Shown here: positions 1-57,512 of the stretch, in pieces
How positions within the stretch are numbered: the stretch's first letter is position 1
Layout: every line of letters begins with the position of its first letter
Virus record (IMG/VR): IMGVR_UViG_3300043438_001049
Source: an uncultured virus (IMG/VR IMGVR_UViG_3300043438_001049)
Taxonomy: Duplodnaviria; Heunggongvirae; Uroviricota; Caudoviricetes
Length of the DNA: 57,512 bases
Direction: 5' to 3' (one strand)
Translations under genes and position numbers: made by a program
Notes under the pieces: model-generated
Databases searched by the model: none
What the model saw: only the letters and a program-made list of their open reading frames with translations
Told to the model about the DNA's origin: nothing

Positions 1-173
1 AGTCCACGACCTTCATTATAGTTTGCTGAGTCTTCATCAAGTTCTTCGATAAATCGAATCTTAACTGATTGTCCGTCAGCGAGTTTTAGCCATTTTAACT
101 TTGGCCCGTCGTTTTCATACTTTGGCTTGTCGAGCAGGGCATTAATGTTCTTGAGTCCCTTTACTACGCTCAT
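1..173 (-). CDS. N-terminal part of probable ssDNA-binding (gp32-like) protein; runs off window start
   Basis: ATG at 171-173 preceded by AAGGAG SD; translates MSVVKGLKNINALLDKPKYENDGPKVKWLKLADGQSVKIRFIEELDEDS...; 'WLKL.DG.S.KIRF' resembles gp32-like SSB N-termini; directly downstream of primase. Confidence 0.5.
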   Translation of the reverse strand, partial: MSVVKGLKNINALLDKPKYENDGPKLKWLKLADGQSVKIRFIEELDEDSANYNEGRG

Positions 174-196
174 ATATTTCTCCTTTGTTTGTTATA

Positions 197-1141
197 TTAG
201 TTTAGCATAAGAGATATTGATTTGTCAAACTGGAACTCTAAATTCTTAAGTTCTTCGTCTGGCATATCTCCAATATCCTTATACTGATTGTTTAGTTTAA
301 TAACAGAAACACGAGTAGAAAGTTTTTCAACTATCCTATCTTTCATGTTTCCTCCCGCCTCATCGTTATCGGCAATAACAATAATGTTATTGAAATACTT
401 TTGAAGCAATTCTGTTTGTATGTTTGATACGTTTGCACCCAAGGTTGCAACGGCTGGAAGACCTACTTGGTCAAGCCTTATTGCATCAAATGATGACTCC
501 ACTACATATACTCTATCAGACTTTTTTACTCTATGCAAGTTAAATAATGTTTTACTTTTTGGAAGTCCTGGAGTATTCTTAAAATCTTTTCCTTCAATAG
601 ATCTGCCAACAAATCCAATTGGAATCCCATCTGGGCTATGGACTGGAACGGTAACCATATCTTGCTTATCAGAATAGCCAAGTGAAAACTTTGCCCAGGA
701 CTGCATCTCTATGTGTCTTGATTTAAAATAATTTTTTGGTCTATCTAATAAAACTAAATTGTTATAAAGTCTTTTTAATATATCTATGTCAAATTGTTTA
801 AACTCTTCTTCAACTATTAGGCTTTTATTTATGTCATCAACAAGATTACTTAATTTTTCTTTTGATTTGATATATCTTGCTGATTCAAAATAGGTTCTTC
901 CAGAAGTATGCATTATTAGTTCAAGAAGGTCTGCTGTTTTCTGACAAGAAAAACAAAAGAATAAACCGTTTGATTTATGTACTTCTCCTGCTGGGGTTCT
1001 GTGGTTGTTGTGAAATGGACAAAAGACTATATAGTTATCTGATAAATCAGACTCAATATCTATACCCGATCCTGTAAGGACTCTTTTAACTTGGTCTGCG
1101 GTATAAAGATTGGATTCGTTCCGTCTATTCCTGCTATCCAT
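197..1141 (-). CDS. dnaG: DNA primase (DnaG-like, CHC2 Zn finger + TOPRIM)
   Basis: CPFH...CFSC zinc finger; TOPRIM motifs VVESSFDA, ATLGA, ADNDEAG, KDIGD. Confidence 0.92.
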   Translation of the reverse strand: MDSRNRRNESNLYTADQVKRVLTGSGIDIESDLSDNYIVFCPFHNNHRTPAGEVHKSNGLFFCFSCQKTADLLELIMHTSGRTYFESARYIKSKEKLSNLVDDINKSLIVEEEFKQFDIDILKRLYNNLVLLDRPKNYFKSRHIEMQSWAKFSLGYSDKQDMVTVPVHSPDGIPIGFVGRSIEGKDFKNTPGLPKSKTLFNLHRVKKSDRVYVVESSFDAIRLDQVGLPAVATLGANVSNIQTELLQKYFNNIIVIADNDEAGGNMKDRIVEKLSTRVSVIKLNNQYKDIGDMPDEELKNLEFQFDKSISLMLN

Positions 1142-1413
1142 TCGCTTTTCCTTTTCCCTGCGTAAACTGCCTGTATTGATAATTCAAATTCGTAAAAGTT
1201 CTTTTTATCATTATATCGTATAGTGAAGTCTGGGTCAAGGTCAAGCCTTGGCACATACCCGCTTAGTTTCATTTCTGAGACTAATAATCTTACATATTCT
1301 ATTTTAAGTCTACCAATCATAGAGTCGTCATGAATTACTCCATCAAGATAAAACTTTTTTATAGGTTTATGATGATAGAACGTAGGTGGTAAAGACTCCA
1401 TGTTTTCTGACAT
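1060..1413 (-). CDS. hypothetical protein
   Basis: 117-aa ORF between helicase and primase; TATAAT 5 nt upstream of ATG (leaderless layout). Confidence 0.7.
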   Translation of the reverse strand: MSENMESLPPTFYHHKPIKKFYLDGVIHDDSMIGRLKIEYVRLLVSEMKLSGYVPRLDLDPDFTIRYNDKKNFYEFELSIQAVYAGKRKSEWIAGIDGTNPIFIPQTKLKESLQDRV

Positions 1414-1425
1414 ATCATATTATAA

Positions 1426-2646
1426 CTACTTATCTTCAAAATCTTTATATCGATAGTATCCCTTGTCAAAATCACATTGAACTAGGAAATCTCCCATAAA
1501 CCCATTACGGTTTTTTCTAAAGGCGCATTCAATGATATCGCTATTAGTCCCACGGCCAAGAGCAAGCACCCAGTCTGCATCGTAAGCAATCTGTCTAGAC
1601 CATGCAGTTTGACCAAGTGTCGGGACTGAAGATAGATCATTAACATCATCTGGTGTAGCAGAAGAAATAGCAATAATTGGCACTTCTTCACCAATAGCCA
1701 TTAGTTTAAGTTCTCTTGAAAGGTTCTTCATTCGTACCGTTTCATTATCTGACTTCTGATTAGGAGCCATTAACTGAAGGTAGTCAACGATTACAAAGTC
1801 TGGTTTGTATTGATCAATCTTTCCACGAAGAACAGAGGGGTTAATTTCCCCACCCTGGTCATTTGATATGATGTGAAATTCTGGCTTGCCTTTAAGATTT
1901 TTTTCATGCCATTCTTTTAGCATGTCCATCTCAACTTCGCCATTACTTAATTTTCTATGAGACCAACGACCTTCACCCATAATTGTAAATACACGATTAC
2001 GAACTTCTGTCTCAGACATTTCAAGACTAATGACTAGAGGGCTTTTCCCCTGCTTCCATGCTTGAACTGCAAAGTATAATGCTAACCAAGATTTTCCAAT
2101 ACCTGGATATGCTAAAAACACTCCAAGTTGGCCAGGCATAATTCCTGAAGGAAGGTAGTTATCAAACCCTGGCAGTCCAGTCTTAATGCCAACATGACCA
2201 AGAAGTTGTTGCTTTTTTAGATTTTCAAAATAGGCAACGGCAGAATCAAGATCAGTAACATCGATATCACGAATTGCAGATGTATTCTTTTTTAATTCTG
2301 ATGTCTTTGTAATTAAATCATTTAATGCAACAACACCCTGATTATTTTGAACATTTGTTGCTGCCGACCTTAGAATATCTTTTAGGCTATCATTTAAATA
2401 TTCACCCTGAAGTTCTTCAAGGTGGTGCTTTGTTGCTCCCACGCTTGCTACTGGTTCAAAGTCTCTAAACTTTTCTGTAACTAATTCTGCTGGAGGCAAG
2501 GATGCATTAGCCTCAAAATATAAACGAATAAACTCCCAAATGTCTCCGTGGGTTCTTAAAAGGTTATCAACATTGGCTTGAAGTAGAACATGCATCTGCT
2601 TATCTTTAAGTACTGCTGTAATAAGTTTTGACTCTGTATTATTCAC
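1426..2646 (-). CDS. dnaB: replicative DnaB-like helicase
   Basis: Walker A AYPGIGKS, SLEMS, Walker B VIVDYLQLM, IAYDAD, KNRNG motifs. Confidence 0.93.
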   Translation of the reverse strand: MNNTESKLITAVLKDKQMHVLLQANVDNLLRTHGDIWEFIRLYFEANASLPPAELVTEKFRDFEPVASVGATKHHLEELQGEYLNDSLKDILRSAATNVQNNQGVVALNDLITKTSELKKNTSAIRDIDVTDLDSAVAYFENLKKQQLLGHVGIKTGLPGFDNYLPSGIMPGQLGVFLAYPGIGKSWLALYFAVQAWKQGKSPLVISLEMSETEVRNRVFTIMGEGRWSHRKLSNGEVEMDMLKEWHEKNLKGKPEFHIISNDQGGEINPSVLRGKIDQYKPDFVIVDYLQLMAPNQKSDNETVRMKNLSRELKLMAIGEEVPIIAISSATPDDVNDLSSVPTLGQTAWSRQIAYDADWVLALGRGTNSDIIECAFRKNRNGFMGDFLVQCDFDKGYYRYKDFEDK

Positions 2647-2947
2647 TTAGCCACTCCTTTGCCATTCTTCTACGCTCTGCTCTTTCTAAACTGTCTTTTA
2701 TATTATCTTTTTGTGCCTTTAATATTTTTTCTGCGTTATATGCAAAGTAGTTCCAAGAGGGGTTCTCTGCAACTGAAAAGTAATACTCAAGTATATCGTA
2801 ACACCCTGGTAGTGTGTATGATTCAACAAGAGCATCGGAGGCCCACTGTTCTACATTTAAGTTAAGGGATGGCTTAGATTCGTACCTTGCGGTATGATAC
2901 TTACTGTATCTTGAAAGCAAAGCCATACGGTCTTTGCGTTCTACCAT
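2639..2947 (-). CDS. hypothetical protein upstream of helicase
   Basis: 102-aa ORF overlapping helicase start by 8 nt, operon-like packing. Confidence 0.7.
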   Translation of the reverse strand: MVERKDRMALLSRYSKYHTARYESKPSLNLNVEQWASDALVESYTLPGCYDILEYYFSVAENPSWNYFAYNAEKILKAQKDNIKDSLERAERRRMAKEWLSE

Positions 2948-3156
2948 TATGCTTCGGCAGCCTCTTCTTGTGCTTCCCTAATTTTGTCTGTAAGTTTATC
3001 TTCAACAAACTTGTAAACACGCTCAAAAGCCTGATCAACAGTCTCTCCACTCTTGCGAGAATCTGAAACGCCAAGATCAAGTCTTAGTGATTGAAAGTTG
3101 CCAAGGTTAAGTGTGTACCCAAGTGTAACGGATACCTTTGTCTCTTCGTTTTCCAT
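2947..3156 (-). CDS. small hypothetical phage protein (start reassigned to ATG 3154-3156)
   Basis: MENEETKVSVTLGYTLNLGNFQSLRLDLG...; GAAGGG SD upstream; the longer ORF call (to 3207) reads into a gene remnant. Confidence 0.75.
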   Translation of the reverse strand: MENEETKVSVTLGYTLNLGNFQSLRLDLGVSDSRKSGETVDQAFERVYKFVEDKLTDKIREAQEEAAEA

Positions 3157-3169
3157 TTTATACCCTTCG

Positions 3170-3304
3170 TTAAATAGATTCATTCCACACTGGAATAAAT
3201 CGTCCATCTTTAGTTCTCGTATATGTAAGTATACCGTCTCCTATGCGCCTTGTCAACTCTTGGCTTGTAGGAGTCATGTTATTTGTTATTAATTTGTCTT
3301 TTCT
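3170..3304 (-). pseudogene. orphan diverged copy of the last 44 codons + stop of gene 3982-4524
   Basis: Translates RKDKLITNNMTPTSQELTRRIGDGILTYTRTKDGRFIPVWNESI* versus RKDKLITNDITPSKQELTRRMGDGILTYRKTEDGRFIPVWNESI* at 3982-4116 (36/44 identical by manual count). Confidence 0.85.
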
Positions 3305-3936
3305 TAATTGTACTTAAATGTATCAAATTCCCAGGCCCACTCATGTGCAATATCTTGCATCTGCTTTTCTGAAAACACATCTTTTGGAGTTATTTCTTTT
3401 GGCCTATGATTTTTTTGATATACATTTAAATCTAAATGCAATCCTTTGGGCTCTAAAATTTGATTAATACCTGGCTCAATGCCATCTTCATATTTAATAA
3501 CATTTTTAACCTGAATAGTGCCATCCTTTGAGTATAAATCTTTTGTGCTTTTTAACCACCCACGCCAATCTTTTCTTAAAGTGTTTTCAAAATATTTATT
3601 TACAAAGTCAGGTCTATCTCCATATAAATAGTTTTGCATATTACCTGTATACTCTATCTGCAAAAAGAAATCTGATAAGACTGTATCGTATGGATTTCTG
3701 ACTACAACGCATGAATCTACTTCAGATAAATTTTCAATTAGTGCTTCTAATTCTGAATATGGGATATGATTAAAAAATTTTTCATGATTTCTTGGACTAT
3801 GTCTTTCATCTATTGGATATACTGGTGTTACAGCAGCATCTTTATCCATTATTTGAGATAAACAAATTTCAGTTGAAGACCCTCCAACTTTTTTGTTTTT
3901 TAAATATAAAAAATTATATTTTTTTGAATATATCAT
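3304..3936 (-). CDS. sulfotransferase family protein (Sulfotransfer_2-like)
   Basis: 5'-PSB-like motif FLYLKNKKVGGSSTE and 3'-PB motif VVRNPYDTVLSDFF; IKYED near C-terminus; very AT-rich. Confidence 0.72.
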   Translation of the reverse strand: MIYSKKYNFLYLKNKKVGGSSTEICLSQIMDKDAAVTPVYPIDERHSPRNHEKFFNHIPYSELEALIENLSEVDSCVVVRNPYDTVLSDFFLQIEYTGNMQNYLYGDRPDFVNKYFENTLRKDWRGWLKSTKDLYSKDGTIQVKNVIKYEDGIEPGINQILEPKGLHLDLNVYQKNHRPKEITPKDVFSEKQMQDIAHEWAWEFDTFKYN

Positions 3937-3981
3937 TTAATGCGTCCAGTTTCGTTTTTCATTACCACACCCATTTCTAAA

Positions 3982-4524
3982 TTATATAGACTCATTCCAT
4001 ACTGGAATAAATCGTCCATCTTCAGTTTTCCTATAAGTAAGTATACCATCGCCCATTCTTCGTGTCAACTCTTGTTTGCTAGGCGTAATATCATTAGTAA
4101 TTAATTTATCTTTTCTTGGTCGACCAATATGATATGAAGCAAGTATATCACGTATCTCTTTTACTTGCGATTCTGAATAATATGATCTTACCTGAAACCC
4201 TCTTGCTCCACCTTTTTGAGATCCCGTTGGAAATGGAATGACTCCTCGTTTCATTAGTGATGGCATATATTTTTTATGACGATTAACTAAATCAGCAGTC
4301 TGACCTACCGTGTATGCTCGCTCTCTTTTATTTCTAAAATCATTAATTAAACAACTTTCAATTTGATCTTTGTTTATATTATAAACAGACATTATTCCAT
4401 TAGAGTGATTGTAGTGATGTATTCTAACTAGGTCTCCATTAAGAAACCAAACTTTTTTGTTACCTGGTATTACAGGTGACTCATTGTACTTTTCGCTCTC
4501 AATAGTTCCCTTTTTAGTAACCAT
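3982..4524 (-). CDS. MerR-like helix-turn-helix DNA-binding protein
   Basis: YTVGQTADLVNRHKKYMPSLMKRGVIP...RSYYSESQVKEIRDIL fits the MerR winged-HTH pattern. Confidence 0.6.
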   Translation of the reverse strand: MVTKKGTIESEKYNESPVIPGNKKVWFLNGDLVRIHHYNHSNGIMSVYNINKDQIESCLINDFRNKRERAYTVGQTADLVNRHKKYMPSLMKRGVIPFPTGSQKGGARGFQVRSYYSESQVKEIRDILASYHIGRPRKDKLITNDITPSKQELTRRMGDGILTYRKTEDGRFIPVWNESI

Positions 4525-4661
4525 TGTCCCTCCAAAGTGTGGCTAGGTGGATGAAAAAATACTCTTACTCCGCAAGTCATACAATATACTTCTAGATGGT
4601 TAATCTCAGTATATTGCCTATCTATGAACATTCTTCCCTTACATTTTTTGCATGACATCAT
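4470..4661 (-). CDS. small Zn-ribbon protein
   Basis: CKKC...CMTCG pairs in 63 aa; 1-nt overlap with upstream stop. Confidence 0.65.
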   Translation of the reverse strand: MMSCKKCKGRMFIDRQYTEINHLEVYCMTCGVRVFFHPPSHTLEGQWLLKRELLRAKSTMSHL

Positions 4662-5104
4662 TAATTTGGTATTCCAATAATTATTAGATTAATACCAATA
4701 CTTGTGTCGCCTCCAGCATTAAATTTAACTGTGCCCTCAACTTTAGAAGTTGAGACACTTTTTAATGTAACTGTAACATCTTTACCAGCATCAGTATTTC
4801 CAACGTTAACTGGTGTTGCTGTTACAACTGGTGCAAACTTAAACTCGCTTGAAAAATCATAAGAAAATGGCTGAGAAGATCCAGCAGTCTGTGTTGTGCT
4901 TGTTGTAACTTGAACATACCCACCAATGATTCTTGCCTCAGATGCTTTTACGCTTTGTTTTCCAGCGTTAGGCGTGTCTATGGTTACATATTTATATGCT
5001 GATGGTGATACCTGAACAGAAAGATCATTAATAGCCTTAACAATCTGATAGATATATGTTACATCTAGTGGTTGACCTCGCTCTGGTACGGGTAATATTG
5101 CCAT
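4661..5104 (-). CDS. putative minor tail/virion protein
   Basis: beta-rich C-terminus (F..F..APVVTAT); end of tail module; extended -10 6 nt upstream of ATG. Confidence 0.55.
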   Translation of the reverse strand: MAILPVPERGQPLDVTYIYQIVKAINDLSVQVSPSAYKYVTIDTPNAGKQSVKASEARIIGGYVQVTTSTTQTAGSSQPFSYDFSSEFKFAPVVTATPVNVGNTDAGKDVTVTLKSVSTSKVEGTVKFNAGGDTSIGINLIIIGIPN

Positions 5105-5110
5105 ACTATA

Positions 5111-5119
5111 ATTATACCA
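5111..5119 (-). promoter_or_regulatory. extended -10 promoter TGGTATAAT, leaderless layout
   Basis: 6 nt upstream of ATG 5104; contains the TAA stop of the upstream gene. Confidence 0.65.
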
Positions 5120-5540
5120 GACTTACGATTCCAGAGTCATAGACTTCTAAGTTTTCTGTAAGTGCTGGATTAATAGATGATATTTGAACTATAGCCCTTA
5201 CTGACTGTGTTCCTGTTTTTAAAAATGAATAGTTTTGTGATCCAGATGTTCCTAGATAAGACGGAGTTGCTCCATCAAACCCTACAAAGATATCATAGGT
5301 TATTTGTATTGAAACTTCTCCTACTGCCCAATTTAGAAAAATTGTATTACCAATAATATTAAGATCTCCTGGACCAGTAACAACAGCCTCAGAACCAAGA
5401 ATAAATATTTTTGAATATGCTGACTTTCTGTTTTTATCTTCTGCTATTAATCTAAATCTTAAAACTCTTGAATTAGACGATGTTACTTTTCCAAGTAAAT
5501 CTTTTTTAATAATAACATTTTTTATTCCTTTGTCTGCCAT
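5112..5540 (-). CDS. putative tail protein
   Basis: 142-aa beta-rich ORF in tail operon. Confidence 0.55.
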   Translation of the reverse strand: MADKGIKNVIIKKDLLGKVTSSNSRVLRFRLIAEDKNRKSAYSKIFILGSEAVVTGPGDLNIIGNTIFLNWAVGEVSIQITYDIFVGFDGATPSYLGTSGSQNYSFLKTGTQSVRAIVQISSINPALTENLEVYDSGIVSLV

Positions 5541-6694
5541 TATCCAACATCCAAGGCAAATCTAAACTCAATATAGTTTGTTGTGTTTGCTGATTTTATA
5601 ATTGGTTTTGCACCTACACTTTTAATTACAGAGTATCCAGTAAGTCCATACAAAGAATTTGTAGAAGTAATATTTTCAAGTCTTAGCCCATCTAAACAAA
5701 CATAAAATAAGTCAGAAGGCAATCCAGCCTCTGTTACGCAAGCATAAATTTTTGCTACAGTAACTTCTCTCCAGTCAAAGTTATCTGTTTTGTTTAAATC
5801 TTTAAGTGCTTTTGTAGCAACAACATATCTGTTTAAAGCAAAATTTGTTTCTTTTGCTGCTGTTCCAGCAGAGTATCCTATATCATCAATATCTACCTCA
5901 AACCTTGCATACTCTTGTGAAGAGTTTAGGCCAGTATAAGAAAATTCCAATAAGATTTTAACATTGTCTGGCACTGTATTTGAGTTAGCAACCTTGTTGA
6001 CAACAGAAAATGCTAATCTTAGTTCATCTAATGGACTATTTTTTGTAAGATCTACTGCTGTATTGTTTAGCCTTATGTATTTAGATCCAGTGCCAACTAC
6101 AATTTTACCTAACTGGTTACTTGTAAGGGTTGAATCATTTCCAACTATAGCAATAATATTATTTAAAAATCTGCATCTTTCATTTCTTGTTACTCTATCT
6201 GATTGAGTAAATATTCTATTGTCTGCATTTGTTGCAAAAACATTAAGGGTTTGATTTATAATTCCGTTGTTATCGTCTCCATCAAGTGGTTCATATTTTG
6301 GTTCTATATCGATTGCAGCAGAACCAAAAGGTTGGTATAGCCAATTGTCAGTATCTGCAAAAGAATAAATTGTTCGGCTATCAAAAGATCCAGCAATTGG
6401 GTTTGACGCAGCAGAGAATATTCCAACCTCAGTAATCTCATATCTTTCTTCTGTTGGCAACTCTGCTGTTAATACTACCTTATCTATCCCGCCCTCATTT
6501 ACGAATCCTCTAGAAATAATAGGAACACGAAACATCTCAAAATCTAAGGAATTTTTTAGTGCATAGTCTCCAAAAACACCCCCATCAGAAGCCACTGGGC
6601 TAGGCCCACAGCCCACAGCAATGTGTGAGGCATATGATTGTGTCTGACCCACAAGATACTTGGCTAAAAGATTTTTACCTATATTAGTTATCAT
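5540..6694 (-). CDS. putative tail/baseplate protein
   Basis: N-terminal MITNIGKNLLA...HIAVGCG...EITEVGIFS resembles tail collar/baseplate N-terminal domains. Confidence 0.6.
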   Translation of the reverse strand: MITNIGKNLLAKYLVGQTQSYASHIAVGCGPSPVASDGGVFGDYALKNSLDFEMFRVPIISRGFVNEGGIDKVVLTAELPTEERYEITEVGIFSAASNPIAGSFDSRTIYSFADTDNWLYQPFGSAAIDIEPKYEPLDGDDNNGIINQTLNVFATNADNRIFTQSDRVTRNERCRFLNNIIAIVGNDSTLTSNQLGKIVVGTGSKYIRLNNTAVDLTKNSPLDELRLAFSVVNKVANSNTVPDNVKILLEFSYTGLNSSQEYARFEVDIDDIGYSAGTAAKETNFALNRYVVATKALKDLNKTDNFDWREVTVAKIYACVTEAGLPSDLFYVCLDGLRLENITSTNSLYGLTGYSVIKSVGAKPIIKSANTTNYIEFRFALDVG

Positions 6695-7212
6695 TAATTA
6701 CTCCCACTATGTATTGTATCATCAAAAATACTTCCACTGTTCAATATATTAATTTCTGCTTGCTCGCCCTCTTTGACATTAACTAAGTTAATAACTAGGT
6801 CTCCGCTTATCGGATCTATGTAGACTGACTTACAGTTTGGCACTTTAACTCCATCCACCATATCATATCCTGTACCACAAACTGGCAGATGGTCAAATAT
6901 GGATAAAGATAAAGACTTAAGATACGAATCAGATGCCTGGAGTCTTAAAACATTATTTGGATTGTATTGTAGATATAAATCTGTCAAATTTTTAATCGGG
7001 GTATAAATAACCTTTTGCCCATTTACCAGGTCATGCCTAGATATAGTGGCAAGTTCATATCCTCCAATATCCTCAAATATAAGGTCTGTCATTATTTCAA
7101 TAGACATGGCCTCATCATTTAAAAGAATTAAATCTGGAGTAGCAATTTTTACTGAGTTATCTTGAGATGCGCTTTCTGGATATGGAAGATTTGCTGTTGC
7201 GCTTGTTGTCAT
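6694..7212 (-). CDS. putative tail protein
   Basis: 172-aa ORF with 1-nt overlaps to both neighbours in the tail operon. Confidence 0.55.
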   Translation of the reverse strand: MTTSATANLPYPESASQDNSVKIATPDLILLNDEAMSIEIMTDLIFEDIGGYELATISRHDLVNGQKVIYTPIKNLTDLYLQYNPNNVLRLQASDSYLKSLSLSIFDHLPVCGTGYDMVDGVKVPNCKSVYIDPISGDLVINLVNVKEGEQAEINILNSGSIFDDTIHSGSN

Positions 7213-10200
7213 TATAAAACCTCACTTAAAAATACTGTCATGTCTGGACCACTTGGACCTCTTGAAAAATCAATATTATATACAACAAATCTGCTCAATG
7301 CATTTGATGCCATACTTATTCCATTTTCTTGATAGTCTAAACTTACTATGTCACCAAGTTGAATTGTAGGTATTGCAAATATTTTAACTCCGATAGACTT
7401 TCTTGGCTTTGATGTTTTTTCAACCATCCACTTCATTAAGTTTGAGGCTTCATCTTGTGATTGAATATATGGAGTAGTTAGTGAAAAATCTTTTTTCCCG
7501 TAAGTCATTCTACTTAATTTTATATCTTGATAATCTTGTTTAAATTTAAAAGGATTTGAAATTAATTTATCTGCAACAAACTGTGGGCTTGATTCAAGAG
7601 TATTCTTATTAAAATATTCATCAACTGTTAGGTTGTTATCTGACTCCTGTGTAAAAGTAATTCCCTGAATTCTTAAATAGTTCCCACTTGTTTCGTCTAG
7701 ACTAAGCGCAGTGTCTGTTGCATTAAATATCATAAACTCAGCACCGTATGATCCTGCTCTAAAACCAGAAACGACATACCCCTTTATTTTATTAAATGTT
7801 GGAGAAATTTTTGCAGTTAATGCTGGATAAGCCTTATCATATTTAAAATTAAACACTGCTGCTTCTCTCATAATGCTGCCAAACTCTTCAAAATATATGT
7901 CATACTTTGGAGGTTCTGACGAACCAATTCCAGAAAGATATGTATTTTGTATTAAACCACTAATGGCATACTTTCTAAAAGACTCATTAGCGTCAATTTC
8001 AGAATCTCCGAATACAGAATTTACTGGTGCGCCCAAAGAAAATGATGTGTTTTGAGAATAGTTATTGCATAGTGCATAAACATTTTCAAACATTGCTCTT
8101 GAAGATCCTCTTGTAAATAATGCTATGTTAGAATATATAGGAAGTGGATCATTATCATCTACTGTTTTTATTAGTTTGCCGTTAATGTATAAGTAGAATC
8201 TTCTTGTCTTTCCTATGTCTTCATATTCTACTGCTAAATCATATACCGTTGGATTTTCCTCAGCAAAAACTCTTGACTGCCCAGTAAATCTTCCATCATC
8301 AACAGTAATTGTAGCAAGACCATCCCAAAGGCCAACAGGAATTGCCTTACTATTATCAGATTTTATTTTGTAGAAAAAAACATTACTAACGCTTTGTCTA
8401 TCTGTTTCTGACAAATTACCTAGTCCAAGTGCTGCTATCTCAAAATAATATCCTACATTTGTTGTTGGATTTAACATTACTGCAATTCCAGCAGAACCAC
8501 CCGCAACGTTAATATTTTTATCTGGTGTAGAACCATTTACAACATAGTAAGTTGAGGATCCATTGGTTGTCTGACCACGGTCTTCATTGCTTTCAATCTT
8601 ACCAATAATTCTTAGTCTTGTTCCAAAGTGTTTATACTTTTTTCCTTCTAATGATTTATGAACATATGAAATAAAATTTCTTGGCTTTTCTTTAGTAGCA
8701 AAGTTTGGGCCAGTCAAAGAAAGTGCTGATGATTGAACTGAGCCTGGGACTTGTTGAGTATTTGTGGTTATCTCTCCCACAACAGAAGTTGACAGAAAGT
8801 TTTTAATAATTCCGCTTCTAGATGAAGTTCTTGCTAAAGCATCAGAAGATATTCCAGAGTCAGTTAATTTTCCAGATAATGCAACGGTGGTTGCAGGTAA
8901 AGTTAAATCTTTTTGAAACAAATACTCTGATGACATGTAACAACCTTTAACATTGTCATCTGATTTCCAGTAATCAGCAATTCCAGCATTGTGTGCAACA
9001 ACAGTAGTTCCAAATTGTCCACGACCATGCTTTTGAACTTCTCCATTTTGTAATCTAATAACACCAGATTGCTCAAAATATTTTGGTTCAGAATAAATTC
9101 TTACAAGGCCAGTTGGATATATCTTTCCATTGAATGGAAGTTTAGAAAAATAATTTTGATAGTCTTCTGTAGAAGTTATCCAAACATTTCCAAAACCAGT
9201 AACGTTGTATTGAACTGCATCATATTTTATAATTTCTCCTTGTGAATAAAAATATCCATTATATCTTGTAATCCAATACGCTGCTTCACCAAGACTAAAT
9301 GTATTATTAATTACAATGTTATTTTTTACAATTGGCACATCTGCTAAAAGATTAGAGTTTAGTGGTATAGCGCTAAGAACATATGCAGACTGCTTGTTTA
9401 CTTCGTTATTTATTGACTTTGTATTTTCTGTTCCAGACACTTCCCACAATAGAGCAGGCTTATAAGTGTAAAATCTTTCATCATCTAAGAGGCTTGCTTG
9501 TCTTAAAGAGCCAATAGATCTTTGTATATGTCTTGTTGTGTAATTAATTACTCCATCATTGTATACATTGTTTGTCTGGCTAGATACAGAAATCACATTT
9601 GCAAGTTTAGCATTTGCAAGTGTTTTATTTTTAATTTCATTATCTTGAAACAGATCGTTAGTTCCCCTAAGTTCAAAGGTTGTTGGTCTTTGTTCTTTTG
9701 TTGGCATAATATAGTCTTTGCTCATCATAACAAAGTTATTGTATTCATCAAAAAACATTGCAGTTTGAGTTGATACCGCTAAATCTTGAAGAATTTGTGC
9801 AACGCTGTTGTCTGGCCCAACAAAGAAATATGGAATTATTGTTTCTTTTTCATTTGCCACTCTTCTAAATGTGTAATTAGAAAAACCAATATGGTCTAAT
9901 AAAAGAGAAACAGCAGAACTTACAGATACTTCTGTCATTAATATTTGTGGTGCAGTTATTGATTCTAGATACCAATACATATCTCTTAAGGAAAGGGACA
10001 CAGTTTTATTCATAAGATCCTGCTTGGGAAATGAATCGGCATATAGTGTTTTAATTGGAACCCAGTAATCCCAGCCTGCAACATCAACAATTACTTCATA
10101 AAACTTAAACTGAACATGTCTATTTATATATTTTGCTATAATACTTGACTGATTGTTTTCATTAAATGCTTGATCATAATCAAATATATTAATATTTCCA

Positions 10201-11504
10201 TTAGATGCAATTAACTGCCCAACTGGTAAACCACTTAGCCCAAGATCTGATGCACTCTTATTAATTGAATAGTCTAAAGTTTTATCAGATACATTTAAAA
10301 CAAGTCTTGGAGATATTTCTATAAGGTCAAAGGTTGAGTCTTTTACATTCATTGAGTCAACGACAATTCTAATTCCAGAGATGTATTCAAATTCTCGGTA
10401 CTGTTCTTTTCCATCTAAGGATTTAGTAAATACATTTGGAGATGTAGCATCTACAACAAAGTTTGTAAGTCTGTCTACTGTCTCATCTTGGATATACCAA
10501 CCATACTTTGGGGTTATGATTGTATAATCTGTACCGTTCCAAATATAAAACTTGCCTATATCGTTTTCATTTTCTTTAATAAGATAAGCATATCCAACTA
10601 CAGACTGCTCAGGAAGCAAAGAAATACTTGAGTATACTTCTGCAAAAACAAAATTTGCTTTCCATTCATCTGGAACAATTAGTCCATAGGCTATTTCAAC
10701 ATATCCATCACTCTTGATGACGGATGATCCGTCTGCTCTTCGTATTGCTGGATTAAAAGATATAACATCCTGCCAGTTTGAATCTTTTAGGAATTGAATT
10801 TTCCATCTAGTTGGAACCTTTTGATTTAACTCTCCAAAGAATGGATCTGAAAATGCTCCAGTTGGGGACGAAAAGGGGCCTAGATTTTCTGTTCCAGTAT
10901 GAGTTTGCATCTTAACAACAACTCTATTGGCTGGAATCTTTTCTTTATAGACAACAAAAGGACAGGCATCTTCTATAGAGTTTTGAGAACCTCTTACCTT
11001 TGAGGCAATCCCGTATTCTTGACCAGACTCTGTTCTGTATGAAGTCCAGTACTTAAACTTATCATTTTTATCTGGCATATAGTATCTTGGTCTGTCGGCC
11101 ATGACTAGATTGGGGTGGTGCAGTTTCCCGTTCTCAAAGAACACTGCCTTGTTAATTCCAGACCTTGGTCTAAACTGATTAAAACATTCTTCTAAAGAAT
11201 AAAGAGTTTTTAACTTTTCCTTCTTTGTCAAAAATGTTGTTGGAATGTCGTCATTGTCAAATGTTCCATCTACTAAAACATCTGCATCTGTCGCTCCTGT
11301 ATAAAAATTTCCAGCATCATTAATATCAAAACTTGTTGGAAGTGAAGCATAAAGAGAAGAAGACTCTGTTGGTCTATATCTATAGTTACCAATATGTTTT
11401 ATATTGGTTGGTATGTTCATGTTCCATTCTGCTGTTATTATTGACTTGTTTCGTACCGTCGGAGAAGTCTCTAAAAATGTTTGCAGTTCTTTATCTTCAA
11501 ACAT
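7212..11504 (-). CDS. large tail-tip/baseplate hub protein
   Basis: 1430 aa, two genes after TMP; C-terminal 'IPTIQLGDIVSL...FVVYNIDFS' OB-like tail-tip motif; internal lectin-like beta segment. Confidence 0.65.
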   Translation of the reverse strand: MFEDKELQTFLETSPTVRNKSIITAEWNMNIPTNIKHIGNYRYRPTESSSLYASLPTSFDINDAGNFYTGATDADVLVDGTFDNDDIPTTFLTKKEKLKTLYSLEECFNQFRPRSGINKAVFFENGKLHHPNLVMADRPRYYMPDKNDKFKYWTSYRTESGQEYGIASKVRGSQNSIEDACPFVVYKEKIPANRVVVKMQTHTGTENLGPFSSPTGAFSDPFFGELNQKVPTRWKIQFLKDSNWQDVISFNPAIRRADGSSVIKSDGYVEIAYGLIVPDEWKANFVFAEVYSSISLLPEQSVVGYAYLIKENENDIGKFYIWNGTDYTIITPKYGWYIQDETVDRLTNFVVDATSPNVFTKSLDGKEQYREFEYISGIRIVVDSMNVKDSTFDLIEISPRLVLNVSDKTLDYSINKSASDLGLSGLPVGQLIASNGNINIFDYDQAFNENNQSSIIAKYINRHVQFKFYEVIVDVAGWDYWVPIKTLYADSFPKQDLMNKTVSLSLRDMYWYLESITAPQILMTEVSVSSAVSLLLDHIGFSNYTFRRVANEKETIIPYFFVGPDNSVAQILQDLAVSTQTAMFFDEYNNFVMMSKDYIMPTKEQRPTTFELRGTNDLFQDNEIKNKTLANAKLANVISVSSQTNNVYNDGVINYTTRHIQRSIGSLRQASLLDDERFYTYKPALLWEVSGTENTKSINNEVNKQSAYVLSAIPLNSNLLADVPIVKNNIVINNTFSLGEAAYWITRYNGYFYSQGEIIKYDAVQYNVTGFGNVWITSTEDYQNYFSKLPFNGKIYPTGLVRIYSEPKYFEQSGVIRLQNGEVQKHGRGQFGTTVVAHNAGIADYWKSDDNVKGCYMSSEYLFQKDLTLPATTVALSGKLTDSGISSDALARTSSRSGIIKNFLSTSVVGEITTNTQQVPGSVQSSALSLTGPNFATKEKPRNFISYVHKSLEGKKYKHFGTRLRIIGKIESNEDRGQTTNGSSTYYVVNGSTPDKNINVAGGSAGIAVMLNPTTNVGYYFEIAALGLGNLSETDRQSVSNVFFYKIKSDNSKAIPVGLWDGLATITVDDGRFTGQSRVFAEENPTVYDLAVEYEDIGKTRRFYLYINGKLIKTVDDNDPLPIYSNIALFTRGSSRAMFENVYALCNNYSQNTSFSLGAPVNSVFGDSEIDANESFRKYAISGLIQNTYLSGIGSSEPPKYDIYFEEFGSIMREAAVFNFKYDKAYPALTAKISPTFNKIKGYVVSGFRAGSYGAEFMIFNATDTALSLDETSGNYLRIQGITFTQESDNNLTVDEYFNKNTLESSPQFVADKLISNPFKFKQDYQDIKLSRMTYGKKDFSLTTPYIQSQDEASNLMKWMVEKTSKPRKSIGVKIFAIPTIQLGDIVSLDYQENGISMASNALSRFVVYNIDFSRGPSGPDMTVFLSEVL

Positions 11505-12139
11505 TATACTTCTTCCAAAGTTATTGAGACGTTCCAGTAATCAAACTTAGTTCCTCTTTTTTCAACAGAATATGAAAAATCACTAATAAACATTTCTATA
11601 AGTTGATTGTATTGTCCAAGGTGGTCGTATGGTTCTGGTGTTCCACTAAATATACCCTTTCTATCGTAGGCAAGAAATACCCAAAAAGATCCTTTATGTG
11701 AGTCATACCACTCAAGCATATCTGCTCCACCTGCGCCTCCATCAGTTGTATAGGATACATATGGAGAAACTCCAGTAGCAGTATCAAAACTTGGAATGTT
11801 TGCATGGGATCTAGACGGAATTAAATTCCAACTTGTACTTAGTGTTATTTTATCTGCAATGTGATATGATCTCATGCGACCATTAATCATTCTTTCACGC
11901 TTTTCAATTCTTTCTTCTGAAAAATCAAGGGGCTGTCTATTATCATCAGTAATAAACAAGAATTGATCTAGAAGGGTTTGATCTTCAACATCTTCTGGGT
12001 CTACTCCAACTTCATACCCATAGGGAATGTACAAACCATCTTTAAGAGTGCCAGAGTTTTCAGACCACAGCATACCGCTTGGTCTGTTATATTTTTTACG
12101 ACCCTGAACATAGGTGACTCTTGGATCAATTTCTGGCAT
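11504..12139 (-). CDS. putative distal tail protein
   Basis: immediately follows TMP; RERMINGRMRSYHIADK and C-terminal WNVSITLEEV are Dit-like. Confidence 0.55.
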   Translation of the reverse strand: MPEIDPRVTYVQGRKKYNRPSGMLWSENSGTLKDGLYIPYGYEVGVDPEDVEDQTLLDQFLFITDDNRQPLDFSEERIEKRERMINGRMRSYHIADKITLSTSWNLIPSRSHANIPSFDTATGVSPYVSYTTDGGAGGADMLEWYDSHKGSFWVFLAYDRKGIFSGTPEPYDHLGQYNQLIEMFISDFSYSVEKRGTKFDYWNVSITLEEV

Positions 12140-15100
12140 TTAATGACACCCCTCTAATTCTTCTATCATCAACTTGTTTAATTGTTGACATTACTGCTTG
12201 TGCAATTTCATTTGGATTAGCATTTGTTTTTGCATTAACAGTTAATGTATATGTATTATTATACACTGCTCCACCAACTGATTCGCCATTATTTATTTTT
12301 CTCATAGTATCTACGCCATAAGTATCTACAGCATACTTACTCATTATAAATTCTCCTGGAGTTAACATTGCTGGAACTGTATCTGTGCCTTTAGCAAATC
12401 CACCAAGAGAGAACATTTTAGGAATTATTCCACCATTCATTCTTCCTACTCTGCCCTTAGCATTTATTGCTGCTTGCTCTGCTGCTAGATCTGCTGCTTC
12501 TTTTGCCTTAAATCTAGAAAGATTAGATGCTTGATTTTGTACACTAATTGCTTCTGCTGCAGCAATTGCTGCTGCTTTTATTTGTGATGCAATAGACAGG
12601 GCCCCGATTATTCCATTTTCCATTGCTGCATTAGCGCTTGGGTGAAATGCTGCTGCTGCAATAGCAGGTGCATAATCTGCAGCCTTTTCTAATGCTGCTT
12701 TATTAATATCTTCTGCTTTTTTATTTCCTTCAGTTGATGCTTTTGGATCTGGAACAAATGGACCTGGACCTTGTGTTGCAGTTGTACCAGAGTTGCTTGA
12801 AGTATTCCCTGGTTGAGCCTGATATGCTGCAATAAGTTTTGCTTGAGTCTCTAGTGCAAGTTTCATAGAATCAACAAATGCAGCACTCTTAATTAATGCA
12901 AGGTCTACTTGATTTTTAATTGCTTCCCAAGCATCTTTTGTTTTGCCAAGAACCGTAAGTCCTTCTATATCTTTGTCTAATATTATTTGTCTTAAACGAA
13001 TAAACTCTTGTGCTGGTTCTAGTTTCTCTTCTTCAATTTTAAATATTTTATCTTGAAGATCTTTGATTTCTTTTTCAAGTTCTAGTCTAGTTTTTCCACC
13101 CTGAGTTTTTACTCTAGACAATTCATATTCTCTAGATTTCTCTACAGCATCTTTTTGTTTTGTTACTGCATCTGCTGCTGCTTGGGCTCTCATATCCTGT
13201 ACGGCCTTTGCTGCTGCTGAAATATCTCCAGAGGTTAGGGCCTCAGCAAGAGTTAGTTGACCCTTTTGCTGATTAGAAATAGAAGAGTTTAACTTTTCTA
13301 CTTCATCTAAAGCCTTAATTCTTTCATCATACTTATCATTAATTTTTTGTTCTTGCTCTTCAATACCCTTTAGTGCTGCTTCTTTGTCATCTATTTCATA
13401 TTGAATTGCTGCAATTGCATTTTGTGCCTCTTTAATTACTGCATTTTGTGATTTTGTATCTATTTTAAATTGTATATTTAGGGCTGTCTCCTGAACATCA
13501 AAGGCCTGCATAGCATTGCTAAAACCTTTATCAAATAAGCCTTGCATGAATTCAACGGTAGACTTTAATTGATTTAGCCTTTCAGTAAAATCGTCAATTA
13601 AATCATTTAACTCTCCCTGGGCTTTAACAATAATTGCTGTTGGTGCTCCGTTTGCTATTAACTTATTTAATCTCGATTGTTGTGAAGCAATTTGGCTTTC
13701 CATTGATTGTAGGTTTTCATCGGATGAAATTGCAAAAGCATCTTCTGCCCCATACTTTGATCTTAGTCTTGCTTCTTGAATTGTGTTTTTCTTAAATTGT
13801 GCGATATCTGTTTTTACTCCTTGAATTGCCGCTGACTTTTCTTGTGCTGCAGTTAAAAGTTTATAGTTAGAAATCAAAGTTCTAAGGCTTTTATCATTTA
13901 CTCCATTGGCAATGGCTGCTGCCAAAGTTTTATCAGAAATTAATTGGTATGCCTCTGCTACTGGAACTCCAAGGTTTGCCAACTTATTAAATGCAGTTGA
14001 TTGATTTTCAATAGCCTTGAAGTCTGCTTCCATGCTAGACTTCCAGTCACCCATAGTTATTGAGTTTAATGCTTCCTGAATGTTTTTAGCATCTTCTTTT
14101 AGTCCAACAATATTTTTCTTGTTGTCAAACTTAAACAATGAGTTCTTTTTCTGTTCATATACCTTTGGATCCATGCCAACGATTAGTTCGATAAAGTCTT
14201 GGCTTGTACCTAAGCCTCTTAGATCATTTTCTATACCGCTAAATACATCAATAGTTTTGTTACCACCAAACAGTTTATCTAGTGCCTTACGAGAAGCACC
14301 CCAGCCTTCTGTGACCTTGATCTGGTTCATTCGTACATCTCTTAGTTTCTTTACTAAGTCATCTAGTGGTGAGGACTGGACTTTGTTTCCATCGGCAGGA
14401 GTGTTTCCTCCTACTGGAGCCTTTACTCCTACTGATAAGTTATCTGTAACGGCTTTGTATCCTTGGGCTTCTGTGTATTTTTGTATTTTATAAGAAAGAC
14501 TTCCTGTTACTCCTTGTCCACCTCTTGGTGCAGGCTCCTTAAGCCACGCCTTATAGTCTTCGCTTGCTTCAATTTTTGGCTCTGGAATATTAACTAATGT
14601 TGAAATTGTAGTTGTATAAACCTTTTGCTGATCTTCAGTTAATGTGTTAAAGTATGCTTCATCAAATGCTGCTGTTCCCTTAACCTCTGGCATAATCTCA
14701 TAAACAATTTTTGCAGTTAAATCTTTGCTACCTTCAATTGCGTCTAGCATTTTATTTAATGATGCGTATGCCTCTTGGCTTTCCTTGCTTTTGTCAGTAT
14801 AGTAACTGACCATAACATCTGATGGGATAACTGTATTGAGACTGTTTAACTTAATTATATTTTTTGTAAAATCAAGAGCATCTGAGTCTTTTTCAAATGC
14901 TTCTACCCTGGTTATAAATTTTGTTTGAACTGTCTTGTTAATGGTACCCTTTGCATCAAGAATATTCTGTGCTGCTACACCTATTGACTCAGATGTTGCA
15001 CCACTAAACTTTGTAATAATTTTCATCATCACTGGGGCCATGTCTTTATTGTCTGTTGCCATTTGCAAAAGACTTCTGAATACTGCTGGAGGAATATCTC

Positions 15101-18100
15101 CACTTGCCATCTTTGCTTGAATTAAAAACTCTTGTCCACTATCGATAAGACCATCTTTTCTTAGATTTTTTGATTGCTGATTTACAGTATCTATATATGC
15201 TAACTGGTTAGGATCATTTTTGTATTTTGCAGTTGTGGCTTTTTTCATTCCAGACATCATTGCTTCTTGAAGTCCACCAGCACTATTGTATTGAGATACT
15301 ATGTCTCCTTGCATTTTTGCTTGGGCTGCAGTTAGTTGATCTCTTTTTCCAACTTTGCCTTTTTCTTTATCTCCTAAATACTCTTTCTCTAGTTCTAACG
15401 CCTCATTAATTTTACCCTGCAGCCTTAACTCTTCAATTTTTTTCTGATAATACATATCAAGAGAGTCAAGCATTTGTTTATTTTGTTCCATTGCAATTTT
15501 AGCATCTACCGCATAGGTTGCTCCAAGAACTGCTGCCTCTTTTGCATATTTCTTTGAGGCAAAGTATCCACCAATTGCTCCTACTGCTGTTCCAATTCCA
15601 GCACCTATAATTGCTCCTGCTAGAGTTCCTGCAGGTCCTAGTGCTGTTCCAATTCCAGCACCTGCTGCTGCTCCACCAAGAGCCGAAGCGCCTATGCCTA
15701 GTCCTTGTGTTACTTTTTGTCCAGCAAGTTGTTGTAAAACACCAGCATTTTTTACATTATCAGCACTAGTTTTCATATTCTTTGCATTTGCATTTACCAT
15801 ATTTATTCTAACATTTAATGGATCGTTAACAAGGTTTTCTCCGTTTGGTCCAAGCAAACTTTCTAATTGAGCAATAACCTTTATACCAATAGACATATCT
15901 CCTGCTTGTCTAGCAGCATTCATAGCCAAACTTTTTGCCTGTGACATATCCATAGCACCAGACATAATTGCTGCAGAAAGTTGGCCACCTAAATCTTTCA
16001 CTGCAACATTTCCTTTACCGTCAGCGTTCTGTTTTGAAATTCTTGCAGTCAAAGCCTTTCCTTCTGCTGTTTGAGCATATGCTTCTCCATAAGTAGTCTT
16101 ACCAGTTGCTGCGCCAAGCATTGCAAAAGAATTTTTTCTTCTTAGGTCCATCTGTTCTGAGGCTGTTGTCTTACCACCAAATTTTGCTATAGTCTGTAAT
16201 GCAGATGTAGATCCTTTAAACTTTTCACCCTCTTCTAAAACCTGATCTGCTGCTTTATCAAATGACATTCTCAAGGCAGCAAATGATCCAACTGTTGCAA
16301 GAAGTCCTACTGCTAAGGCTGAAGCAGGACTTTTTAACATTGGAATTATCATAGACAATCCCATAAGTGGCATCATTAATTTTTGTGAGATTTCTCCAAC
16401 TTTACCTGGTACCATAGAACCAATCATTGCTGCACCTGCTGCCATTCCGACACCGCCAGCAATTCCCATACCACCCTTACCTGCTACTTTTGCATTTTGT
16501 CTATTATTTTTAAGTCTTTGCAATTTAGTGGTTTCAAATTTACCATTTGCCATTGAAGGTCCCATTGGCGTTCCAGAAACTGAAGGTGCTGGTGTAAACT
16601 GTGCTGCTGCTCTTTCACTAATAATTCTTTTTTGATATGCTACAGAGTTTGCTAACTTAGTTCTTCTTTCCATTTGTCTACGCATAGACTTGGCATCTGC
16701 ATCCATTGGCCCCATGCCGTATAGTTTAGTTCTTGATGCTGCCATCTTTGCTTGTGTTTTTGCTTCTGCCCTTTGGCGCTTTTCCATTTGTCTACGTAAA
16801 GATTTAGCATCTGCATCTATTGATCCCGTTCCATACAAAGCAGTCCTTGATGATGCTGCTGCGGATTGAGATATTGTTTTTCCAATAGTGGCACCAGCAG
16901 CCTTGGCTTTTGCAACAGATCCTTTTACTCCCGCAAGAATTGCGTTTACAGTTGCATTCTTTGATCCTGGGGCATTTGCTTTTCCAACAATTCTTCCCTT
17001 GGGGCCTTGACGAACCGATGAAGCAACACTCGCTGGAGCAAGTCTTGTATCCTTTATGCTGCCAGAGTCTGATTTTAACTTTCCGTTATTTGGCTTTGTT
17101 GGTATTGGCTTTAGGTTACCCTTTTTGTCTTCAAGTACTTCATCTGGCTTTACCAAAATTGAACGATGGAAGTTATAAACCTTTTTCCAGTCTGCGTTTA
17201 AACCAGCCTGAAGTCTCTTATACATATCTTCATAAACTTTTTTGGCTGGATCTCCAGCATCAAGTTTAAAACCATCTATAGTTTTTCTTAATTTTGGAAG
17301 AGTTCTATTAATCTCATCTTTTATTTTTCTTTCATATTCATCTGCAGACTGAATATTTTGTGGAATATCAGCAGTGGCATTTCCAAACCAGAAAGGAGAG
17401 TTGTTGGCATTTGGACCTGAAACACCTTTAAGATTGTGCATAGCAATTGCTTCCATAGATGGAAGTCCTGCTGAATAAGATCTTGTTCCAGAGGCTTTAT
17501 CAAATACTCCTGCTGCTCCAACATCAGTTACAACATTGCCTCCAAGGTTGCCTTTCTTAAGATCTTTGTCTCCACGAAGGCTTGATGCTACTAATTGCTT
17601 AATATATTCTTTTTCAGTAAAAGTTTTTGGCATTGTGTTTGGATCAAATCTTGAATCATATGGAGATTCCAAAACAATAATCTTTCTTTTTTTCTTAACA
17701 TCTGGTTCATCAATATCTGTAGGATCAATCATTGTTTTGATTGTTTGTCTTGGTGCTAGTAAGCCCTGTGCTCTAGCAATCTCAGTTCCTCTTTTTTCTG
17801 CTATAGCGTCTAACTCACTTAGCATTGGTTTTACAAATACTTTTGACCCATCTGGTTTTGTAAATACTCCGCCAATGGTTGACATAAAATTACTTCTACC
17901 AGAACTCTGTGTTTCTTGAACACCAAAGTTTGTAGGCTTCTTTGCTCCAAAGGCAGTTTGAGATGCCTCTATTGCAACTGCTCTTAGTTTTTCTTTGTGC
18001 TCCATTGCTTTTTCAAGATCAAGCAATTGTGGGGCTGATGGCGGTGCTGCAACCTTTGCTTTCTTTGCTGCCTTTGTGCCTTGAGAAATTACAGGGGTTG

Positions 18101-20993
18101 TTCCTGCTCCAAGTCTGTTCATATTAACTACGGTTCCTTCTGGAACTTGAACTCCATGGTATGTGCCTGCTGGAAGAGTTATAGTTGATGATCCAGTTAC
18201 TACTCTTTTTTTACTATTAACTCTTTCATCAATGCTGTAGTCTAAGATTAAACCTTGTCTTTTTGCCTCATCAAGAATTTTTCTACTTTCATCAGGTGTA
18301 GTTCCTAATCCCTTACCCATATTAAATCTATAGTCTGTTGCATACAGTCCTTGAGATTTTACATAGCCTGGGTCGTTTGGACTTATTATTTTTGGAATTT
18401 CTTTCTTATATAAATTGTCAACTATTGAATCATTTATAAATGGGCTTTTAGATTCTTGAATTGACTTTAAGAATGCATTATCTAGCGCTTGTGCCTGTAC
18501 TGCAGACATTCCAGATGGAGACCATTTGCCTGCTCCACCCTTAATCCATTCATCTATAAACTGTTGCTTAGGTACTCCACCAGTTAGGCTAGGCATTGCT
18601 TTATTCATCCACTCAGGGAAGTTGAACATAAGACTGTGCTTTGTTGTTGTTACTGGTGGCAAACCTTGTGATATTAGAACCTGTTCCATAGTTATAAGTT
18701 TTAACTTTTGATCGGGAGACATATTAGGATTGCTCTTAATAATGTCTGATATTAGTCTTGGCTCGCTGCGTCCGCCTACGTGTGTTTCATTAATTGCAAC
18801 TGATTTAGCATCTGTTGTTGCTGCTACTTCAGGAGCAAATGCTAATCCTTGAACTCTTCCGCCTGCAACCATGTGTGCAATGGCTGGTCTATTTGCTGGA
18901 TCCTGTGCTGATTGTTGAGGGATTACTGCTTCACCAGGAGTTAGGTCTGCGTTTACGCTATCTTTATTTCCAGTTCCTGGAACGCTTGTTGTTCCTTTAC
19001 CATATTTTTTAGGTGTAGGCAAGCGCTTTCCAGCACTGGGACCCGTAAATCCTATTTGTGCTGCAATGGCTCTTCTGTATGCATTTGCCAACATGTTAAC
19101 TGCTGCTGTTTCAGAAGTAAAGGTTTGTCTTAATCTTTGATGAACTTGATCAAGTGATGCTGCAACTGCTGATGCCTCTAACTGTTCTTTAGTTAAATAG
19201 TTTGTCTGCTCTCCTAATATTTGACTTGATTGACCCGTTCTGTTGTACATAGATTTTAATCCTGCAAACATTTTAATTATATTAGCAACAGCGTTTGCAA
19301 TCAAACCAAATCCCATTAAAAGAACTGGTCCAACACCAGCAAGAGCAACTGTAAGAATAGTTAAGAATTTTTTAGTACCATCTCCTAAGTTATTAAACTT
19401 GTCAAGAATTTTCCCAACAAACTCAACAATAGGGGTTAATGCTTTTAAGAATTGTTCTCCTACTGGAGCAATAGCCAATTTTAAATCTTCCATTGATTTT
19501 TTAAATTTGTATGTTGTTGTATTCTGAATTTTATCCAATTCTCGTTGTGACAAGATTGCAAGTTCTTCTGTAGTTGCTTTTGTTAATGATAAGACTCTCT
19601 GTGCTTGTGTACCCTGGGTTGTTACGTTTTGAAACAGTGTGGAAAGTCTTGAAAACTGGAACTTACCAAATAGTTGTTCAATAGCACGAGCACGGTTAAG
19701 TGGGTCAAGAGTATCAAGTGCTTGTGCGAACCCAACAACAGTTGCTTTAATGTCTCCTTGGTTGGCTTCAACAATTCCTTTAATATTTACGCCAAGTTCT
19801 CCAAGAAACTTGCTTGCCTTTGTTGATGGATTAATTAATGATGCAAGACCAGACTTAAGTGCGTTAGCGCCTTCGGATGCATTGATTCCACCTTCTTTCA
19901 TTGCTGTAAGGAAAAATGCTAAGTCTTCAACGTTTCCACCAAGTTGCTTAACAACTGGTCCAGCCTTTGGAATTGCTATTGTTAAATCTTCAATAGATAC
20001 TACAGTTTGGTTTTCAACTGCGTTAAGGAAATCAATTTTGTTTGCAAGATCTTCTGCTGCAACGCCAAAAGCGTTAGTTACAGAAATTGTTGTCTCTAAT
20101 GCCTGCGTTTGTTCTACTCCGCCAAGAACTGCAAGCCTTGTTGCCTGTACAACTTGTGCAACTAATTCTGCACCCATCTTGCCCATTGCTGCAGCATCTG
20201 CAGCCATTTTCATTGTGTCTTCTATTGCAACGCCATACTTAGTATATTCTGTTGCAAGTTTTTGAATTTGCTTAACCATTGCATCAGTTTCTGCTTGTGT
20301 TGTAAACATTTCTCCATACACACGCTTAAATCTAATTGCCTGCTCTTCAAGTTTCATGAATGTTTTTGAAGCAACTGTACCAAGCATTGCAAGTGGAACA
20401 GTAAAACCAACCATTAACTGACGTCCTGCCCACTGAGTATTCTTACCAAAGTTTAGGAGATTGGTTGATCCTTGTCTTAATAATTGATTAAGTAGTTGTT
20501 GTCTCTGTGCAGCAATGGCTGTTTGTGTGCCCAGATTTTTCATATCAAGCGTTAGAGGTCTTACCGCAATTGCTTGTAGTGCTCCATTGGCACCTCTGCC
20601 CATTTTTACATACTGGGTCTGTATATCTTTTACACGCTCTCGTGCAACTTTATTTAATGTTTCAAATTCAGATCTAAACAGTCTTCCAAAAGTTTTTGTT
20701 GCTGCTCCAGTATATCTAAAATATTCTCTAGATGTTAACTTGTTTCTTTCTAAAGCATTAGTAAAAGACTCTGTACTTGATGTTACTGTTCGCATAGATG
20801 CTTGGAATTTTCCAGTAGCATTTATGCTGTTCATCAAGTTCTGTGCTTGATTTGCTGCTACCGCTGAGGCTGCGGTACCAGACTTTGCCATTTGTGTATG
20901 GAAGGCTGATATTTGACGTTGTAGAAGTTTTAGACTTGCTAAAGCATCAGACGTATCAATATTTACATGAATATTGGATTCTACATCAGCCAT
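12126..20993 (-). CDS. tape measure protein with internal kinase-like cargo domain
   Basis: 2955 aa; TP901-type core (LNAVENQTVVSIEDL...ASEGANALKS...AIEQLFGK), Gly-rich hydrophobic segments, coiled coil; follows tail chaperones. Confidence 0.92.
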   Translation of the reverse strand: MADVESNIHVNIDTSDALASLKLLQRQISAFHTQMAKSGTAASAVAANQAQNLMNSINATGKFQASMRTVTSSTESFTNALERNKLTSREYFRYTGAATKTFGRLFRSEFETLNKVARERVKDIQTQYVKMGRGANGALQAIAVRPLTLDMKNLGTQTAIAAQRQQLLNQLLRQGSTNLLNFGKNTQWAGRQLMVGFTVPLAMLGTVASKTFMKLEEQAIRFKRVYGEMFTTQAETDAMVKQIQKLATEYTKYGVAIEDTMKMAADAAAMGKMGAELVAQVVQATRLAVLGGVEQTQALETTISVTNAFGVAAEDLANKIDFLNAVENQTVVSIEDLTIAIPKAGPVVKQLGGNVEDLAFFLTAMKEGGINASEGANALKSGLASLINPSTKASKFLGELGVNIKGIVEANQGDIKATVVGFAQALDTLDPLNRARAIEQLFGKFQFSRLSTLFQNVTTQGTQAQRVLSLTKATTEELAILSQRELDKIQNTTTYKFKKSMEDLKLAIAPVGEQFLKALTPIVEFVGKILDKFNNLGDGTKKFLTILTVALAGVGPVLLMGFGLIANAVANIIKMFAGLKSMYNRTGQSSQILGEQTNYLTKEQLEASAVAASLDQVHQRLRQTFTSETAAVNMLANAYRRAIAAQIGFTGPSAGKRLPTPKKYGKGTTSVPGTGNKDSVNADLTPGEAVIPQQSAQDPANRPAIAHMVAGGRVQGLAFAPEVAATTDAKSVAINETHVGGRSEPRLISDIIKSNPNMSPDQKLKLITMEQVLISQGLPPVTTTKHSLMFNFPEWMNKAMPSLTGGVPKQQFIDEWIKGGAGKWSPSGMSAVQAQALDNAFLKSIQESKSPFINDSIVDNLYKKEIPKIISPNDPGYVKSQGLYATDYRFNMGKGLGTTPDESRKILDEAKRQGLILDYSIDERVNSKKRVVTGSSTITLPAGTYHGVQVPEGTVVNMNRLGAGTTPVISQGTKAAKKAKVAAPPSAPQLLDLEKAMEHKEKLRAVAIEASQTAFGAKKPTNFGVQETQSSGRSNFMSTIGGVFTKPDGSKVFVKPMLSELDAIAEKRGTEIARAQGLLAPRQTIKTMIDPTDIDEPDVKKKRKIIVLESPYDSRFDPNTMPKTFTEKEYIKQLVASSLRGDKDLKKGNLGGNVVTDVGAAGVFDKASGTRSYSAGLPSMEAIAMHNLKGVSGPNANNSPFWFGNATADIPQNIQSADEYERKIKDEINRTLPKLRKTIDGFKLDAGDPAKKVYEDMYKRLQAGLNADWKKVYNFHRSILVKPDEVLEDKKGNLKPIPTKPNNGKLKSDSGSIKDTRLAPASVASSVRQGPKGRIVGKANAPGSKNATVNAILAGVKGSVAKAKAAGATIGKTISQSAAASSRTALYGTGSIDADAKSLRRQMEKRQRAEAKTQAKMAASRTKLYGMGPMDADAKSMRRQMERRTKLANSVAYQKRIISERAAAQFTPAPSVSGTPMGPSMANGKFETTKLQRLKNNRQNAKVAGKGGMGIAGGVGMAAGAAMIGSMVPGKVGEISQKLMMPLMGLSMIIPMLKSPASALAVGLLATVGSFAALRMSFDKAADQVLEEGEKFKGSTSALQTIAKFGGKTTASEQMDLRRKNSFAMLGAATGKTTYGEAYAQTAEGKALTARISKQNADGKGNVAVKDLGGQLSAAIMSGAMDMSQAKSLAMNAARQAGDMSIGIKVIAQLESLLGPNGENLVNDPLNVRINMVNANAKNMKTSADNVKNAGVLQQLAGQKVTQGLGIGASALGGAAAGAGIGTALGPAGTLAGAIIGAGIGTAVGAIGGYFASKKYAKEAAVLGATYAVDAKIAMEQNKQMLDSLDMYYQKKIEELRLQGKINEALELEKEYLGDKEKGKVGKRDQLTAAQAKMQGDIVSQYNSAGGLQEAMMSGMKKATTAKYKNDPNQLAYIDTVNQQSKNLRKDGLIDSGQEFLIQAKMASGDIPPAVFRSLLQMATDNKDMAPVMMKIITKFSGATSESIGVAAQNILDAKGTINKTVQTKFITRVEAFEKDSDALDFTKNIIKLNSLNTVIPSDVMVSYYTDKSKESQEAYASLNKMLDAIEGSKDLTAKIVYEIMPEVKGTAAFDEAYFNTLTEDQQKVYTTTISTLVNIPEPKIEASEDYKAWLKEPAPRGGQGVTGSLSYKIQKYTEAQGYKAVTDNLSVGVKAPVGGNTPADGNKVQSSPLDDLVKKLRDVRMNQIKVTEGWGASRKALDKLFGGNKTIDVFSGIENDLRGLGTSQDFIELIVGMDPKVYEQKKNSLFKFDNKKNIVGLKEDAKNIQEALNSITMGDWKSSMEADFKAIENQSTAFNKLANLGVPVAEAYQLISDKTLAAAIANGVNDKSLRTLISNYKLLTAAQEKSAAIQGVKTDIAQFKKNTIQEARLRSKYGAEDAFAISSDENLQSMESQIASQQSRLNKLIANGAPTAIIVKAQGELNDLIDDFTERLNQLKSTVEFMQGLFDKGFSNAMQAFDVQETALNIQFKIDTKSQNAVIKEAQNAIAAIQYEIDDKEAALKGIEEQEQKINDKYDERIKALDEVEKLNSSISNQQKGQLTLAEALTSGDISAAAKAVQDMRAQAAADAVTKQKDAVEKSREYELSRVKTQGGKTRLELEKEIKDLQDKIFKIEEEKLEPAQEFIRLRQIILDKDIEGLTVLGKTKDAWEAIKNQVDLALIKSAAFVDSMKLALETQAKLIAAYQAQPGNTSSNSGTTATQGPGPFVPDPKASTEGNKKAEDINKAALEKAADYAPAIAAAAFHPSANAAMENGIIGALSIASQIKAAAIAAAEAISVQNQASNLSRFKAKEAADLAAEQAAINAKGRVGRMNGGIIPKMFSLGGFAKGTDTVPAMLTPGEFIMSKYAVDTYGVDTMRKINNGESVGGAVYNNTYTLTVNAKTNANPNEIAQAVMSTIKQVDDRRIRGVSLNARN
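17160..17890 (-). other. protein-kinase-like (HipA/PI3K-type) domain within the TMP
   Basis: Gly-containing strand IGGVF, VFVKP lysine, AIAEKRG glutamate helix, catalytic loop GDKDLKKGNL and DFG-like TDVG in correct order. Confidence 0.6.
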
Positions 20994-21011
20994 CCATTAA
21001 CACCTCTTTAT

Positions 21012-21335
21012 TTAGTTATTTGCAAGGTTGCCAAGTAGTGATGCGTCAGAAAGTTTAATTCCTGATGCCTCTTCGACAATCTTGTATACTGTTGGAAGAT
21101 CTAGATTTTCTTCTAGGGCTTCCTTGTCTTCTGCCAATTCTGGCTTGTATTGTTTCATTGCGATTTGAACACAGTCCATTAACAAATCCATAGACTTTTC
21201 GTTATCTTCTGCGACCTTTGCAATGTCTTCAAACTTCTTCATAAACGGACGAAGTAGAGAAATCTTAAGTGGTCTTACCTTGATCTTTGTTCCATCGATC
21301 AGAGTTACTGTCTTTTCTTCAGTGGCGATTGCCAT
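21012..21335 (-). CDS. tail assembly chaperone, short (G-like) form
   Basis: directly upstream of TMP; AAGGAGG SD; homologous to the N-terminal half of 21391-22071. Confidence 0.75.
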   Translation of the reverse strand: MAIATEEKTVTLIDGTKIKVRPLKISLLRPFMKKFEDIAKVAEDNEKSMDLLMDCVQIAMKQYKPELAEDKEALEENLDLPTVYKIVEEASGIKLSDASLLGNLANN

Positions 21336-21361
21336 TTATTCCTCCTTATAAGGTTTAGTTA

Positions 21362-21370
21362 ATTATACCA
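21362..21370 (-). promoter_or_regulatory. extended -10 promoter TGGTATAAT
   Basis: intergenic, upstream of the SD-led short chaperone gene and TMP. Confidence 0.6.
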
Positions 21371-21390
21371 TAGCGCAGGCTTATTTCTGG

Positions 21391-22071
21391 CTATTCGGAA
21401 ACCTCATAATCAATACCCATGCCAATGCCAAACCCTGCTCTTTCAGCATTTACTCCTTGTAGGGCCAGAATATCATTTCCATTTCCTGTTGCACCCTTGC
21501 TAAATACTCTAGCCTTCATGTCTTCCCATTCATTACCGCTACCAGAATTTTTATCTAAATCTACACCTTGCATTGCTGCAGCAAACTTTTTATCACTGTA
21601 GTCTAATTCTCTTTTTATCTTTAGTGTGGCTGTTAGTTCTTGCATAGACATTGATGATTCTAACTGATCATAGTCTTTCCATATACCGATCAAAAAAACC
21701 TCTGACTCTAGTTTTGCCAAGTCTAAGGTTTCCCATGTTGATCCACTGTCAACTGCCTGATTTTTAACAGTGTCTTCTGACTTCTCATTAATTTTGATTC
21801 CCGCTGCAACATCAATAACATCATAGATAGTTGGTAAGTCTAGGCTGTCTTCTAAATCTTCAATAGTTTTAATTGATGGGCAATATTGTTGCATTGCAAT
21901 AAGAGCGCATTGAGCCAAAATAGATATTGATTCATCATCACTTTTTGCTTCTTTAATTTTTTCAAAGGTTTCTAAAAATTCTCTTAAGTATTTTATTTTT
22001 AATGGGGCAGCAATAATAACTCTATCATCTACTAGTGATATTTTTTTTGTTTCATATATTTTTGTTGCCAT
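21391..22071 (-). CDS. tail assembly chaperone, long (GT-like) form; start reassigned to ATG 22069-22071
   Basis: between major tail gene and TMP; MATKIYE start 6 nt after TGGTATACT; the longer ORF call starts inside a terminator hairpin. Confidence 0.75.
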   Translation of the reverse strand: MATKIYETKKISLVDDRVIIAAPLKIKYLREFLETFEKIKEAKSDDESISILAQCALIAMQQYCPSIKTIEDLEDSLDLPTIYDVIDVAAGIKINEKSEDTVKNQAVDSGSTWETLDLAKLESEVFLIGIWKDYDQLESSMSMQELTATLKIKRELDYSDKKFAAAMQGVDLDKNSGSGNEWEDMKARVFSKGATGNGNDILALQGVNAERAGFGIGMGIDYEVSE

Positions 22072-22077
22072 TATATA

Positions 22078-22086
22078 AGTATACCA
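22078..22086 (-). promoter_or_regulatory. extended -10 promoter TGGTATACT, leaderless layout
   Basis: 6 nt upstream of ATG 22071. Confidence 0.65.
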
Positions 22087-22090
22087 AACA

Positions 22091-22122
22091 GAAAGGCCCA
22101 ACCCCGAAGGATTGAGCCTCTC
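22091..22122 (-). terminator. intrinsic terminator after major tail gene
   Basis: GAGAGGCUCAAUCC-UUCG-GGGUUGGGCCUUUC hairpin with UUCG loop followed by UGUUU. Confidence 0.8.
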
Positions 22123-22137
22123 ATATATTAAGTTGTA

Positions 22138-22797
22138 TTATACTGCTGTTGCTAGTGTGCGGTCTACGATCTTACCGTATGACGCATTGTCGTTTGGAAG
22201 AAGACGGAATGAAACTTCAAACATTGAAGCCTCGTCACGCTTTGCAGATACTGTCACATTCTCAATTGATAGTGCACGGTATGCTACATAGATTCTTTCC
22301 TTGTTGATCGCTGCTGAACCAGATCCTGGTCCTACTGCTACAATACCACGCTCTAGTGGAACGTCACCAATATCTCCTGCTGACATTCTTAGTGTCGATA
22401 GGTTGGATGCTGTTGCGATTTCCTCATTTGATGCAATTGCTACTAGAAGATTTTCTAGTGTTGCTTCTGCAAAAGATGTATTTAGATTAACTGTCATACC
22501 CTGCTTGAATAAACGAGCAACGTCGAGAAGTTGATCTACTGCTACATCACCAAAGTCTGGCTGGAATGCGAGTTCCAAACCATTTGATGTGTATCCTATA
22601 TTTGTGTAATCTTCGTCAAGTGACAAAGTTTCCTTATAGGATGTTGTGGATGCTGTAAGTGCTGGAAGATCAGTGCTTGCTTGTGTATCAGTGATCGCTC
22701 CTGTTGCGTCTACATATCCGATTGGGCCTGAATCATGCGTAAATAGTGCTGCTGCACCTACGATGATGTTACTACTTGAACCACGGCTGTATGCCAT
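22138..22797 (-). CDS. major tail protein
   Basis: SNIIVGAAALF, IGYTSNGLELAFQPDF..V.VDQ, FAEATLENL motifs; strong codon bias; followed by terminator. Confidence 0.85.
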   Translation of the reverse strand: MAYSRGSSSNIIVGAAALFTHDSGPIGYVDATGAITDTQASTDLPALTASTTSYKETLSLDEDYTNIGYTSNGLELAFQPDFGDVAVDQLLDVARLFKQGMTVNLNTSFAEATLENLLVAIASNEEIATASNLSTLRMSAGDIGDVPLERGIVAVGPGSGSAAINKERIYVAYRALSIENVTVSAKRDEASMFEVSFRLLPNDNASYGKIVDRTLATAV

Positions 22798-22869
22798 ATT
22801 TTCACCTCTTTCATTTTATTGGAAGGGGGTTGTTTCCTCATGCTAATTATACTACCTCTTTATTATAAA

Positions 22870-23379
22870 TTAATTAGCATGCCAATCATAGTCTATGATG
22901 ATTTTATTCCCCGCATAGGTACGGGCTGTTCCAAAGTCAACTATATCTCTGGTTTCTTCTAGTTGGTAGATCTTAAAGTTATGGAAGAACATTGGCTTGG
23001 ATTCTAGGTTCCAGGATGTAGGATTTTCTGCTGCCCATTCATTTAAATCTTTTGCTGAGTCATCTCCATTATCCAGAAGGTCACTTACCTGCTGCTGGGT
23101 TATGACCATATTCTTTTGTGCGTCATCACCTACTGAATAAAAATAGTATAGAAGTTGCTCACATTTAATGTATGGGAATGGGGTTCTTCTCATCTTAAAC
23201 ATTCTGTCGTATACCCCAAATACCCCATTGCTTTGTGGAAATGTTTCAGTTAGTGCATCAATTTCTGTTGGAAGAGTTGGGAAAAAATATGTTGTTCCTT
23301 GACCACTAAACCCAGGATTTATTTTTTCTGCTAGATAGGCGTTAATAATTGTAGGTGGATGATGAATTAATGCAGACAT
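22870..23379 (-). CDS. putative tail terminator/completion protein
   Basis: position and size immediately before the major tail gene. Confidence 0.5.
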   Translation of the reverse strand: MSALIHHPPTIINAYLAEKINPGFSGQGTTYFFPTLPTEIDALTETFPQSNGVFGVYDRMFKMRRTPFPYIKCEQLLYYFYSVGDDAQKNMVITQQQVSDLLDNGDDSAKDLNEWAAENPTSWNLESKPMFFHNFKIYQLEETRDIVDFGTARTYAGNKIIIDYDWHAN

Positions 23380-24053
23380 TATACACCCACTCCTGCGTTA
23401 GCAATCCAGCGATATCCAGTTGATAGGCCTTTAGACTTGCCAATTCTTTTTCCTGCTGGCATATCTTTTTTATATACTTTTGGATTTTCAAGATACCTTG
23501 CAACTCCACTTGTTCTTAAAAACGCTTGTGAGAAATACTTATTAAAAAACATGTCAAAGACTTTTTCGAAACCGCCTTCTACTTCTGTTCCTCCAGGGTT
23601 TAAAATTTCAACAGGACCTCTTGTAAACACTGTTTCTCCGTTATCATCAAACGCTAATACCTGTGCGACTCTTGGTCTAATTGTAACTGGAATTCCTTCT
23701 TCCATGATTCTTGCTTTATCGTAGAACGGTGTACGTGATCCATCTTTAATAGATTTAGACTGACTAAAAGATGATCTAAAAGATAGTCCTAGATTGCTTG
23801 TTGTGTATGAAATATCGTATAGTCTTGCTTCTGGGCTTCCAGTCATAGTCCATTCGTAAACATGATGAAGCATTTGTGGATTAACTTTTGCGTTTGAGTC
23901 TATAAACTCTTTCATTATTTCTACTGTTTCCATTCCTAGAGTTTTTAGGAATACAGTCTTTCCTCTTTGGATACCCTCTAAAAATCCTACAGAATAATTA
24001 ACAATATTGTTCATATCTTTTTTAAATTGTTTTGAATTAAATGTTGTTATCAT
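23379..24053 (-). CDS. putative neck/tail completion protein
   Basis: position in head-tail joining block; basic protein. Confidence 0.5.
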   Translation of the reverse strand: MITTFNSKQFKKDMNNIVNYSVGFLEGIQRGKTVFLKTLGMETVEIMKEFIDSNAKVNPQMLHHVYEWTMTGSPEARLYDISYTTSNLGLSFRSSFSQSKSIKDGSRTPFYDKARIMEEGIPVTIRPRVAQVLAFDDNGETVFTRGPVEILNPGGTEVEGGFEKVFDMFFNKYFSQAFLRTSGVARYLENPKVYKKDMPAGKRIGKSKGLSTGYRWIANAGVGV

Positions 24054-24499
24054 ACATCACCTGATTGATTTTCTGATCTTCTTATTACTACTTTATAAGA
24101 TTCAATATTTCCAAATGGCCCTGTAAATGGTTCATAGGTTGCTAGTTCAAAAAGTGTTCCTTTGCCAGACCTAGGTCCTGATGTTTCCATATATATTAAG
24201 TTTCCTTCTTGGTCTTTAATATCTGTAATCAATATGTTTGTTAATGCGTTTTTGCTATCTAGCAAAGAAATTCTTATGTCAGATTTTACTCTTCCAACCA
24301 ATATCGAGTTTTGTGTTATGTTTACATTTGGCTTTACTTCTTCTTTAAATGCTGAACCTCCAGAAGAAAAACTGCAAGCAAAGACTCTATCAAGAACCCA
24401 TTGCTTTTTTATTGCTCCAAAATCACCCTGCTTAATTATTGGATGATAAACAGATGCTTGCATTGGAAACATAAAGTCTGGGGTTTCGCAAACTGTCAT
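24050..24499 (-). CDS. putative head-closure (stopper) protein
   Basis: 149-aa beta-rich ORF after adaptor; ATGA overlap with the next gene. Confidence 0.5.
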   Translation of the reverse strand: MTVCETPDFMFPMQASVYHPIIKQGDFGAIKKQWVLDRVFACSFSSGGSAFKEEVKPNVNITQNSILVGRVKSDIRISLLDSKNALTNILITDIKDQEGNLIYMETSGPRSGKGTLFELATYEPFTGPFGNIESYKVVIRRSENQSGDV

Positions 24500-25395
24500 T
24501 ATAACACCCCAAGTTTTGTAATAGACTTAGCATACTTTGAAAGTATCTTGTCTACAATTATATTTCCCGTTCCTTCGAAAAGACCCTTGTCAAATTGAAT
24601 TCTAAATTGATCTGTATTGTAAGAAGAAATAAATCTCTTGTAATAATCTAATTTGCCACACTCTATATCGTGAACAAGCATTTCTGTTGCTCTAACAATG
24701 TCTGATGGAACTGCAGTATATCCATGCTCAACAGTTACTAGATAATCCCAACCTCTTCCAAACCCTCTATAGATAAACTGAGGATCTAGGGAGTCAGATG
24801 CTGCTGCAGGCAAAACTAGTGGTGCTGATTCTGCTCTATTAATGTTGTCTGTTGACTTTTCAATAATTGCTGTCTTGTCTGACGAGACTTCGTATTCTCT
24901 ATCTTCTACTAATTTATTGTTTTCATATACCGTCAAAACTTTTTTAACATCATCCCAAACTGGAAGATAATCTGCTCCAGTTCCTTCAAAGTGTAAAACT
25001 TTTTTCTTATAATAAAATCCTTCTGGAATTACAGAATCTATTACCGCTCTTGCAATTTCTTCATTTACAGAGTATTTTGATATGTCTGATGCAGTGCTTG
25101 CTTTTGTTAATGGGTCAACGTATGGTCTTACAACTTCATAAGTCTCATCTTGAAGAATTGCTTCTCCAACTGCCCCAAGATTTTTAACAATCTCAACCCT
25201 ATAAGATGAATCATATTTACCTGGTAAAGATATGCTGAGATTGTTTCCTGATACCTTATTTAAAAATGTTAATGTTGATACTGAGAGATCCGCCATATCA
25301 GTTATATTAACAGTTATAGTTGATGATGTTATTCCCGCAGGAACTACAAAATTAACAGGTATATCTGAATACGGCGAAACTCTCAATATCTCCAT
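24499..25395 (-). CDS. head-tail adaptor/connector protein
   Basis: C-terminal HGYTAVPSDIVRATEML...VDKILSKY resembles gp6/gp15-like adaptors. Confidence 0.65.
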   Translation of the reverse strand: MEILRVSPYSDIPVNFVVPAGITSSTITVNITDMADLSVSTLTFLNKVSGNNLSISLPGKYDSSYRVEIVKNLGAVGEAILQDETYEVVRPYVDPLTKASTASDISKYSVNEEIARAVIDSVIPEGFYYKKKVLHFEGTGADYLPVWDDVKKVLTVYENNKLVEDREYEVSSDKTAIIEKSTDNINRAESAPLVLPAAASDSLDPQFIYRGFGRGWDYLVTVEHGYTAVPSDIVRATEMLVHDIECGKLDYYKRFISSYNTDQFRIQFDKGLFEGTGNIIVDKILSKYAKSITKLGVL

Positions 25396-25401
25396 CTTTA
25401 A

Positions 25402-25818
25402 TTATCCGAAAGCCTTCTGGATTTCTTCTGGTGTAGCAACTCTAACATGTGATCTAGTTAGCCACTTGTCTGCTTGCTTTTGTGTTACGATATTATATCC
25501 TCTGCTAAGAGTTCCAACTTCTTGCCAGTGAACGCTCTTTGTTGAGTGAAGCGCCACCTTTCCTGAAAGGTTTACATCTGTGTTAATTGTTTTACTTGCG
25601 CCGTCTGCTGCCATTGATCCAATAGCACCTGTCTCTGTAAAGCCTAGTGCTTGAACTGGCTCAACTACTGCTGGTGCTTCTACCACTGCTTCAACTACTG
25701 CTTCAACTACAGGTTCTACTGTAGGCTCTACTGCAACTTCTACTACTGGTGCTTCGACATAGTCATGCTCTTCTGCATTTTCTGCTGAAAACGGATTGTT
25801 ATAATTATTATTTTCCAT
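25402..25818 (-). CDS. hypothetical acidic protein after capsid gene
   Basis: E/V/A/P low-complexity N-terminus; GGAGG SD; upstream TGATATAAT at 25837-25845. Confidence 0.7.
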   Translation of the reverse strand: MENNNYNNPFSAENAEEHDYVEAPVVEVAVEPTVEPVVEAVVEAVVEAPAVVEPVQALGFTETGAIGSMAADGASKTINTDVNLSGKVALHSTKSVHWQEVGTLSRGYNIVTQKQADKWLTRSHVRVATPEEIQKAFG

Positions 25819-25853
25819 TGTATCCTCCTTGTTTGTATTATATCATTAAAGTA

Positions 25854-25892
25854 TTAAGGGGGACAGGAGAGTGAACTCCCGCCCCCCATTAA
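25854..25892 (-). terminator. intrinsic terminator after major capsid gene
   Basis: GGGGGGCGGGAG-loop-CUCCUGUCCCCC hairpin (with G-U pairs) followed by UUAAUACUUU. Confidence 0.75.
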
Positions 25893-25908
25893 AGGTACTG
25901 ATTACAGA

Positions 25909-27051
25909 TTATGAATCTGATGCAGAATCAGCGAATGCAATTGCATCCTCTTCTTCCCACTGAATACCAAAGCGGACGAATACTGTGTACTCAATTGTGT
26001 CCTTCTTTGCTACGTACTCACGGTTTACAACGATGTCGCGCTGGAATCCCCATACACGGTTTGCAGGGAATGTCAAGTCGACAAAGCCTGCTGGGTAGTA
26101 AGGAACTTCCTGAACTTCAATTCCGAGAACACGTGTTGTACGTGCTCCACCGAATGTCTGTCCGAGTCCATCTAGATAGTTCTGACGGTTTGACTGTGTG
26201 CTTCCTGGCATACGGCCAGTGAATGCTTCTGCAACTGCATCTGCAAGGGTACCGTTATTCTTAACGATTCCTCCGAATACATCTGTACCTGCGTAGAACT
26301 TAAGATTGTTCTTAAGTGCACGGTACTTACGTGGCATTGCATTGATGATTCCCTGCATAACTTCAGGTGTCCAGGCGTTATCTGTTACAGTTACAACTGA
26401 CTCGTGTGCTTGTCCAGCACCTGTTCCAGTCTTTTCCTTATTGATAAATCCGTCCATGATTGACAAGAATGAGCCTGTCGCTCCGTCACCATTGATAGCG
26501 AGATCTTCGATATCATTTGCGAATGCGTTGGTCATTAAGCGTACCAAGTGATCTTCTAGAGCGTCACCTTCTACACCATCTTCCAATGATTCTGCTGTTA
26601 CTTCCCAATCAAGACGAATCTTCTTGGTAGTAAGTTCGACCTTAGAGAATGTTGCACCTGTGTTTGTGTATGTACCAATTGCTTGCGCTGCTGCACGAAT
26701 TACACGCTCACCGACGTTTACCTTCTCAAGTTCCATAGAATTAGCCTTCATTGTTACACGACGGCCATCCTTTGCTAATACTGTTGCGTCCCAAACATAG
26801 TCGATAAAACGACGTGCCTGCTCAGGGCGCAAAATTCCAGAAGCCGCTGAACCACTAGGGTTAACAGCGTTTGCTCCGCTTGTAGATCCAAGGGTTGCTG
26901 TTGGAATATTTCCAAGTGTACTTGCACCTGGTGTTGCTACTCCACCAATACCACCTGATGCGAAAGCACCTTGACCCTGATACAGACCTGGAGTTTCTCC
27001 TCCTAGATTTGCTTCAGCGCCTGGCTGGTTTTTGATTATTTCTTCTGACAT
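25909..27051 (-). CDS. major capsid protein (HK97 fold); start reassigned to ATG 27049-27051
   Basis: AGGAGGTG SD before MSEEIIKN; GILRPEQARRFID, ELTTKKIRLDWEVTAESLED, FANDIEDLAINGD motifs. Confidence 0.9.
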   Translation of the reverse strand: MSEEIIKNQPGAEANLGGETPGLYQGQGAFASGGIGGVATPGASTLGNIPTATLGSTSGANAVNPSGSAASGILRPEQARRFIDYVWDATVLAKDGRRVTMKANSMELEKVNVGERVIRAAAQAIGTYTNTGATFSKVELTTKKIRLDWEVTAESLEDGVEGDALEDHLVRLMTNAFANDIEDLAINGDGATGSFLSIMDGFINKEKTGTGAGQAHESVVTVTDNAWTPEVMQGIINAMPRKYRALKNNLKFYAGTDVFGGIVKNNGTLADAVAEAFTGRMPGSTQSNRQNYLDGLGQTFGGARTTRVLGIEVQEVPYYPAGFVDLTFPANRVWGFQRDIVVNREYVAKKDTIEYTVFVRFGIQWEEEDAIAFADSASDS

Positions 27052-27074
27052 ATTGTCACCTCCTAGTGATTTTT

Positions 27075-27653
27075 TCATTTGAATAGATCGGCTGTTTTGA
27101 GGAAACTACCGCCCCATAGGGATTTTTCAACCATTTCAGGTTGAGACTGAAAGATATCGCCGATATCTCCAGACTTTCGGAATGCGGTGTCTGCTTCCAC
27201 AGCGTCTACTCGTTTTCCAAATTCATTAAATTCACTTGAAACTGTTGCAATATCTTTTGCAACTGCTGTAAATGAATCCTTTACTGTATCAACGTCTACC
27301 TTTGAAGACTTAAGAAGTTCTACTTCTGCTTGCAAAGATTTTACTGTTGACACTAGATCGCTAAAGGCTGATTCTAGAGTATTTTTCATTTCAGTAACTG
27401 CATCTGCAATTACCTCTTCTGACTTAGATACTTCTACAACTGCTTCTGTTACTGTTTCGACTGCTTCAGCATCTTCTGCTTTAGCAATCTCTTCTGCTAC
27501 AACTTCGTCTGCCTTGACAACATCTGTTGTCTCAACCTCTTCTGCCTTAGCAACTTCTTCAATAACTTCTGCAATTGATGCATCTGCCTCTGGAGCGACC
27601 ATAACATCTTCAAGCACATCTGTTTTTTCAACTTGTGTTTTTGATTTTGTCAT
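27075..27653 (-). CDS. nested in-frame scaffold protein
   Basis: perfect SD AAGGAGGT 7 nt before in-frame ATG 27651-27653 (MTKSKTQVEK...), at the protease/coiled-coil boundary. Confidence 0.7.
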   Translation of the reverse strand: MTKSKTQVEKTDVLEDVMVAPEADASIAEVIEEVAKAEEVETTDVVKADEVVAEEIAKAEDAEAVETVTEAVVEVSKSEEVIADAVTEMKNTLESAFSDLVSTVKSLQAEVELLKSSKVDVDTVKDSFTAVAKDIATVSSEFNEFGKRVDAVEADTAFRKSGDIGDIFQSQPEMVEKSLWGGSFLKTADLFK

Positions 27654-28409
27654 AGGTTGTACCTCCTTGTTAATCTTAGAAGTATTAATGCCTTTAGCAC
27701 TATCAACTAAGAATTTTATCATTGTTGTTTTTTCATTATCCGTTTTTTCAACGAAACCTATATTTTCCATAGCATTGCCTGTTGTAGGACTTACTTCTGA
27801 CTCATTCTCTGAAATCTGTACTATACCAGACTCTCTATCATAAAAAACATTTTCAAGTACGGTGGCATCTGCTTTAAACACATCGACTCCATCAACCTTT
27901 TCAACTGATACAATATTTGCAAACTGATTTGCTGGTGAATCTACAAGACTCAACTCTATCAAATCATATTGCTTAATAATTCTAATTGCCTTGTCTGATT
28001 TTTCATCAAACCCGTCATCCCATTTATTCATTCTTCCACCAATTGAAAAACCAGAAAGAGTTCCATCAAGGACCTTTTCCCAAGTATCTTGTGCACCCTT
28101 TGAAACATAAGCAGATACAAAAACACCGCTATAAAACTTTTTTGATTCTGGATCAAAATATTTTTCTGCTTTAAAGTCAACCATTTTACCAACTGCTAAT
28201 GGCTGGTGCATCTCACGAATATTTCCTCGGAATTTTGCAAAGGCATCCATTGACGCTTCTGCTGTAACAATGTCATCTTGCTTGTCAATGTTGTCTAGAG
28301 ATGCAAATCCAGATACGGTTCTTCGCTCTTTGTCTACCTTTGAAAAAGGCATTGAAAGACGCAAATTTTCCCCATTAGAGTTCCAATGGGCTTTGGATAT
28401 ATTACTCAC
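27075..28409 (-). CDS. prohead protease fused to C-terminal scaffold domain (probable GTG start 28407-28409)
   Basis: HK97-type protease motifs VSGFAS, IREMH, GFSIGG, ELSLVDSPANQ; acidic coiled-coil C-terminal half; TATAAT 6 nt upstream of GTG. Confidence 0.88.
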   Translation of the reverse strand: MSNISKAHWNSNGENLRLSMPFSKVDKERRTVSGFASLDNIDKQDDIVTAEASMDAFAKFRGNIREMHQPLAVGKMVDFKAEKYFDPESKKFYSGVFVSAYVSKGAQDTWEKVLDGTLSGFSIGGRMNKWDDGFDEKSDKAIRIIKQYDLIELSLVDSPANQFANIVSVEKVDGVDVFKADATVLENVFYDRESGIVQISENESEVSPTTGNAMENIGFVEKTDNEKTTMIKFLVDSAKGINTSKINKEVQPMTKSKTQVEKTDVLEDVMVAPEADASIAEVIEEVAKAEEVETTDVVKADEVVAEEIAKAEDAEAVETVTEAVVEVSKSEEVIADAVTEMKNTLESAFSDLVSTVKSLQAEVELLKSSKVDVDTVKDSFTAVAKDIATVSSEFNEFGKRVDAVEADTAFRKSGDIGDIFQSQPEMVEKSLWGGSFLKTADLFK

Positions 28410-28464
28410 TATCATATTATAAGCCCCCTTTTACACATATATCACAATATGGACATATAGGACA

Positions 28465-30057
28465 TTAAGGAGTTTTTCTTCCCTCTCCCTTTGGTGCTCT
28501 TCCAGCAACTGTTGAAGTGCTGTCTGAATTATTATTTGTTCTTGCAGAGTCTCTGGCTCTTGTAGTTGTTGCTTCTGCTGCTGCGGTTGCTTTAAGATCT
28601 AAGACCTCGTCGCCACCTTCTCTTTGTGGCATATCCAAAAGAACTCTTGCCTCGTTTGGAGTCATAATTTGATTCTTAACATATCTTTCAAGAATTTGAG
28701 ACTGTGCAATTTCATCTGTTAAGGTTAATTCATTAAAAACAAACTCAAGAATATCGGTTTTTTCACGGACAATCTTGTTGATCATTTTTTCAATTTGTCT
28801 TTGTGCTGGTCTTGCAACCTGCTCCTTAAATGTGCGATCCTGTGCAAGTGCTGCTGCGATTGATGCAGAATCTCCGCCTCCAAGTTTAGACAATGGAACT
28901 TGATGTGCTACCAGAATGTCATCACGGTTTTGTTTACGATACTCTTTAAAGGAGCCATCTTGTATCCCGTCTTCAATGGGATCCATTTTAAACTCTACCT
29001 TATTGTTTTCGCTATCTCCTGGTAATGGAATATATAGGGTTCTATGTGACTGCCCTCTGAGATTTGTCTGTAAGAATCGGAACATCTTATCTTCTGCGTC
29101 TCCAGAGAGTTTTGCACCCTTTAATGTTACAACATATCTTGGAACTGCTTTGTTTGCAAAGTAGTCAATATTGTATTGTGAAGCAAGTGAGTCTCCATGC
29201 AATGAGTTAATTGCCGACATAATGTCTGGCACTCCGTAAAATGTGTTTAATGGTGAGTATTGTTTAAAGTGAATAATTTCGTTTGGTCTAGCATCTGTAG
29301 TTAATGGGTTCTGATTCTTTGCTCCAAAGTTGCGGAAGTAAACAATCTTGTTTCCAATGATCTGAACATAGCCATCTTTAATTCTTCGAACACGCATTGT
29401 TGTTGCTGGTATATGTCCGACATACCCAATCTCTCCACGAGTAGTTCTTCCAATTTCTAGATAACCGTTACCAGTAGACTGAAGGTCTGTATAAACCTTT
29501 TCCATTGTTGCTGTAAATGAGTCGTCGTCATTAAGAGATTCTAGCCAATCACGCATCTCAATCTTTGCTCGTTCAATTCTTTTTCTTGCCTTCTGTGTTG
29601 CACTATTATCTTCAGATGCTTCAAGTCTCATCATTGTTCTTTGAGAAACCTTAAACTCATAACCTAAGCCAACAATGTTTTCTACCTTAGCATCAATGGC
29701 TGCGTGGTTTGCAAAAGATGTGTCGTAATAGTTTGCTAATTCATAAAGGTTCCAAGGTGGTGTGATAACGTCGAACATTCCATAGCCGTTTACATATACT
29801 AGGCCTGGGTTTATTTCTTTTGATTGTGCTCCATCAATACCGCTTTTTCCAGCAAGTGCTGCAGTTGTGTATTGAGTTGTTGGTTCAACCATCTTTGTTG
29901 AAGATCTGCTTATGCGTCTTTTAAAGTTTGCTTCTAGTCCGTCAAGAGATTTTAATGAATCCCAATTTCCGTTAAATGGATCTGACTTTGAAAAAGTATC
30001 ATCTTTCTTTATTGATTCATCAATCCTTGCACTAATCTCATAATCGTTGTCTTCCAT
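28465..30057 (-). CDS. portal protein
   Basis: TGNGYLEI.R, NEIIHFK...YGVPDI, YFANKAVP, HQVPLSKLG, IMTPNEARVLLDMP motifs. Confidence 0.92.
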   Translation of the reverse strand: MEDNDYEISARIDESIKKDDTFSKSDPFNGNWDSLKSLDGLEANFKRRISRSSTKMVEPTTQYTTAALAGKSGIDGAQSKEINPGLVYVNGYGMFDVITPPWNLYELANYYDTSFANHAAIDAKVENIVGLGYEFKVSQRTMMRLEASEDNSATQKARKRIERAKIEMRDWLESLNDDDSFTATMEKVYTDLQSTGNGYLEIGRTTRGEIGYVGHIPATTMRVRRIKDGYVQIIGNKIVYFRNFGAKNQNPLTTDARPNEIIHFKQYSPLNTFYGVPDIMSAINSLHGDSLASQYNIDYFANKAVPRYVVTLKGAKLSGDAEDKMFRFLQTNLRGQSHRTLYIPLPGDSENNKVEFKMDPIEDGIQDGSFKEYRKQNRDDILVAHQVPLSKLGGGDSASIAAALAQDRTFKEQVARPAQRQIEKMINKIVREKTDILEFVFNELTLTDEIAQSQILERYVKNQIMTPNEARVLLDMPQREGGDEVLDLKATAAAEATTTRARDSARTNNNSDSTSTVAGRAPKGEGRKTP

Positions 30058-30059
30058 GA

Positions 30060-30446
30060 TTATTCCTCATCCCCATACTTAGCAATTGTATCTTTTGCTG
30101 CTTGTACTGCTCCAAGGTCGTTTAGGTTTGGTATAAGTCCAGACTTCATGCGATCAACTTGCTCAGAATATTCTTCTTCTGAAACTCTTGTTAGCCCTGG
30201 AACAAATACGCATGTACCATCTCCTGGATCTCCGTAATGCATTGCAGTCTTTTTTAGTTCTGCCATTCTAGTAAAGTCGTTTTTATCTGAAGGTATATTG
30301 AGTACAGAACCGTTTCCATCTGTAAACCATTTACCATTTGCTTTCTTATACACATAAAGGCCCCAGTCATAGTTCTTTTCAATGACCTGACGTCTAACGT
30401 TTTTTACAATTGGTTGACCAGTTTTTGGGTCTATAAGGGAATCCAT
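30060..30446 (-). CDS. hypothetical protein upstream of portal
   Basis: 128-aa ORF; TGGTATACT (30454-30462) 7 nt upstream of ATG. Confidence 0.75.
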   Translation of the reverse strand: MDSLIDPKTGQPIVKNVRRQVIEKNYDWGLYVYKKANGKWFTDGNGSVLNIPSDKNDFTRMAELKKTAMHYGDPGDGTCVFVPGLTRVSEEEYSEQVDRMKSGLIPNLNDLGAVQAAKDTIAKYGDEE

Positions 30447-30464
30447 AACTACAAGTATACCATA

Positions 30465-33400
30465 TTAGGCTGGGGTCTCTACGAACTGACTCCATTTTAC
30501 GTCAGTAAATATAGTGTATGTATACTCTTCAAAACGAACTGGTCTATCATCATCTACAATAATTTTGTTTGTGCCCGTATAACTCTTATAAACATCTGAA
30601 GGGTTTACACCATAATAACTTGTTTCTGATAAGACAAGAACCTTATTCCAGTTAAAAGATGGACTATCCCAGAACTCCCAGTCAAGGGGCGAAGACCCCA
30701 AAACCTTAACTCTAAACCAAGGTCTTTCTGCTATGTTCTGAACTTCTTGTAGATTAGTAGACTGATAGTATGAAAGGCTGTTAAATAGTAGTGGTCCAGT
30801 TAATCTTACTGCCCCTTCAAAAAATGAAAAATTAAGACTGTTTGCAAAATTAATCCCAAGGAATCCCCACTCTTGAAGAGTTATTACTGGCTCTTTTACT
30901 ATTTTTCCATTCCAATAAAATCCAATACCGTTTTGGACTAGGCCAGTATTTGCATCTATTGCGTAAATTTTTGCTCTGCGTCCAGAAGGATCATTAGCAA
31001 CCATGTAAAATTTTATGTAAGAATCTTTGCTTTGGATTTCAAATATCTGTGTTGGTGCATATGGGAAATAGTCTCCGTCAAACCTTACGGCCATTTGCAT
31101 TGCTATAGCCTTAAATCCTTCGGCTCTGCTTTCATTTACAGGAATCATAAGACCTCTATTAACTAATGGATCATACCTTCCTTTTAATTGAATTCCGCTT
31201 GTTTTGGTTAAATAAAGATACGGAGATGATCCTGTATAGATTGCAAAAGGATTATTCTTTTTAAAGTTATAATAAATTCCAGTCTTTGTATATGGATAAA
31301 CAGATGTTCCAAACCTTGTTCCAATTGGACTAGCATCAGATTCATTAAATGCTTGTGATGCATAAGAAAGTTTTTTAATTAATACATTGTTTGTTTCTGA
31401 ATTTTTTACATTCATTTCTATGTGTGTAACAATAGACAAGTCATTGAAGTCTACTCCAGTTGGTGGGTATATAATCATATTATCTACAACTTCATATTTT
31501 GTTGTCATCCAGTCTGAACCAGGAACTAATACTCCATCTCTTGAAGGTCTTTCTGTTTTTGTAAAATAATAGTATGTTTGGTTTGCACCCAATTCTGTAT
31601 ATTGAAAAGTTACATAACTTTTTACAATTGATCCATCTGTGTCATATTTATATTCTTTTGCTATTTTATTTTTTAAATCATCGTAATCATTGTATCCAGT
31701 AAAAAGGTAATTGTCTAGTGATGTGTATGTTCTTTGAACTGGGGTTCCGTATTCATCTGATAACTCTGCATATGTCCAAGCCTCTGGATCTGTTTCTATT
31801 GCTACAGTCTTTGATGGTATTGGGTAATCAATATTAAACTGAATAAAGTCAAGATCAAAATATTGGTCCCCTCGTTTATCAAGAACGGATTCAGCAAAAT
31901 ATGTTAGTGGAAGTTGATCTTCCCAATATGCGCTTGCAGATACAGCAAGTTTGTATGTATCAAAAACTATCTCTGGTAAAAGAGTATAACTTGCAACATG
32001 GTCTAAAAGGGAATCCTCTTCAGCAACAACCACACTACCGCCAGTAAGTGCTCCATTTGCTGTGTCTGTTGTACCTCCATAAGGTGGCATAGAAGTTGTA
32101 TCTATTCCTCCGTCTATGTTGATTAACTGGTTATTTTGGTAAATAGCAAACAAGTCTTCATTCCATACTGGAACACCTATCTCATTAAACAAAGATCTAA
32201 TTTTTTGAAAGTTATATGCTGTACATAGTCCTACATTGTATATTTTTCCAGTAAAAGTTGATAGACCGTTCTTGTCTCCACCAACATACATTCTTAGGTC
32301 TGATAAAGATCCAAAAAAGTCTGATGCTGGGTTTCCAAATCTTGATACAAATGCTGGAATGTTTAAACCTATGTCTACTAGTTCTCCTGGCTCCGCAACT
32401 AAAGGAGAATAGATGGTTTCTGATATTCCGTTATAATTAATAATATAAGATATTTGATTATTTAAAAGTTGTATCTTGAAATAACTATTTGTATTTTCTT
32501 TTTCTATTTTAAAAAGTGTTTGGGCTGAACTTGAGGTTTGTGGTAATCTAAAACAACCGTAGAAAGCAGATACTGGGGTTTTTATAAAATCAAAATTTTT
32601 AAAGAAAAGATGACCAGAAACATTATTCCAAGAAGTGTTTGGTCTAAAGGAAAAAAAGTTTCTTGTATCTGATGATTGAACTAGACCACAATCTGACAAA
32701 AGTTCTTTTTCTGTTTTTGATGACAAGACTGTTTCTGGAAGTGGGTGAGATAAAACAGAAAGAGACTTATTTACAATTGATGTATTATCATTAAAGGCTT
32801 GACTCCACGAACCTACCTTTGGATATGAGTAGTTTGAGGTGTAGTCTGCAAATGAATAATCAATAAAAACAGATGTTCCACTATAAGATGTATTAATGTT
32901 TTCTGGAATATCAACGCCTTGCCCAAACACAAACCTTCTTTTTGCAACAGCAGTTGCAACAATGTATGGATAAATTCCAACGCAGTCAACCTCTATTGGA
33001 TATATATCATTATATGCGTAAAAGCCTATCCAGTCTTGATCTTTAAGACTTTCATTTAACATAGAAGGTAAAGAAAGTGACTCAGTTAAATAGTTTAAAG
33101 AAACAACTTCTTGGCCATTTATTACAAGAGATGCAGTGTCTTTGCCAACACGCATGTGAACCAGCATTGGCCTTGTCCACTCACCAACATAATATGCACC
33201 ATAGTTATCTCCTATCTTTAATCCTATTGATGGTCCATCAACATATATTCCATCTTCTGATGCAATTGGACCAATAATTCTTTTCCTGTCATTACTATAT
33301 GAATTTATTCTAAGCCAGGTTTCAAAAGTATACTGCTTAAATTTTCCAGACTCATTTAAAAATCCAGAACCAGGAACTATAAGGGAGGGCAAATCTGTAT

Positions 33401-34181
33401 TTGGATATATAGTTGTAAGACCAGATGTTCCATAGACAATTGGAATACCTGAATTTTTTGCCTTAAGCATATTATCGGAAACTAAATAATATGCGTCTAA
33501 CTCTTGCAGTCCGTAACATTTTGACACAACGCCCTTTTGTGGTGCAATAGATATAGTGGATGGTATATCAATTGACTCAACTCCAAGGGATGTAGATGCA
33601 AACTCTTCTGACCATTGACCAAGACTTATTCCGTTTACTAAAAACACATCATCTGTTTCTGATCCACCAATAAAGTTAATCTTAAAAACTAGTCTTATAT
33701 CTGTATCATCTGGTGGCGTATCAAAAGTTTCTGATATAAAAATCCAGTTGCTATTTATTACTGTGTCATAGTTTTTTAAATGAACTATGTCATCTCCACT
33801 TGTTGTGTCTGTGTATTGATAACCAATTTCAAGACCAGCAATATATGCGCTTTCAGAATAAAAATATCCACCTACAGAAAATGTTCTTAAATAAGTATTA
33901 AAGTCTCTTAGGCTCATTATTTCATTACTTGTTGCAATTATAGAAGCCAACTCGTTGTCTGTTGGTGTAGCGGTAATTTTACCCACATAACTATTTATAA
34001 ATGGTTCGTCTATTGATTGAGAATAGTCTTGATATGTACCGCCAACAATTGTCCAATTTGACAAATTTCTTTGCGACTCTGAAAGTAAAGAAATGTAATC
34101 TGCTGTATCATCTAAAGCCCATAGACCAGTCGGATGCTCAGCAAAGACTTTTTCGGCATATAGGTTTGATGGATTAGACAT
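30465..34181 (-). CDS. large putative virion protein with LamG/concanavalin-like domains
   Basis: 1238 aa; YAEKVFAEHPTGLWALDD and YTFETWLRI...ASLVINGQEV resemble LamG-type modules. Confidence 0.55.
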   Translation of the reverse strand: MSNPSNLYAEKVFAEHPTGLWALDDTADYISLLSESQRNLSNWTIVGGTYQDYSQSIDEPFINSYVGKITATPTDNELASIIATSNEIMSLRDFNTYLRTFSVGGYFYSESAYIAGLEIGYQYTDTTSGDDIVHLKNYDTVINSNWIFISETFDTPPDDTDIRLVFKINFIGGSETDDVFLVNGISLGQWSEEFASTSLGVESIDIPSTISIAPQKGVVSKCYGLQELDAYYLVSDNMLKAKNSGIPIVYGTSGLTTIYPNTDLPSLIVPGSGFLNESGKFKQYTFETWLRINSYSNDRKRIIGPIASEDGIYVDGPSIGLKIGDNYGAYYVGEWTRPMLVHMRVGKDTASLVINGQEVVSLNYLTESLSLPSMLNESLKDQDWIGFYAYNDIYPIEVDCVGIYPYIVATAVAKRRFVFGQGVDIPENINTSYSGTSVFIDYSFADYTSNYSYPKVGSWSQAFNDNTSIVNKSLSVLSHPLPETVLSSKTEKELLSDCGLVQSSDTRNFFSFRPNTSWNNVSGHLFFKNFDFIKTPVSAFYGCFRLPQTSSSAQTLFKIEKENTNSYFKIQLLNNQISYIINYNGISETIYSPLVAEPGELVDIGLNIPAFVSRFGNPASDFFGSLSDLRMYVGGDKNGLSTFTGKIYNVGLCTAYNFQKIRSLFNEIGVPVWNEDLFAIYQNNQLINIDGGIDTTSMPPYGGTTDTANGALTGGSVVVAEEDSLLDHVASYTLLPEIVFDTYKLAVSASAYWEDQLPLTYFAESVLDKRGDQYFDLDFIQFNIDYPIPSKTVAIETDPEAWTYAELSDEYGTPVQRTYTSLDNYLFTGYNDYDDLKNKIAKEYKYDTDGSIVKSYVTFQYTELGANQTYYYFTKTERPSRDGVLVPGSDWMTTKYEVVDNMIIYPPTGVDFNDLSIVTHIEMNVKNSETNNVLIKKLSYASQAFNESDASPIGTRFGTSVYPYTKTGIYYNFKKNNPFAIYTGSSPYLYLTKTSGIQLKGRYDPLVNRGLMIPVNESRAEGFKAIAMQMAVRFDGDYFPYAPTQIFEIQSKDSYIKFYMVANDPSGRRAKIYAIDANTGLVQNGIGFYWNGKIVKEPVITLQEWGFLGINFANSLNFSFFEGAVRLTGPLLFNSLSYYQSTNLQEVQNIAERPWFRVKVLGSSPLDWEFWDSPSFNWNKVLVLSETSYYGVNPSDVYKSYTGTNKIIVDDDRPVRFEEYTYTIFTDVKWSQFVETPA

Positions 34182-34206
34182 TATAGGTCTATTTTACCAC
34201 AGAAGA

Positions 34207-36240
34207 CTACTTGTTTATTTTAATTTCGCAATAATCTGTTGTGCAATACATCTCTCCCTGAGCCTCAAGATTTTCTGCTCCATCATAAATTGCAGCAAAA
34301 TCAATGTGCTTTAACTTGCCAATATATGACTCGTATTGCTCTTCAGTAATACCTGTGTAGGGTTGCTGTGGATAAACTGTATTTCCCATTGGAAGGAATG
34401 AGACAGCCTTTAATTGTCCTTCGTACATATTGAGTGCTGGAACAATATGCTTTGACTCTGTTTCCTTGTCAAATGAAAGTGTTACAGAAACGCCATTGTC
34501 AGACCAATACTTTTGAGCAGTTGCAGCAAGTGCAATCTTTTCAAATAGTGTTACATCTTTTTCAGATCTTGGATGACCTGATTTAATTGGGAAGTAAACT
34601 ACTGATGTGTTTGCTGATACAACATCGTCTTCAACTGTATACCCTGCTGCTTTAAACAAATGCATCATTGGATCTGTGTTTCCAAAACGAACGGCACGAA
34701 GGAAGAACTCTCCTCCAGGACCCCAGTGAACTCCAGGAGTTGCACCAGAAAGAATTGAAACTGATCCTGATGGCTTAACTGTTGTTACACGAATTGATTC
34801 ACGAACACATAACCATTCAGAGTACTGATGATCATAATGACGAATCTTGTTGTATCCTTCATCCATCCACTCACGAACCGTTGGCAAACCCTTTTGATCT
34901 GCAAATGATGCAATACCAGTAAGTGATGTGCCAATACGACGGTTGCGTTGCATGATACCGTTTGTTTGTGGCCAATGTGTTGGAACAAGTGTTACAGTCT
35001 TTCCATAAAGGTATGCAAACTTCAGGGTACGCAGGAAGTCTTCCTTAGATTCATGACGATTCAAGTGCACTTCTACAAGTGTACATAATTCGTATGACTC
35101 TAATGGCTGCTCCGCACAGGGATTAAAGCCCATCACACGATAGTCTTTTCCATCTGGCGCATCCTTTAGTCTGCCATAATTACGAGCAACATCAAGCCAA
35201 ATAAAACCTGGCTCTCCATTTTCTGTAACTAAATCTACATAGTCTTCGTACTTTGTTCCTACTTCTGCTGAAATAGAATTATTAGACATCCATGCCCAAC
35301 CTGGATTTTCTGGATCAAATGAGTTACGCTCTGGAAATAGTTCTGAATTCTTTAGGTTCATAAATGTTTCATCCCCTGCACTACCTAAAGCAAGAGTTGC
35401 TGAGCGACGGACATTACCTGATACTACGCAGGTACCAATTAGGTTTACTAGGTCTACGATAGCACGAGAGTCTAGTGTTTCACCTGCTCTGGAGCCGATT
35501 ACACGGTCTATATGGTCGTGCAACTTGATAAGAGGTGCAGGTCCTGAAGCAACGCCTCCAAAGCCCTTAATAGGGGCTCCTAGAGGTCTGATCAAATCAT
35601 AGTTAAACTTCTGAATGCTCTGGTTTGCTCTTAGGTAAGAGTTAATTAAAAGTCTAACTGACTCTACCCATCCCTCACGAGTGTCTGGGATTTCGAACAC
35701 CTGTTCTGGTTCTGTTGGGGCATAGATTGCAAAATGCTTATCCTGTCCCACTGTATCAAACCCTACACCAATACCAAGCATAAGGGCATCCATAACCCAA
35801 GCAAACAGGGCTCCTGGATCATTCTTGTCAAGGTCCTTTGTAGAAACCATTGCACAATTCTGTAGTGCTGCCGAGTTCTTTTTTTCCATTACCATTGGAG
35901 TTCCAAAAGCCCACATACCTCGTCCTGGTGGTGTCCACTTTAATTCAAACATTCTTTGGAATGCTTCTTGTGCAGACTTCTGAGCCTTATAATCATTCCA
36001 TGGTAGACGGTTTTCTTTAGCATGATTCTTTTGAACTGAATACATACCCTCGATTACTCGACGACAAACTTCGTGCCAACGCTCTTTAGTTCCATCCTCC
36101 TTCATACGAGAATAAGTACGGATAAATGTAATCTCTCCTAAAGAGTTTTCTGCTGCATCCTTAAAACCAAAAGGGCTTGGAGCAGAAACATATTTACCTA
36201 TAAAATCTTCTGGAAGTCTAAAACTAAAAAAATCTGACAT
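34207..36240 (-). CDS. nrdJ: class II (adenosylcobalamin-dependent) ribonucleotide reductase, monomeric RTPR type
   Basis: PPGRG, NCA, GNVRRSA, NPCAEQPL, LCTL, TTVKPSGSVS, C-terminal CTTDYC; no intein visible. Confidence 0.93.
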   Translation of the reverse strand: MSDFFSFRLPEDFIGKYVSAPSPFGFKDAAENSLGEITFIRTYSRMKEDGTKERWHEVCRRVIEGMYSVQKNHAKENRLPWNDYKAQKSAQEAFQRMFELKWTPPGRGMWAFGTPMVMEKKNSAALQNCAMVSTKDLDKNDPGALFAWVMDALMLGIGVGFDTVGQDKHFAIYAPTEPEQVFEIPDTREGWVESVRLLINSYLRANQSIQKFNYDLIRPLGAPIKGFGGVASGPAPLIKLHDHIDRVIGSRAGETLDSRAIVDLVNLIGTCVVSGNVRRSATLALGSAGDETFMNLKNSELFPERNSFDPENPGWAWMSNNSISAEVGTKYEDYVDLVTENGEPGFIWLDVARNYGRLKDAPDGKDYRVMGFNPCAEQPLESYELCTLVEVHLNRHESKEDFLRTLKFAYLYGKTVTLVPTHWPQTNGIMQRNRRIGTSLTGIASFADQKGLPTVREWMDEGYNKIRHYDHQYSEWLCVRESIRVTTVKPSGSVSILSGATPGVHWGPGGEFFLRAVRFGNTDPMMHLFKAAGYTVEDDVVSANTSVVYFPIKSGHPRSEKDVTLFEKIALAATAQKYWSDNGVSVTLSFDKETESKHIVPALNMYEGQLKAVSFLPMGNTVYPQQPYTGITEEQYESYIGKLKHIDFAAIYDGAENLEAQGEMYCTTDYCEIKINK

Positions 36241-36273
36241 GTGTATCGTCCTTTCAAAAACGGAATAGTCCTA

Positions 36274-36306
36274 AGTATAGCAGAGTTTTATGAAAAGCAA
36301 AACTCT
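36274..36306 (-). promoter_or_regulatory. nrdJ promoter (TGCTATACT) with adjacent inverted repeat
   Basis: extended -10 at 36274-36282; AGAGTTTT-N9-AAAACTCT at 36282-36306; GAAAGGA SD before ATG. Confidence 0.55.
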
Positions 36307-36343
36307 CTATCTTATGTATAAGTTGATATTTAAAAATCTATGG

Positions 36344-37114
36344 TTAAGACGTTAACTTTTTCCACTCTTCTTTTTGAATGGCTTGCTCAATTCTTACTTG
36401 TTTTTCTTCTTCTTTCCACTTATCAATAGTTTCTTGACTATATTCAATTTCAAAATAATCCCAAAAAGAAACCATAGTATATCTTGTGCCTTCTAATATT
36501 TTACTAACACCATGCACATTTTCTATTCCTCCAGGAAATACATAGTAAGAGTATGCATTTGGTTTAAAGGATAAATAGATGTCCCACTTTTCTCCTTCTG
36601 AATTTATTTCAAAGTCTTCTTTTTCTTTACAAAAGAAAAGATCTCCACCTTCATAGTCGTTATTAAGATATAGAATACCCACATACTTATTTATTTCAAA
36701 AGCGTTTGGGACCCCGTCATTATCTGAGTTGTCAGAATGAGGAGAAGCAAAACCGCCAACATCCCACTTCTGTGCATGAGATGTATTGGCTCTAACTTTT
36801 CTTTCAAAAACCAGTTCAACTGCTTCTTTAAACTTTTCTCTAAGGTCATCAAAAAATGTTAGCGTTAGACCATGTTCTTCAAGTCCTGGATCGTTTGCCA
36901 TTAATCCCATACCTAGAGATCCATAAAACGCTATGTCTCCCCAGTTTTCTCCTTTTGACTCTACATAATTAATTAGACATTGGCTTGTTTTTTCATCTAT
37001 AAAATTAGGAATTTCAACAATTCTGTTGTGAGTTATACCTAAAACACCCTTATTATTTAATTCATCTTTTAAATATTTAAAGTTATCTTTATTAAGTTGA
37101 TTAATGATAGTCAT
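36344..37114 (-). CDS. 2OG-Fe(II) oxygenase, prolyl-4-hydroxylase-like
   Basis: HSD...LYLNNDYEGGDL...HGV...GTRY. Confidence 0.88.
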   Translation of the reverse strand: MTIINQLNKDNFKYLKDELNNKGVLGITHNRIVEIPNFIDEKTSQCLINYVESKGENWGDIAFYGSLGMGLMANDPGLEEHGLTLTFFDDLREKFKEAVELVFERKVRANTSHAQKWDVGGFASPHSDNSDNDGVPNAFEINKYVGILYLNNDYEGGDLFFCKEKEDFEINSEGEKWDIYLSFKPNAYSYYVFPGGIENVHGVSKILEGTRYTMVSFWDYFEIEYSQETIDKWKEEEKQVRIEQAIQKEEWKKLTS

Positions 37115-37913
37115 TTTTTATGTAAACCCCGCTGCTTCTTTCAATGTTCATTCTGTCTTTTTCCATTTGCATCCATGTATCTGGTCCATATTTTTTTTGA
37201 TTCTCAATCCAAGCATCTGATGCTTGTTCATCTACATACCAAAAAGATCTAACAAAATACTTTTCTCCTTCAGTAGTTTCTCTTACTCCATGCCAGTACG
37301 GTGGCCTTGACGGAAAGATAATTACATCTCCTTCTTCTGGCTTATAAGTAATTCTTGTAAAAGAATCTTTATTGGAAAATACTTTAAATTCAATTTCTCC
37401 GCCATTATAGTTACTATTTAAATACATATTGCAAGTCAGGGCTTGTTTTTCTCCTGGACCCTCTGCATCTTCTTGTGGATAGTCTGTATGAAAAGACATA
37501 GAATATCTTGAATTGTTGTTTTCAATATGTGGAGAGTCACTTTCAGCCTTTGTAGAATCTTTTGAATTATAGTATTTGCATATGTCAGCCTTTAAAAATA
37601 CTAAGTCCTCTAAGGATAGACCCGTTGTATCAACATAATGCTTTGTTGTTTTATAAAAAACATCAAGTATATCCTTGTGTTGATCTGATACAAGAAAAGA
37701 TTCTATGTATAAAGACCATTCTTGATCTGAAGGAAAAGATTTAGATCGATAAAAATTGTTATTGAAAATTTTATAAATATCCCCAAAGTCATACCACTTT
37801 TCCCAAGTTGCGGAATCTAGAGAATCCAGAAGGCCACGCAAATCTTTAAATGGGTTCTTATATACAAAAATGTTTTGGTCTATTTTATTAAAATTAATAT
37901 TTTTAATTGTCAC
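37101..37913 (-). CDS. 2OG-Fe(II) oxygenase, prolyl-4-hydroxylase-like
   Basis: HTD...MYLNSNYNGGEI...HGV...GEKY. Confidence 0.88.
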   Translation of the reverse strand: MTIKNINFNKIDQNIFVYKNPFKDLRGLLDSLDSATWEKWYDFGDIYKIFNNNFYRSKSFPSDQEWSLYIESFLVSDQHKDILDVFYKTTKHYVDTTGLSLEDLVFLKADICKYYNSKDSTKAESDSPHIENNNSRYSMSFHTDYPQEDAEGPGEKQALTCNMYLNSNYNGGEIEFKVFSNKDSFTRITYKPEEGDVIIFPSRPPYWHGVRETTEGEKYFVRSFWYVDEQASDAWIENQKKYGPDTWMQMEKDRMNIERSSGVYIKNDYH

Positions 37914-38746
37914 ATTGCTACCTTAGATTCATCTATACCCTTTTTAATATTTGGCTTTTTGAAATCGTGATACCTGTCACCTCTATCAATTCTTTCTTTT
38001 TCCATCTTTGCCCATTCTTCAACACCAAATTTTTCTTGATTATCGTGCCACTCTTTTGTTCCAGCAAATGGAATTTGATAAAAGCATCTAATAAGATATT
38101 TGTCAATATTTCTAATTCTTTTAACACCGTGAAGGTATCTTCCCTCTTGAGATAATAAATCTGGATGGCCTGAAGGAAAAACCAAAACATCTCCAGCCTC
38201 TGGTTTATAATCTATAACCGTTTTATTCCCAGTTAAAAATGTTATACCTCCATCGCCATAGTCATCATTCAAATACATTGTGCATGTTAATGCAAATTGT
38301 GCTCCTGGGCAATCTGTTTCAAGGGCTTTATAGTCTGAGTGATGGATCATTTCTAAAGAATCTTTATCGCTATTTGGATCATTGTCATGAGTATATTTTG
38401 AAATTGATGGGCCCATAATAATCCAGTCCTCTCCTATTTTAAGATTATGGGCAGACATAAAATTTTCGGTTGCATAACCAAATGCATGCTGTATTGTTTC
38501 TAATGCCTCAACCTCTTCTAAATATAGTGTGTTATTAATATTAGGATCATCTTCATTTAGAAAATTACCAATGACATATACATAGTGTCCAAACCTACTC
38601 CATGGTTGCCAATCGTCAAATAAAAAACTAGTTCCTTTGTTTAATTCAGACTGCTTAAATAATTCTACAATCCTTTTATTGTTTGGAATTAACCCTTTGT
38701 AAACATAAATGTTTTCATCTAATTGTTTAACTGTAATATTATTCAT
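37910..38746 (-). CDS. 2OG-Fe(II) oxygenase, prolyl-4-hydroxylase-like
   Basis: HSD...MYLNDDYGDGGI...HGV...DKY. Confidence 0.88.
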   Translation of the reverse strand: MNNITVKQLDENIYVYKGLIPNNKRIVELFKQSELNKGTSFLFDDWQPWSRFGHYVYVIGNFLNEDDPNINNTLYLEEVEALETIQHAFGYATENFMSAHNLKIGEDWIIMGPSISKYTHDNDPNSDKDSLEMIHHSDYKALETDCPGAQFALTCTMYLNDDYGDGGITFLTGNKTVIDYKPEAGDVLVFPSGHPDLLSQEGRYLHGVKRIRNIDKYLIRCFYQIPFAGTKEWHDNQEKFGVEEWAKMEKERIDRGDRYHDFKKPNIKKGIDESKVAM

Positions 38747-38778
38747 TTTTTGTCCCCCATTGGATTATCTTTAAACAT
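38743..38778 (-). CDS. putative 11-aa leaderless uORF (MFKDNPMGDKK)
   Basis: ATG 6 nt after TGGTATAAT (38785-38793); its TGA overlaps the ATG of 37910-38746 (ATGA). Confidence 0.4.
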   Translation of the reverse strand: MFKDNPMGDKK

Positions 38779-38785
38779 ATAATTA

Positions 38786-39340
38786 TTATACCACCTTGTC
38801 TCCAAATAAAATTGCAAAACCAAATCTAGGGGTTATGGGTTCAACATAGTGGTAAGTTCCACCAGGTATATACAATAGATCTCCTTCTTCTAATATAACA
38901 TCCATAAAAGGTTGATCATTTTCAACAGAATCATAAAGTCTCCAACGTGTTTTACCTTTACATTGCCAATGTATATTGTTTTCCCTGTCTTCATGTTTGC
39001 CAATAACTTGTCCGCTATCTTCAAGTTTAAGTGAACCAAATAACTGACATGTTACAACCTTTAAATCTTTAAAACAAGGATAAAATCTAGAATGAACTTC
39101 TTTTACAAATAAATTTACTGAACTTATAATCTGTGCCTCATCATAAAATAATGCGTATGGATTAGGCAAAATCTTTTTACCAGTTTTTTTGTGCTCATAA
39201 TCATTTACAAACTGAAGCACTTCATCCCAGGTAACTTCAGGCATTGATATTTTTGGAAAAAGAGTTGCTACTTTATTATTATAAGCATTTAAAAAATTAT
39301 CTTGATCTAAAAAATTAAAATCAAAACTTTTATTTTTCAT
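38786..39340 (-). CDS. JmjC/cupin-type oxygenase
   Basis: HED...WQCKGKTRWRL...LEEGDLLYIPGGTYHYV. Confidence 0.85.
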   Translation of the reverse strand: MKNKSFDFNFLDQDNFLNAYNNKVATLFPKISMPEVTWDEVLQFVNDYEHKKTGKKILPNPYALFYDEAQIISSVNLFVKEVHSRFYPCFKDLKVVTCQLFGSLKLEDSGQVIGKHEDRENNIHWQCKGKTRWRLYDSVENDQPFMDVILEEGDLLYIPGGTYHYVEPITPRFGFAILFGDKVV

Positions 39341-40011
39341 TTTGATTTTCCATGTGAACGAATTGTAAAGAAAAAAGGAATAACATATCTAATTCCTTTT
39401 TTAATTTCTCTTACTCCGTGAATATAATTTAAATCTCCAGGGAAGAAATATGCAGAACCCGCTTTTGGCTTAAACTCAATTCCTTGATTTGGGAAATATA
39501 ACTCTCCACCTTCATAGTCATCATTAAGATAAAAAAGACCTGCAATATCATACCAAGGAAAATCATTTGGCTTTCCTACATTGTCTCCTTCGTGCAACTC
39601 TTTATCTGCATGTGGGTTTTGTAGTTGTCCTGGAAGCCATCTAACAATTGCTGTTGCTGTGGGCCAGGCGTCAATATTAAAAAAATCATTTACTTCTTCT
39701 GTAAGCCTGTCTTGAAGGCTTTTAATTACTGGGTTTATATTTTTATTATTTTGATCTAATCTATCTCCAGTGCAGACTCTGTCATCCCAATATTTAGAAT
39801 CATAAATAACAGTTCCTTCTTCGTTATAGTGAGTTTCAGTAATATCCCAAATTGTAATATTTTTTGCTGATTCTGATAAAAAAGATAGTTCTTCGTCGGT
39901 CATAAAATTGTTTCGTGCTTGGATCATATCTGCACTTTTACCAAAAAATCCAGAGGGAGTTATTGAAAATCTATCTTTATCTTGGTGATTAGAGTACTCT
40001 ATTTTTTTCAT
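39337..40011 (-). CDS. 2OG-Fe(II) oxygenase, prolyl-4-hydroxylase-like
   Basis: HAD...FYLNDDYEGGEL...HGV...GIRY; TGATATACT 6 nt upstream of ATG. Confidence 0.9.
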   Translation of the reverse strand: MKKIEYSNHQDKDRFSITPSGFFGKSADMIQARNNFMTDEELSFLSESAKNITIWDITETHYNEEGTVIYDSKYWDDRVCTGDRLDQNNKNINPVIKSLQDRLTEEVNDFFNIDAWPTATAIVRWLPGQLQNPHADKELHEGDNVGKPNDFPWYDIAGLFYLNDDYEGGELYFPNQGIEFKPKAGSAYFFPGDLNYIHGVREIKKGIRYVIPFFFTIRSHGKSK

Positions 40012-40031
40012 ACAGTTAGTATATCATCTTT

Positions 40032-40766
40032 CTATTCATATTTGCGCTGCTCCCAGATTTCATTTTTATATATTCCGCCATTTGGTTTTCTATAAATTTG
40101 ATAATTTTCTATTGATTGCTTCATTAGTTCAACTGCATTATCTTGTTCTATTATTTCAGAAGTCCAGGATTCTCTTTTAAATGGCAGAAGTTGAGCATAC
40201 GCTGTTCCTTCTGGAATAATTCCCTCAAAACCCTCACAAATAAAAAATGGAAAAGATCCAGGCATATGAACTTTGTCGTTATCCACAATTCCACTAGTTA
40301 GCAAAAATGGTAACTCAAATCTGTTAAATGGCTGAGTATACAATACGCTATATCCTGGAGGAGTTTTTATTTGCCAATCTGGAGTTATTGCAAAATGATT
40401 TTTGTAATACCCGCGGGGGTGTTCAAACTGTGGCATTTCTGATCTTTCTTCAATTAAGTTTTTATATTTTACATTTAAAACTTTATGTTTTAGTCCAGAA
40501 TCAGTCATGTAGAATTCAATATCGCAAGGAAGATTAAGAGAATATCCAGAACCCATAATATCAAAAATTGCAGGACAGGCCTTCCATGTAGGAACTTTTC
40601 CACCATCCTCTCCTATATAAAAAGAATTGTCTGTTGGTAATTTTGCAAACCTATCTGCTTTTCTAAACCATTCAGGAATTGTTCTTATAATTGGAGTTGG
40701 TGCTGACTTGCTTTCTTTTGAAAGCCAAATTTTATTTGCAATAAAAGATATTTTTTCTGTATTCAT
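40032..40766 (-). CDS. hypothetical protein of oxygenase cluster (possible dUTPase-like fold)
   Basis: PEWF...TWKACPAIFD...TPPGYSVLYTQP.N...SGIVDND...IPEGTAYAQLLPF. Confidence 0.6.
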   Translation of the reverse strand: MNTEKISFIANKIWLSKESKSAPTPIIRTIPEWFRKADRFAKLPTDNSFYIGEDGGKVPTWKACPAIFDIMGSGYSLNLPCDIEFYMTDSGLKHKVLNVKYKNLIEERSEMPQFEHPRGYYKNHFAITPDWQIKTPPGYSVLYTQPFNRFELPFLLTSGIVDNDKVHMPGSFPFFICEGFEGIIPEGTAYAQLLPFKRESWTSEIIEQDNAVELMKQSIENYQIYRKPNGGIYKNEIWEQRKYE

Positions 40767-41476
40767 TACTTGTCACTTTGATATTTATTAATTGAAAGTT
40801 TTAAGGATTTTACTTCGTGCTCTCCAAGGCTATTTCCTAAATGGTCAACAGCATCTCTATAAAAGTTTGTCCATTGTCCAGACTGAGTTATTTCTCCAGA
40901 GGCTTTTCCATATTCAGAAAGATTCTTTTCAAAATCTTGATCTTTTACATAGTCGTACAGATTTACTTCTGTTGCTTGGAGTTTTTTTAAACTAATTGGC
41001 ATAATACAAACAATTGGTGTTCCTGCTGGTATTGTTATTACTTCATTTGCCCTTGTTATTTTCCATGCATATGGAAGTGGAGCAAGATGGACAACTGGAC
41101 TAATTACACTTGAGAATCCTTGAACACCATCAATAAATTGATTTGGAACTGGAAGGAGCAGTAGACTAATCTCATCAGTACTTTTAAAATATAAACCACT
41201 ATTAAAACTTATAGTTCCGTTAGCCCTGTTTGCATGAACATACTTTTCTCCAGAAAGAATTTCAAGGTCTTCAGATCTAGAGTTTGGATCTGTTCCTTTC
41301 CAAATAAAAGAAATGTCTTCTGGAAAAGAAAATGTCCATCCTGTTGTGTTTGCCAACGATACTGGGAAGCAATGATAGGCGTGTTTGTCAAAAGTTTCAT
41401 CCATCCAGTTTCTTCTAACTTTTAAAGTATCAAAAGTTACATCAGAATGTGGTGTTTGATAAACATCTATAGACAT
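40766..41476 (-). CDS. DUF6065-like protein
   Basis: RRNWMDET...HAYHCFPVSLANTTGW, PVPN, AWKIT motifs recalled from DUF6065. Confidence 0.6.
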   Translation of the reverse strand: MSIDVYQTPHSDVTFDTLKVRRNWMDETFDKHAYHCFPVSLANTTGWTFSFPEDISFIWKGTDPNSRSEDLEILSGEKYVHANRANGTISFNSGLYFKSTDEISLLLLPVPNQFIDGVQGFSSVISPVVHLAPLPYAWKITRANEVITIPAGTPIVCIMPISLKKLQATEVNLYDYVKDQDFEKNLSEYGKASGEITQSGQWTNFYRDAVDHLGNSLGEHEVKSLKLSINKYQSDK

Positions 41477-41477
41477 G

Positions 41478-42164
41478 TTAGTTTCCTGTTTCTAAAAACA
41501 TCTCTGGTCCATGGAATTTTGCGCTGTAGTCTAGCATTGTTACAATTGAATATTTAGTTCCGCTAGTAACTGGCATTGCTCTATGAGAATACATATATGT
41601 TGATGGGAAAATATACAAATCTCCAGCACGTGGTTTTACTAATAAATCTTGGTGTTGAAAATGTAAACCACCGTCGACGTAGTCGTCATTTGGGTATGCA
41701 ACCAAAGACACTGTACAGTTATAAGAAAATCCATGATCATGATGATATTGGAAATGCTGACCCTCATGGTATCTAATAAAATTCATTGCTTCCCAAAACC
41801 TTAGTTCTGCAATATTAAACATTTTACGATAGTGCTCAACTGCTGGACTTTTTCTATCGTAGCAGTCTTGCCAAAGTTGTTGAAGCGCTAAAGATGCTTC
41901 TCCTGGTCTTTGTGCCATATCTTTCTTTGTAAACTTAAAGTCAACACAATCTCTATATTCTGGCATGCTTTCTTGATAGCCAACAAACGCTTCCATCCAG
42001 TGAAATGGGTTGCTTTGGTCTTCAAGAACAGACTCTAATCTGTTAATAATATCCAGTTCTTTAGGTAAAACATCTCTATAGACAAAAATTCCACTCCCTA
42101 GATCTTCAAAAGACGACCAGGTTTGCTCTATAGGGGTTGTCTCAGTTTGAACATGTTTTTGCAT
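41478..42164 (-). CDS. 2OG-Fe(II) oxygenase, prolyl-4-hydroxylase-like
   Basis: HHD...YPNDDYVDGGL...HRA...GTKY; TGCTATAAT at 42191-42199. Confidence 0.9.
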   Translation of the reverse strand: MQKHVQTETTPIEQTWSSFEDLGSGIFVYRDVLPKELDIINRLESVLEDQSNPFHWMEAFVGYQESMPEYRDCVDFKFTKKDMAQRPGEASLALQQLWQDCYDRKSPAVEHYRKMFNIAELRFWEAMNFIRYHEGQHFQYHHDHGFSYNCTVSLVAYPNDDYVDGGLHFQHQDLLVKPRAGDLYIFPSTYMYSHRAMPVTSGTKYSIVTMLDYSAKFHGPEMFLETGN

Positions 42165-42199
42165 TTTTTCCTGCTTTCTACTATGTATATATTATAGCA

Positions 42200-42904
42200 C
42201 TAGTTATTCTTATGATGTAAATCGTTATAGTCTGTCATAATTACAACAGAATACTTTATACCCTGCAATAATTCACAAGAGGCATGCTCATAAACAAAAT
42301 TTGATGGGAAAAGAACAATGTCTCCAGCCTGGGGCTTAATCTTTAATTCTTGTCTTGGAAACTCTAATTCTCCACCAACATAGTCATCATTAAGATATAG
42401 TATTGCAGATATTGTACATGCATAGAATGGGCCATGGTCACCATGAAGTTTAAAATATTTCCCAGGTAGATACTTAACAAAATTAAAGGCTTCTTTGTAT
42501 TTCATCTGAAGATGCCATAAAGACTCATAATCATTTAGGCAGACATCTAATGCGTCTTCTACCTCTTTGTGTATGTCAAACATGTCTTGATTAAAAGATA
42601 TCCCAGACTTTCCAAGCATATCTCTTTTATATTTTATATCAATGCAGTTCCTAACATAATCTAAATTTTCTACATCATTAACCATTGCTGTAGACCAAGA
42701 AAGGTTACAGTCTGGATCGTTTGCTGAGTTTTCTAGTCTTTTAATTATACTATCACACTGGCTTCTATTTATGGCATTTTTATATACATTAATACCGTAG
42801 CCAATATTTAAAACCTCTATGTTATTTGACATTGATCTAGACTTTAGCCTACTGTCTGCTTTTTCTAATCTTGGTAAATCAAGCCACCCAAAGTTATTTG
42901 TCAT
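42200..42904 (-). CDS. 2OG-Fe(II) oxygenase, prolyl-4-hydroxylase-like
   Basis: HGD...LYLNDDYVGGEL...HAS...GIKY; paralogous to 41478-42164; TGCTATAAT 6 nt upstream of ATG. Confidence 0.9.
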   Translation of the reverse strand: MTNNFGWLDLPRLEKADSRLKSRSMSNNIEVLNIGYGINVYKNAINRSQCDSIIKRLENSANDPDCNLSWSTAMVNDVENLDYVRNCIDIKYKRDMLGKSGISFNQDMFDIHKEVEDALDVCLNDYESLWHLQMKYKEAFNFVKYLPGKYFKLHGDHGPFYACTISAILYLNDDYVGGELEFPRQELKIKPQAGDIVLFPSNFVYEHASCELLQGIKYSVVIMTDYNDLHHKNN

Positions 42905-42948
42905 TCTAATATTATAGCATATCTACATATTTATACAAAATATTAATT

Positions 42949-43626
42949 TTAAATTTGATATATGTAAATTTCTGCAAAATCATAAATTGGATCTTTTTTA
43001 AGCAATTCTTTAAAAATATAATCATTTTCAAAATGAAAAACAAAAAAGGATTTAGATTTTGATAAAATTTCCCATTTATCTAATATTAATTTATTAAAAA
43101 TTTCAGGCAGCAATGGGTAATAAAAATAATAAACACACTTTTCTTCTGAAAAATGATAATCATTTATATCACTATTTATAAAATCAACTTCTTTATCTAT
43201 TTCTATATTAATTGTTTTTAAATTATTTAAAGCAATATTGTTGAATTGATCGTCTATCTCTACACCTACATACTTCTTATACGGTGCATTTGAGATTAAC
43301 TGATGTAAAATTGTTTTTCCCTTACCGCTACCTATATCTAAAAAGGTATACTCCTCAATTCCTTCAATATCTTTCATAAAATTATTCACCATGTCTAAAA
43401 TTTTTAAAGGTGAGTTCTGTAAACCCATTGATCCTGGAAACCTATCATTATTATCAATACTGCCTGGCACATATTCACCAGAACCATCTGAGGCTAAAGG
43501 AGTTGGATGCCAAGTGTCTACATTATATTTTTCATCAAAAAATTTGAATAATGAAGCGTCTTCTCTTCTAATTTTTTTTAATACATCTAAATTCTTTATT
43601 GTACTTTTGTCTACACCTTTATGCAT
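42949..43626 (-). CDS. class I SAM-dependent methyltransferase
   Basis: FLDIGSGKGK motif I, GVEID motif II, YFYYP motif IV-like. Confidence 0.85.
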   Translation of the reverse strand: MHKGVDKSTIKNLDVLKKIRREDASLFKFFDEKYNVDTWHPTPLASDGSGEYVPGSIDNNDRFPGSMGLQNSPLKILDMVNNFMKDIEGIEEYTFLDIGSGKGKTILHQLISNAPYKKYVGVEIDDQFNNIALNNLKTINIEIDKEVDFINSDINDYHFSEEKCVYYFYYPLLPEIFNKLILDKWEILSKSKSFFVFHFENDYIFKELLKKDPIYDFAEIYIYQI

Positions 43627-44206
43627 TTTTTGCTCCTAAATATTTGTTTGGCATGATATCAATTATAGCATGGATTCTGTCATGGTCACTATCGTTTATT
43701 ACTGAGTGTGGAATAATATTATTAATCTCATACCAATTTCCAACCTCAAGATACTTTTTTTCTTCAAATACTTCAAATATGACTTTTGGATTTGTTATTA
43801 GTGGAATATGTATTCTTCTACCGAGTTGTAGCATTACCCCGCCATCAACGTGAGATTTTATTCCAGAGCGCTTATTCATTTGAATTATCTCACTCCTAAT
43901 AACTTTGCCATCGTACAAGTTTTCTAAATATTCATAAATAGCATTAAGGCTTTCATTAGATTGTTTATTTTTAAAATAATTTATATCATAAGATGTATTG
44001 CCTTGTCCAATTTCCCAATGATAAGACATAAACCTTAGTTGAAACATTTTTGTATCTTTGTGCGTTGCCAACTTGTCTTGACGAGAAGTATCCAGTAGCC
44101 ACTCATTTTCAAAAGAGTTAACTTCTTGAATTATTGAAGATAGATCAACTGGTAAAGATCCATATTGATAGTTCCAAGAAGTATTCTTATCTGGTAGTTT
44201 TAACAT
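43619..44206 (-). CDS. aspartyl/asparaginyl beta-hydroxylase-like 2OG oxygenase
   Basis: HVD...RRIHIPLITN...GNWYEINN..PHSVIN...RIHAIID. Confidence 0.85.
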   Translation of the reverse strand: MLKLPDKNTSWNYQYGSLPVDLSSIIQEVNSFENEWLLDTSRQDKLATHKDTKMFQLRFMSYHWEIGQGNTSYDINYFKNKQSNESLNAIYEYLENLYDGKVIRSEIIQMNKRSGIKSHVDGGVMLQLGRRIHIPLITNPKVIFEVFEEKKYLEVGNWYEINNIIPHSVINDSDHDRIHAIIDIMPNKYLGAKNA

Positions 44207-44873
44207 AATCGTAAATTTCCATATCTAAATTGTTTAATTCTTCAATTTTATTTTTCATTGAATCTGATATTTTAATAGTTTGAAAATTTTCATTAATAGC
44301 ATTTTTATTTGAAAAACTATAAAACCCATATGCCTGATAACATAGATCATTTAACCTTGATATAAAAGATGAATGATTGTCTAATGTATCTATTAGAGCC
44401 ATTGAGTCTATAAGGTCTTTTACTTCTTTTATATCTACGCTACCTTCTTCAAGGCACCAACTTTCATTGGCTCTTTGAATTCCGTGGTCTAAAGAATTAT
44501 AAAAATCTTCGTTTAAACTTTTATTTAAACTTCTAGCCTGAAGGTTATGGTGTTTTGAATTTTCCACCCATTTTTCAAGTTGAGCCTCTAAGTGAGCACC
44601 TTTAAAAGATGGATGTAAATAAATAAAGTTGCTTATAAATCTATCTAATGGATTTCTAACCAAGCCTATATTTATTAAGTCGTCTCTATACTTTAATGCA
44701 GTCAGACCAAAGTGCCCTGAAATAAACCGTTTATCAACAAAGGTTTTTGGAAAAACCTCTCCGTGGTTTGTAGCAAAGTATGGAATCTTCCTAATCTTTA
44801 GATCATTAACAATATGAGTCTTTATATATATACCCGAACATCTTGGGATATGTATATGATTTATTGAACTCAT
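44187..44873 (-). CDS. sulfotransferase family protein
   Basis: HIHIPRCSGIYIK 5'-PSB-like motif, SGHF, VRNPLDRFISNFIY 3'-PB motif, NNLDMEIYDY. Confidence 0.78.
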   Translation of the reverse strand: MSSINHIHIPRCSGIYIKTHIVNDLKIRKIPYFATNHGEVFPKTFVDKRFISGHFGLTALKYRDDLINIGLVRNPLDRFISNFIYLHPSFKGAHLEAQLEKWVENSKHHNLQARSLNKSLNEDFYNSLDHGIQRANESWCLEEGSVDIKEVKDLIDSMALIDTLDNHSSFISRLNDLCYQAYGFYSFSNKNAINENFQTIKISDSMKNKIEELNNLDMEIYDYVKTTR

Positions 44874-44874
44874 A

Positions 44875-46239
44875 CTACTGAGAATCTCTGATAGTTAAGC
44901 CTTGGAAGGCACCCTTCTTATTATGAGAGATTAGATCTCCTGCAATAAAGAGTGAATAAGGATTTACAGTGATGTCATAAACATCTGTTGTTTCATCAAT
45001 ATATTCAACAACTTCAACAAGGGTATCAACTGCTTGATTATTGATATCGGATACTAGGTAGTCTCCAACTTTAACGACGCCAGCCTGTACGAATGCATAG
45101 ACTCCATCTCTCTTAACAAGCATCAAGTGCTCCATAGAGAATCGTTTTTCGTTGGTGCTATTGAATGCTACTGTAGTTGCAACATCTCTAGCCTTGATTG
45201 CTCCGATAACTGTTTCAACAACTGATGATCCAGTTAGAGTATCAGATACCCATGTCTCAGCAAAATCAACAGATGAGTTATCTGGTAATTCATTGAAACT
45301 GTAGGATACTAGACTTTGTCCAATAGCCAGGTCTCTTGCTTTAACATATCCACTAGTTGTTCTTACAAGAACATCACCTTGTACGCAGAATACTGGTGGG
45401 AAGAACGGACAGAATACTGGTGGGAAGAACGGACAAAAACGTGGTGGGAAGAACGGACAGAAACGTGGTGGGAAGAACGGACAGAATACTGGTGGGAAGA
45501 ACGGTGGGAAGAATGGGAAGAACGGACAAAAACGTGGTGGGAAGAACGGTGGGAAGAACGGTGGGAAGAATGGGAAGAACGGTGGGAAGAATGGTGGGAA
45601 GAATGGGAAGAACGGTGGGAAAAATGGAGGGAAGAAAGGAGGTGTTGTTGTAACGTTGTTAGAACTATTACCGTATAGTCCATCTCCATTAGCATTTATA
45701 GCAAGAACCTGATAACTCTGTGATGTATCTCCAGTTTCTGCTACAGTTGTTGACAAAACATTTCCTACAACATAAACTGGACCATCAGAAGACTTTACAC
45801 GATATCCAGTAATTGCAGATCCGCCAGTTGCAGGTGCTGTCCAAGATACTGTATCTAAGTTAACGGCTGTAGTTGCTGTTGGAGCATTTGGAGCAGCAGG
45901 AACTGTTGTTGCCAATACTCCTGCTGATGCAGAAGATGCTGCTGATGTTCCCGCAGCATTAGTTCCTGTTACTGTAAATGTGTAAGAAGTATTTGATGCA
46001 AGACCATCAACGGTAATTGGAGAGGCAGAAGAACTTCCTGTAAACCCTCCTGGAGAAGATGTTACTGTAAATGATGTTGCTGCTGGAGAATCTCCTGGTA
46101 ATGAAAAACTAACACTTATGGCACCATTGTTAAACGCACGTGAAGTTCCTACGTTTGTGCCTACAACAGATATGGGTGGTTTTGGCTCTAATGAGTCATT
46201 CTGTTGTAAAGATTTAGATCCTAGTTCTTTTTTTGCCAT
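44875..46239 (-). CDS. FN3-domain protein with PPFF-repeat tract and C-terminal Hint domain
   Basis: two FN3-like modules (GLASNTSYTFTVTGTNAAG; VSWTAPATGGSAITGY...YQVLAINANG); 86-aa Pro/Phe/Cys tract; CVQGDVLV...SMEH...VYDITV...FIAGDLISHN. Confidence 0.88.
   Translation of the reverse strand: MAKKELGSKSLQQNDSLEPKPPISVVGTNVGTSRAFNNGAISVSFSLPGDSPAATSFTVTSSPGGFTGSSSASPITVDGLASNTSYTFTVTGTNAAGTSAASSASAGVLATTVPAAPNAPTATTAVNLDTVSWTAPATGGSAITGYRVKSSDGPVYVVGNVLSTTVAETGDTSQSYQVLAINANGDGLYGNSSNNVTTTPPFFPPFFPPFFPFFPPFFPPFFPFFPPFFPPFFPPRFCPFFPFFPPFFPPVFCPFFPPRFCPFFPPRFCPFFPPVFCPFFPPVFCVQGDVLVRTTSGYVKARDLAIGQSLVSYSFNELPDNSSVDFAETWVSDTLTGSSVVETVIGAIKARDVATTVAFNSTNEKRFSMEHLMLVKRDGVYAFVQAGVVKVGDYLVSDINNQAVDTLVEVVEYIDETTDVYDITVNPYSLFIAGDLISHNKKGAFQGLTIRDSQ
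44920..45387 (-). other. Hint (intein-like/BIL-type) domain, copy 1, 156 aa
   Basis: block A Cys1 (45385-45387), block B SxxH, block F VYDITV, block G SHN (44920-44928); +1 residue is Lys; no endonuclease. Confidence 0.85.
45385..45642 (-). repeat. coding tandem repeat of 9/12/24-bp units (PFF, PPFF, PFFPP[V/R]FC)
   Basis: + strand units gaagaatgg, ggtgggaagaac, ggtgggaagaacggacagaatact. Confidence 0.95.
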
Positions 46240-46269
46240 TTTTTATTTCTCCAATTTTCTTTGTATTTT

Positions 46270-48966
46270 TTATGCTGTGAGATCTCCAACAACAACCCAA
46301 GAGTCTGTTGCTCTCTTCATTAATGTTGCTGATGACCACTGTGTACGAAGTTTTAATCCTGGAGTTGCATTAACTGTTACTCCTACTGCTCCAGCAATTG
46401 TTACTTGTCCCGCACCAGTTTGAAGGATATCAATTGATGATCCTATTGGAAAGGCTGTTGTTGCATTTGTTGGAATTGTAACTGTTACTCCAGTAGCAGA
46501 AGAAACTTCAATTAATGAATCTCTTTCATTAAGTGCTGCAAGTGTGTAGCCTGCTGTTTTTTGTATAATTGTTGTACGTGATGGAACGCCTTCTTTTGTT
46601 TGTGTTCCATCTGTGAATTGTACTCCGCCTGCTGGAACAGTTATTCCTACGCCAGTAAATATTGGGGAAGCAAGTGGTGCATATGTATTTGCTGCTGTTG
46701 ATGAAGCAAGTTTTAGGTCTAAAGCAGTTTGTGTAGCAGTTGAAACTGGCTTGTTAGCGTCGGAAGTATTTTCTACGTTTCCAAGACCAACCATTGTTGC
46801 TGAAATACCTGAAACTGTTCCACTAAATGCTGGGGAACTAAGTGGTGCATACCCTGAAATGCTTGCGCCTGTAGGAATTGTTACTTCTCCAGTAAATGTT
46901 GGTGAGGCTAGTGGTGCATACCCTGAAATGCTTGCGCCTGCAGGAATTGTTACTGATCCAGTAAATGTTGGTGCATGCAATGGTGCCTTATAACCAAGTA
47001 CTGTGTGTGTAGCAGTTGAAACTGGCTTATCTGCATCTGCTGTATTATCAACAGATCCTAGGCCTACCATTGACTTTGTTACACCAGACACAGTTCCTGT
47101 GAATGTTGGTGAAGCAATTGGTGCCTTAGCAGCAAGGTCAGATGTTAAACCTGAAATCTTAGACTGTGCAATTTCTGCTGATGTGTTAACATCTGCGTCT
47201 ACGATTGTTCCGTCAGCGATCATTGCTGAAGTAACTCCACCAGTTGCAACAGAGATTGTTCCTGGGGTTGCTTCTGTCAAACCAGAGCCTACAACAACTG
47301 CCTTAGCAGCATTAAACTCTGTGTAGGAAATGTTATCTGTTCCAATTACAATTGGATTTGCTGTTGAGTTGTTAATATATCCAACAGATCCGTTTGTTGT
47401 TCCTCTTTGAACAAATGTAAAGTCACCTGACTTCATTTCTCCAGTTGGGTTGTTATCTGCGTCTGTTGAGCGGGTAAGCACCCAAGGATCAGAGACTGAG
47501 CCCAATGTTGTCAATACATAGATACCGTTTTGCTTAGCGTCTGTCTGGTTCTTTACAAGAACTCTTTCGTTAAGGACAACGCTCTCACTATCAATTGTAG
47601 TCATAGCGCGGTTTGTGTCGGCTGTAAGAGTTGCCCCTACCCCAGATGTTCCGTTGCTATAAATAGTTGCTAAGTTTACAGTTGTTGCAGCGTGTACTGC
47701 TTCGTGGAAGTTAATTCCAGCAGCCACATTGTCAACATATAGTTTATTTGCTGCATGTAGGTCTGATGTTGGTGCACCTGATAGTGTAAGTGCTCCTGTC
47801 ATTGTTCCGCCAGCAAGGTTTAACTTAGCATCTAGTGCTGCTTGTGTAGCAGTTGAAACTGGCTTTGCTGAGTCAGCAGTATTATCTACGCTGCCAAGAC
47901 CTACCATAGACTTTGTTACACCTGCAACTGTTCCTGTAAAGGTTGGGTCAGCAAGAGGTGCTTTTAGATCAAGTGCTGCTTGTGCAGCAGTTGAAACTGG
48001 CTTGTTAACATCAGATGTGTTGTCTACGTTTCCAAGATCAACCATTGCCTTTGTAATACCAGAAACTGTACCTGTAAATGTAGGTGAAGCAAGTGGTGAC
48101 TTTAGATCAAGTGCTGTTTGAGTATCACTAGATATTGGCTTATTTGCATCAGAAGTATTATCTGCATCTGCAAGTCCAACCATATCTTTTGTAACTGCAC
48201 CAGTTGCAATTTTAGCATTTGTAACTGCTTGATCTGCAATTTTTGCAGTAGTTACTGCTTCTGCTCCAATTTTTCCTGCTGTAACTGCTGTATCGGCAAT
48301 GTCTGCTGTCACAATAGTTCCTTCAGCAATCATTCCACTTATAACTGTTCCTGATGGAAGATTTACTGTACCAATAAATGTTGGTGAATCAAGGTTTGCC
48401 TTAAAATCAAGGGCTGTTTGAGTTGCTGTTGAAACTGGCTTATTAGCATCTGTTGTATTGTTAACTGATCCTAAGCCAACATCTGACGCTGTTATTCCTA
48501 AAGGAGTTACAAAAGTTTTGTTAGTTAATGTTTGTGTTCCTGATAGTGTTGCAAGAACTAGCGTGTCTGTAATACCATGAACATTTGATGTATCTGTATT
48601 ATGGTTTGAAAGAATTGTTGTTGTTACTAAATCTGCGGTATTTGTAATACCATGGATATCAGTTGTGTCTGTAGCATGGTTTGTCAAGTTTGTTGCTATT
48701 GTTGTTAAGAATGCTGGGTTGTCTCCCATGGCTGCTGCTAATTCATTAAGTGTATCAAGAGTTGCTGGTAAATCAATTCCAGAAAGACCACCCAAGATTG
48801 ACTCTGCATCTGTAAAGTACTTGAGGGATGCCCATGCAGAAGAACCGTTACCTACTTTAAATTTAACTGTGTCGGTTTCAAAACCAATTTCTCCTGCTGC
48901 CAAAGTTGGGTTTGCAGCCGTCCATTGCGCTGCTGTTCCTCTGCGCTGTTGCATTCTTGTTGCCAT
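46270..48966 (-). CDS. tail fibre-like repeat protein
   Basis: N-terminal MQQRRGTAAQW...LAAGEIGFETDT module; LDTLNELAAA motif; six VGLG.VDNT.D..KPVSTA.Q.ALD.K repeats. Confidence 0.8.
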   Translation of the reverse strand: MATRMQQRRGTAAQWTAANPTLAAGEIGFETDTVKFKVGNGSSAWASLKYFTDAESILGGLSGIDLPATLDTLNELAAAMGDNPAFLTTIATNLTNHATDTTDIHGITNTADLVTTTILSNHNTDTSNVHGITDTLVLATLSGTQTLTNKTFVTPLGITASDVGLGSVNNTTDANKPVSTATQTALDFKANLDSPTFIGTVNLPSGTVISGMIAEGTIVTADIADTAVTAGKIGAEAVTTAKIADQAVTNAKIATGAVTKDMVGLADADNTSDANKPISSDTQTALDLKSPLASPTFTGTVSGITKAMVDLGNVDNTSDVNKPVSTAAQAALDLKAPLADPTFTGTVAGVTKSMVGLGSVDNTADSAKPVSTATQAALDAKLNLAGGTMTGALTLSGAPTSDLHAANKLYVDNVAAGINFHEAVHAATTVNLATIYSNGTSGVGATLTADTNRAMTTIDSESVVLNERVLVKNQTDAKQNGIYVLTTLGSVSDPWVLTRSTDADNNPTGEMKSGDFTFVQRGTTNGSVGYINNSTANPIVIGTDNISYTEFNAAKAVVVGSGLTEATPGTISVATGGVTSAMIADGTIVDADVNTSAEIAQSKISGLTSDLAAKAPIASPTFTGTVSGVTKSMVGLGSVDNTADADKPVSTATHTVLGYKAPLHAPTFTGSVTIPAGASISGYAPLASPTFTGEVTIPTGASISGYAPLSSPAFSGTVSGISATMVGLGNVENTSDANKPVSTATQTALDLKLASSTAANTYAPLASPIFTGVGITVPAGGVQFTDGTQTKEGVPSRTTIIQKTAGYTLAALNERDSLIEVSSATGVTVTIPTNATTAFPIGSSIDILQTGAGQVTIAGAVGVTVNATPGLKLRTQWSSATLMKRATDSWVVVGDLTA

Positions 48967-49025
48967 ATTTTATTTCTCCTTTATGGGGGCTGCCCATTAA
49001 CTTATCTTATTATAACACCCAATTT

Positions 49026-49475
49026 TTAATTGAAGTTATCTACTACACTACCGCCATCGAATACAACTGTCCACTCTGTTGAAGAGGGGCTGCCTGCATC
49101 CAAACCTACACCCAATGGGCTATTGAATGATCCACCTTCATAGAACTGGGATACTATGAAACCAGTTCCATCAATTGCGGTATCGTGAATATGTTGTGGT
49201 AAATTATTTGTATCATCAATAGTGGCCTGGGTATACCATGCTCCATCATAATAGAAATTAACTCTGTTTGTTGCAGTGTCTAACCACATTGTTCCATTAG
49301 TTGGTGAAGAGGGAGCAGTAGAGCCTACGGCCATTGAACGACTATCGACATACTCCTTGGTTGCTGCGTGGGCATTGATAGTAGGAGTTCCTACTGTTAC
49401 TGCGCCTCCGAATGTACCGCCGTTTGCTACGACTAATCCATTCTTGACCTTGAAGTCTTTATCGACTATTGCCAT
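49026..49475 (-). CDS. putative minor virion/fibre-associated protein
   Basis: HAATKEYVD and APSSPTNGTMWLDT fibre motifs; N-terminus shared with 49511-51577. Confidence 0.65.
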   Translation of the reverse strand: MAIVDKDFKVKNGLVVANGGTFGGAVTVGTPTINAHAATKEYVDSRSMAVGSTAPSSPTNGTMWLDTATNRVNFYYDGAWYTQATIDDTNNLPQHIHDTAIDGTGFIVSQFYEGGSFNSPLGVGLDAGSPSSTEWTVVFDGGSVVDNFN

Positions 49476-49510
49476 TTACTACTCCTTCTTCCAACTATTT
49501 TTATTTTTTA

Positions 49511-51577
49511 TTAAACTAGAAGTGTTCCCATAACAGTAACTGTTGAGTCATTGTTAGCGGTTGTTACCTGTAGTTGTACGTTTGCTCCTGAAATACCTGC
49601 TGAAATTGATGACGCTGAGCCATTTGTTCCAACAATTCCGTATTCAGTGATTGCAATGTTATCTGAAGAGTCAAGTGTCAAAAGGACCTTTGATATTTCA
49701 GTATGTGTTCCGTAGGCAACCTTTACAAGGTATTCTGCTGAACGGTAGTCAGCCTTTGCGAAGGCGTGTGCTACTTGAATTCCTGCTGTAGGTGCTGAAA
49801 GTGTTGCTGCAACCTGCTTAGCAACTGAGTTTAACTCAACTGCTGTGAAGTTTGGAACAACTGCTTCAAGAGCGTCTACTGCTCTTTGTGCTGTGAAGTA
49901 AAGGTTATTTGCTCCACCAGCACCAGTATTGTCTGTTCCTTCTGCAAGATCATTAGTATCAGAATCTGCTACACCGTTTTCTGCGGTAATAGTAAGTCCT
50001 GAACCTGTGCCTGAGATTGTAATATTTGTTAGTGTTGCACCAGTCAAAAGGGCTGCTGCTGAAGTCTTGGCACGAGCATCTGTAAAGTAAAGGTTTGTTG
50101 AGCCCTCTTCAATATCATCTGTGTCAATAAGATCAATCTGATCTTCAATTGTTCCACCAACAGCGTCAATTGCTCGCTGGTTTGTGAAGTAGAGGTTTGC
50201 TGAACCTTCTGCTACATCGTCTGTTATAAGGCTGTTTGCTACATCAGTTGCTGCTTGCTGTGCAATACTAATTTCTGTTGCTGTCTTATATGCTGACCAA
50301 ACCTCTGTTGAAAGGTTTGATGCATCATTGATCAAGTCATCTGCATAGTCCTTAGCATCTTGCTCTGCATCATCAGCATATGACTCATAAGCAGTTGTTA
50401 TTGCTGTCTCACGGCCATCTGTGTAAGAATTTGCATCAGATTCTGCTGTATTAGCATAACCCTGTGCTGTTGTAAGAGCAGTTGTAATTTCTCCATCTAC
50501 ATAACCCTTATTTGCTGCATCAGTTGAAGATGTTGGTGCTCCAAGGCTTGTAACCTTATTTGTTCCACCAAAGTCAAGGTTTCCGCTCATGCTGTCGCCA
50601 GCCTTTGCTACCTTTTCTCCAATTGATGTTGTAACTGTTGTAATAAAGTCTTCGTCATCACCAATTGCTTGGGCCAACTCATTAAGAGTGTCTAGCAGTT
50701 CTGGTGCTCCGTTAATTAAGTCTGCAACTGCTGTATCAACGTATGACTTTGTTGCTGCATCTTGGTTTGCTGAAGGATTTAGAAGACCAGATACCTTGTA
50801 ACCACCAGCAGCAAGATCGCTACCAAGTGTCTTATTAGAAAGTGTCTGTGTATCTGTTGTACCAACAACATTACCAGTTACTCCGTGTGCTGAAGTGTCT
50901 AATTCGTGTGTTGAAAGATCTCCTGCTACTGTACCAACAATTCCATCAGCATAAGACTTTGCATCAGCCTCTGCTGTGTCTGCGTATGATTCATAAGCAG
51001 TTGTAATTAATCCTTCACGAGTATCTGTGTAAGCCTTAGCATCTACTTCTGCTTGGTCAGCGTATGCTTCATAAGCAGTTGTAATTAATCCTTCACGAGT
51101 ATCTGTGTAAGCCTTAGCATCTACTTCTGCTTGGTCAGCGTATGCTTCATAAGCAGTTGTAATTAATACTTCACGAGCATCTGTGTAATCTTCAGCGTTT
51201 GATTGTGCTGTTGCTGCTGCTCCAACTGTATCCCAAAGACCAGTGTTAGCATCAATCGCTCTCTGGTTTGTAAAATACTTATTTGTTGCATTTTCTGCAA
51301 GGTCTGCAGTGTCATGGTTTGAAAGTGAAGAAACTGTTCCAGTTACGTTACCAATCAAGTCTGCTGTAATATCACCAGCAGCAAAATCTCCATTAGCATC
51401 ACGCTTTACAACTGTGTTTGCTGTGTTAGCAGATGTTGCTGTACCACCAATAAGATCAATAATATAATTTTGATCTGCTGTTTTCTTTGTAAGAACGTCA
51501 AAACCGTTAACTGTCGCTGTTGTACCTTCAACGATTAAACCACTCTTAATTTTAAAATCTTTATTTACTGTTGCCAT
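49511..51577 (-). CDS. fibre-like acidic virion protein with internal repeats
   Basis: ANTVVKRDANG, DAATKSYVD, LDTLNELAQA, repeated TDD..EG..NLYFT..RA motifs. Confidence 0.75.
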   Translation of the reverse strand: MATVNKDFKIKSGLIVEGTTATVNGFDVLTKKTADQNYIIDLIGGTATSANTANTVVKRDANGDFAAGDITADLIGNVTGTVSSLSNHDTADLAENATNKYFTNQRAIDANTGLWDTVGAAATAQSNAEDYTDAREVLITTAYEAYADQAEVDAKAYTDTREGLITTAYEAYADQAEVDAKAYTDTREGLITTAYESYADTAEADAKSYADGIVGTVAGDLSTHELDTSAHGVTGNVVGTTDTQTLSNKTLGSDLAAGGYKVSGLLNPSANQDAATKSYVDTAVADLINGAPELLDTLNELAQAIGDDEDFITTVTTSIGEKVAKAGDSMSGNLDFGGTNKVTSLGAPTSSTDAANKGYVDGEITTALTTAQGYANTAESDANSYTDGRETAITTAYESYADDAEQDAKDYADDLINDASNLSTEVWSAYKTATEISIAQQAATDVANSLITDDVAEGSANLYFTNQRAIDAVGGTIEDQIDLIDTDDIEEGSTNLYFTDARAKTSAAALLTGATLTNITISGTGSGLTITAENGVADSDTNDLAEGTDNTGAGGANNLYFTAQRAVDALEAVVPNFTAVELNSVAKQVAATLSAPTAGIQVAHAFAKADYRSAEYLVKVAYGTHTEISKVLLTLDSSDNIAITEYGIVGTNGSASSISAGISGANVQLQVTTANNDSTVTVMGTLLV
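50991..51188 (-). repeat. 78-bp coding tandem repeat, about 2.5 copies
   Basis: unit YTDTREGLITTAYEAYADQAEVDAKA; near-identical DNA starting at 50991, 51069, 51147. Confidence 0.9.
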
Positions 51578-51595
51578 TTTTTATATCTCCTTTTA

Positions 51596-52042
51596 TTACG
51601 CCTTAAGTCCAATTCGTGCGTAACGAACTGTGACTGGCTTGATCGCAGGATCTGGAGTGACTGTAATAGCCACGGTATTTCCAGTGCGAGAGACATCAAT
51701 GGTGCCAATATTCCCATCATTGTCGATAGTGCCGTACTCGCTGACTGATACATTTGTACCGTCAACAAGAATTGTTAATTCAGTTGCATAGAACTTATTG
51801 TCCCCTGCAGAGGTCTTTGATATTGAAATAATATACTTGACCATGCGCCAAACTGTAGCATCAAAGTTATCAATGACAGTTACATTTTCAATGCCGTTGA
51901 CTTCATTTTCGTTGTTACCCTTTGATCCCAAATCTGTTGCTTGGGCTGAAGCGGTATCAATTAAGTCTACGTAATTTTCTTGAGTTGGTCTATCACCTGT
52001 TTGGAATAAACCTTTTACATCTGAAATTGATATTTTAGCCAT
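51596..52042 (-). CDS. putative virion protein
   Basis: FQTGDRPTQENYVDLIDT N-terminal motif; C-terminal domain resembles that of 49511-51577; leaderless layout. Confidence 0.65.
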   Translation of the reverse strand: MAKISISDVKGLFQTGDRPTQENYVDLIDTASAQATDLGSKGNNENEVNGIENVTVIDNFDATVWRMVKYIISISKTSAGDNKFYATELTILVDGTNVSVSEYGTIDNDGNIGTIDVSRTGNTVAITVTPDPAIKPVTVRYARIGLKA

Positions 52043-52074
52043 GTGGTAATTATATCACCCTTTTAATTATCTAA

Positions 52075-52299
52075 TTAGAGAATATAGTTGCTGTAGCCAA
52101 TAACCTGTAGTGGGATTGCTGGAGTATTACCTAAACCAATAGCCACAATCTGAATGGCTGAAAACTTAACTCTAAAAGGAAGTATATCTGTAATCAAAGT
52201 GTTTCTTGTAAAGTCTTCTACCTGAATTAATGGATAGTCAATAGGAAAAATTTGTTTTGTTTTGCCGTTAAGTTTATCAAGTATTAATGCTGTGGCCAT
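52075..52299 (-). CDS. small hypothetical protein
   Basis: 74-aa ORF with 1-nt overlap to upstream stop. Confidence 0.65.
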   Translation of the reverse strand: MATALILDKLNGKTKQIFPIDYPLIQVEDFTRNTLITDILPFRVKFSAIQIVAIGLGNTPAIPLQVIGYSNYIL

Positions 52300-52709
52300 T
52301 AATCTGTTACATCTTCAAGAATTTTTAGGCTACCCTGAGCAACCGTCCAAACTCTTGTAGGGTCTGACACTTGAATGTCAAAGATGTCTCCTGTTTGAAG
52401 TTGTACTGACTCTGCTGCTGTTAGCCAAACTGTAAACTCTCCAACTAGGTCATCTTCATCTGCAACTGGATATAAATTTAAAACTAGTGTCGCAGCATCT
52501 GTAATAATTCCAGGGGTTGAAGTAGGTCTTTTAATCTTCATAGCAATATCCCATTCAGATCCCGCGCCTTTTAGGATCAAAGGAACTTTAGCATCATCTG
52601 TTACATAAACCTTAAACCCAGAAGTATCTCCACGAACTACAGTCCAAATAACTGTTGGCGGTGCATTGCCAATATCGTATGATGTTTGAGATCCTCTTAA
52701 AGTTGCCAT
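52299..52709 (-). CDS. putative virion protein (beta-sandwich)
   Basis: VVRGDT...FDIQVS...WTVAQG.L....DVT pattern; TGATATAAT 5 nt upstream. Confidence 0.6.
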   Translation of the reverse strand: MATLRGSQTSYDIGNAPPTVIWTVVRGDTSGFKVYVTDDAKVPLILKGAGSEWDIAMKIKRPTSTPGIITDAATLVLNLYPVADEDDLVGEFTVWLTAAESVQLQTGDIFDIQVSDPTRVWTVAQGSLKILEDVTD

Positions 52710-52720
52710 AGTTTATTATA

Positions 52721-53257
52721 TCACGACAGGCCGTCTTTGAGAGCGCCCCAAGTGCCGTTTCCTTTTGTTTGAACTATTAACATACCGCTAACTGACTGAA
52801 TGGCAACAACGGCTACATATCTTGCTGGTCCTGTACTTGGACGGGTTGAAACAAGTGTTCCACTTTCATCAACATAAACCCTTGTGCCAGGAAGACCAAG
52901 ACCTGTTGTATTCATTTCTAAAACACCAGAAACAATTACAAGCCCATTTGTATTATTTGCAATACTGCTTTTTACTAACCCTAATATTGGAATATCTGGA
53001 TTGTGAGATACACTTGATGGATTATATTTTTCTATTAATGATTTTCCACTAAGACTTCCGCTAATAAAAACTGGTGTACCAGTATCAATTGCTGCTCCTG
53101 TAGTATTTCTAGCATCAAGATATGCTGCGCCATAGCCTAGTGGAGGCAAAATATCATTTAAAGCATCAACTAATACTTTAAAGTCTCCGTGTACGTTCAC
53201 GGGATCAGAAGCAATAGGATATTTCATAGTAGGATAATTAGATGATGATTGCGCCAT
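52721..53257 (-). CDS. putative virion/capsid decoration-like protein
   Basis: 178 aa; GTPVFISG...GLV....NGLVIVSGVL...PGTRVYV..SGTL pattern; TGGTATAAT 7 nt upstream. Confidence 0.55.
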   Translation of the reverse strand: MAQSSSNYPTMKYPIASDPVNVHGDFKVLVDALNDILPPLGYGAAYLDARNTTGAAIDTGTPVFISGSLSGKSLIEKYNPSSVSHNPDIPILGLVKSSIANNTNGLVIVSGVLEMNTTGLGLPGTRVYVDESGTLVSTRPSTGPARYVAVVAIQSVSGMLIVQTKGNGTWGALKDGLS

Positions 53258-53283
53258 AATTTCTATTATACCACCCTCTAAAG

Positions 53284-53313
53284 TTGACTTTTGACAAATT
53301 TTTATGTTATACT
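53284..53313 (+). promoter_or_regulatory. sigma70-type promoter for the lytic transglycosylase gene
   Basis: TTGACT (53284-53289), 18-nt spacer, TG-T-TATACT (53305-53313); back-to-back with - strand TGGTATAAT at 53265-53273. Confidence 0.7.
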
Positions 53314-53360
53314 AGTAAGTAACACCTACCAAGGTGTTGTTGTTTTCTAAGGAGGAAACT

Positions 53361-53924
53361 ATGATTAAATTTATCGAAAGAAACAAAGAGATCATTAGCA
53401 CACTCAGTATCGTAGCACTAGTAACAGTTATGTCTAATTCTGCTAATGCTATTTCAGATTTTGATACTAAGAATAACCTTAGCCTGAAACAGGCTCAGAC
53501 ATCGGAAACCACCTCGAAAGAGGTTTTTTTGGTTTCTAAAGCAAAAAAGTTAGAGAGTTTTGAAAATAAGGTTTCTCTAACAGATTTAGAACTAAAGGAA
53601 CTGCTTTCCCTAGTTGGCTTCAAGGGTAAAGACCTTGTTGTGGCTTGGGCAGTAGCAAAGAAAGAATCTAATGGACGACCATTGGCCTTTAATGGCAATC
53701 ACAAGACTGGGGATTCGTCTTATGGTATGTTCCAAATTAATATGATTGATACACTTGGTCCTGATCGTAGGGACAAGTTTGATCTTGACTCTAACGCTGA
53801 ATTATTTAATCCCGTCAAGAATGCTGAAATTGCATACTACATGACAAAGGGTGGGGACGACTGGTCTTCTTGGAAAGGCATCACTCCAAAGACTAAGGAA
53901 TGGATGGCTAAGTTTCCTCGCTAA
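53361..53924 (+). CDS. secreted lytic transglycosylase (SLT/lysozyme-like); start reassigned to ATG 53361
   Basis: AAGGAGG SD; N-terminal hydrophobic helix ending SNSANA; catalytic KESNG, YGMFQIN, NPVKNA, WSSW. Confidence 0.82.
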   Translation: MIKFIERNKEIISTLSIVALVTVMSNSANAISDFDTKNNLSLKQAQTSETTSKEVFLVSKAKKLESFENKVSLTDLELKELLSLVGFKGKDLVVAWAVAKKESNGRPLAFNGNHKTGDSSYGMFQINMIDTLGPDRRDKFDLDSNAELFNPVKNAEIAYYMTKGGDDWSSWKGITPKTKEWMAKFPR

Positions 53925-54874
53925 TTCCTTCTTGGTGGCATGCCAAGTGCCCTAGGCTCAACTACAACATGTGAACTGTAGTTTGGAATAAAGTCTGTGT
54001 ATTTTGTGTCTATACCAGACTCTTTAAGAAAATTGTAAACTTTTTCTTTTGGAATTTCTAATTGACCAGACATTAGCATAGACAGTCTATTAGTTGATTC
54101 TTCAACATGGCTCCAGTAGTGTTCTTTTCTGCCGTCTGCCCAAGGCCTAAGCGTTTCTCTTGTTACAGATCCATTTGCCTGTCCATGCGACTGATTGTGA
54201 AAAACATCCCTTGTGCCAATAGAGTAAATTTTCCAATCTTTTGCATAAGTTCTTAAAGATAAAGCAAACTCTTCAGTATTGAATGATTCTTTACCGCTAA
54301 TACCAACTTCATCAATCCATTGCTTGGGTGCAAAAAGGTAACAACATGTAGCCCAATACGAACGAACTATTTCCTCTATTTCTAAAACCCTGTATCCTGG
54401 AAACTGAAATCCTGGAACTAAATTATTAAATAAAAATCCATACAGTGATACTTTACAGTCTGTAACAAAATTAATTGACCCGTCTGACATTATTTTATAC
54501 TCTGCTGGGGCATATGCAATAATAAATTTTTCATTATTAATATTTAATTTTTCATATCTTTCAACAGCAAACCTATCCCATTCTGGTGCTGCATAGGTGT
54601 GTGAATCAAACTGTATAAAATAGTTATAATCTACATTAACTTGAGTTGCCAAGTTTCTAGCCCAACAGACACCACCCCTATACTCTGAAAGATCAAAGTG
54701 CCTATATAATAACTGTTCTTTTGGTATAAAAGATAAATCATATTTAGTATTATCTTCTGAAACTATAGAAAAATACAGATCCTCTTTATTTTTTGCCTGA
54801 TGCCACAAAGAAAACATTGTAGAATAAAACTCTGGGTCACAATAATTGACAACACTAACTAATATTTTTTTCAT
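53921..54874 (-). CDS. GT60/'GlcNAc'-family glycosyltransferase (Skp1-hydroxyproline GlcNAc-transferase-like)
   Basis: ILVSVVNYCDPE, GVCWARN, YFIQFDSH...WD, EEFALSLR motifs match the GT60 pattern including the DSH signature. Confidence 0.78.
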   Translation of the reverse strand: MKKILVSVVNYCDPEFYSTMFSLWHQAKNKEDLYFSIVSEDNTKYDLSFIPKEQLLYRHFDLSEYRGGVCWARNLATQVNVDYNYFIQFDSHTYAAPEWDRFAVERYEKLNINNEKFIIAYAPAEYKIMSDGSINFVTDCKVSLYGFLFNNLVPGFQFPGYRVLEIEEIVRSYWATCCYLFAPKQWIDEVGISGKESFNTEEFALSLRTYAKDWKIYSIGTRDVFHNQSHGQANGSVTRETLRPWADGRKEHYWSHVEESTNRLSMLMSGQLEIPKEKVYNFLKESGIDTKYTDFIPNYSSHVVVEPRALGMPPRRN

Positions 54875-55431
54875 CCCTTATTTCTTATTCCAGTATATAA
54901 ATGTTGTGGGCCTTTTGTAAAAAACCAATGATCTGGCTCTACATAAAAGAAAAAAGCATTTGCAACTAGGTTATTCTTTGGGTCAGGGAATTCCTCTCTC
55001 CAGTGTTGTTGATCATTCCCGTATGAAATAACCATATCATTTTCTTCTGGTTGAAACTTTATTCCTTCAACATAAAAATCCCAAGGTGTTTTATGAAAAA
55101 TTGTATAATTCATATGGTATGTACAAGCATTATCATCAACATGTTTCCAAAGTCTAGCCTTTTCTCCTTCATAGATACTTAATAAACACCAGGAAGGAAG
55201 TAATGTTTCTGATTCAAATTCTTCTTTTGCCAGTGGTAGAAGCATCTGATGAAATTTTCTAAGTGGTATTATATTTTCTCTATGTGTTCCGTCCCAAATT
55301 GCCCATTGATGTCTACCAAAACCTTCGTCAAATGTACTTTTATCTGTTGACCAAAGATGCATTGCTAGATCTTGTAATTCCTTATGTTCTTTTTCTGGAA
55401 GAACGGTTTTTAATAAATATGGCGCTTTCAT
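54871..55431 (-). CDS. 2OG-Fe(II) oxygenase
   Basis: LWKHVDDNAC...PWDFYVEG...YGNDQQHWRE...FFFY. Confidence 0.75.
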   Translation of the reverse strand: MKAPYLLKTVLPEKEHKELQDLAMHLWSTDKSTFDEGFGRHQWAIWDGTHRENIIPLRKFHQMLLPLAKEEFESETLLPSWCLLSIYEGEKARLWKHVDDNACTYHMNYTIFHKTPWDFYVEGIKFQPEENDMVISYGNDQQHWREEFPDPKNNLVANAFFFYVEPDHWFFTKGPQHLYTGIRNKG

Positions 55432-55943
55432 CGTAGAAAACTAACTACTGCATATTTATCGCCTTCAATAATTGGGGATACTGAGTGATTATAAACATAT
55501 ATAGATGGAAATATAATTATTTGATTAGTTTTTGGTTTAAGTTTAATATTAAATCTTGGAAAGTTTATTTCTCCACCAATATAATCATCATTTAAATAAT
55601 ATACAACTGAAACTCTTCTATGATATTCGGTTCCGTCATCTACATGATTAATAAAACCTTGTCCTGGACTATATTTCATTATTCCGTATACGTCATGCCA
55701 TTCAGGAAATATCTTATAATACTCTTTATAGTCTTTCTCTATTGGATCAAAATGATCAAAGAACAACCTGTTTAATTTTAAAGAAGTTATTTTTTCTAAA
55801 TCTTCAACTTCTGCATAAGACCATTTAGGTGTAATCCATTTAGAATCCATCATCAATTTTTGAATTTCTTTATATAAAAAAACATTATCTGGAATTACAT
55901 TATCATATACAACAATTCCTGGAGCAATTTCTTCTTTTATCAT
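55428..55943 (-). CDS. 2OG-Fe(II) oxygenase, prolyl-4-hydroxylase-like (start probably ATG 55941-55943)
   Basis: HVD...YYLNDDYIGGEI...HSV...GDKY; MIKEEIAPGIVVY start overlaps upstream stop by 1 nt. Confidence 0.88.
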   Translation of the reverse strand: MIKEEIAPGIVVYDNVIPDNVFLYKEIQKLMMDSKWITPKWSYAEVEDLEKITSLKLNRLFFDHFDPIEKDYKEYYKIFPEWHDVYGIMKYSPGQGFINHVDDGTEYHRRVSVVYYLNDDYIGGEINFPRFNIKLKPKTNQIIIFPSIYVYNHSVSPIIEGDKYAVVSFLR

Positions 55944-56140
55944 TACCATTTTCCTAACGGACACGATGCTGCTTCTAACATTACTTTTGCTTTCATAAAA
56001 CATCCACATTTTTTACATTGTTTTGTTAATTTTATTAGTTCTGGACATTGTTTGCATATATTAAATCTTTGATTAGAGAGATCTGATTCCTTTACATAAT
56101 TTTTTAAATTAAGCATGTGTAAAGGATTTACTTCGTTCAT
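55943..56140 (-). CDS. small Cys-rich metal-binding protein
   Basis: RFNICKQC...QCKKCGCFM..K......CPLGKW; six Cys in 65 aa. Confidence 0.75.
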   Translation of the reverse strand: MNEVNPLHMLNLKNYVKESDLSNQRFNICKQCPELIKLTKQCKKCGCFMKAKVMLEAASCPLGKW

Positions 56141-56141
56141 T

Positions 56142-57512
56142 TTATTCTGAATCTCTTTGTGTTAGGCCTTGGAAGACACCCTTCTTATTATGAGAGATTA
56201 GATCTCCTGCAATAAAGAGTGAATAAGGATTTACAGTGATGTCATAAACATCTGTTGTTTCATCAACATAACCCAATACTTCAACAAGTACATCTGTTGC
56301 TTGATTATTTATGTCATAAACTAAATAGTCGCCAAGTTTAATTACACCAGCCTGAATAAATGCGTATACTCCATCTCTCTTAACTAGCATTAAGTGCTCT
56401 AGAGAGAATCTTCTTTGCTTACTACCATTAAACATTACAGTAGTTGCAACATCTCTTGCTTTAATTGCACTAATAGTTGTTTCAACAACTGATGATCCAG
56501 TTAGAGTATCAGATACCCATGTCTCAGCAAAATCAACAGATGAGTTATCTGGTAATTCATTGAAACTGTAGGATACTAGACTTTGTCCTATAAACAAATC
56601 TCTTGCTTTAACATATCCACTAGTTGTTCTTACAAGAACATCACCCTGTACACATCCATCAATTGGTGCAACTGGTGTTGGTTCAGTTGGAGTTGGGGTA
56701 AATACTGGTGGGAAGAATGGACAGAATACTGGTGGGAAGAACGGACAGAATACTGGTGGGAAGAACGGACAGAATACTGGTGGGAAGAACGGTGGGAAGA
56801 ACGGTGGGAAGAACGGTGGGAAGAATGGTCCTGTTGCTGGAGGCGTACAGTCTTGTGTGTCCGAATCTGTTCCTGTTGTAACAATTGGGGCTGGGTTTGG
56901 AGAACATCCACTTGCAGTTTCTGTTATAGTATACGATCTAGTTCTTGTTTGTGCATATTCATCTGGGCCACCAACTCTTACACAAGCACCCCAAGGACCC
57001 CACTCACCGTAAGTTGTTGTTGTTGTCCAGGTTGGTACACATGTTGGTGCAACTGGTGCAACTGGTGCAACTGGTGCAGTTGGTGTAGGTGTTGTACAAG
57101 TTACTGATGGATATCCTGAAGAACTTGCTGCAGTAATATTGGTTGCAGTTGGATATGTTGCTAATAAATTATCTAATGCCTGTCCTGATGTTGCTCCTGT
57201 GTCAGTAACCGTAGTTCCACCAACACAACCAGAGATATACCAAGTTGTTGCAACAGGTGTTGGAGTAGGTGTTGTACAAGTTACTGATGGATATCCTGAA
57301 GAACTTGCTGCAGTAATATTGGTTGCAGTTGGATATGTTGCTAATAAATTATCTAATGCCTGTCCTGATGTTGCTCCTGTGTCAGTAACCGTAGTTCCAC
57401 CAACACAACCAGAGATATACCAAGTTGTTGCAACAGGTGTTGGAGTAGGTGTTGTACAAGTTACTGATGGATATCCTGAAGAACTTGCTGCAGTAATATT
57501 GGTTGCAGTTGG
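56142..57512 (-). CDS. second PPFF-repeat/Hint protein; starts beyond window end (visible 456 codons open)
   Basis: manual translation is open from 57512 to stop 56142: 60-aa Thr/Pro/Cys repeats, TSR-like motif, GPFF(PPFF)3(PPVFCPFF)3PPVF, TPTPTEPTPVAPIDG, then CVQGDVLV...ISHNKK; the ORF track called only the last 151 aa. Confidence 0.88.
   Translation of the reverse strand, partial: PTATNITAASSSGYPSVTCTTPTPTPVATTWYISGCVGGTTVTDTGATSGQALDNLLATYPTATNITAASSSGYPSVTCTTPTPTPVATTWYISGCVGGTTVTDTGATSGQALDNLLATYPTATNITAASSSGYPSVTCTTPTPTAPVAPVAPVAPTCVPTWTTTTTYGEWGPWGACVRVGGPDEYAQTRTRSYTITETASGCSPNPAPIVTTGTDSDTQDCTPPATGPFFPPFFPPFFPPFFPPVFCPFFPPVFCPFFPPVFCPFFPPVFTPTPTEPTPVAPIDGCVQGDVLVRTTSGYVKARDLFIGQSLVSYSFNELPDNSSVDFAETWVSDTLTGSSVVETTISAIKARDVATTVMFNGSKQRRFSLEHLMLVKRDGVYAFIQAGVIKLGDYLVYDINNQATDVLVEVLGYVDETTDVYDITVNPYSLFIAGDLISHNKKGVFQGLTQRDSE
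56187..56654 (-). other. Hint domain, copy 2, 156 aa
   Basis: Cys1 at 56652-56654, SLEH, VYDITV, HN at 56187-56192; same length as copy 1, offset 11267 bp. Confidence 0.85.
56700..56828 (-). repeat. second PPFF/PFFPPVFC coding repeat
   Basis: same 12- and 24-bp DNA units as 45385-45642. Confidence 0.95.
57085..57512 (-). repeat. perfect 180-bp coding tandem repeat, at least 2.4 copies, runs off the window
   Basis: 57085-57264 = 57265-57444, third copy partial; unit PTATNITAASSSGYPSVTCTTPTPTPVATTWYISGCVGGTTVTDTGATSGQALDNLLATY. Confidence 0.95.

Follow-up and report, generated by a model that had tools for sequence, protein, structure and literature searches.

Two Pro/Phe-repeat proteins in the fibre region of a virus genome are each followed by oxygenase and transferase genes and may be their substrates

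Twice in the window, by which we mean the whole 57,512-nucleotide stretch of viral DNA that was analysed, a gene for a Pro-rich repeat protein ending in a Hint domain is followed by a run of enzyme genes. From sequence comparison, we give about an even chance to the reading that the Pro-rich tracts, or stalks, are substrates of the adjoining enzymes. An earlier note on this DNA had described the doubled layout, which holds with small corrections: every gene of both modules lies on the minus strand at the coordinates claimed, a single nucleotide separates each repeat-Hint gene from the next gene (base 44874 in run 1 and base 56141 in run 2), and the enzyme genes overlap or are closely packed on one common strand. 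The two repeat proteins and their parts are as follows.

44875..46239, minus strand: repeat-Hint protein 1, FN3-FN3-(PPFF/FCP)n-Hint-tail, 454 aa (Pfam, PDB and profile matches)
45388..45642, minus strand: Pro/Phe tract of protein 1, 85 aa (aa 200-284; 38 F, 36 P, 5 C, 3 R, 3 V)
44920..45387, minus strand: Hint (BIL-type) domain of protein 1 (Cys1, S-M-E-H, S-H-N)
44878..44919, minus strand: 14-aa tail of protein 1 past the Hint Asn (KKGAFQGLTIRDSQ)
56142..57512, minus strand: repeat-Hint protein 2, its 5' part beyond the window end (Pfam Intein_splicing 18.8 bits, below cut-off)
56655..56828, minus strand: PPFF/FCP tract and Thr/Pro linker of protein 2, 58 aa
56187..56654, minus strand: Hint (BIL-type) domain of protein 2 (Cys1, S-L-E-H, S-H-N)
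56145..56186, minus strand: 14-aa tail of protein 2 past the Hint Asn (KKGVFQGLTQRDSE)

The FN3-FN3-(PPFF)n-Hint order claimed for protein 1 was borne out by Pfam fn3 (39 bits, cut-off 25), by the Hint profile and by matches to titin FN3 domains in the PDB, which span residues 66-194 and therefore indicate two FN3 domains. Its tract is kept at the protein level: the TTC- and CCG-rich codons (TTC for 35 of 38 Phe, CCG for 10 of 36 Pro) avoid runs of T and C against the preference of the genome; in the reference genes TTT:TTC is 275:65 and CCG encodes 4 of 326 Pro. Protein 2, which has 573 aa in full in a near-identical contig, consists of (APTPV)n, three ~60-aa repeats, a Cys/Trp module, (PPFF)n, a Thr/Pro linker, Hint and the 14-aa tail. 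The repeats, (PPFF)n and Hint of the order proposed earlier for this gene are present, but its "TSR" domain is unsupported, as the N-terminal 281 residues gave no TSP_1 match in Pfam even at E <= 10. Window positions 57206-57512 are part of a 180-bp tandem repeat with copies 99% identical, a stretch absent from contig G000.

The Hint domains of the two proteins are 85% identical. That of protein 1 scores 24.8 bits against the Pfam Intein_splicing cut-off of 35.8, and a Hint profile of 10 homologues has the bacterial intein-like domain 2LWY as its top match (E 2.9e-8), with mini-inteins next. Cys1, S-x-E-H and H-N are all there and the +1 residue is Lys; as judged from these residues, the domains hold everything required for N- and C-terminal cleavage, which they may undergo. 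The Hint part of protein 1 matches phrog_38766, "virion structural protein," and further matches of this part are the Hint domains that end annotated virion/tail proteins in Erwinia and Dickeya jumbo phages. Most relatives have Cys-rich or short tails in place of the Hint and retain the enzyme battery; because tract and enzymes occur without it there, the Hint is dispensable. In four cases, a second-copy Hint protein has only DUF6171 and fibre genes after it. The genes of run 1, in order from protein 1, and the gene beyond them are listed below.

44187..44873, minus strand: sulfotransferase-like gene, 1 nt past protein 1 (Sulfotransfer_2 PF03567, 24.6 bits against 22; phrog_3347, weak)
43619..44206, minus strand: Asp/Asn beta-hydroxylase-like 2OG oxygenase (Asp_Arg_Hydrox PF05118, 41.1 bits against 22.6)
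42949..43626, minus strand: probable SAM methyltransferase, weak (seven methyltransferase models, every one under cut-off)
42200..42904, minus strand: P4H-like oxygenase Oxy_f, the battery's first conserved enzyme (PF13640; structural match)
41478..42164, minus strand: P4H-like oxygenase Oxy_e (PF13640)
40766..41476, minus strand: DUF6065 protein, dUTPase-like fold (Pfam DUF6065, 99.5 bits)
40032..40766, minus strand: distant DUF6065 paralogue (phrog_7084, 4e-35)
39337..40011, minus strand: P4H-like oxygenase Oxy_d (PF13640)
38786..39340, minus strand: JmjC/cupin-type oxygenase (JmjC_2, 38.2 bits against 22)
36344..38746, minus strand: three further P4H-like oxygenases, 37910-38746, 37101-37913 and 36344-37114 (PF13640)
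34207..36240, minus strand: ribonucleotide reductase (RNR), immediately downstream of the battery (phrog_367, 1e-141)

Three assignments made earlier for run 1, the sulfotransferase, the Asp/Asn-hydroxylase-like enzyme and the JmjC gene, score above their Pfam cut-offs, and the methyltransferase is matched by models that all fall under theirs. Two genes reported as unknowns are present but are not unknown, being the DUF6065 protein and its distant paralogue, and the count of five P4H-like genes has to be raised to six PF13640 genes above cut-off (starts 42200, 41478, 39337, 37910, 37101 and 36344; 28.6-47 bits against 27). Runs 1 and 2 together hold seven PF13640 genes, each keeping HxD...H-x9-K/R, and H154, D156, H207 and K217 are invariant across the 26 sequences of the Oxy_f family. 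The structure closest to the Oxy_f model (pLDDT 83) is chlorovirus vCPH 5C5T (2.3e-10), followed by an algal P4H with a (Ser-Pro)5 peptide, Bacillus anthracis P4H, PHD2, PPHD/EF-Tu and Dictyostelium PhyA; protein prolyl hydroxylases make up 49 of the 50 top structural matches listed. As modelled, Oxy_f is nearest in structure to peptidyl-prolyl hydroxylases. Run 2 and the genes that adjoin it comprise the following.

55943..56140, minus strand: DUF6171, Cys-rich, 65 aa, 1 nt past protein 2 (PF19668, 33.5 bits against 27; phrog_13558)
55428..56009, minus strand: P4H-like 2OG-Fe(II) oxygenase Oxy_g (PF13640, 51 bits; HVD ... H-x9-K)
54871..55431, minus strand: possible divergent 2OG oxygenase (phrog_2954, 3e-12; hhalign to Oxy_d family 60%, E 9e-5; HVD motif)
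53921..54874, minus strand: GT60-type glycosyltransferase (PF11397 GlcNAc/GT60, 73.6 bits against 21; phrog_24687 glycosyltransferase)
53334..53924, plus strand: SLT-type lysozyme-like gene (SLT_3, 57.7 bits)
46270..53257, minus strand: fibre block (Pfam; tail fibre/minor tail PHROGs; order conserved in relatives)
52721-53257, 52299-52709, 52075-52299, 51596-52042, 49511-51577 (fibre) and 49026-49475, minus strand: members of the fibre block
46270-48966, minus strand: fibre with Mtd_N in the fibre block

The Cys-rich protein, P4H-like enzyme and GT60-like glycosyltransferase named earlier in run 2 were all recovered, the GT60-type gene having no match among PDB sequences. The true start of Oxy_g is probably an internal Met, because its ORF overlaps DUF6171. 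"Another 2OG oxygenase" can be assigned only tentatively, since the ORF has no Pfam match and resembles phrog_2954 and a single oxygenase family, although it carries the HVD motif. The SLT-type gene, on the opposite strand, stands between module 2 and the fibre block, and the neighbours of the repeat-Hint proteins are fibre genes. Among relatives, 25 of the 38 unlabelled ORFs lying from the repeat protein to the SLT gene were scanned, yielding nine NAD-dependent epimerase/dehydratases, one GT61, one short-chain dehydrogenase, one methyltransferase-like ORF (all models under cut-off) and one weak O-FucT-like ORF (also under cut-off), and the adjoining proteins bear (VTPA)n, (TP)n, (APTE)n or (TTAA)n tracts. 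By these annotations, the second module of relatives is a glycosylation cassette of nucleotide-sugar enzymes and glycosyltransferases alongside Thr/Pro-rich fibre-like proteins.

That the Pro-rich tracts are built-in substrates, as the earlier note proposed, draws on comparison (co-occurrence, intact motifs, fold likeness and the glycosylation cassette), and the DUF6065 pair fits it poorly. Clusters of 2OG-Fe(II) oxygenases in aquatic phages are usually assumed to have a host-directed or auxiliary role. The battery could likewise act on proteins of the host, on free amino acids or on other small molecules and adjoin the repeat proteins only through the variable region that this phage group maintains from the fibre module to RNR, an explanation we consider possible but distinctly less likely. 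Oxy_f homologues are common in cyanomyoviruses (181 of 50,697 cultured-phage records, mostly cyanophages), and the structural neighbours of Oxy_f include PPHD, which modifies EF-Tu, and the small-molecule enzyme PolD (rank 13). In a Baltic virome paper, P4HA figures in a list of abundant viral AMGs and its use is described as "cryptic" (PMC9301287).

The association was followed across about 200 viral loci, related or pattern-matched. The protein search gave at least 606 pattern matches and 375 relatives; among the best 80 of the 375, an oxygenase-like ORF lies downstream of all 69 repeat-bearing ORFs with at least 3 kb of downstream sequence and within the next three ORFs in 64 of 69, so that the layout recurs in related contigs above chance. 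The N-terminal 190 aa fall into 33 clusters when grouped at 90% identity and into 7 when grouped at 70%. Viral contigs were also scanned without bias for the DNA pattern of (PPFF)3, which gave at least 125 stretches, 80 of them with flanks taken. Among the matches listed, loci with at least 3 kb downstream (n=71) have oxygenase-like genes downstream in 55, none in 16, and DUF6065-like genes in 50, against an upstream oxygenase figure of 4/52; most supporting loci stem from phages that have a homologous fibre gene in common, which means that the counts do not represent independent events and that the adjacency could come from synteny. Against this, the adjacency has a direction and persists through several rearrangements, the scan alone showing at least three gene orders. 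Beyond a second, separate repeat protein, too, a P4H-like gene is found within 1-2 ORFs in several gene orders, and the enzymes lie within a late-type structural gene string, no terminator-like site being found on the minus strand from 46239 to 36344. Where the tract is an internal linker of large proteins (five contigs), PF13640 genes still occur elsewhere on the contig in 3/5, one having six ~30 kb off; in three other contigs with nonadjacent enzymes they occur in 1/3. As a negative control, 596 Gb of bacterial genomes gave 22 pattern matches: six loci (four MAGs) with genuine long tracts are phage-like, five of them with oxygenase and/or DUF6065 homologues, and such homologues accompany 0 of 16 short chance-type matches. 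Genuine PPFF tracts thus travel with P4H-like and DUF6065-like genes. The co-occurrence anticipated earlier is tied to the repeat and not to the Hint.

The two DUF6065-like genes are distant paralogues of dUTPase-like fold (hhalign 92%, E 7e-7; both match phrog_7084). The DUF6065 protein (40766..41476) reaches Z 9.9 to dUTPase 8y1q, and all 13 chains matched at Z>=8 are dUTPases or viral proteins aligned with dUTPases. Of 50 records inspected, 2 place DUF6065-like homologues ~1 kb or less from RNR: cyanophage S-RIM4, where 2OG oxygenase genes lie 3-4 kb away, and the haloarchaeal Halorubrum virus Serpecor1. Given this fold and neighbourhood, including the battery abutting RNR here, a nucleotide-related role suits the pair better than one in protein tailoring. 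By extension, oxygenases, DUF6065 pair, methyl-, sulfo- and glycosyltransferases and adjacent RNR could form a pathway modifying bases or nucleotides, free or in DNA. We regard this as improbable: the oxygenases are of the PF13640/P4H type, no AlkB- or TET/JBP-type structure was seen among the matches listed for the Oxy_f model, DUF6065 is only 8-14% identical to dUTPases in structural alignments, and other arrangements keep DUF6065 with oxygenases and a repeat protein with no RNR match in the flanks fetched.

It is very improbable that, in RiPP-like fashion as also suggested earlier, the Hint frees a small peptide (the 14-aa tail or a piece of the tract) for tailoring into a diffusible product: the tail motif KKG.FQG.T.RD.. 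does recur in 10/10 type-i Hint sequences with Hint domains only ~53% identical, and the sulfotransferase/AspH/methyltransferase trio follows 7/10 of these against 0/34 other Hint sequences, but the four tail-bearing lineages are each other's closest relatives, so that one event may account for this, sulfotransferase homologues are present in loci that lack a Hint as well (L167, L181, L191 and L194) and AspH homologues in other loci (L155 and L164), leader-peptide logic, a dedicated protease and an exporter were not seen, and the tracts lie, in many cases as internal linkers, in 250-1400 aa proteins that have FN3 or fibre domains.

With the stalks as substrates, the locus would encode two virion-appendage proteins of the fibre region, and the co-transcribed enzymes would act on (PPFF)n and, in protein 2, also on (APTPV)n and the Thr/Pro linkers. 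Late in infection, the P4H-like 2OG/Fe(II) oxygenases (seven paralogues, all intact, together with JmjC- and AspH-like enzymes) would hydroxylate stalk prolines, stabilising a polyproline-II stalk and making a very greasy Pro/Phe polymer soluble. The GT60-type transferase of module 2, in whose place relatives have a larger nucleotide-sugar/GT cassette, would put HexNAc on Hyp or Thr of the linkers, and the sulfotransferase and methyltransferase of module 1 may attach further groups. An N-to-S acyl shift at Cys1 and cyclisation of the terminal Asn would remove the BIL-type Hint, leaving a mature protein that ends at or near the repeat.

Known P4H motifs are X-Pro-Gly, (Ser-Pro)n, PAPK and LxxLAP; to our knowledge, PPFF is not among them. 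We found no published description of phage Pro/Phe-repeat proteins beside hydroxylases. For PBCV-1, the source of the closest known viral P4H, a passage of a review gives the role as unknown and hydroxyproline as not found in virion proteins (PMC7019647). Each stalk-Hint gene has genes for hydroxylase-type enzymes and for enzymes that add sugar or sulfate downstream of it, which makes the stalks a candidate substrate, open to testing, for the so far unexplained hydroxylases of many aquatic phages. The likeness of module 2 to Dictyostelium Skp1, where a P4H is followed by a GT60 enzyme, is a resemblance only, and the proposed hydroxylation of the stalks would mirror that of collagen and extensin.

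Both repeat-Hint genes, each heading a run of putative modification enzymes, are present as the earlier note had read them, and all genes of interest lie on the minus strand. The following features carry the argument:

44875-46239, minus strand: protein 1 (454 aa), with two FN3 domains, a Pro/Phe tract, a Hint domain and a 14-residue tail; heads run 1 (module 1, the oxygenase battery)
45388-45642, minus strand: Pro/Phe tract of protein 1, 85 residues (38 Phe, 36 Pro, 5 Cys, 3 Arg, 3 Val)
56142->57512, minus strand: protein 2, cut by the window end and 573 aa long on a near-identical contig; heads run 2 (module 2)

The FN3-FN3-(PPFF)n-Hint layout first described for protein 1 is thereby confirmed. 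Protein 2 consists, in order, of (APTPV)n, three ~60-aa repeats, a Cys/Trp module, a PPFF/FCP tract, a Thr/Pro linker, a Hint domain and a tail like that of protein 1. The TSR label initially given to protein 2 does not hold: its N-terminal 281 residues match no Pfam family, TSP_1 included, at E <= 10, and the W..W..C...R.R look-alike in this part is without Pfam TSP_1 support. The ~60-aa units are encoded by a 180-bp tandem repeat at 57079-57512 (2.4 copies, 99% identical). The last 307 bases of the window (57206-57512), which fall inside this repeat, are missing from the compared contig, and the near-identical contig carries the repeat as one divergent and two identical units.

The window represents most of a 59.9-kb viral contig that is approximately 55% complete according to CheckV. 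Among its products are a portal, a protease, a capsid protein, minor tail proteins, a helicase/primase, a ribonucleotide reductase (RNR), and a tape-measure protein of 2955 aa (12126-20993), a gene set that marks the virus as a long-tailed siphovirus-type phage; a tape measure of this size implies a tail of unusual length. Of the cultured phages, Streptomyces phages of ~133 kb have the closest portal proteins (47-48% identity across 95% of the protein). When 13.5 kb of the window was compared with cultured phages by megablast, only a 60-bp fibre-repeat match was returned, and the FN3-PPFF part is absent from cultured phages, in which 49 records match the Hint domain only. Host assignment from MAG labels was rejected, as these disagree (Verrucomicrobiales, Gammaproteobacteria, Acidibacter, and Cyclobacteriaceae). 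An ORF of 1238 aa between the RNR and portal genes (30465-34181) has no Pfam or PHROG match.

Searching viral contigs with protein 1 yielded at least 606 pattern matches and 375 confirmed relatives. In all of the best 80 of these 375, an FN3-FN3-(PFF/PPFF)n protein sits right behind homologues of the window's fibre genes (80/80) and ends variably, in a Hint domain, in a Cys-rich knot (e.g., C..C..YCW..CP.CCG.CGC), or in a short tail. Among the 69 repeat genes with at least 3 kb of downstream sequence, an oxygenase-like ORF occurs within the next three ORFs in 64 and in the downstream locus in all 69. It is the repeat, and not the Hint domain, that the enzymes accompany. The N-terminal 190 residues of the repeat proteins form 33 clusters at 90% identity and only 7 at 70%, and the relatives therefore represent one diversified lineage and not many independent ones. 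We also screened for (PPFF)3 at the DNA level, using a degenerate pattern that is blind to FN3, Hint, and the enzymes, and retrieved at least 125 viral stretches, 80 of them with flanks. The association of PPFF tracts with P4H-like genes, which the earlier note had proposed to check, was recovered here as well: oxygenase-like ORFs lie downstream of the tract in 55 of 71 loci with at least 3 kb downstream, compared with 4 of 52 upstream. DUF6065-like ORFs lie downstream in 50 of the 71 loci. Four arrangements were found:

Arrangement 1: the window's own gene order
Arrangement 2: a fibre gene, a short protein ending in ...PP.FK, three genes like Oxy_d and one Oxy_e (P4H-like oxygenases of the window), and DUF6065, with or without a sulfotransferase
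Arrangement 3: a mid-protein tract, two DUF6065-like genes, an AspH-like gene, and a P4H-like gene
Arrangement 4: proteins of 700-1383 aa in which the tract is an internal linker, with no enzymes within 7 kb

Even in arrangement 4, PF13640 genes are present elsewhere on three of the five contigs, including one that carries six such genes at a distance of about 30 kb; the two contigs that lack them are the shortest fragments (18% and 31% complete). Three other exception loci include one with PF13640 genes. Run on 596 Gb of bacterial genomes, the same pattern matched 22 times. Six of the matched loci, drawn from four MAGs, contain genuine long tracts and are phage-like; five of them carry oxygenase and/or DUF6065 homologues, and the sixth stops 1 kb past the tract. 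The other 16 bacterial matches are short and of the chance type, lying in unrelated and mostly GC-rich DNA, and none is accompanied by oxygenase or DUF6065 genes (0/16). Given the several arrangements and the bacterial control, genuine PPFF tracts and the enzyme set co-occur well beyond one gene order, in loci that nearly all share a homologous fibre gene and are not independent.

The tract itself is written in codons that run against the preference of the genome. TTC encodes 35 of its 38 Phe residues and CCG 10 of its 36 Pro residues, whereas in eight reference genes TTT outnumbers TTC by 275:65 and CCG is used for 4 of 326 Pro. This choice avoids long runs of T or C and accounts for the local rise in GC content. 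Several related contigs break off within the Pro/Phe tract, and individual repeat units are not the same in near-identical contigs (R versus V in FCPFFPP[RV]F); the tract breaks assemblies and is probably variable within populations. In seven phage proteins of 326-1383 aa, (PPFF)n forms an internal linker between folded domains, in one of them followed by a Hint domain, and the tract thus behaves as a portable spacer module. F|C junctions within the tract were considered as extra cleavage sites and rejected, since the same FCP repeats are found in five of the closest relatives without Hint.

Pfam assigns six PF13640 genes to run 1, one more than the five P4H-like genes originally counted. The seven PF13640 genes of the window score 28.6-51 bits against a cut-off of 27, and all seven keep HxD and H-x9-K/R, i.e., the Fe(II) triad and the basic residue that binds 2OG. 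For Oxy_f (42200-42904), a P4H-like oxygenase of run 1, H154, D156, H207, and K217 are invariant across 26 homologues, and the best solved relatives by sequence are the P4H of B. anthracis (E 0.002) and a chlorovirus P4H (0.049). The structural model of Oxy_f (pLDDT 83) has chlorovirus vCPH as its top match (5C5T, 2.3e-10), with 3GZE, 2JIG, and 5HV0 also among the top matches; those after the first include an algal P4H with (Ser-Pro)5, the B. anthracis P4H, PHD2, PPHD with EF-Tu, and Dictyostelium PhyA. Protein prolyl hydroxylases account for 49 of the 50 structural matches listed for this one model, the exception being PolD. A complex prediction of Oxy_f with a 95-residue tract scored 0.00 and, run without controls, counts neither for nor against binding. 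The ORF at 54871-55431, previously called another 2OG oxygenase, does resemble one, but weakly. Homologues of these 2OG oxygenases are labelled "ferrochelatase" in cyanophage records (ACG-2014f) and in phrog_2954 and phrog_3531, which is probably a propagated misannotation.

The sulfotransferase, Asp/Asn-hydroxylase-like enzyme, and methyltransferase read behind protein 1 differ in how well they are supported. The AspH assignment is clear (PF05118, 41.1 bits versus 22.6), that of the sulfotransferase holds marginally (PF03567, 24.6 bits versus 22), and the methyltransferase is weak, with all models below their cut-offs. The GT60-like glycosyltransferase at the end of module 2 is well founded (PF11397, 73.6 bits versus 21, profile positions 96-315 of 352); its protein had no match among PDB sequences. 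In relatives, we scanned 25 of the 38 unlabelled ORFs between the repeat protein and the SLT gene that bounds module 2 (53334-53924, plus strand, in the window). They include nine NAD-dependent epimerase/dehydratases, one GT61, one short-chain dehydrogenase, one methyltransferase-like ORF with all models below cut-off, and one sub-threshold O-FucT-like match. These ORFs adjoin fibre-like proteins in which (VTPA)n, (TP)n, (APTE)n, or (TTAA)n abound, and the position is therefore a glycosylation cassette beside mucin-like linkers.

Taken singly, the Hint sequences of proteins 1 and 2 fall below the Pfam cut-off (24.8 and 18.8 bits versus 35.8). A profile of ten homologues has its best PDB match in the BIL domain 2LWY (E 2.9e-8), followed by mini-inteins (6e-7 to 1e-4). 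The Hint of protein 2 is 85% identical to that of protein 1; both begin with Cys1 (CVQGD), carry S-M-E-H (protein 1) or S-L-E-H (protein 2) as block B, and end in S-H-N followed by Lys, with no Cys, Ser, or Thr at +1. A Hint profile search of viral contigs returned 60 loci, from which 44 distinct Hint proteins were compared, and a Pro/Phe(Tyr) repeat lies just upstream of Hint in all 41 that have the upstream part present. They fall into three types: type i, including both window copies, has Cys1, a block-B His, and H-N followed by a conserved 14-aa tail; type ii begins with Cys1, lacks the block-B His, and terminates in H-N-K-stop; and type iii has Ser1 and ends in F-D-N plus a tail. The 14-aa tail KKG.FQG.T.RD.. 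behind the Hint Asn is confined to type i (44878-44919 and 56145-56186 in the window, and three related loci). The sulfotransferase/AspH/methyltransferase trio stands behind 7 of 10 tail-bearing Hint sequences and none of 34 others. We considered the trio as a tailor of this tail, an idea weakened by sulfotransferase and AspH homologues in loci without Hint. Many of the relatives without Hint, at least eight loci among them, end in Cys-rich knots. Both kinds of repeat protein bear the same type of knot, and most knot-ended repeat proteins are followed, one or two genes downstream, by the small CxxC protein DUF6171.

We propose that the P4H-like paralogues would hydroxylate the stalks, which would be further decorated with HexNAc in module 2 and perhaps with sulfate and methyl groups in module 1, and that the BIL-type Hint would remove itself through an N-S acyl shift at Cys1 followed by Asn cyclisation. 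For the mechanism as a whole, we judge the chances to be evenly balanced. The 1-nt gaps and overlaps between genes, the lack of any terminator-like site on the minus strand across run 1, and the TTC- and CCG-rich codons of the tract all fit co-expression of the enzymes with, and action on, the neighbouring structural proteins. Hint self-removal would match the behaviour described in PMC7664689, in which BIL domains without a +1 nucleophile yield mainly N- and C-cleaved products. A more ambitious version, which we regard as unlikely, is that an uncultured tailed-phage group has its own extensin/collagen-like chemistry. In this version (PPFF)n, a Pro/Phe polymer without earlier description, would form the stalk or linker of virion appendages. 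Dedicated P4H-like paralogues, about eight at most, would hydroxylate it, glycosylation, sulfation, or methylation would follow, and the Hint thioester would ligate the modified stalk to the conserved +1 Lys or the 14-aa tail, or to another virion or host-surface component.

Of the "auxiliary" genes in aquatic phages that lack an explanation, those for P4H-type 2OG-Fe(II) oxygenases rank with the most common, and the enzymes described here could likewise form an auxiliary cluster directed at the host or at metabolites, a reading that we hold to be somewhat unlikely while giving it serious weight. A virome paper calls the use of viral P4H-type enzymes "cryptic" (PMC9301287). The window locus and its relatives place such oxygenases directly behind a distinctive, easily synthesised repeat, and the substrate question can therefore be tested with peptides and co-expression.

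Nucleotide or DNA modification by the battery, which abuts the RNR gene, seems improbable to us; what favours it is the pair of genes that had been left as two unknowns in run 1. These can now be named as DUF6065 and a distant paralogue (40032-41476), a link that profile comparison recovered (hhalign 92%, E 7e-7; both match phrog_7084) and blastp did not (E 0.68). The DUF6065 model (pLDDT 78) is a dUTPase-like beta-barrel (VIA-align Z 9.9, rmsd 3.1 over 115 residues, 8y1q). All 13 chains at Z>=8 are dUTPases or viral proteins aligning with them, at 8-14% identity to dUTPases in the structural alignments, and the Foldseek match is weak (1.3e-3). DUF6065 has no tblastn match in cultured phages; for the paralogue, homologues turn up in 50 records of cultured viruses, and 48 of these are haloarchaeal tailed viruses. 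In the two contexts inspected, cyanophage S-RIM4 and Halorubrum virus Serpecor1, a DUF6065-like gene lies about 1 kb or less from RNR (L289, 6998-7792, and L290, 5857-6687, in our numbering of loci), and S-RIM4 has 2OG oxygenases 3-4 kb from it. The modelled fold and the RNR neighbourhood suggest that the DUF6065 pair may belong to nucleotide metabolism rather than protein tailoring. RNR adjacency in three viruses thus hints at a nucleotide-related function for this uncharacterised family. A RiPP-like released peptide is very improbable, as the precursors are 250-1400 aa long and include folded domains, and Pfam scans of the window genes found no dedicated protease or exporter family.

In full-text searches of the literature we met no account of PPFF repeats, none of phage fibre proteins that combine a Hint cap with a hydroxylase battery, and none of a natural substrate on which phage P4H-like enzymes act. 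The parts are of known kinds (P4H, BIL, and GT60); it is for the combination and the polymer that we found no published description. If stalk hydroxylation followed by Hint self-removal is correct, hydroxylation and possibly sulfation would join the few known post-translational modifications of phage virions, (PPFF)n would be a new protein polymer, and BIL/Hint domains would gain a role in virion maturation.

Several known systems resemble parts of this locus. In the Skp1 pathway of Dictyostelium and Toxoplasma, the prolyl hydroxylase PhyA acts first and is followed by Gnt1, a GT60 enzyme. Module 2 similarly has P4H-type and PF11397/GT60 genes within 2 kb, and PhyA ranks 28 among the structural matches of Oxy_f. 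However, the putative acceptors here are long repeats and not one Pro, and relatives have GT61 or other sugar enzymes in place of GT60; the analogy is functional only. Plant and algal extensins contain polyproline-II Pro-rich repeats that are hydroxylated and then O-glycosylated, and among the structural matches of Oxy_f the Chlamydomonas P4H with (Ser-Pro)5 (3GZE) ranks second. In contrast to extensins, the present repeats are made of PPFF, PFF, or FCP units that hold hardly any Ser and little Tyr, and they belong to a bacteriophage with sulfo- and methyltransferases and a Hint cap. Mycobacteriophages, for which Freeman and colleagues reportedly described in 2023 phage glycosyltransferase genes that decorate the phage's own virion proteins, share with the window an actinophage-type siphovirus background and glycosyltransferase genes; to our knowledge, their glycosylation systems include no hydroxylases, no Pro/Phe polymer, and no Hint.

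Among viral oxygenases, the P4H of PBCV-1 and the Pro-rich repeat ORFs of that virus are said to have been described by Eriksson and colleagues in 1999. Its vCPH is a small virus-encoded P4H and the best structural match of the Oxy_f model, but it is a single enzyme of a eukaryotic virus and is not beside a dedicated substrate gene, whereas the tailed phage has at least seven paralogues directly behind Pro/Phe-repeat genes. PMC7019647 gives the PBCV-1 enzyme no known role or natural substrate and reports that no Hyp was found in virions. Cyanomyovirus clusters of 2OG-Fe(II) oxygenases contain PF13640-type homologues, whose identity to Oxy_f reaches 32%, with no substrate known.

The Hint domain shares Cys1, the block-B His, the terminal His-Asn, and the absence of a +1 nucleophile with the type A BIL of Clostridium thermocellum (2LWY), the title of whose paper announces ligation without a nucleophilic side chain. 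Unlike 2LWY, the window Hint is C-terminal, with only Lys or the 14-aa tail after it, and the phage Hint, known from sequence, always stands behind a Pro/Phe repeat in fibre-region proteins. A further parallel is gp108 of the cultured Dickeya jumbo phage vB_DsoM_AD1 (locus L291, 1499-2938), an annotated virion structural protein adjoining a tail-fibre gene, with a repeat stalk and a C-terminal Hint that has Cys1, T-H-E-H, and A-H-N followed by a 10-aa tail. It differs in its collagen-like G-X-Y stalk and in a Thr at +1, and no oxygenase battery was seen in the 5.4 kb inspected around it. Homologues of this Hint region are present in 46 Erwinia and 1 Yersinia jumbo-phage records, in proteins annotated as virion structural or tail proteins. 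Hint-capped virion proteins thus have a cultured precedent, and the Hint step could be modelled on gp108 and its kin.

What the first reader, a model, noticed from the sequence alone, without database searches (positions are those of the whole stretch)
45385..45642. 86-aa tract made almost only of Pro, Phe and Cys, whose last Cys is the Hint catalytic Cys1
Seen: (PPFF/PFF)n grades into PFFPP[V/R]FC units with six Cys in total, and the last unit's Cys starts the Hint domain (VF|CVQGD). The upstream units therefore repeat the N-terminal cleavage junction. Known: Pro-Pro-Phe-Phe is a core motif of the cyclic peptides antamanide and cyclolinopeptide A, and Hint Cys1 forms a thioester by N-S acyl shift. 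Inference: an upstream Cys 8 residues away could attack that thioester and form a thiolactone macrocycle or cross-link. Alternatively the tract is a self-assembling hydrophobic polyproline rod or anchor.
Basis: partly seen in the sequence, partly recalled or inferred. Interest (0 to 1): 0.8.

Follow-up and report, generated by a model that had tools for sequence, protein, structure and literature searches.

The report
Pro/Phe/Cys repeat before phage Hint cap
A lake-phage tail-fibre-region protein carries a real 86-residue proline/phenylalanine/cysteine repeat that runs straight into a self-cleaving (Hint) end domain, but relatives show that the cysteine units exist without any Hint domain, so they are probably not a peptide-cyclising device.

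Summary
Residues 200-285 of a 454-aa ORF (window 44875..46239, minus strand) are F38 P36 C6 R3 V3. The sixth Cys (C285) is position 1 of a Hint domain.

The thiolactone reading is not supported:
- Of 101 Hint-bearing relatives, 98 have no Cys upstream of the nucleophile.
- The Cys units (x-F-C-P-F-F) sit in the query's nearest FN3 clade, whose other members have no Hint.
- A second gene in the same window has DNA-identical PPVFCPFF units, but a 15-residue spacer separates them from its Hint Cys1.

My reading has three parts:
- The tract is a family-wide Pro/aromatic stalk of a fibre-module accessory protein from an uncultured lake phage. The phage is probably an actinophage.
- The Hint is a BIL/Hedgehog-type removable C-terminal cap. 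It likely cuts at F284|C285 and leaves the same architecture as the Hint-less relatives.
- The junction look-alikes come from an in-register fusion within the repeat. The upstream Cys more plausibly form disulfides.

A possible link to the adjacent prolyl-hydroxylase-like gene battery rests on position only. I found no published description. This scan has noted nearly the same sequence on other DNA (e1-6115734) and reached the same conclusion.

The parts
44875..46239 (-). Whole gene, 454 aa: N-terminal conserved peptide, two FN3 domains, Pro/Phe(/Cys) tract, Hint domain and a 14-aa tail.
   Evidence: ORF and translation. 1873 homologs at E<=1e-3 among 8000 scored candidates.
45661..46182 (-). 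Two tandem fibronectin type III domains (about residues 20-193).
   Evidence: Pfam fn3 E 9.5e-10, 2 stretches. AF2 pLDDT >90. Foldseek matches tandem FN3 structures at E 2e-10.
45541..45642 (-). Cys-free part of the tract, residues 200-233: PPFF and PFF units only.
   Evidence: TRF period 33, 95% matches.
45388..45540 (-). Cys-bearing part of the tract, residues 234-284. It holds the PP[V/R]FC units with Cys 238, 253, 261, 269 and 277, joined by PFF/PPFF, and the PPVF start of the sixth unit, whose Cys is C285. The DNA unit is CCA CCA GTA/CGT TTC TGT CCG TTC TTC.
   Evidence: The same 24-nt unit occurs in the second gene. One unit is R in the window and L001 but V in L002, L003 and L009.
45385..45387 (-). 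Codon of Cys285, the Hint position 1 nucleophile. The predicted scissile bond is F284|C285.
   Evidence: Structure alignment: model residue 9 matches intein residue 1 and Hedgehog Cys258. This column is C in 96 and S in 5 of 101 relatives.
44920..45387 (-). Hint (Hedgehog/intein) domain, residues 285-440.
   Evidence: Pfam Intein_splicing E 2.1e-5, below the gathering score. Profile search of the PDB finds the bacterial intein-like domain 2lwy at E 6.8e-8. VIA Z 17.1 for BIL2 6tmm, 16.5 for Hedgehog 1at0, 16.4 for 2lwy, rmsd about 2 A over 130-141 residues.
45127..45138 (-). Block-B-like motif S368-M-E-H371, the equivalent of intein TxxH.
   Evidence: Alignment columns: S88/T13, then H26/Q60/E15 of 101. 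The His is present in the query.
44920..44925 (-). Terminal His439-Asn440 of the Hint domain.
   Evidence: Aligns with the terminal Asn of inteins. HN is present in 37 of 101 relatives.
44875..44919 (-). 14-residue tail KKGAFQGLTIRDSQ plus the stop codon. The +1 residue is Lys, so no splicing nucleophile follows the Hint domain.
   Evidence: Among HN-bearing relatives, 21 end one residue after HN.
56142..57512 (-). Second gene carrying the same tract-plus-Hint cassette. It is 5'-open at the window end, and the window holds 456 aa of it. Its N-terminal part is unrelated: about 56-aa Cys-containing repeats and a WGPWGAC motif.
   Evidence: The near-identical record G001 holds a 573-aa form. A 916-aa form fused to a fibre-like N-terminus exists (P0218).
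56700..56828 (-). Tract of the second gene: PFF(PPFF)3, then 3 x PPVFCPFF, then PPVF. The spacer TPTPTEPTPVAPIDG follows before Cys1.
56187..56654 (-). Hint domain of the second gene. Across the Hint domain plus tail it is 86% identical in DNA to the first gene, and about 88% identical in protein across tract plus Hint.
46270..48966 (-). Context: upstream 898-aa fibre-like protein with an Mtd_N N-terminal domain.
   Evidence: Pfam Mtd_N E 1.1e-14. A fibre homolog lies upstream in 56 of 56 testable related loci.
36344..44873 (-). Context only; any functional link is hypothetical. Downstream lie a sulfotransferase, an Asp/Asn-hydroxylase-like gene, a methyltransferase, six 2OG-FeII_Oxy_3 genes, a JmjC gene, a DUF6065 gene and one unknown gene.
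   Evidence: Pfam. The best solved relatives are B. anthracis prolyl 4-hydroxylase and collagen lysyl hydroxylases, at weak E-values of 2e-3 to 2e-5. A 2OG homolog lies within 3.5 kb downstream in 64 of 64 testable related loci.

Best explanation
The tract is the Pro/aromatic low-complexity stalk of a tail-fibre-module accessory protein from an uncultured lake siphovirus. Its portal is closest to Streptomyces phages.

Shown:
- The tract is translated in frame between two FN3 domains and a Hint domain.
- Nearly the whole family has such a tract.
- The tract is built from short DNA units that vary in number and type.
- C285 is Hint position 1, and the query has the full set Cys1, SxxH, HN.
- The Hint domain is facultative in the family.
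- Cys-bearing units occur without a Hint domain.

Inferred:
1. The Hint domain is a BIL/Hedgehog-type self-removing C-terminal cap. It makes a thioester at F284-C285 by N-S acyl shift. The thioester is resolved mainly by hydrolysis. This releases a mature 284-aa protein that ends in the tract, which is the architecture the Hint-less relatives encode directly.
2. The junction look-alikes arose because a Cys-bearing repeat unit was fused in register to Cys1. The likely route is recombination through the shared repeat with the second tract-Hint gene of the same genome. They are not a functional reiteration of the cleavage site.
3. The five upstream Cys act as disulfide staples between tract strands or to partner proteins once the virion reaches oxic water. 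The Cys-rich tails that end many Hint-less relatives would play the same role.
For: Anatomy.

Hint fold and register: profile search finds BIL 2lwy at E 6.8e-8. Foldseek finds BIL2 at 5.6e-8. VIA gives Z 16-17, with C285 on residue 1 and N440 on the terminal Asn.

The nucleophile column is C in 96 and S in 5 of 101 relatives.

The tract is family-wide. My window criterion finds it in 112 of 121 listed proteins.

Codon use is deviant across the family. The tracts have TTC 2024 to TTT 216 and 24% CCG. The FN3 parts of the same genes have TTT 238 to TTC 38 and 1.6% CCG.

The Hint is facultative:
- 101 of 121 listed proteins have it.
- Only 11 of 52 distinct complete proteins in 80 viral loci have it.
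- Starred branches of a quick FN3 tree force at least 12 changes of state.

Cys occurs without Hint:
- 98 of 101 Hint-bearers have no upstream Cys.
- 26 of 41 Hint-less proteins have 2 or more Cys in the tract or tail. These include FC-unit tracts and tails such as CSGCVRNYCWQACPSCCTSCGC.
- The query sits in an SH-aLRT 95 clade of 11 tree rows (the query type fills two of them, L001 and L002) whose other nine members lack Hint. Its sister is L010, which has FC units.

The cassette is shared. The second gene has an identical 24-nt unit, while the adjacent Hint differs at 14% of nucleotides.

Other virion-type ORFs of the window have 0 Cys: fibre, tape measure, portal, and 25909..27078.

A cultured-phage precedent for a fibrous repeat followed by a C-terminal Hint exists: Dickeya phage AD1 gp108, annotated as a virion structural protein, with collagen-like GXY repeats followed by SG|CIVFG...LAHN.
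Against: - There is no biochemical or proteomic evidence. Cleavage, its products and the protein's place in the virion are all inferred.
- The block-B His is replaced by Gln or Glu in 75 of 101 relatives. Many family members may be slow or inactive, so the Hint could be a permanent domain.
- The disulfide idea is weak. Five Cys is an odd number, assembly happens in a reducing cytoplasm, and most Hint-bearing relatives manage with no Cys at all.
- The tract has no confident predicted structure: pLDDT 39-52 over residues 211-280.
- The recombination scenario rests on a quick, midpoint-rooted tree and on unit identity that codon constraint might also produce.
- All comparison loci are related phages, so synteny is not independent evidence.
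Confidence: 0.6

Rival explanations
1. After the N-S acyl shift at F284-C285, the thiol of C277 (or another upstream Cys) attacks the thioester. This gives an 8-residue thiolactone macrocycle or an intramolecular cross-link. The repeated junction units exist for this purpose.
For: The chemistry is feasible: transthioesterification to a nearby thiol. C277 lies exactly 8 residues upstream, and the units are regularly spaced. The query's Hint has a full catalytic set.
Against: 98 of 101 Hint-bearing relatives have no upstream Cys. The same Cys units are most numerous in the nearest relatives that have no Hint. In the paralog of the same phage, a 15-residue spacer places the nearest Cys 23 residues from Cys1. 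The 916-aa fused relative has the same Hint and a Cys-free tract.
Confidence: 0.05
2. The Hint thioester is not simply hydrolysed. It is passed to another nucleophile, such as a Lys or N-terminal amine of a virion protein or a group on the host surface. The tract end then becomes covalently anchored. This would resemble Hedgehog cholesterol transfer or the BIL-flanked ubiquitin-like proteins of Tetrahymena.
For: The top structural matches are the Tetrahymena BUBL BIL2 domain and Hedgehog Hint. The nucleophile is conserved even where the C-terminal HN is lost in 64 of 101 relatives, so N-terminal chemistry is the conserved activity. Hint-less relatives often carry another covalent-chemistry end, a Cys cluster. 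The function of BUBL conjugation is recalled from memory and comes from no call.
Against: No acceptor is identified. No sterol-recognition-like region follows the Hint, only 14 residues. 15 of 41 Hint-less relatives end without any Cys or reactive module, so covalent anchoring cannot be essential to the family.
Confidence: 0.12
3. The tract is the substrate of the phage's own prolyl-hydroxylase-like 2OG oxygenases, and possibly of the GlcNAc transferase. It would become a hydroxyproline-rich, stiffer rod. This is compatible with the best explanation and adds to it.
For: Seven 2OG-FeII_Oxy_3 genes, a JmjC gene and an Asp/Asn-hydroxylase-like gene are in the window. Their best solved relatives are a bacterial prolyl 4-hydroxylase and collagen lysyl hydroxylases. 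The two tract proteins are the only ones of 50 ORFs with 6 or more Pro in any 20 residues. A 2OG homolog lies within 3.5 kb downstream in 64 of 64 testable loci. A viral P4H that acts on viral Pro-rich repeats is known from PBCV-1 (passage read in PMC3634087). [quoted passage not shown]
Against: The link is positional only, and all loci are related phages. The E-values to P4H structures are weak (2e-3 to 9e-5). One earlier scan note (e1-5769059, unchecked here) says the enzyme block sits elsewhere in some sister phages. 2OG oxygenases are common in aquatic phages and have other possible substrates.
Confidence: 0.3
4. The Hint domain is catalytically retired. It stays on the protein as a permanent C-terminal globular end, for example a binding or capping domain. 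The tract is then an internal linker.
For: The block-B His is Gln or Glu in 75 of 101 relatives, and HN is absent in 64 of 101. Contextual support, not evidence of retirement: the PHROG hit for this region is annotated as a virion structural protein.
Against: The position-1 nucleophile is kept in all 101 relatives, as C in 96 and S in 5. The query itself keeps Cys1, SxxH and HN. Hint-less relatives end at the tract, which is what cleavage would produce.
Confidence: 0.15

Closest known systems
Bacterial intein-like (BIL) domains, type A (for example Clostridium thermocellum BIL, PDB 2lwy; Amitai 2003 and Dassa 2004 as cited in PMC7765530, passages read)
   Same: Both have the Hint fold, a Cys at position 1, a C-terminal His-Asn without a +1 Cys/Ser/Thr, and a location in variable, non-conserved surface-type proteins. 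Autocleavage rather than splicing is expected. It is the best sequence-profile hit (E 6.8e-8) and ties for the top structural match (Z 16.4).
   Different: Here the domain is a terminal cap on phage fibre-module proteins, directly behind a Pro/Phe repeat. Many relatives lack HN or the block-B His. I had no BIL-type-specific model to test type A against type B.
Hedgehog C-terminal autoprocessing (Hog/Hint) domain (PDB 1at0)
   Same: Both share the architecture of an N-terminal cargo followed by a C-terminal Hint that cleaves at x|C through a thioester. Z 16.5, with Hedgehog Cys258 aligned to C285.
   Different: No sterol-recognition region follows the Hint, only a 14-aa tail. Residue -1 is Phe, not Gly. 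Nothing indicates a lipid acceptor.
Dickeya phage vB_DsoM_AD1 gp108 and its Erwinia/Yersinia jumbo-phage homologs (phrog_38766, virion structural protein)
   Same: Both are phage structural proteins with a fibrous Pro-rich repeat followed by a C-terminal Hint that ends in HN plus a short tail. Identity to residues 291-440 is 26-30% in 33 records.
   Different: Their repeat is collagen-like (Gly-X-Y), not Pro/Phe. The junction is G|C. The hosts are Enterobacterales. As far as I saw, no processing data exist for them either.
Intramolecular chaperone auto-cleaving domains of phage tail spikes and fibres (peptidase S74 type; recalled, with the MyRF/ICA abstract seen in the listing)
   Same: Both are self-removing C-terminal modules on phage fibre proteins. 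This is the likely functional analogy.
   Different: The fold and chemistry are unrelated (Ser-Lys dyad versus Hint thioester). Pfam gives no S74 hit.
Cnidarian minicollagens: polyproline stretches capped by Cys-rich domains that polymerise by disulfide reshuffling (start of the abstract of PMC4863159 seen in the listing)
   Same: Both have a Pro-rich rod with clustered Cys at its end. This resembles the Hint-less relatives with Cys-rich tails and the query's Cys-studded tract.
   Different: There is no sequence relation and no collagen triplets. Disulfides are not shown here. This is an analogy only.
PBCV-1 prolyl 4-hydroxylase and its viral Pro-rich repeat substrates (PMC3634087, passage read)
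   Same: Both are viruses that encode P4H-like enzymes alongside their own Pro-rich repeat proteins.
   Different: The host kingdom and the repeat ((PAPK)n versus PPFF) differ. Here the enzyme-substrate link is untested.

Membership tests
Hint (Hedgehog/intein) superfamily | Hint fold | tested here: met
   The AF2 Hint-only model has pLDDT 80.5. VIA gives Z 13-17 to 50 listed Hint structures at rmsd about 2 A. Foldseek E 5.6e-8. Pfam Intein_splicing scores only 24.8 bits against a cut-off of 35.8.
Hint (Hedgehog/intein) superfamily | Cys/Ser/Thr nucleophile at position 1 | tested here: met
   C285 aligns with residue 1. The column is C in 96 and S in 5 of 101 relatives.
Hint (Hedgehog/intein) superfamily | Block B (T/S)xxH | tested here: met
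   The query has S368-M-E-H371. In the family the His column is H26, Q60, E15 of 101.
Hint (Hedgehog/intein) superfamily | Autoprocessing activity | not testable with these tools
   This needs protein expression and MS.
Intein (protein-splicing element) | C-extein that begins with Cys/Ser/Thr (+1 nucleophile) | tested here: not met
   The +1 residue is Lys441, and only 14 residues follow. 21 relatives end one residue after HN, and 64 of 101 lack HN.
Intein (protein-splicing element) | Insertion inside a conserved host protein whose intein-less alleles align across the site | tested here: not met
   Hint-less relatives stop at or just after the tract. No C-extein exists.
BIL domain, type A | Terminal His-Asn, no +1 nucleophile, and a location in a variable non-conserved protein | tested here: met
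   H439-N440-K441. The N-terminal partners vary: FN3, Cys repeats, or a fibre fusion.
BIL domain, type A | Type-specific sequence motifs that separate A-type from B-type BILs and from inteins | tested here: inconclusive
   No BIL-specific model is in the libraries. 2lwy is the best profile hit, but inteins follow within about 1.5 orders of magnitude. BIL, Hedgehog and intein structures are tied within 1 Z unit.
Hedgehog Hog domain | Sterol-recognition region after the Hint module | tested here: not met
   The protein ends 14 residues after N440.
Multi-core RiPP or cyclic-peptide precursor (orbitide/amatoxin-like PPFF peptides) | Repeated core peptides flanked by recognition or cleavage sites, plus a dedicated protease or macrocyclase nearby | tested here: not met
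   The units abut one another without spacers. Among the 40 of 50 window ORFs scanned with Pfam, the only peptidase is the prohead protease S78. The tract lies inside a folded FN3 virion-type protein.
Phage fibre intramolecular chaperone (peptidase S74) | S74 fold with a Ser-Lys dyad | tested here: not met
   Pfam gives no hit. The C-terminal domain is a Hint fold.

The most novel reading that the evidence does not exclude
The Pro/Phe tract and whatever ends it form one covalent-materials module. The tract's prolines are hydroxylated by the phage's battery of collagen-type hydroxylase-like enzymes, giving a stiff Hyp-Phe-Phe aromatic-zipper rod. The C-terminal end supplies the cross-linking chemistry. 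That end is a Hint thioester in most relatives, a Cys cluster in others, and both in this phage. It staples rods to each other, to the fibre, or to the host envelope. This would be a phage-made, enzymatically tailored, covalently cross-linked fibre tip with no described counterpart.
Probability: 0.12. Interest if true: 0.8.

Novelty: new variant of a known kind. Interest (0 to 1): 0.5.

Why it matters
Hint domains are known as inteins, Hedgehog processors and bacterial BIL domains. Here a Hint domain appears as an interchangeable end cap on phage fibre-module proteins, in a family of more than a thousand metagenomic members. It always sits behind an aromatic polyproline repeat whose structure and role are unknown. 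My full-text searches found no description of this.

The cap would give a clean, testable case of Hint-mediated maturation in virions. The tract is a natural polymer of the Pro-Phe-Phe motif that materials chemists study as a self-assembling peptide. It is also a concrete candidate substrate for the orphan 2OG oxygenases that are abundant in aquatic phages.

For the specific claim under review, the value is negative. The attractive idea of a built-in thiolactone cyclisation device can be set aside on comparative grounds.

Tried and rejected
- The exhaustive representative search with the whole protein was swamped by multi-FN3 giants. It added only P0218.
- The fold search with the full-length model returned only tandem FN3 structures. 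The Hint was therefore folded alone.
- Megablast of 12 kb around the gene against cultured phages found only a 60-nt fibre match.
- Complex prediction with three copies of residues 190-284 gave no answer: score 0.00, controls not run. This is not evidence either way.
- Contigs of four lake-water runs were laid on 45100..45950. The flanks match with 0 differences, but no contig bridges the tract. Depth inside the tract is inflated by look-alike repeats from other sequences. Length polymorphism in the population therefore could not be read.
- The careful tree search did not finish in 300 s. The quick IQ-TREE result was used.
- One literature search failed on term syntax and was not repeated.
- The place look-up of the scan's notes returned nothing for this genome.
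- I considered and rejected a multi-core RiPP precursor (see the membership test).
- I rejected a gene on the plus strand. ORFs 45316..45678 and 45357..45653 are mirror artefacts of the repeat, and all neighbouring genes lie on the minus strand.
- I rejected a true intein, because no C-extein exists.
- My regex classifier mislabelled L024 as 'plain', although it has 10 Cys in its tract. I read that clade from the sequences, not the labels.
Full report
OBSERVATION

The minus-strand ORF 44875..46239 encodes 454 aa. Residues 200-285 map exactly to 45385..45642. They consist of F38, P36, C6, R3 and V3.

The first 34 residues are PPFF and PFF units. Six PP[V/R]FC units follow, with Cys at 238, 253, 261, 269, 277 and 285. 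Tandem Repeats Finder reports nested periods of 12 to 69 nt, with scores up to 251.

These five residue types make up 18% of residues in 12 other long ORFs of the window. A run of 86 of them cannot be chance (about 1e-64). It is a coding tandem repeat. The plus-strand ORFs over the same bases are mirror artefacts.

ANATOMY

- Pfam finds two FN3 stretches (E 9.5e-10). It gives a sub-threshold Intein_splicing hit at residues 301-440 (E 2.1e-5, 24.8 bits against a 35.8 cut-off).
- PHROGs places residues 287-441 in phrog_38766, a virion structural protein family.
- AlphaFold with a 50-sequence alignment gives pLDDT above 90 for both FN3 domains and for the C-terminal domain. The tract gets pLDDT 39-52 and no secondary structure.
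- A profile of ten C-terminal domains hits the Clostridium bacterial intein-like domain 2lwy (E 6.8e-8) and then mini-inteins.
- A Hint-only model (pLDDT 80.5) matches Tetrahymena BIL2, Hedgehog Hint, 2lwy and many inteins at VIA Z 13-17 and rmsd about 2 A. These rows are tied.
- The register is unambiguous. Model residue 9 (= C285) aligns with residue 1 of inteins and with Hedgehog Cys258. Model residue 164 (= N440) aligns with the terminal Asn.
- The query also has a block-B SMEH motif (S368..H371). It ends ...LISHN|KKGAFQGLTIRDSQ.

It is not an intein: the +1 residue is Lys and there is no C-extein.

THE FAMILY

The word-indexed search found 1873 relatives at E<=1e-3 among 8000 scored candidates. 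I examined the 120 listed proteins plus the query.

- By my window criterion, 112 of 121 have a Pro/Phe(/Tyr) tract. Detected stretches run from 12 to 127 residues.
- 101 of 121 have the Hint region.
- Among those 101, position 1 is C in 96 and S in 5.
- The block-B His column is H in 26, Q in 60 and E in 15.
- A terminal HN is present in 37, and 21 of those end one residue later.
- Residue -1 is F in 38, R in 23, Y in 10, K in 8, G in 7, L in 6 and W in 4.
- 98 have no Cys between the FN3 domains and the nucleophile. The query has 5, and two others have 1 and 2.

Among Hint-bearers they do.

CYS UNITS WITHOUT HINT

Eighty related viral-contig loci yield 52 distinct complete proteins. Only 11 of them have a Hint. 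Of the 41 Hint-less proteins, 26 carry two or more Cys in the tract or tail.

Some have x-F-C-P-F-F units like the query: L010, L012, L024, L038, L060 and L064, with 6-12 Cys. Others end in compact Cys-rich tails such as CPECTKGCPC or CSGCVRNYCWQACPSCCTSCGC. Fifteen have plain ends.

I built a quick maximum-likelihood tree of the FN3 region (166 rows, midpoint-rooted; the careful search did not finish). The query lies in an SH-aLRT 95 clade of 11 rows, two of which are the query type itself (L001 and L002). The other nine members are all Hint-less. Its sister is L010, which has FC units. Starred branches force at least 12 changes of the Hint label across the tree. The C-terminal end of this family is therefore modular and often swapped.

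A SECOND CASSETTE IN THE SAME WINDOW

ORF 56142..57512 (minus strand, 5'-open) has an unrelated N-terminal part: about 56-aa Cys-containing repeats and a WGPWGAC motif. The same kind of tract follows: PFF(PPFF)3, three PPVFCPFF units, then PPVF. A spacer TPTPTEPTPVAPIDG comes next, and then CVQGD..., a Hint 86% identical in DNA (about 88% in protein across tract plus Hint) to the first one.

The 24-nt unit CCA CCA GTA TTC TGT CCG TTC TTC is identical in both genes, although the adjacent Hint domains differ at 14% of bases.

In the near-identical record G001 this gene is 573 aa and follows a 252-aa fibre-like ORF. In another phage the two are fused into a 916-aa protein. That protein's tract is short and Cys-free, and its junction is PVA|CVQGD.

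Three conclusions follow:
1. Tract plus Hint is a portable C-terminal cassette of fibre-type proteins.
2. The spacing between the last upstream Cys and Cys1 is not conserved, even within one genome.
3. The query's seamless PPVF|C junction is best read as an in-register fusion of a Cys-bearing unit to Cys1. The likely route is recombination through the shared repeat.

Its causal reading is probably reversed.

SELECTION AND DYNAMICS OF THE DNA

Across distinct loci, the tracts use TTC 2024 times against TTT 216, and CCG for 24% of Pro codons. The FN3 parts of the same genes use TTT 238 against TTC 38, and CCG for 1.6%. In the window itself the tract has TTC 35 to TTT 3, against TTT 338 to TTC 77 in other ORFs.

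This family-wide bias shows constraint at the nucleotide or translation level. I infer that it avoids long T runs in a slippage-prone repeat.

Contigs from near-identical phages differ by one R-to-V unit. Several assemblies break inside the tract. Lake-water runs hold the flanks without differences but cannot bridge the tract.

CONTEXT

- The portal is 47.7% identical to those of 130-kb Streptomyces siphoviruses.
- The window has 36% G+C.
- The holders are lake-water metagenomes.
- The gene follows an 898-aa fibre-like gene with an Mtd_N domain.
- Downstream lie a sulfotransferase, an Asp/Asn-hydroxylase-like gene, a methyltransferase, six 2OG-FeII_Oxy_3 genes, a JmjC gene, DUF6065 and an unknown gene.
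- A seventh 2OG gene and a PF11397 GlcNAc transferase lie beside the second cassette.
- The best solved relatives of three oxygenases are a bacterial prolyl 4-hydroxylase and collagen lysyl hydroxylases, at weak E-values.
- The two cassette proteins are the only ones of 50 ORFs with 6 or more Pro in 20 residues. They are also Cys-rich, whereas the fibre, tape measure, portal and other large virion-type ORFs have no Cys at all.
- In related loci a fibre homolog lies upstream in 56 of 56 testable cases. A 2OG homolog lies within 3.5 kb downstream in 64 of 64. These loci are kin, so this is shared ancestry and not independent support.

MECHANISM

Most likely (0.6), the Hint is a BIL/Hedgehog-type removable cap. 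An N-S acyl shift at F284-C285 is followed by hydrolysis. The mature 284-aa product ends in the tract, which matches what Hint-less relatives encode directly.

The upstream Cys more plausibly serve as disulfide staples after release into oxic water, by analogy with the Cys-rich tails of relatives. This sub-claim is weak.

Rivals:
- Thioester transfer to another nucleophile (0.12).
- A retired, permanent Hint (0.15).
- Hydroxylation of the tract by the neighbouring enzymes, a compatible add-on (0.3).

All cleavage chemistry is inferred from family knowledge. Nothing here measures it.

COMPARISON AND NOVELTY

The closest known relatives are:
- Type-A BIL domains (HN end, no +1 nucleophile, variable host proteins; passages of PMC7765530).
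- The Hedgehog architecture, but without a sterol-recognition region.
- Jumbo-phage virion proteins such as Dickeya AD1 gp108, which pairs collagen-like repeats with a C-terminal Hint.

Three full-text searches found no description of Hint-capped phage fibre proteins or of Pro/Phe tracts in phages. bioRxiv supplements and non-open journals were not visible.

After I had reached these conclusions, I found notes of this scan on other DNA that describe the same family. One of them (e1-6115734) covers a nearly identical sequence and gives the same verdict. These are AI notes and not independent evidence.

VERDICT

- The cyclisation reading is not supported.
- The underlying module is a real, undescribed variant of Hint autoprocessing. 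It is attached to an unusual aromatic polyproline repeat.

Noticed in passing
window 56142..57512 (-): A second, unrelated protein ends in the same Pro/Phe/Cys tract and a near-identical Hint domain. Its N-terminal part has about 56-aa repeats (…TTWYISGCVGGTT…SSSGYPSVTC…) and a thrombospondin-like WGPWGAC motif. It runs off the window end.
   Followed up: partly
window 36344..44873, 53921..54874 and 55428..56009 (-): The window is unusually dense in protein-modification-type genes. It holds seven 2OG-FeII_Oxy_3 genes, a JmjC gene, an Asp/Asn beta-hydroxylase-like gene, a sulfotransferase, a methyltransferase, DUF6065 and a PF11397 GlcNAc transferase. I recall PF11397 as the Skp1 hydroxyproline GlcNAc-transferase family. 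A second weak sulfotransferase hit lies at 3304..3936.
   Followed up: partly
loci L014, L015, L018, L026, L029, L031, L034, L044-L047, L054, L059 (3' ends of the FN3-tract genes): Many Hint-less relatives end in short, very Cys-rich tails of 3-10 Cys in the last 30 residues, for example CSGCVRNYCWQACPSCCTSCGC and NCNYTCPNGCAGCGCYCMGRTCYC. These may be disulfide knots or metal-binding sites. I found no family assignment for them.
   Followed up: no
P0218 (916 aa) versus L081 1498..3219 and 3238..3996: In one relative, a 252-aa fibre-like ORF and the downstream tract-Hint protein are fused into a single protein. This suggests that the tract-Hint proteins are distal parts of a two-piece fibre.
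   Followed up: partly
window 45385..45642 in lake-water runs X1, X2, X4, X14: Contig depth inside the tract is 10 to 100 times that of the flanks, and all contigs break there. Pro/Phe-coding repeats of this type seem abundant in those metagenomes. They come from many other sequences.
   Followed up: no
window 12126..20993 (-): This is a 2955-aa tape-measure-like protein (PhageMin_Tail, E 1.5e-24) with no Cys. It implies a very long tail.
   Followed up: no
window 46270..48966 (-): The fibre-like protein has an Mtd_N N-terminal domain and many copies of a roughly 40-aa repeat (…NTSDANKPVSTATQTALDLKAPLASPTFTGTV…). A 60-nt stretch matches an Acinetobacter phage tail-fibre gene at 87%.
   Followed up: no
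window 57206..57512: the genome search reports that only places 1-57205 of the window lie on the held record G000 (59887 bases). The last 307 bases are said to be N or to lie off that contig, yet they read as normal coding sequence of the second cassette gene.
   Followed up: no
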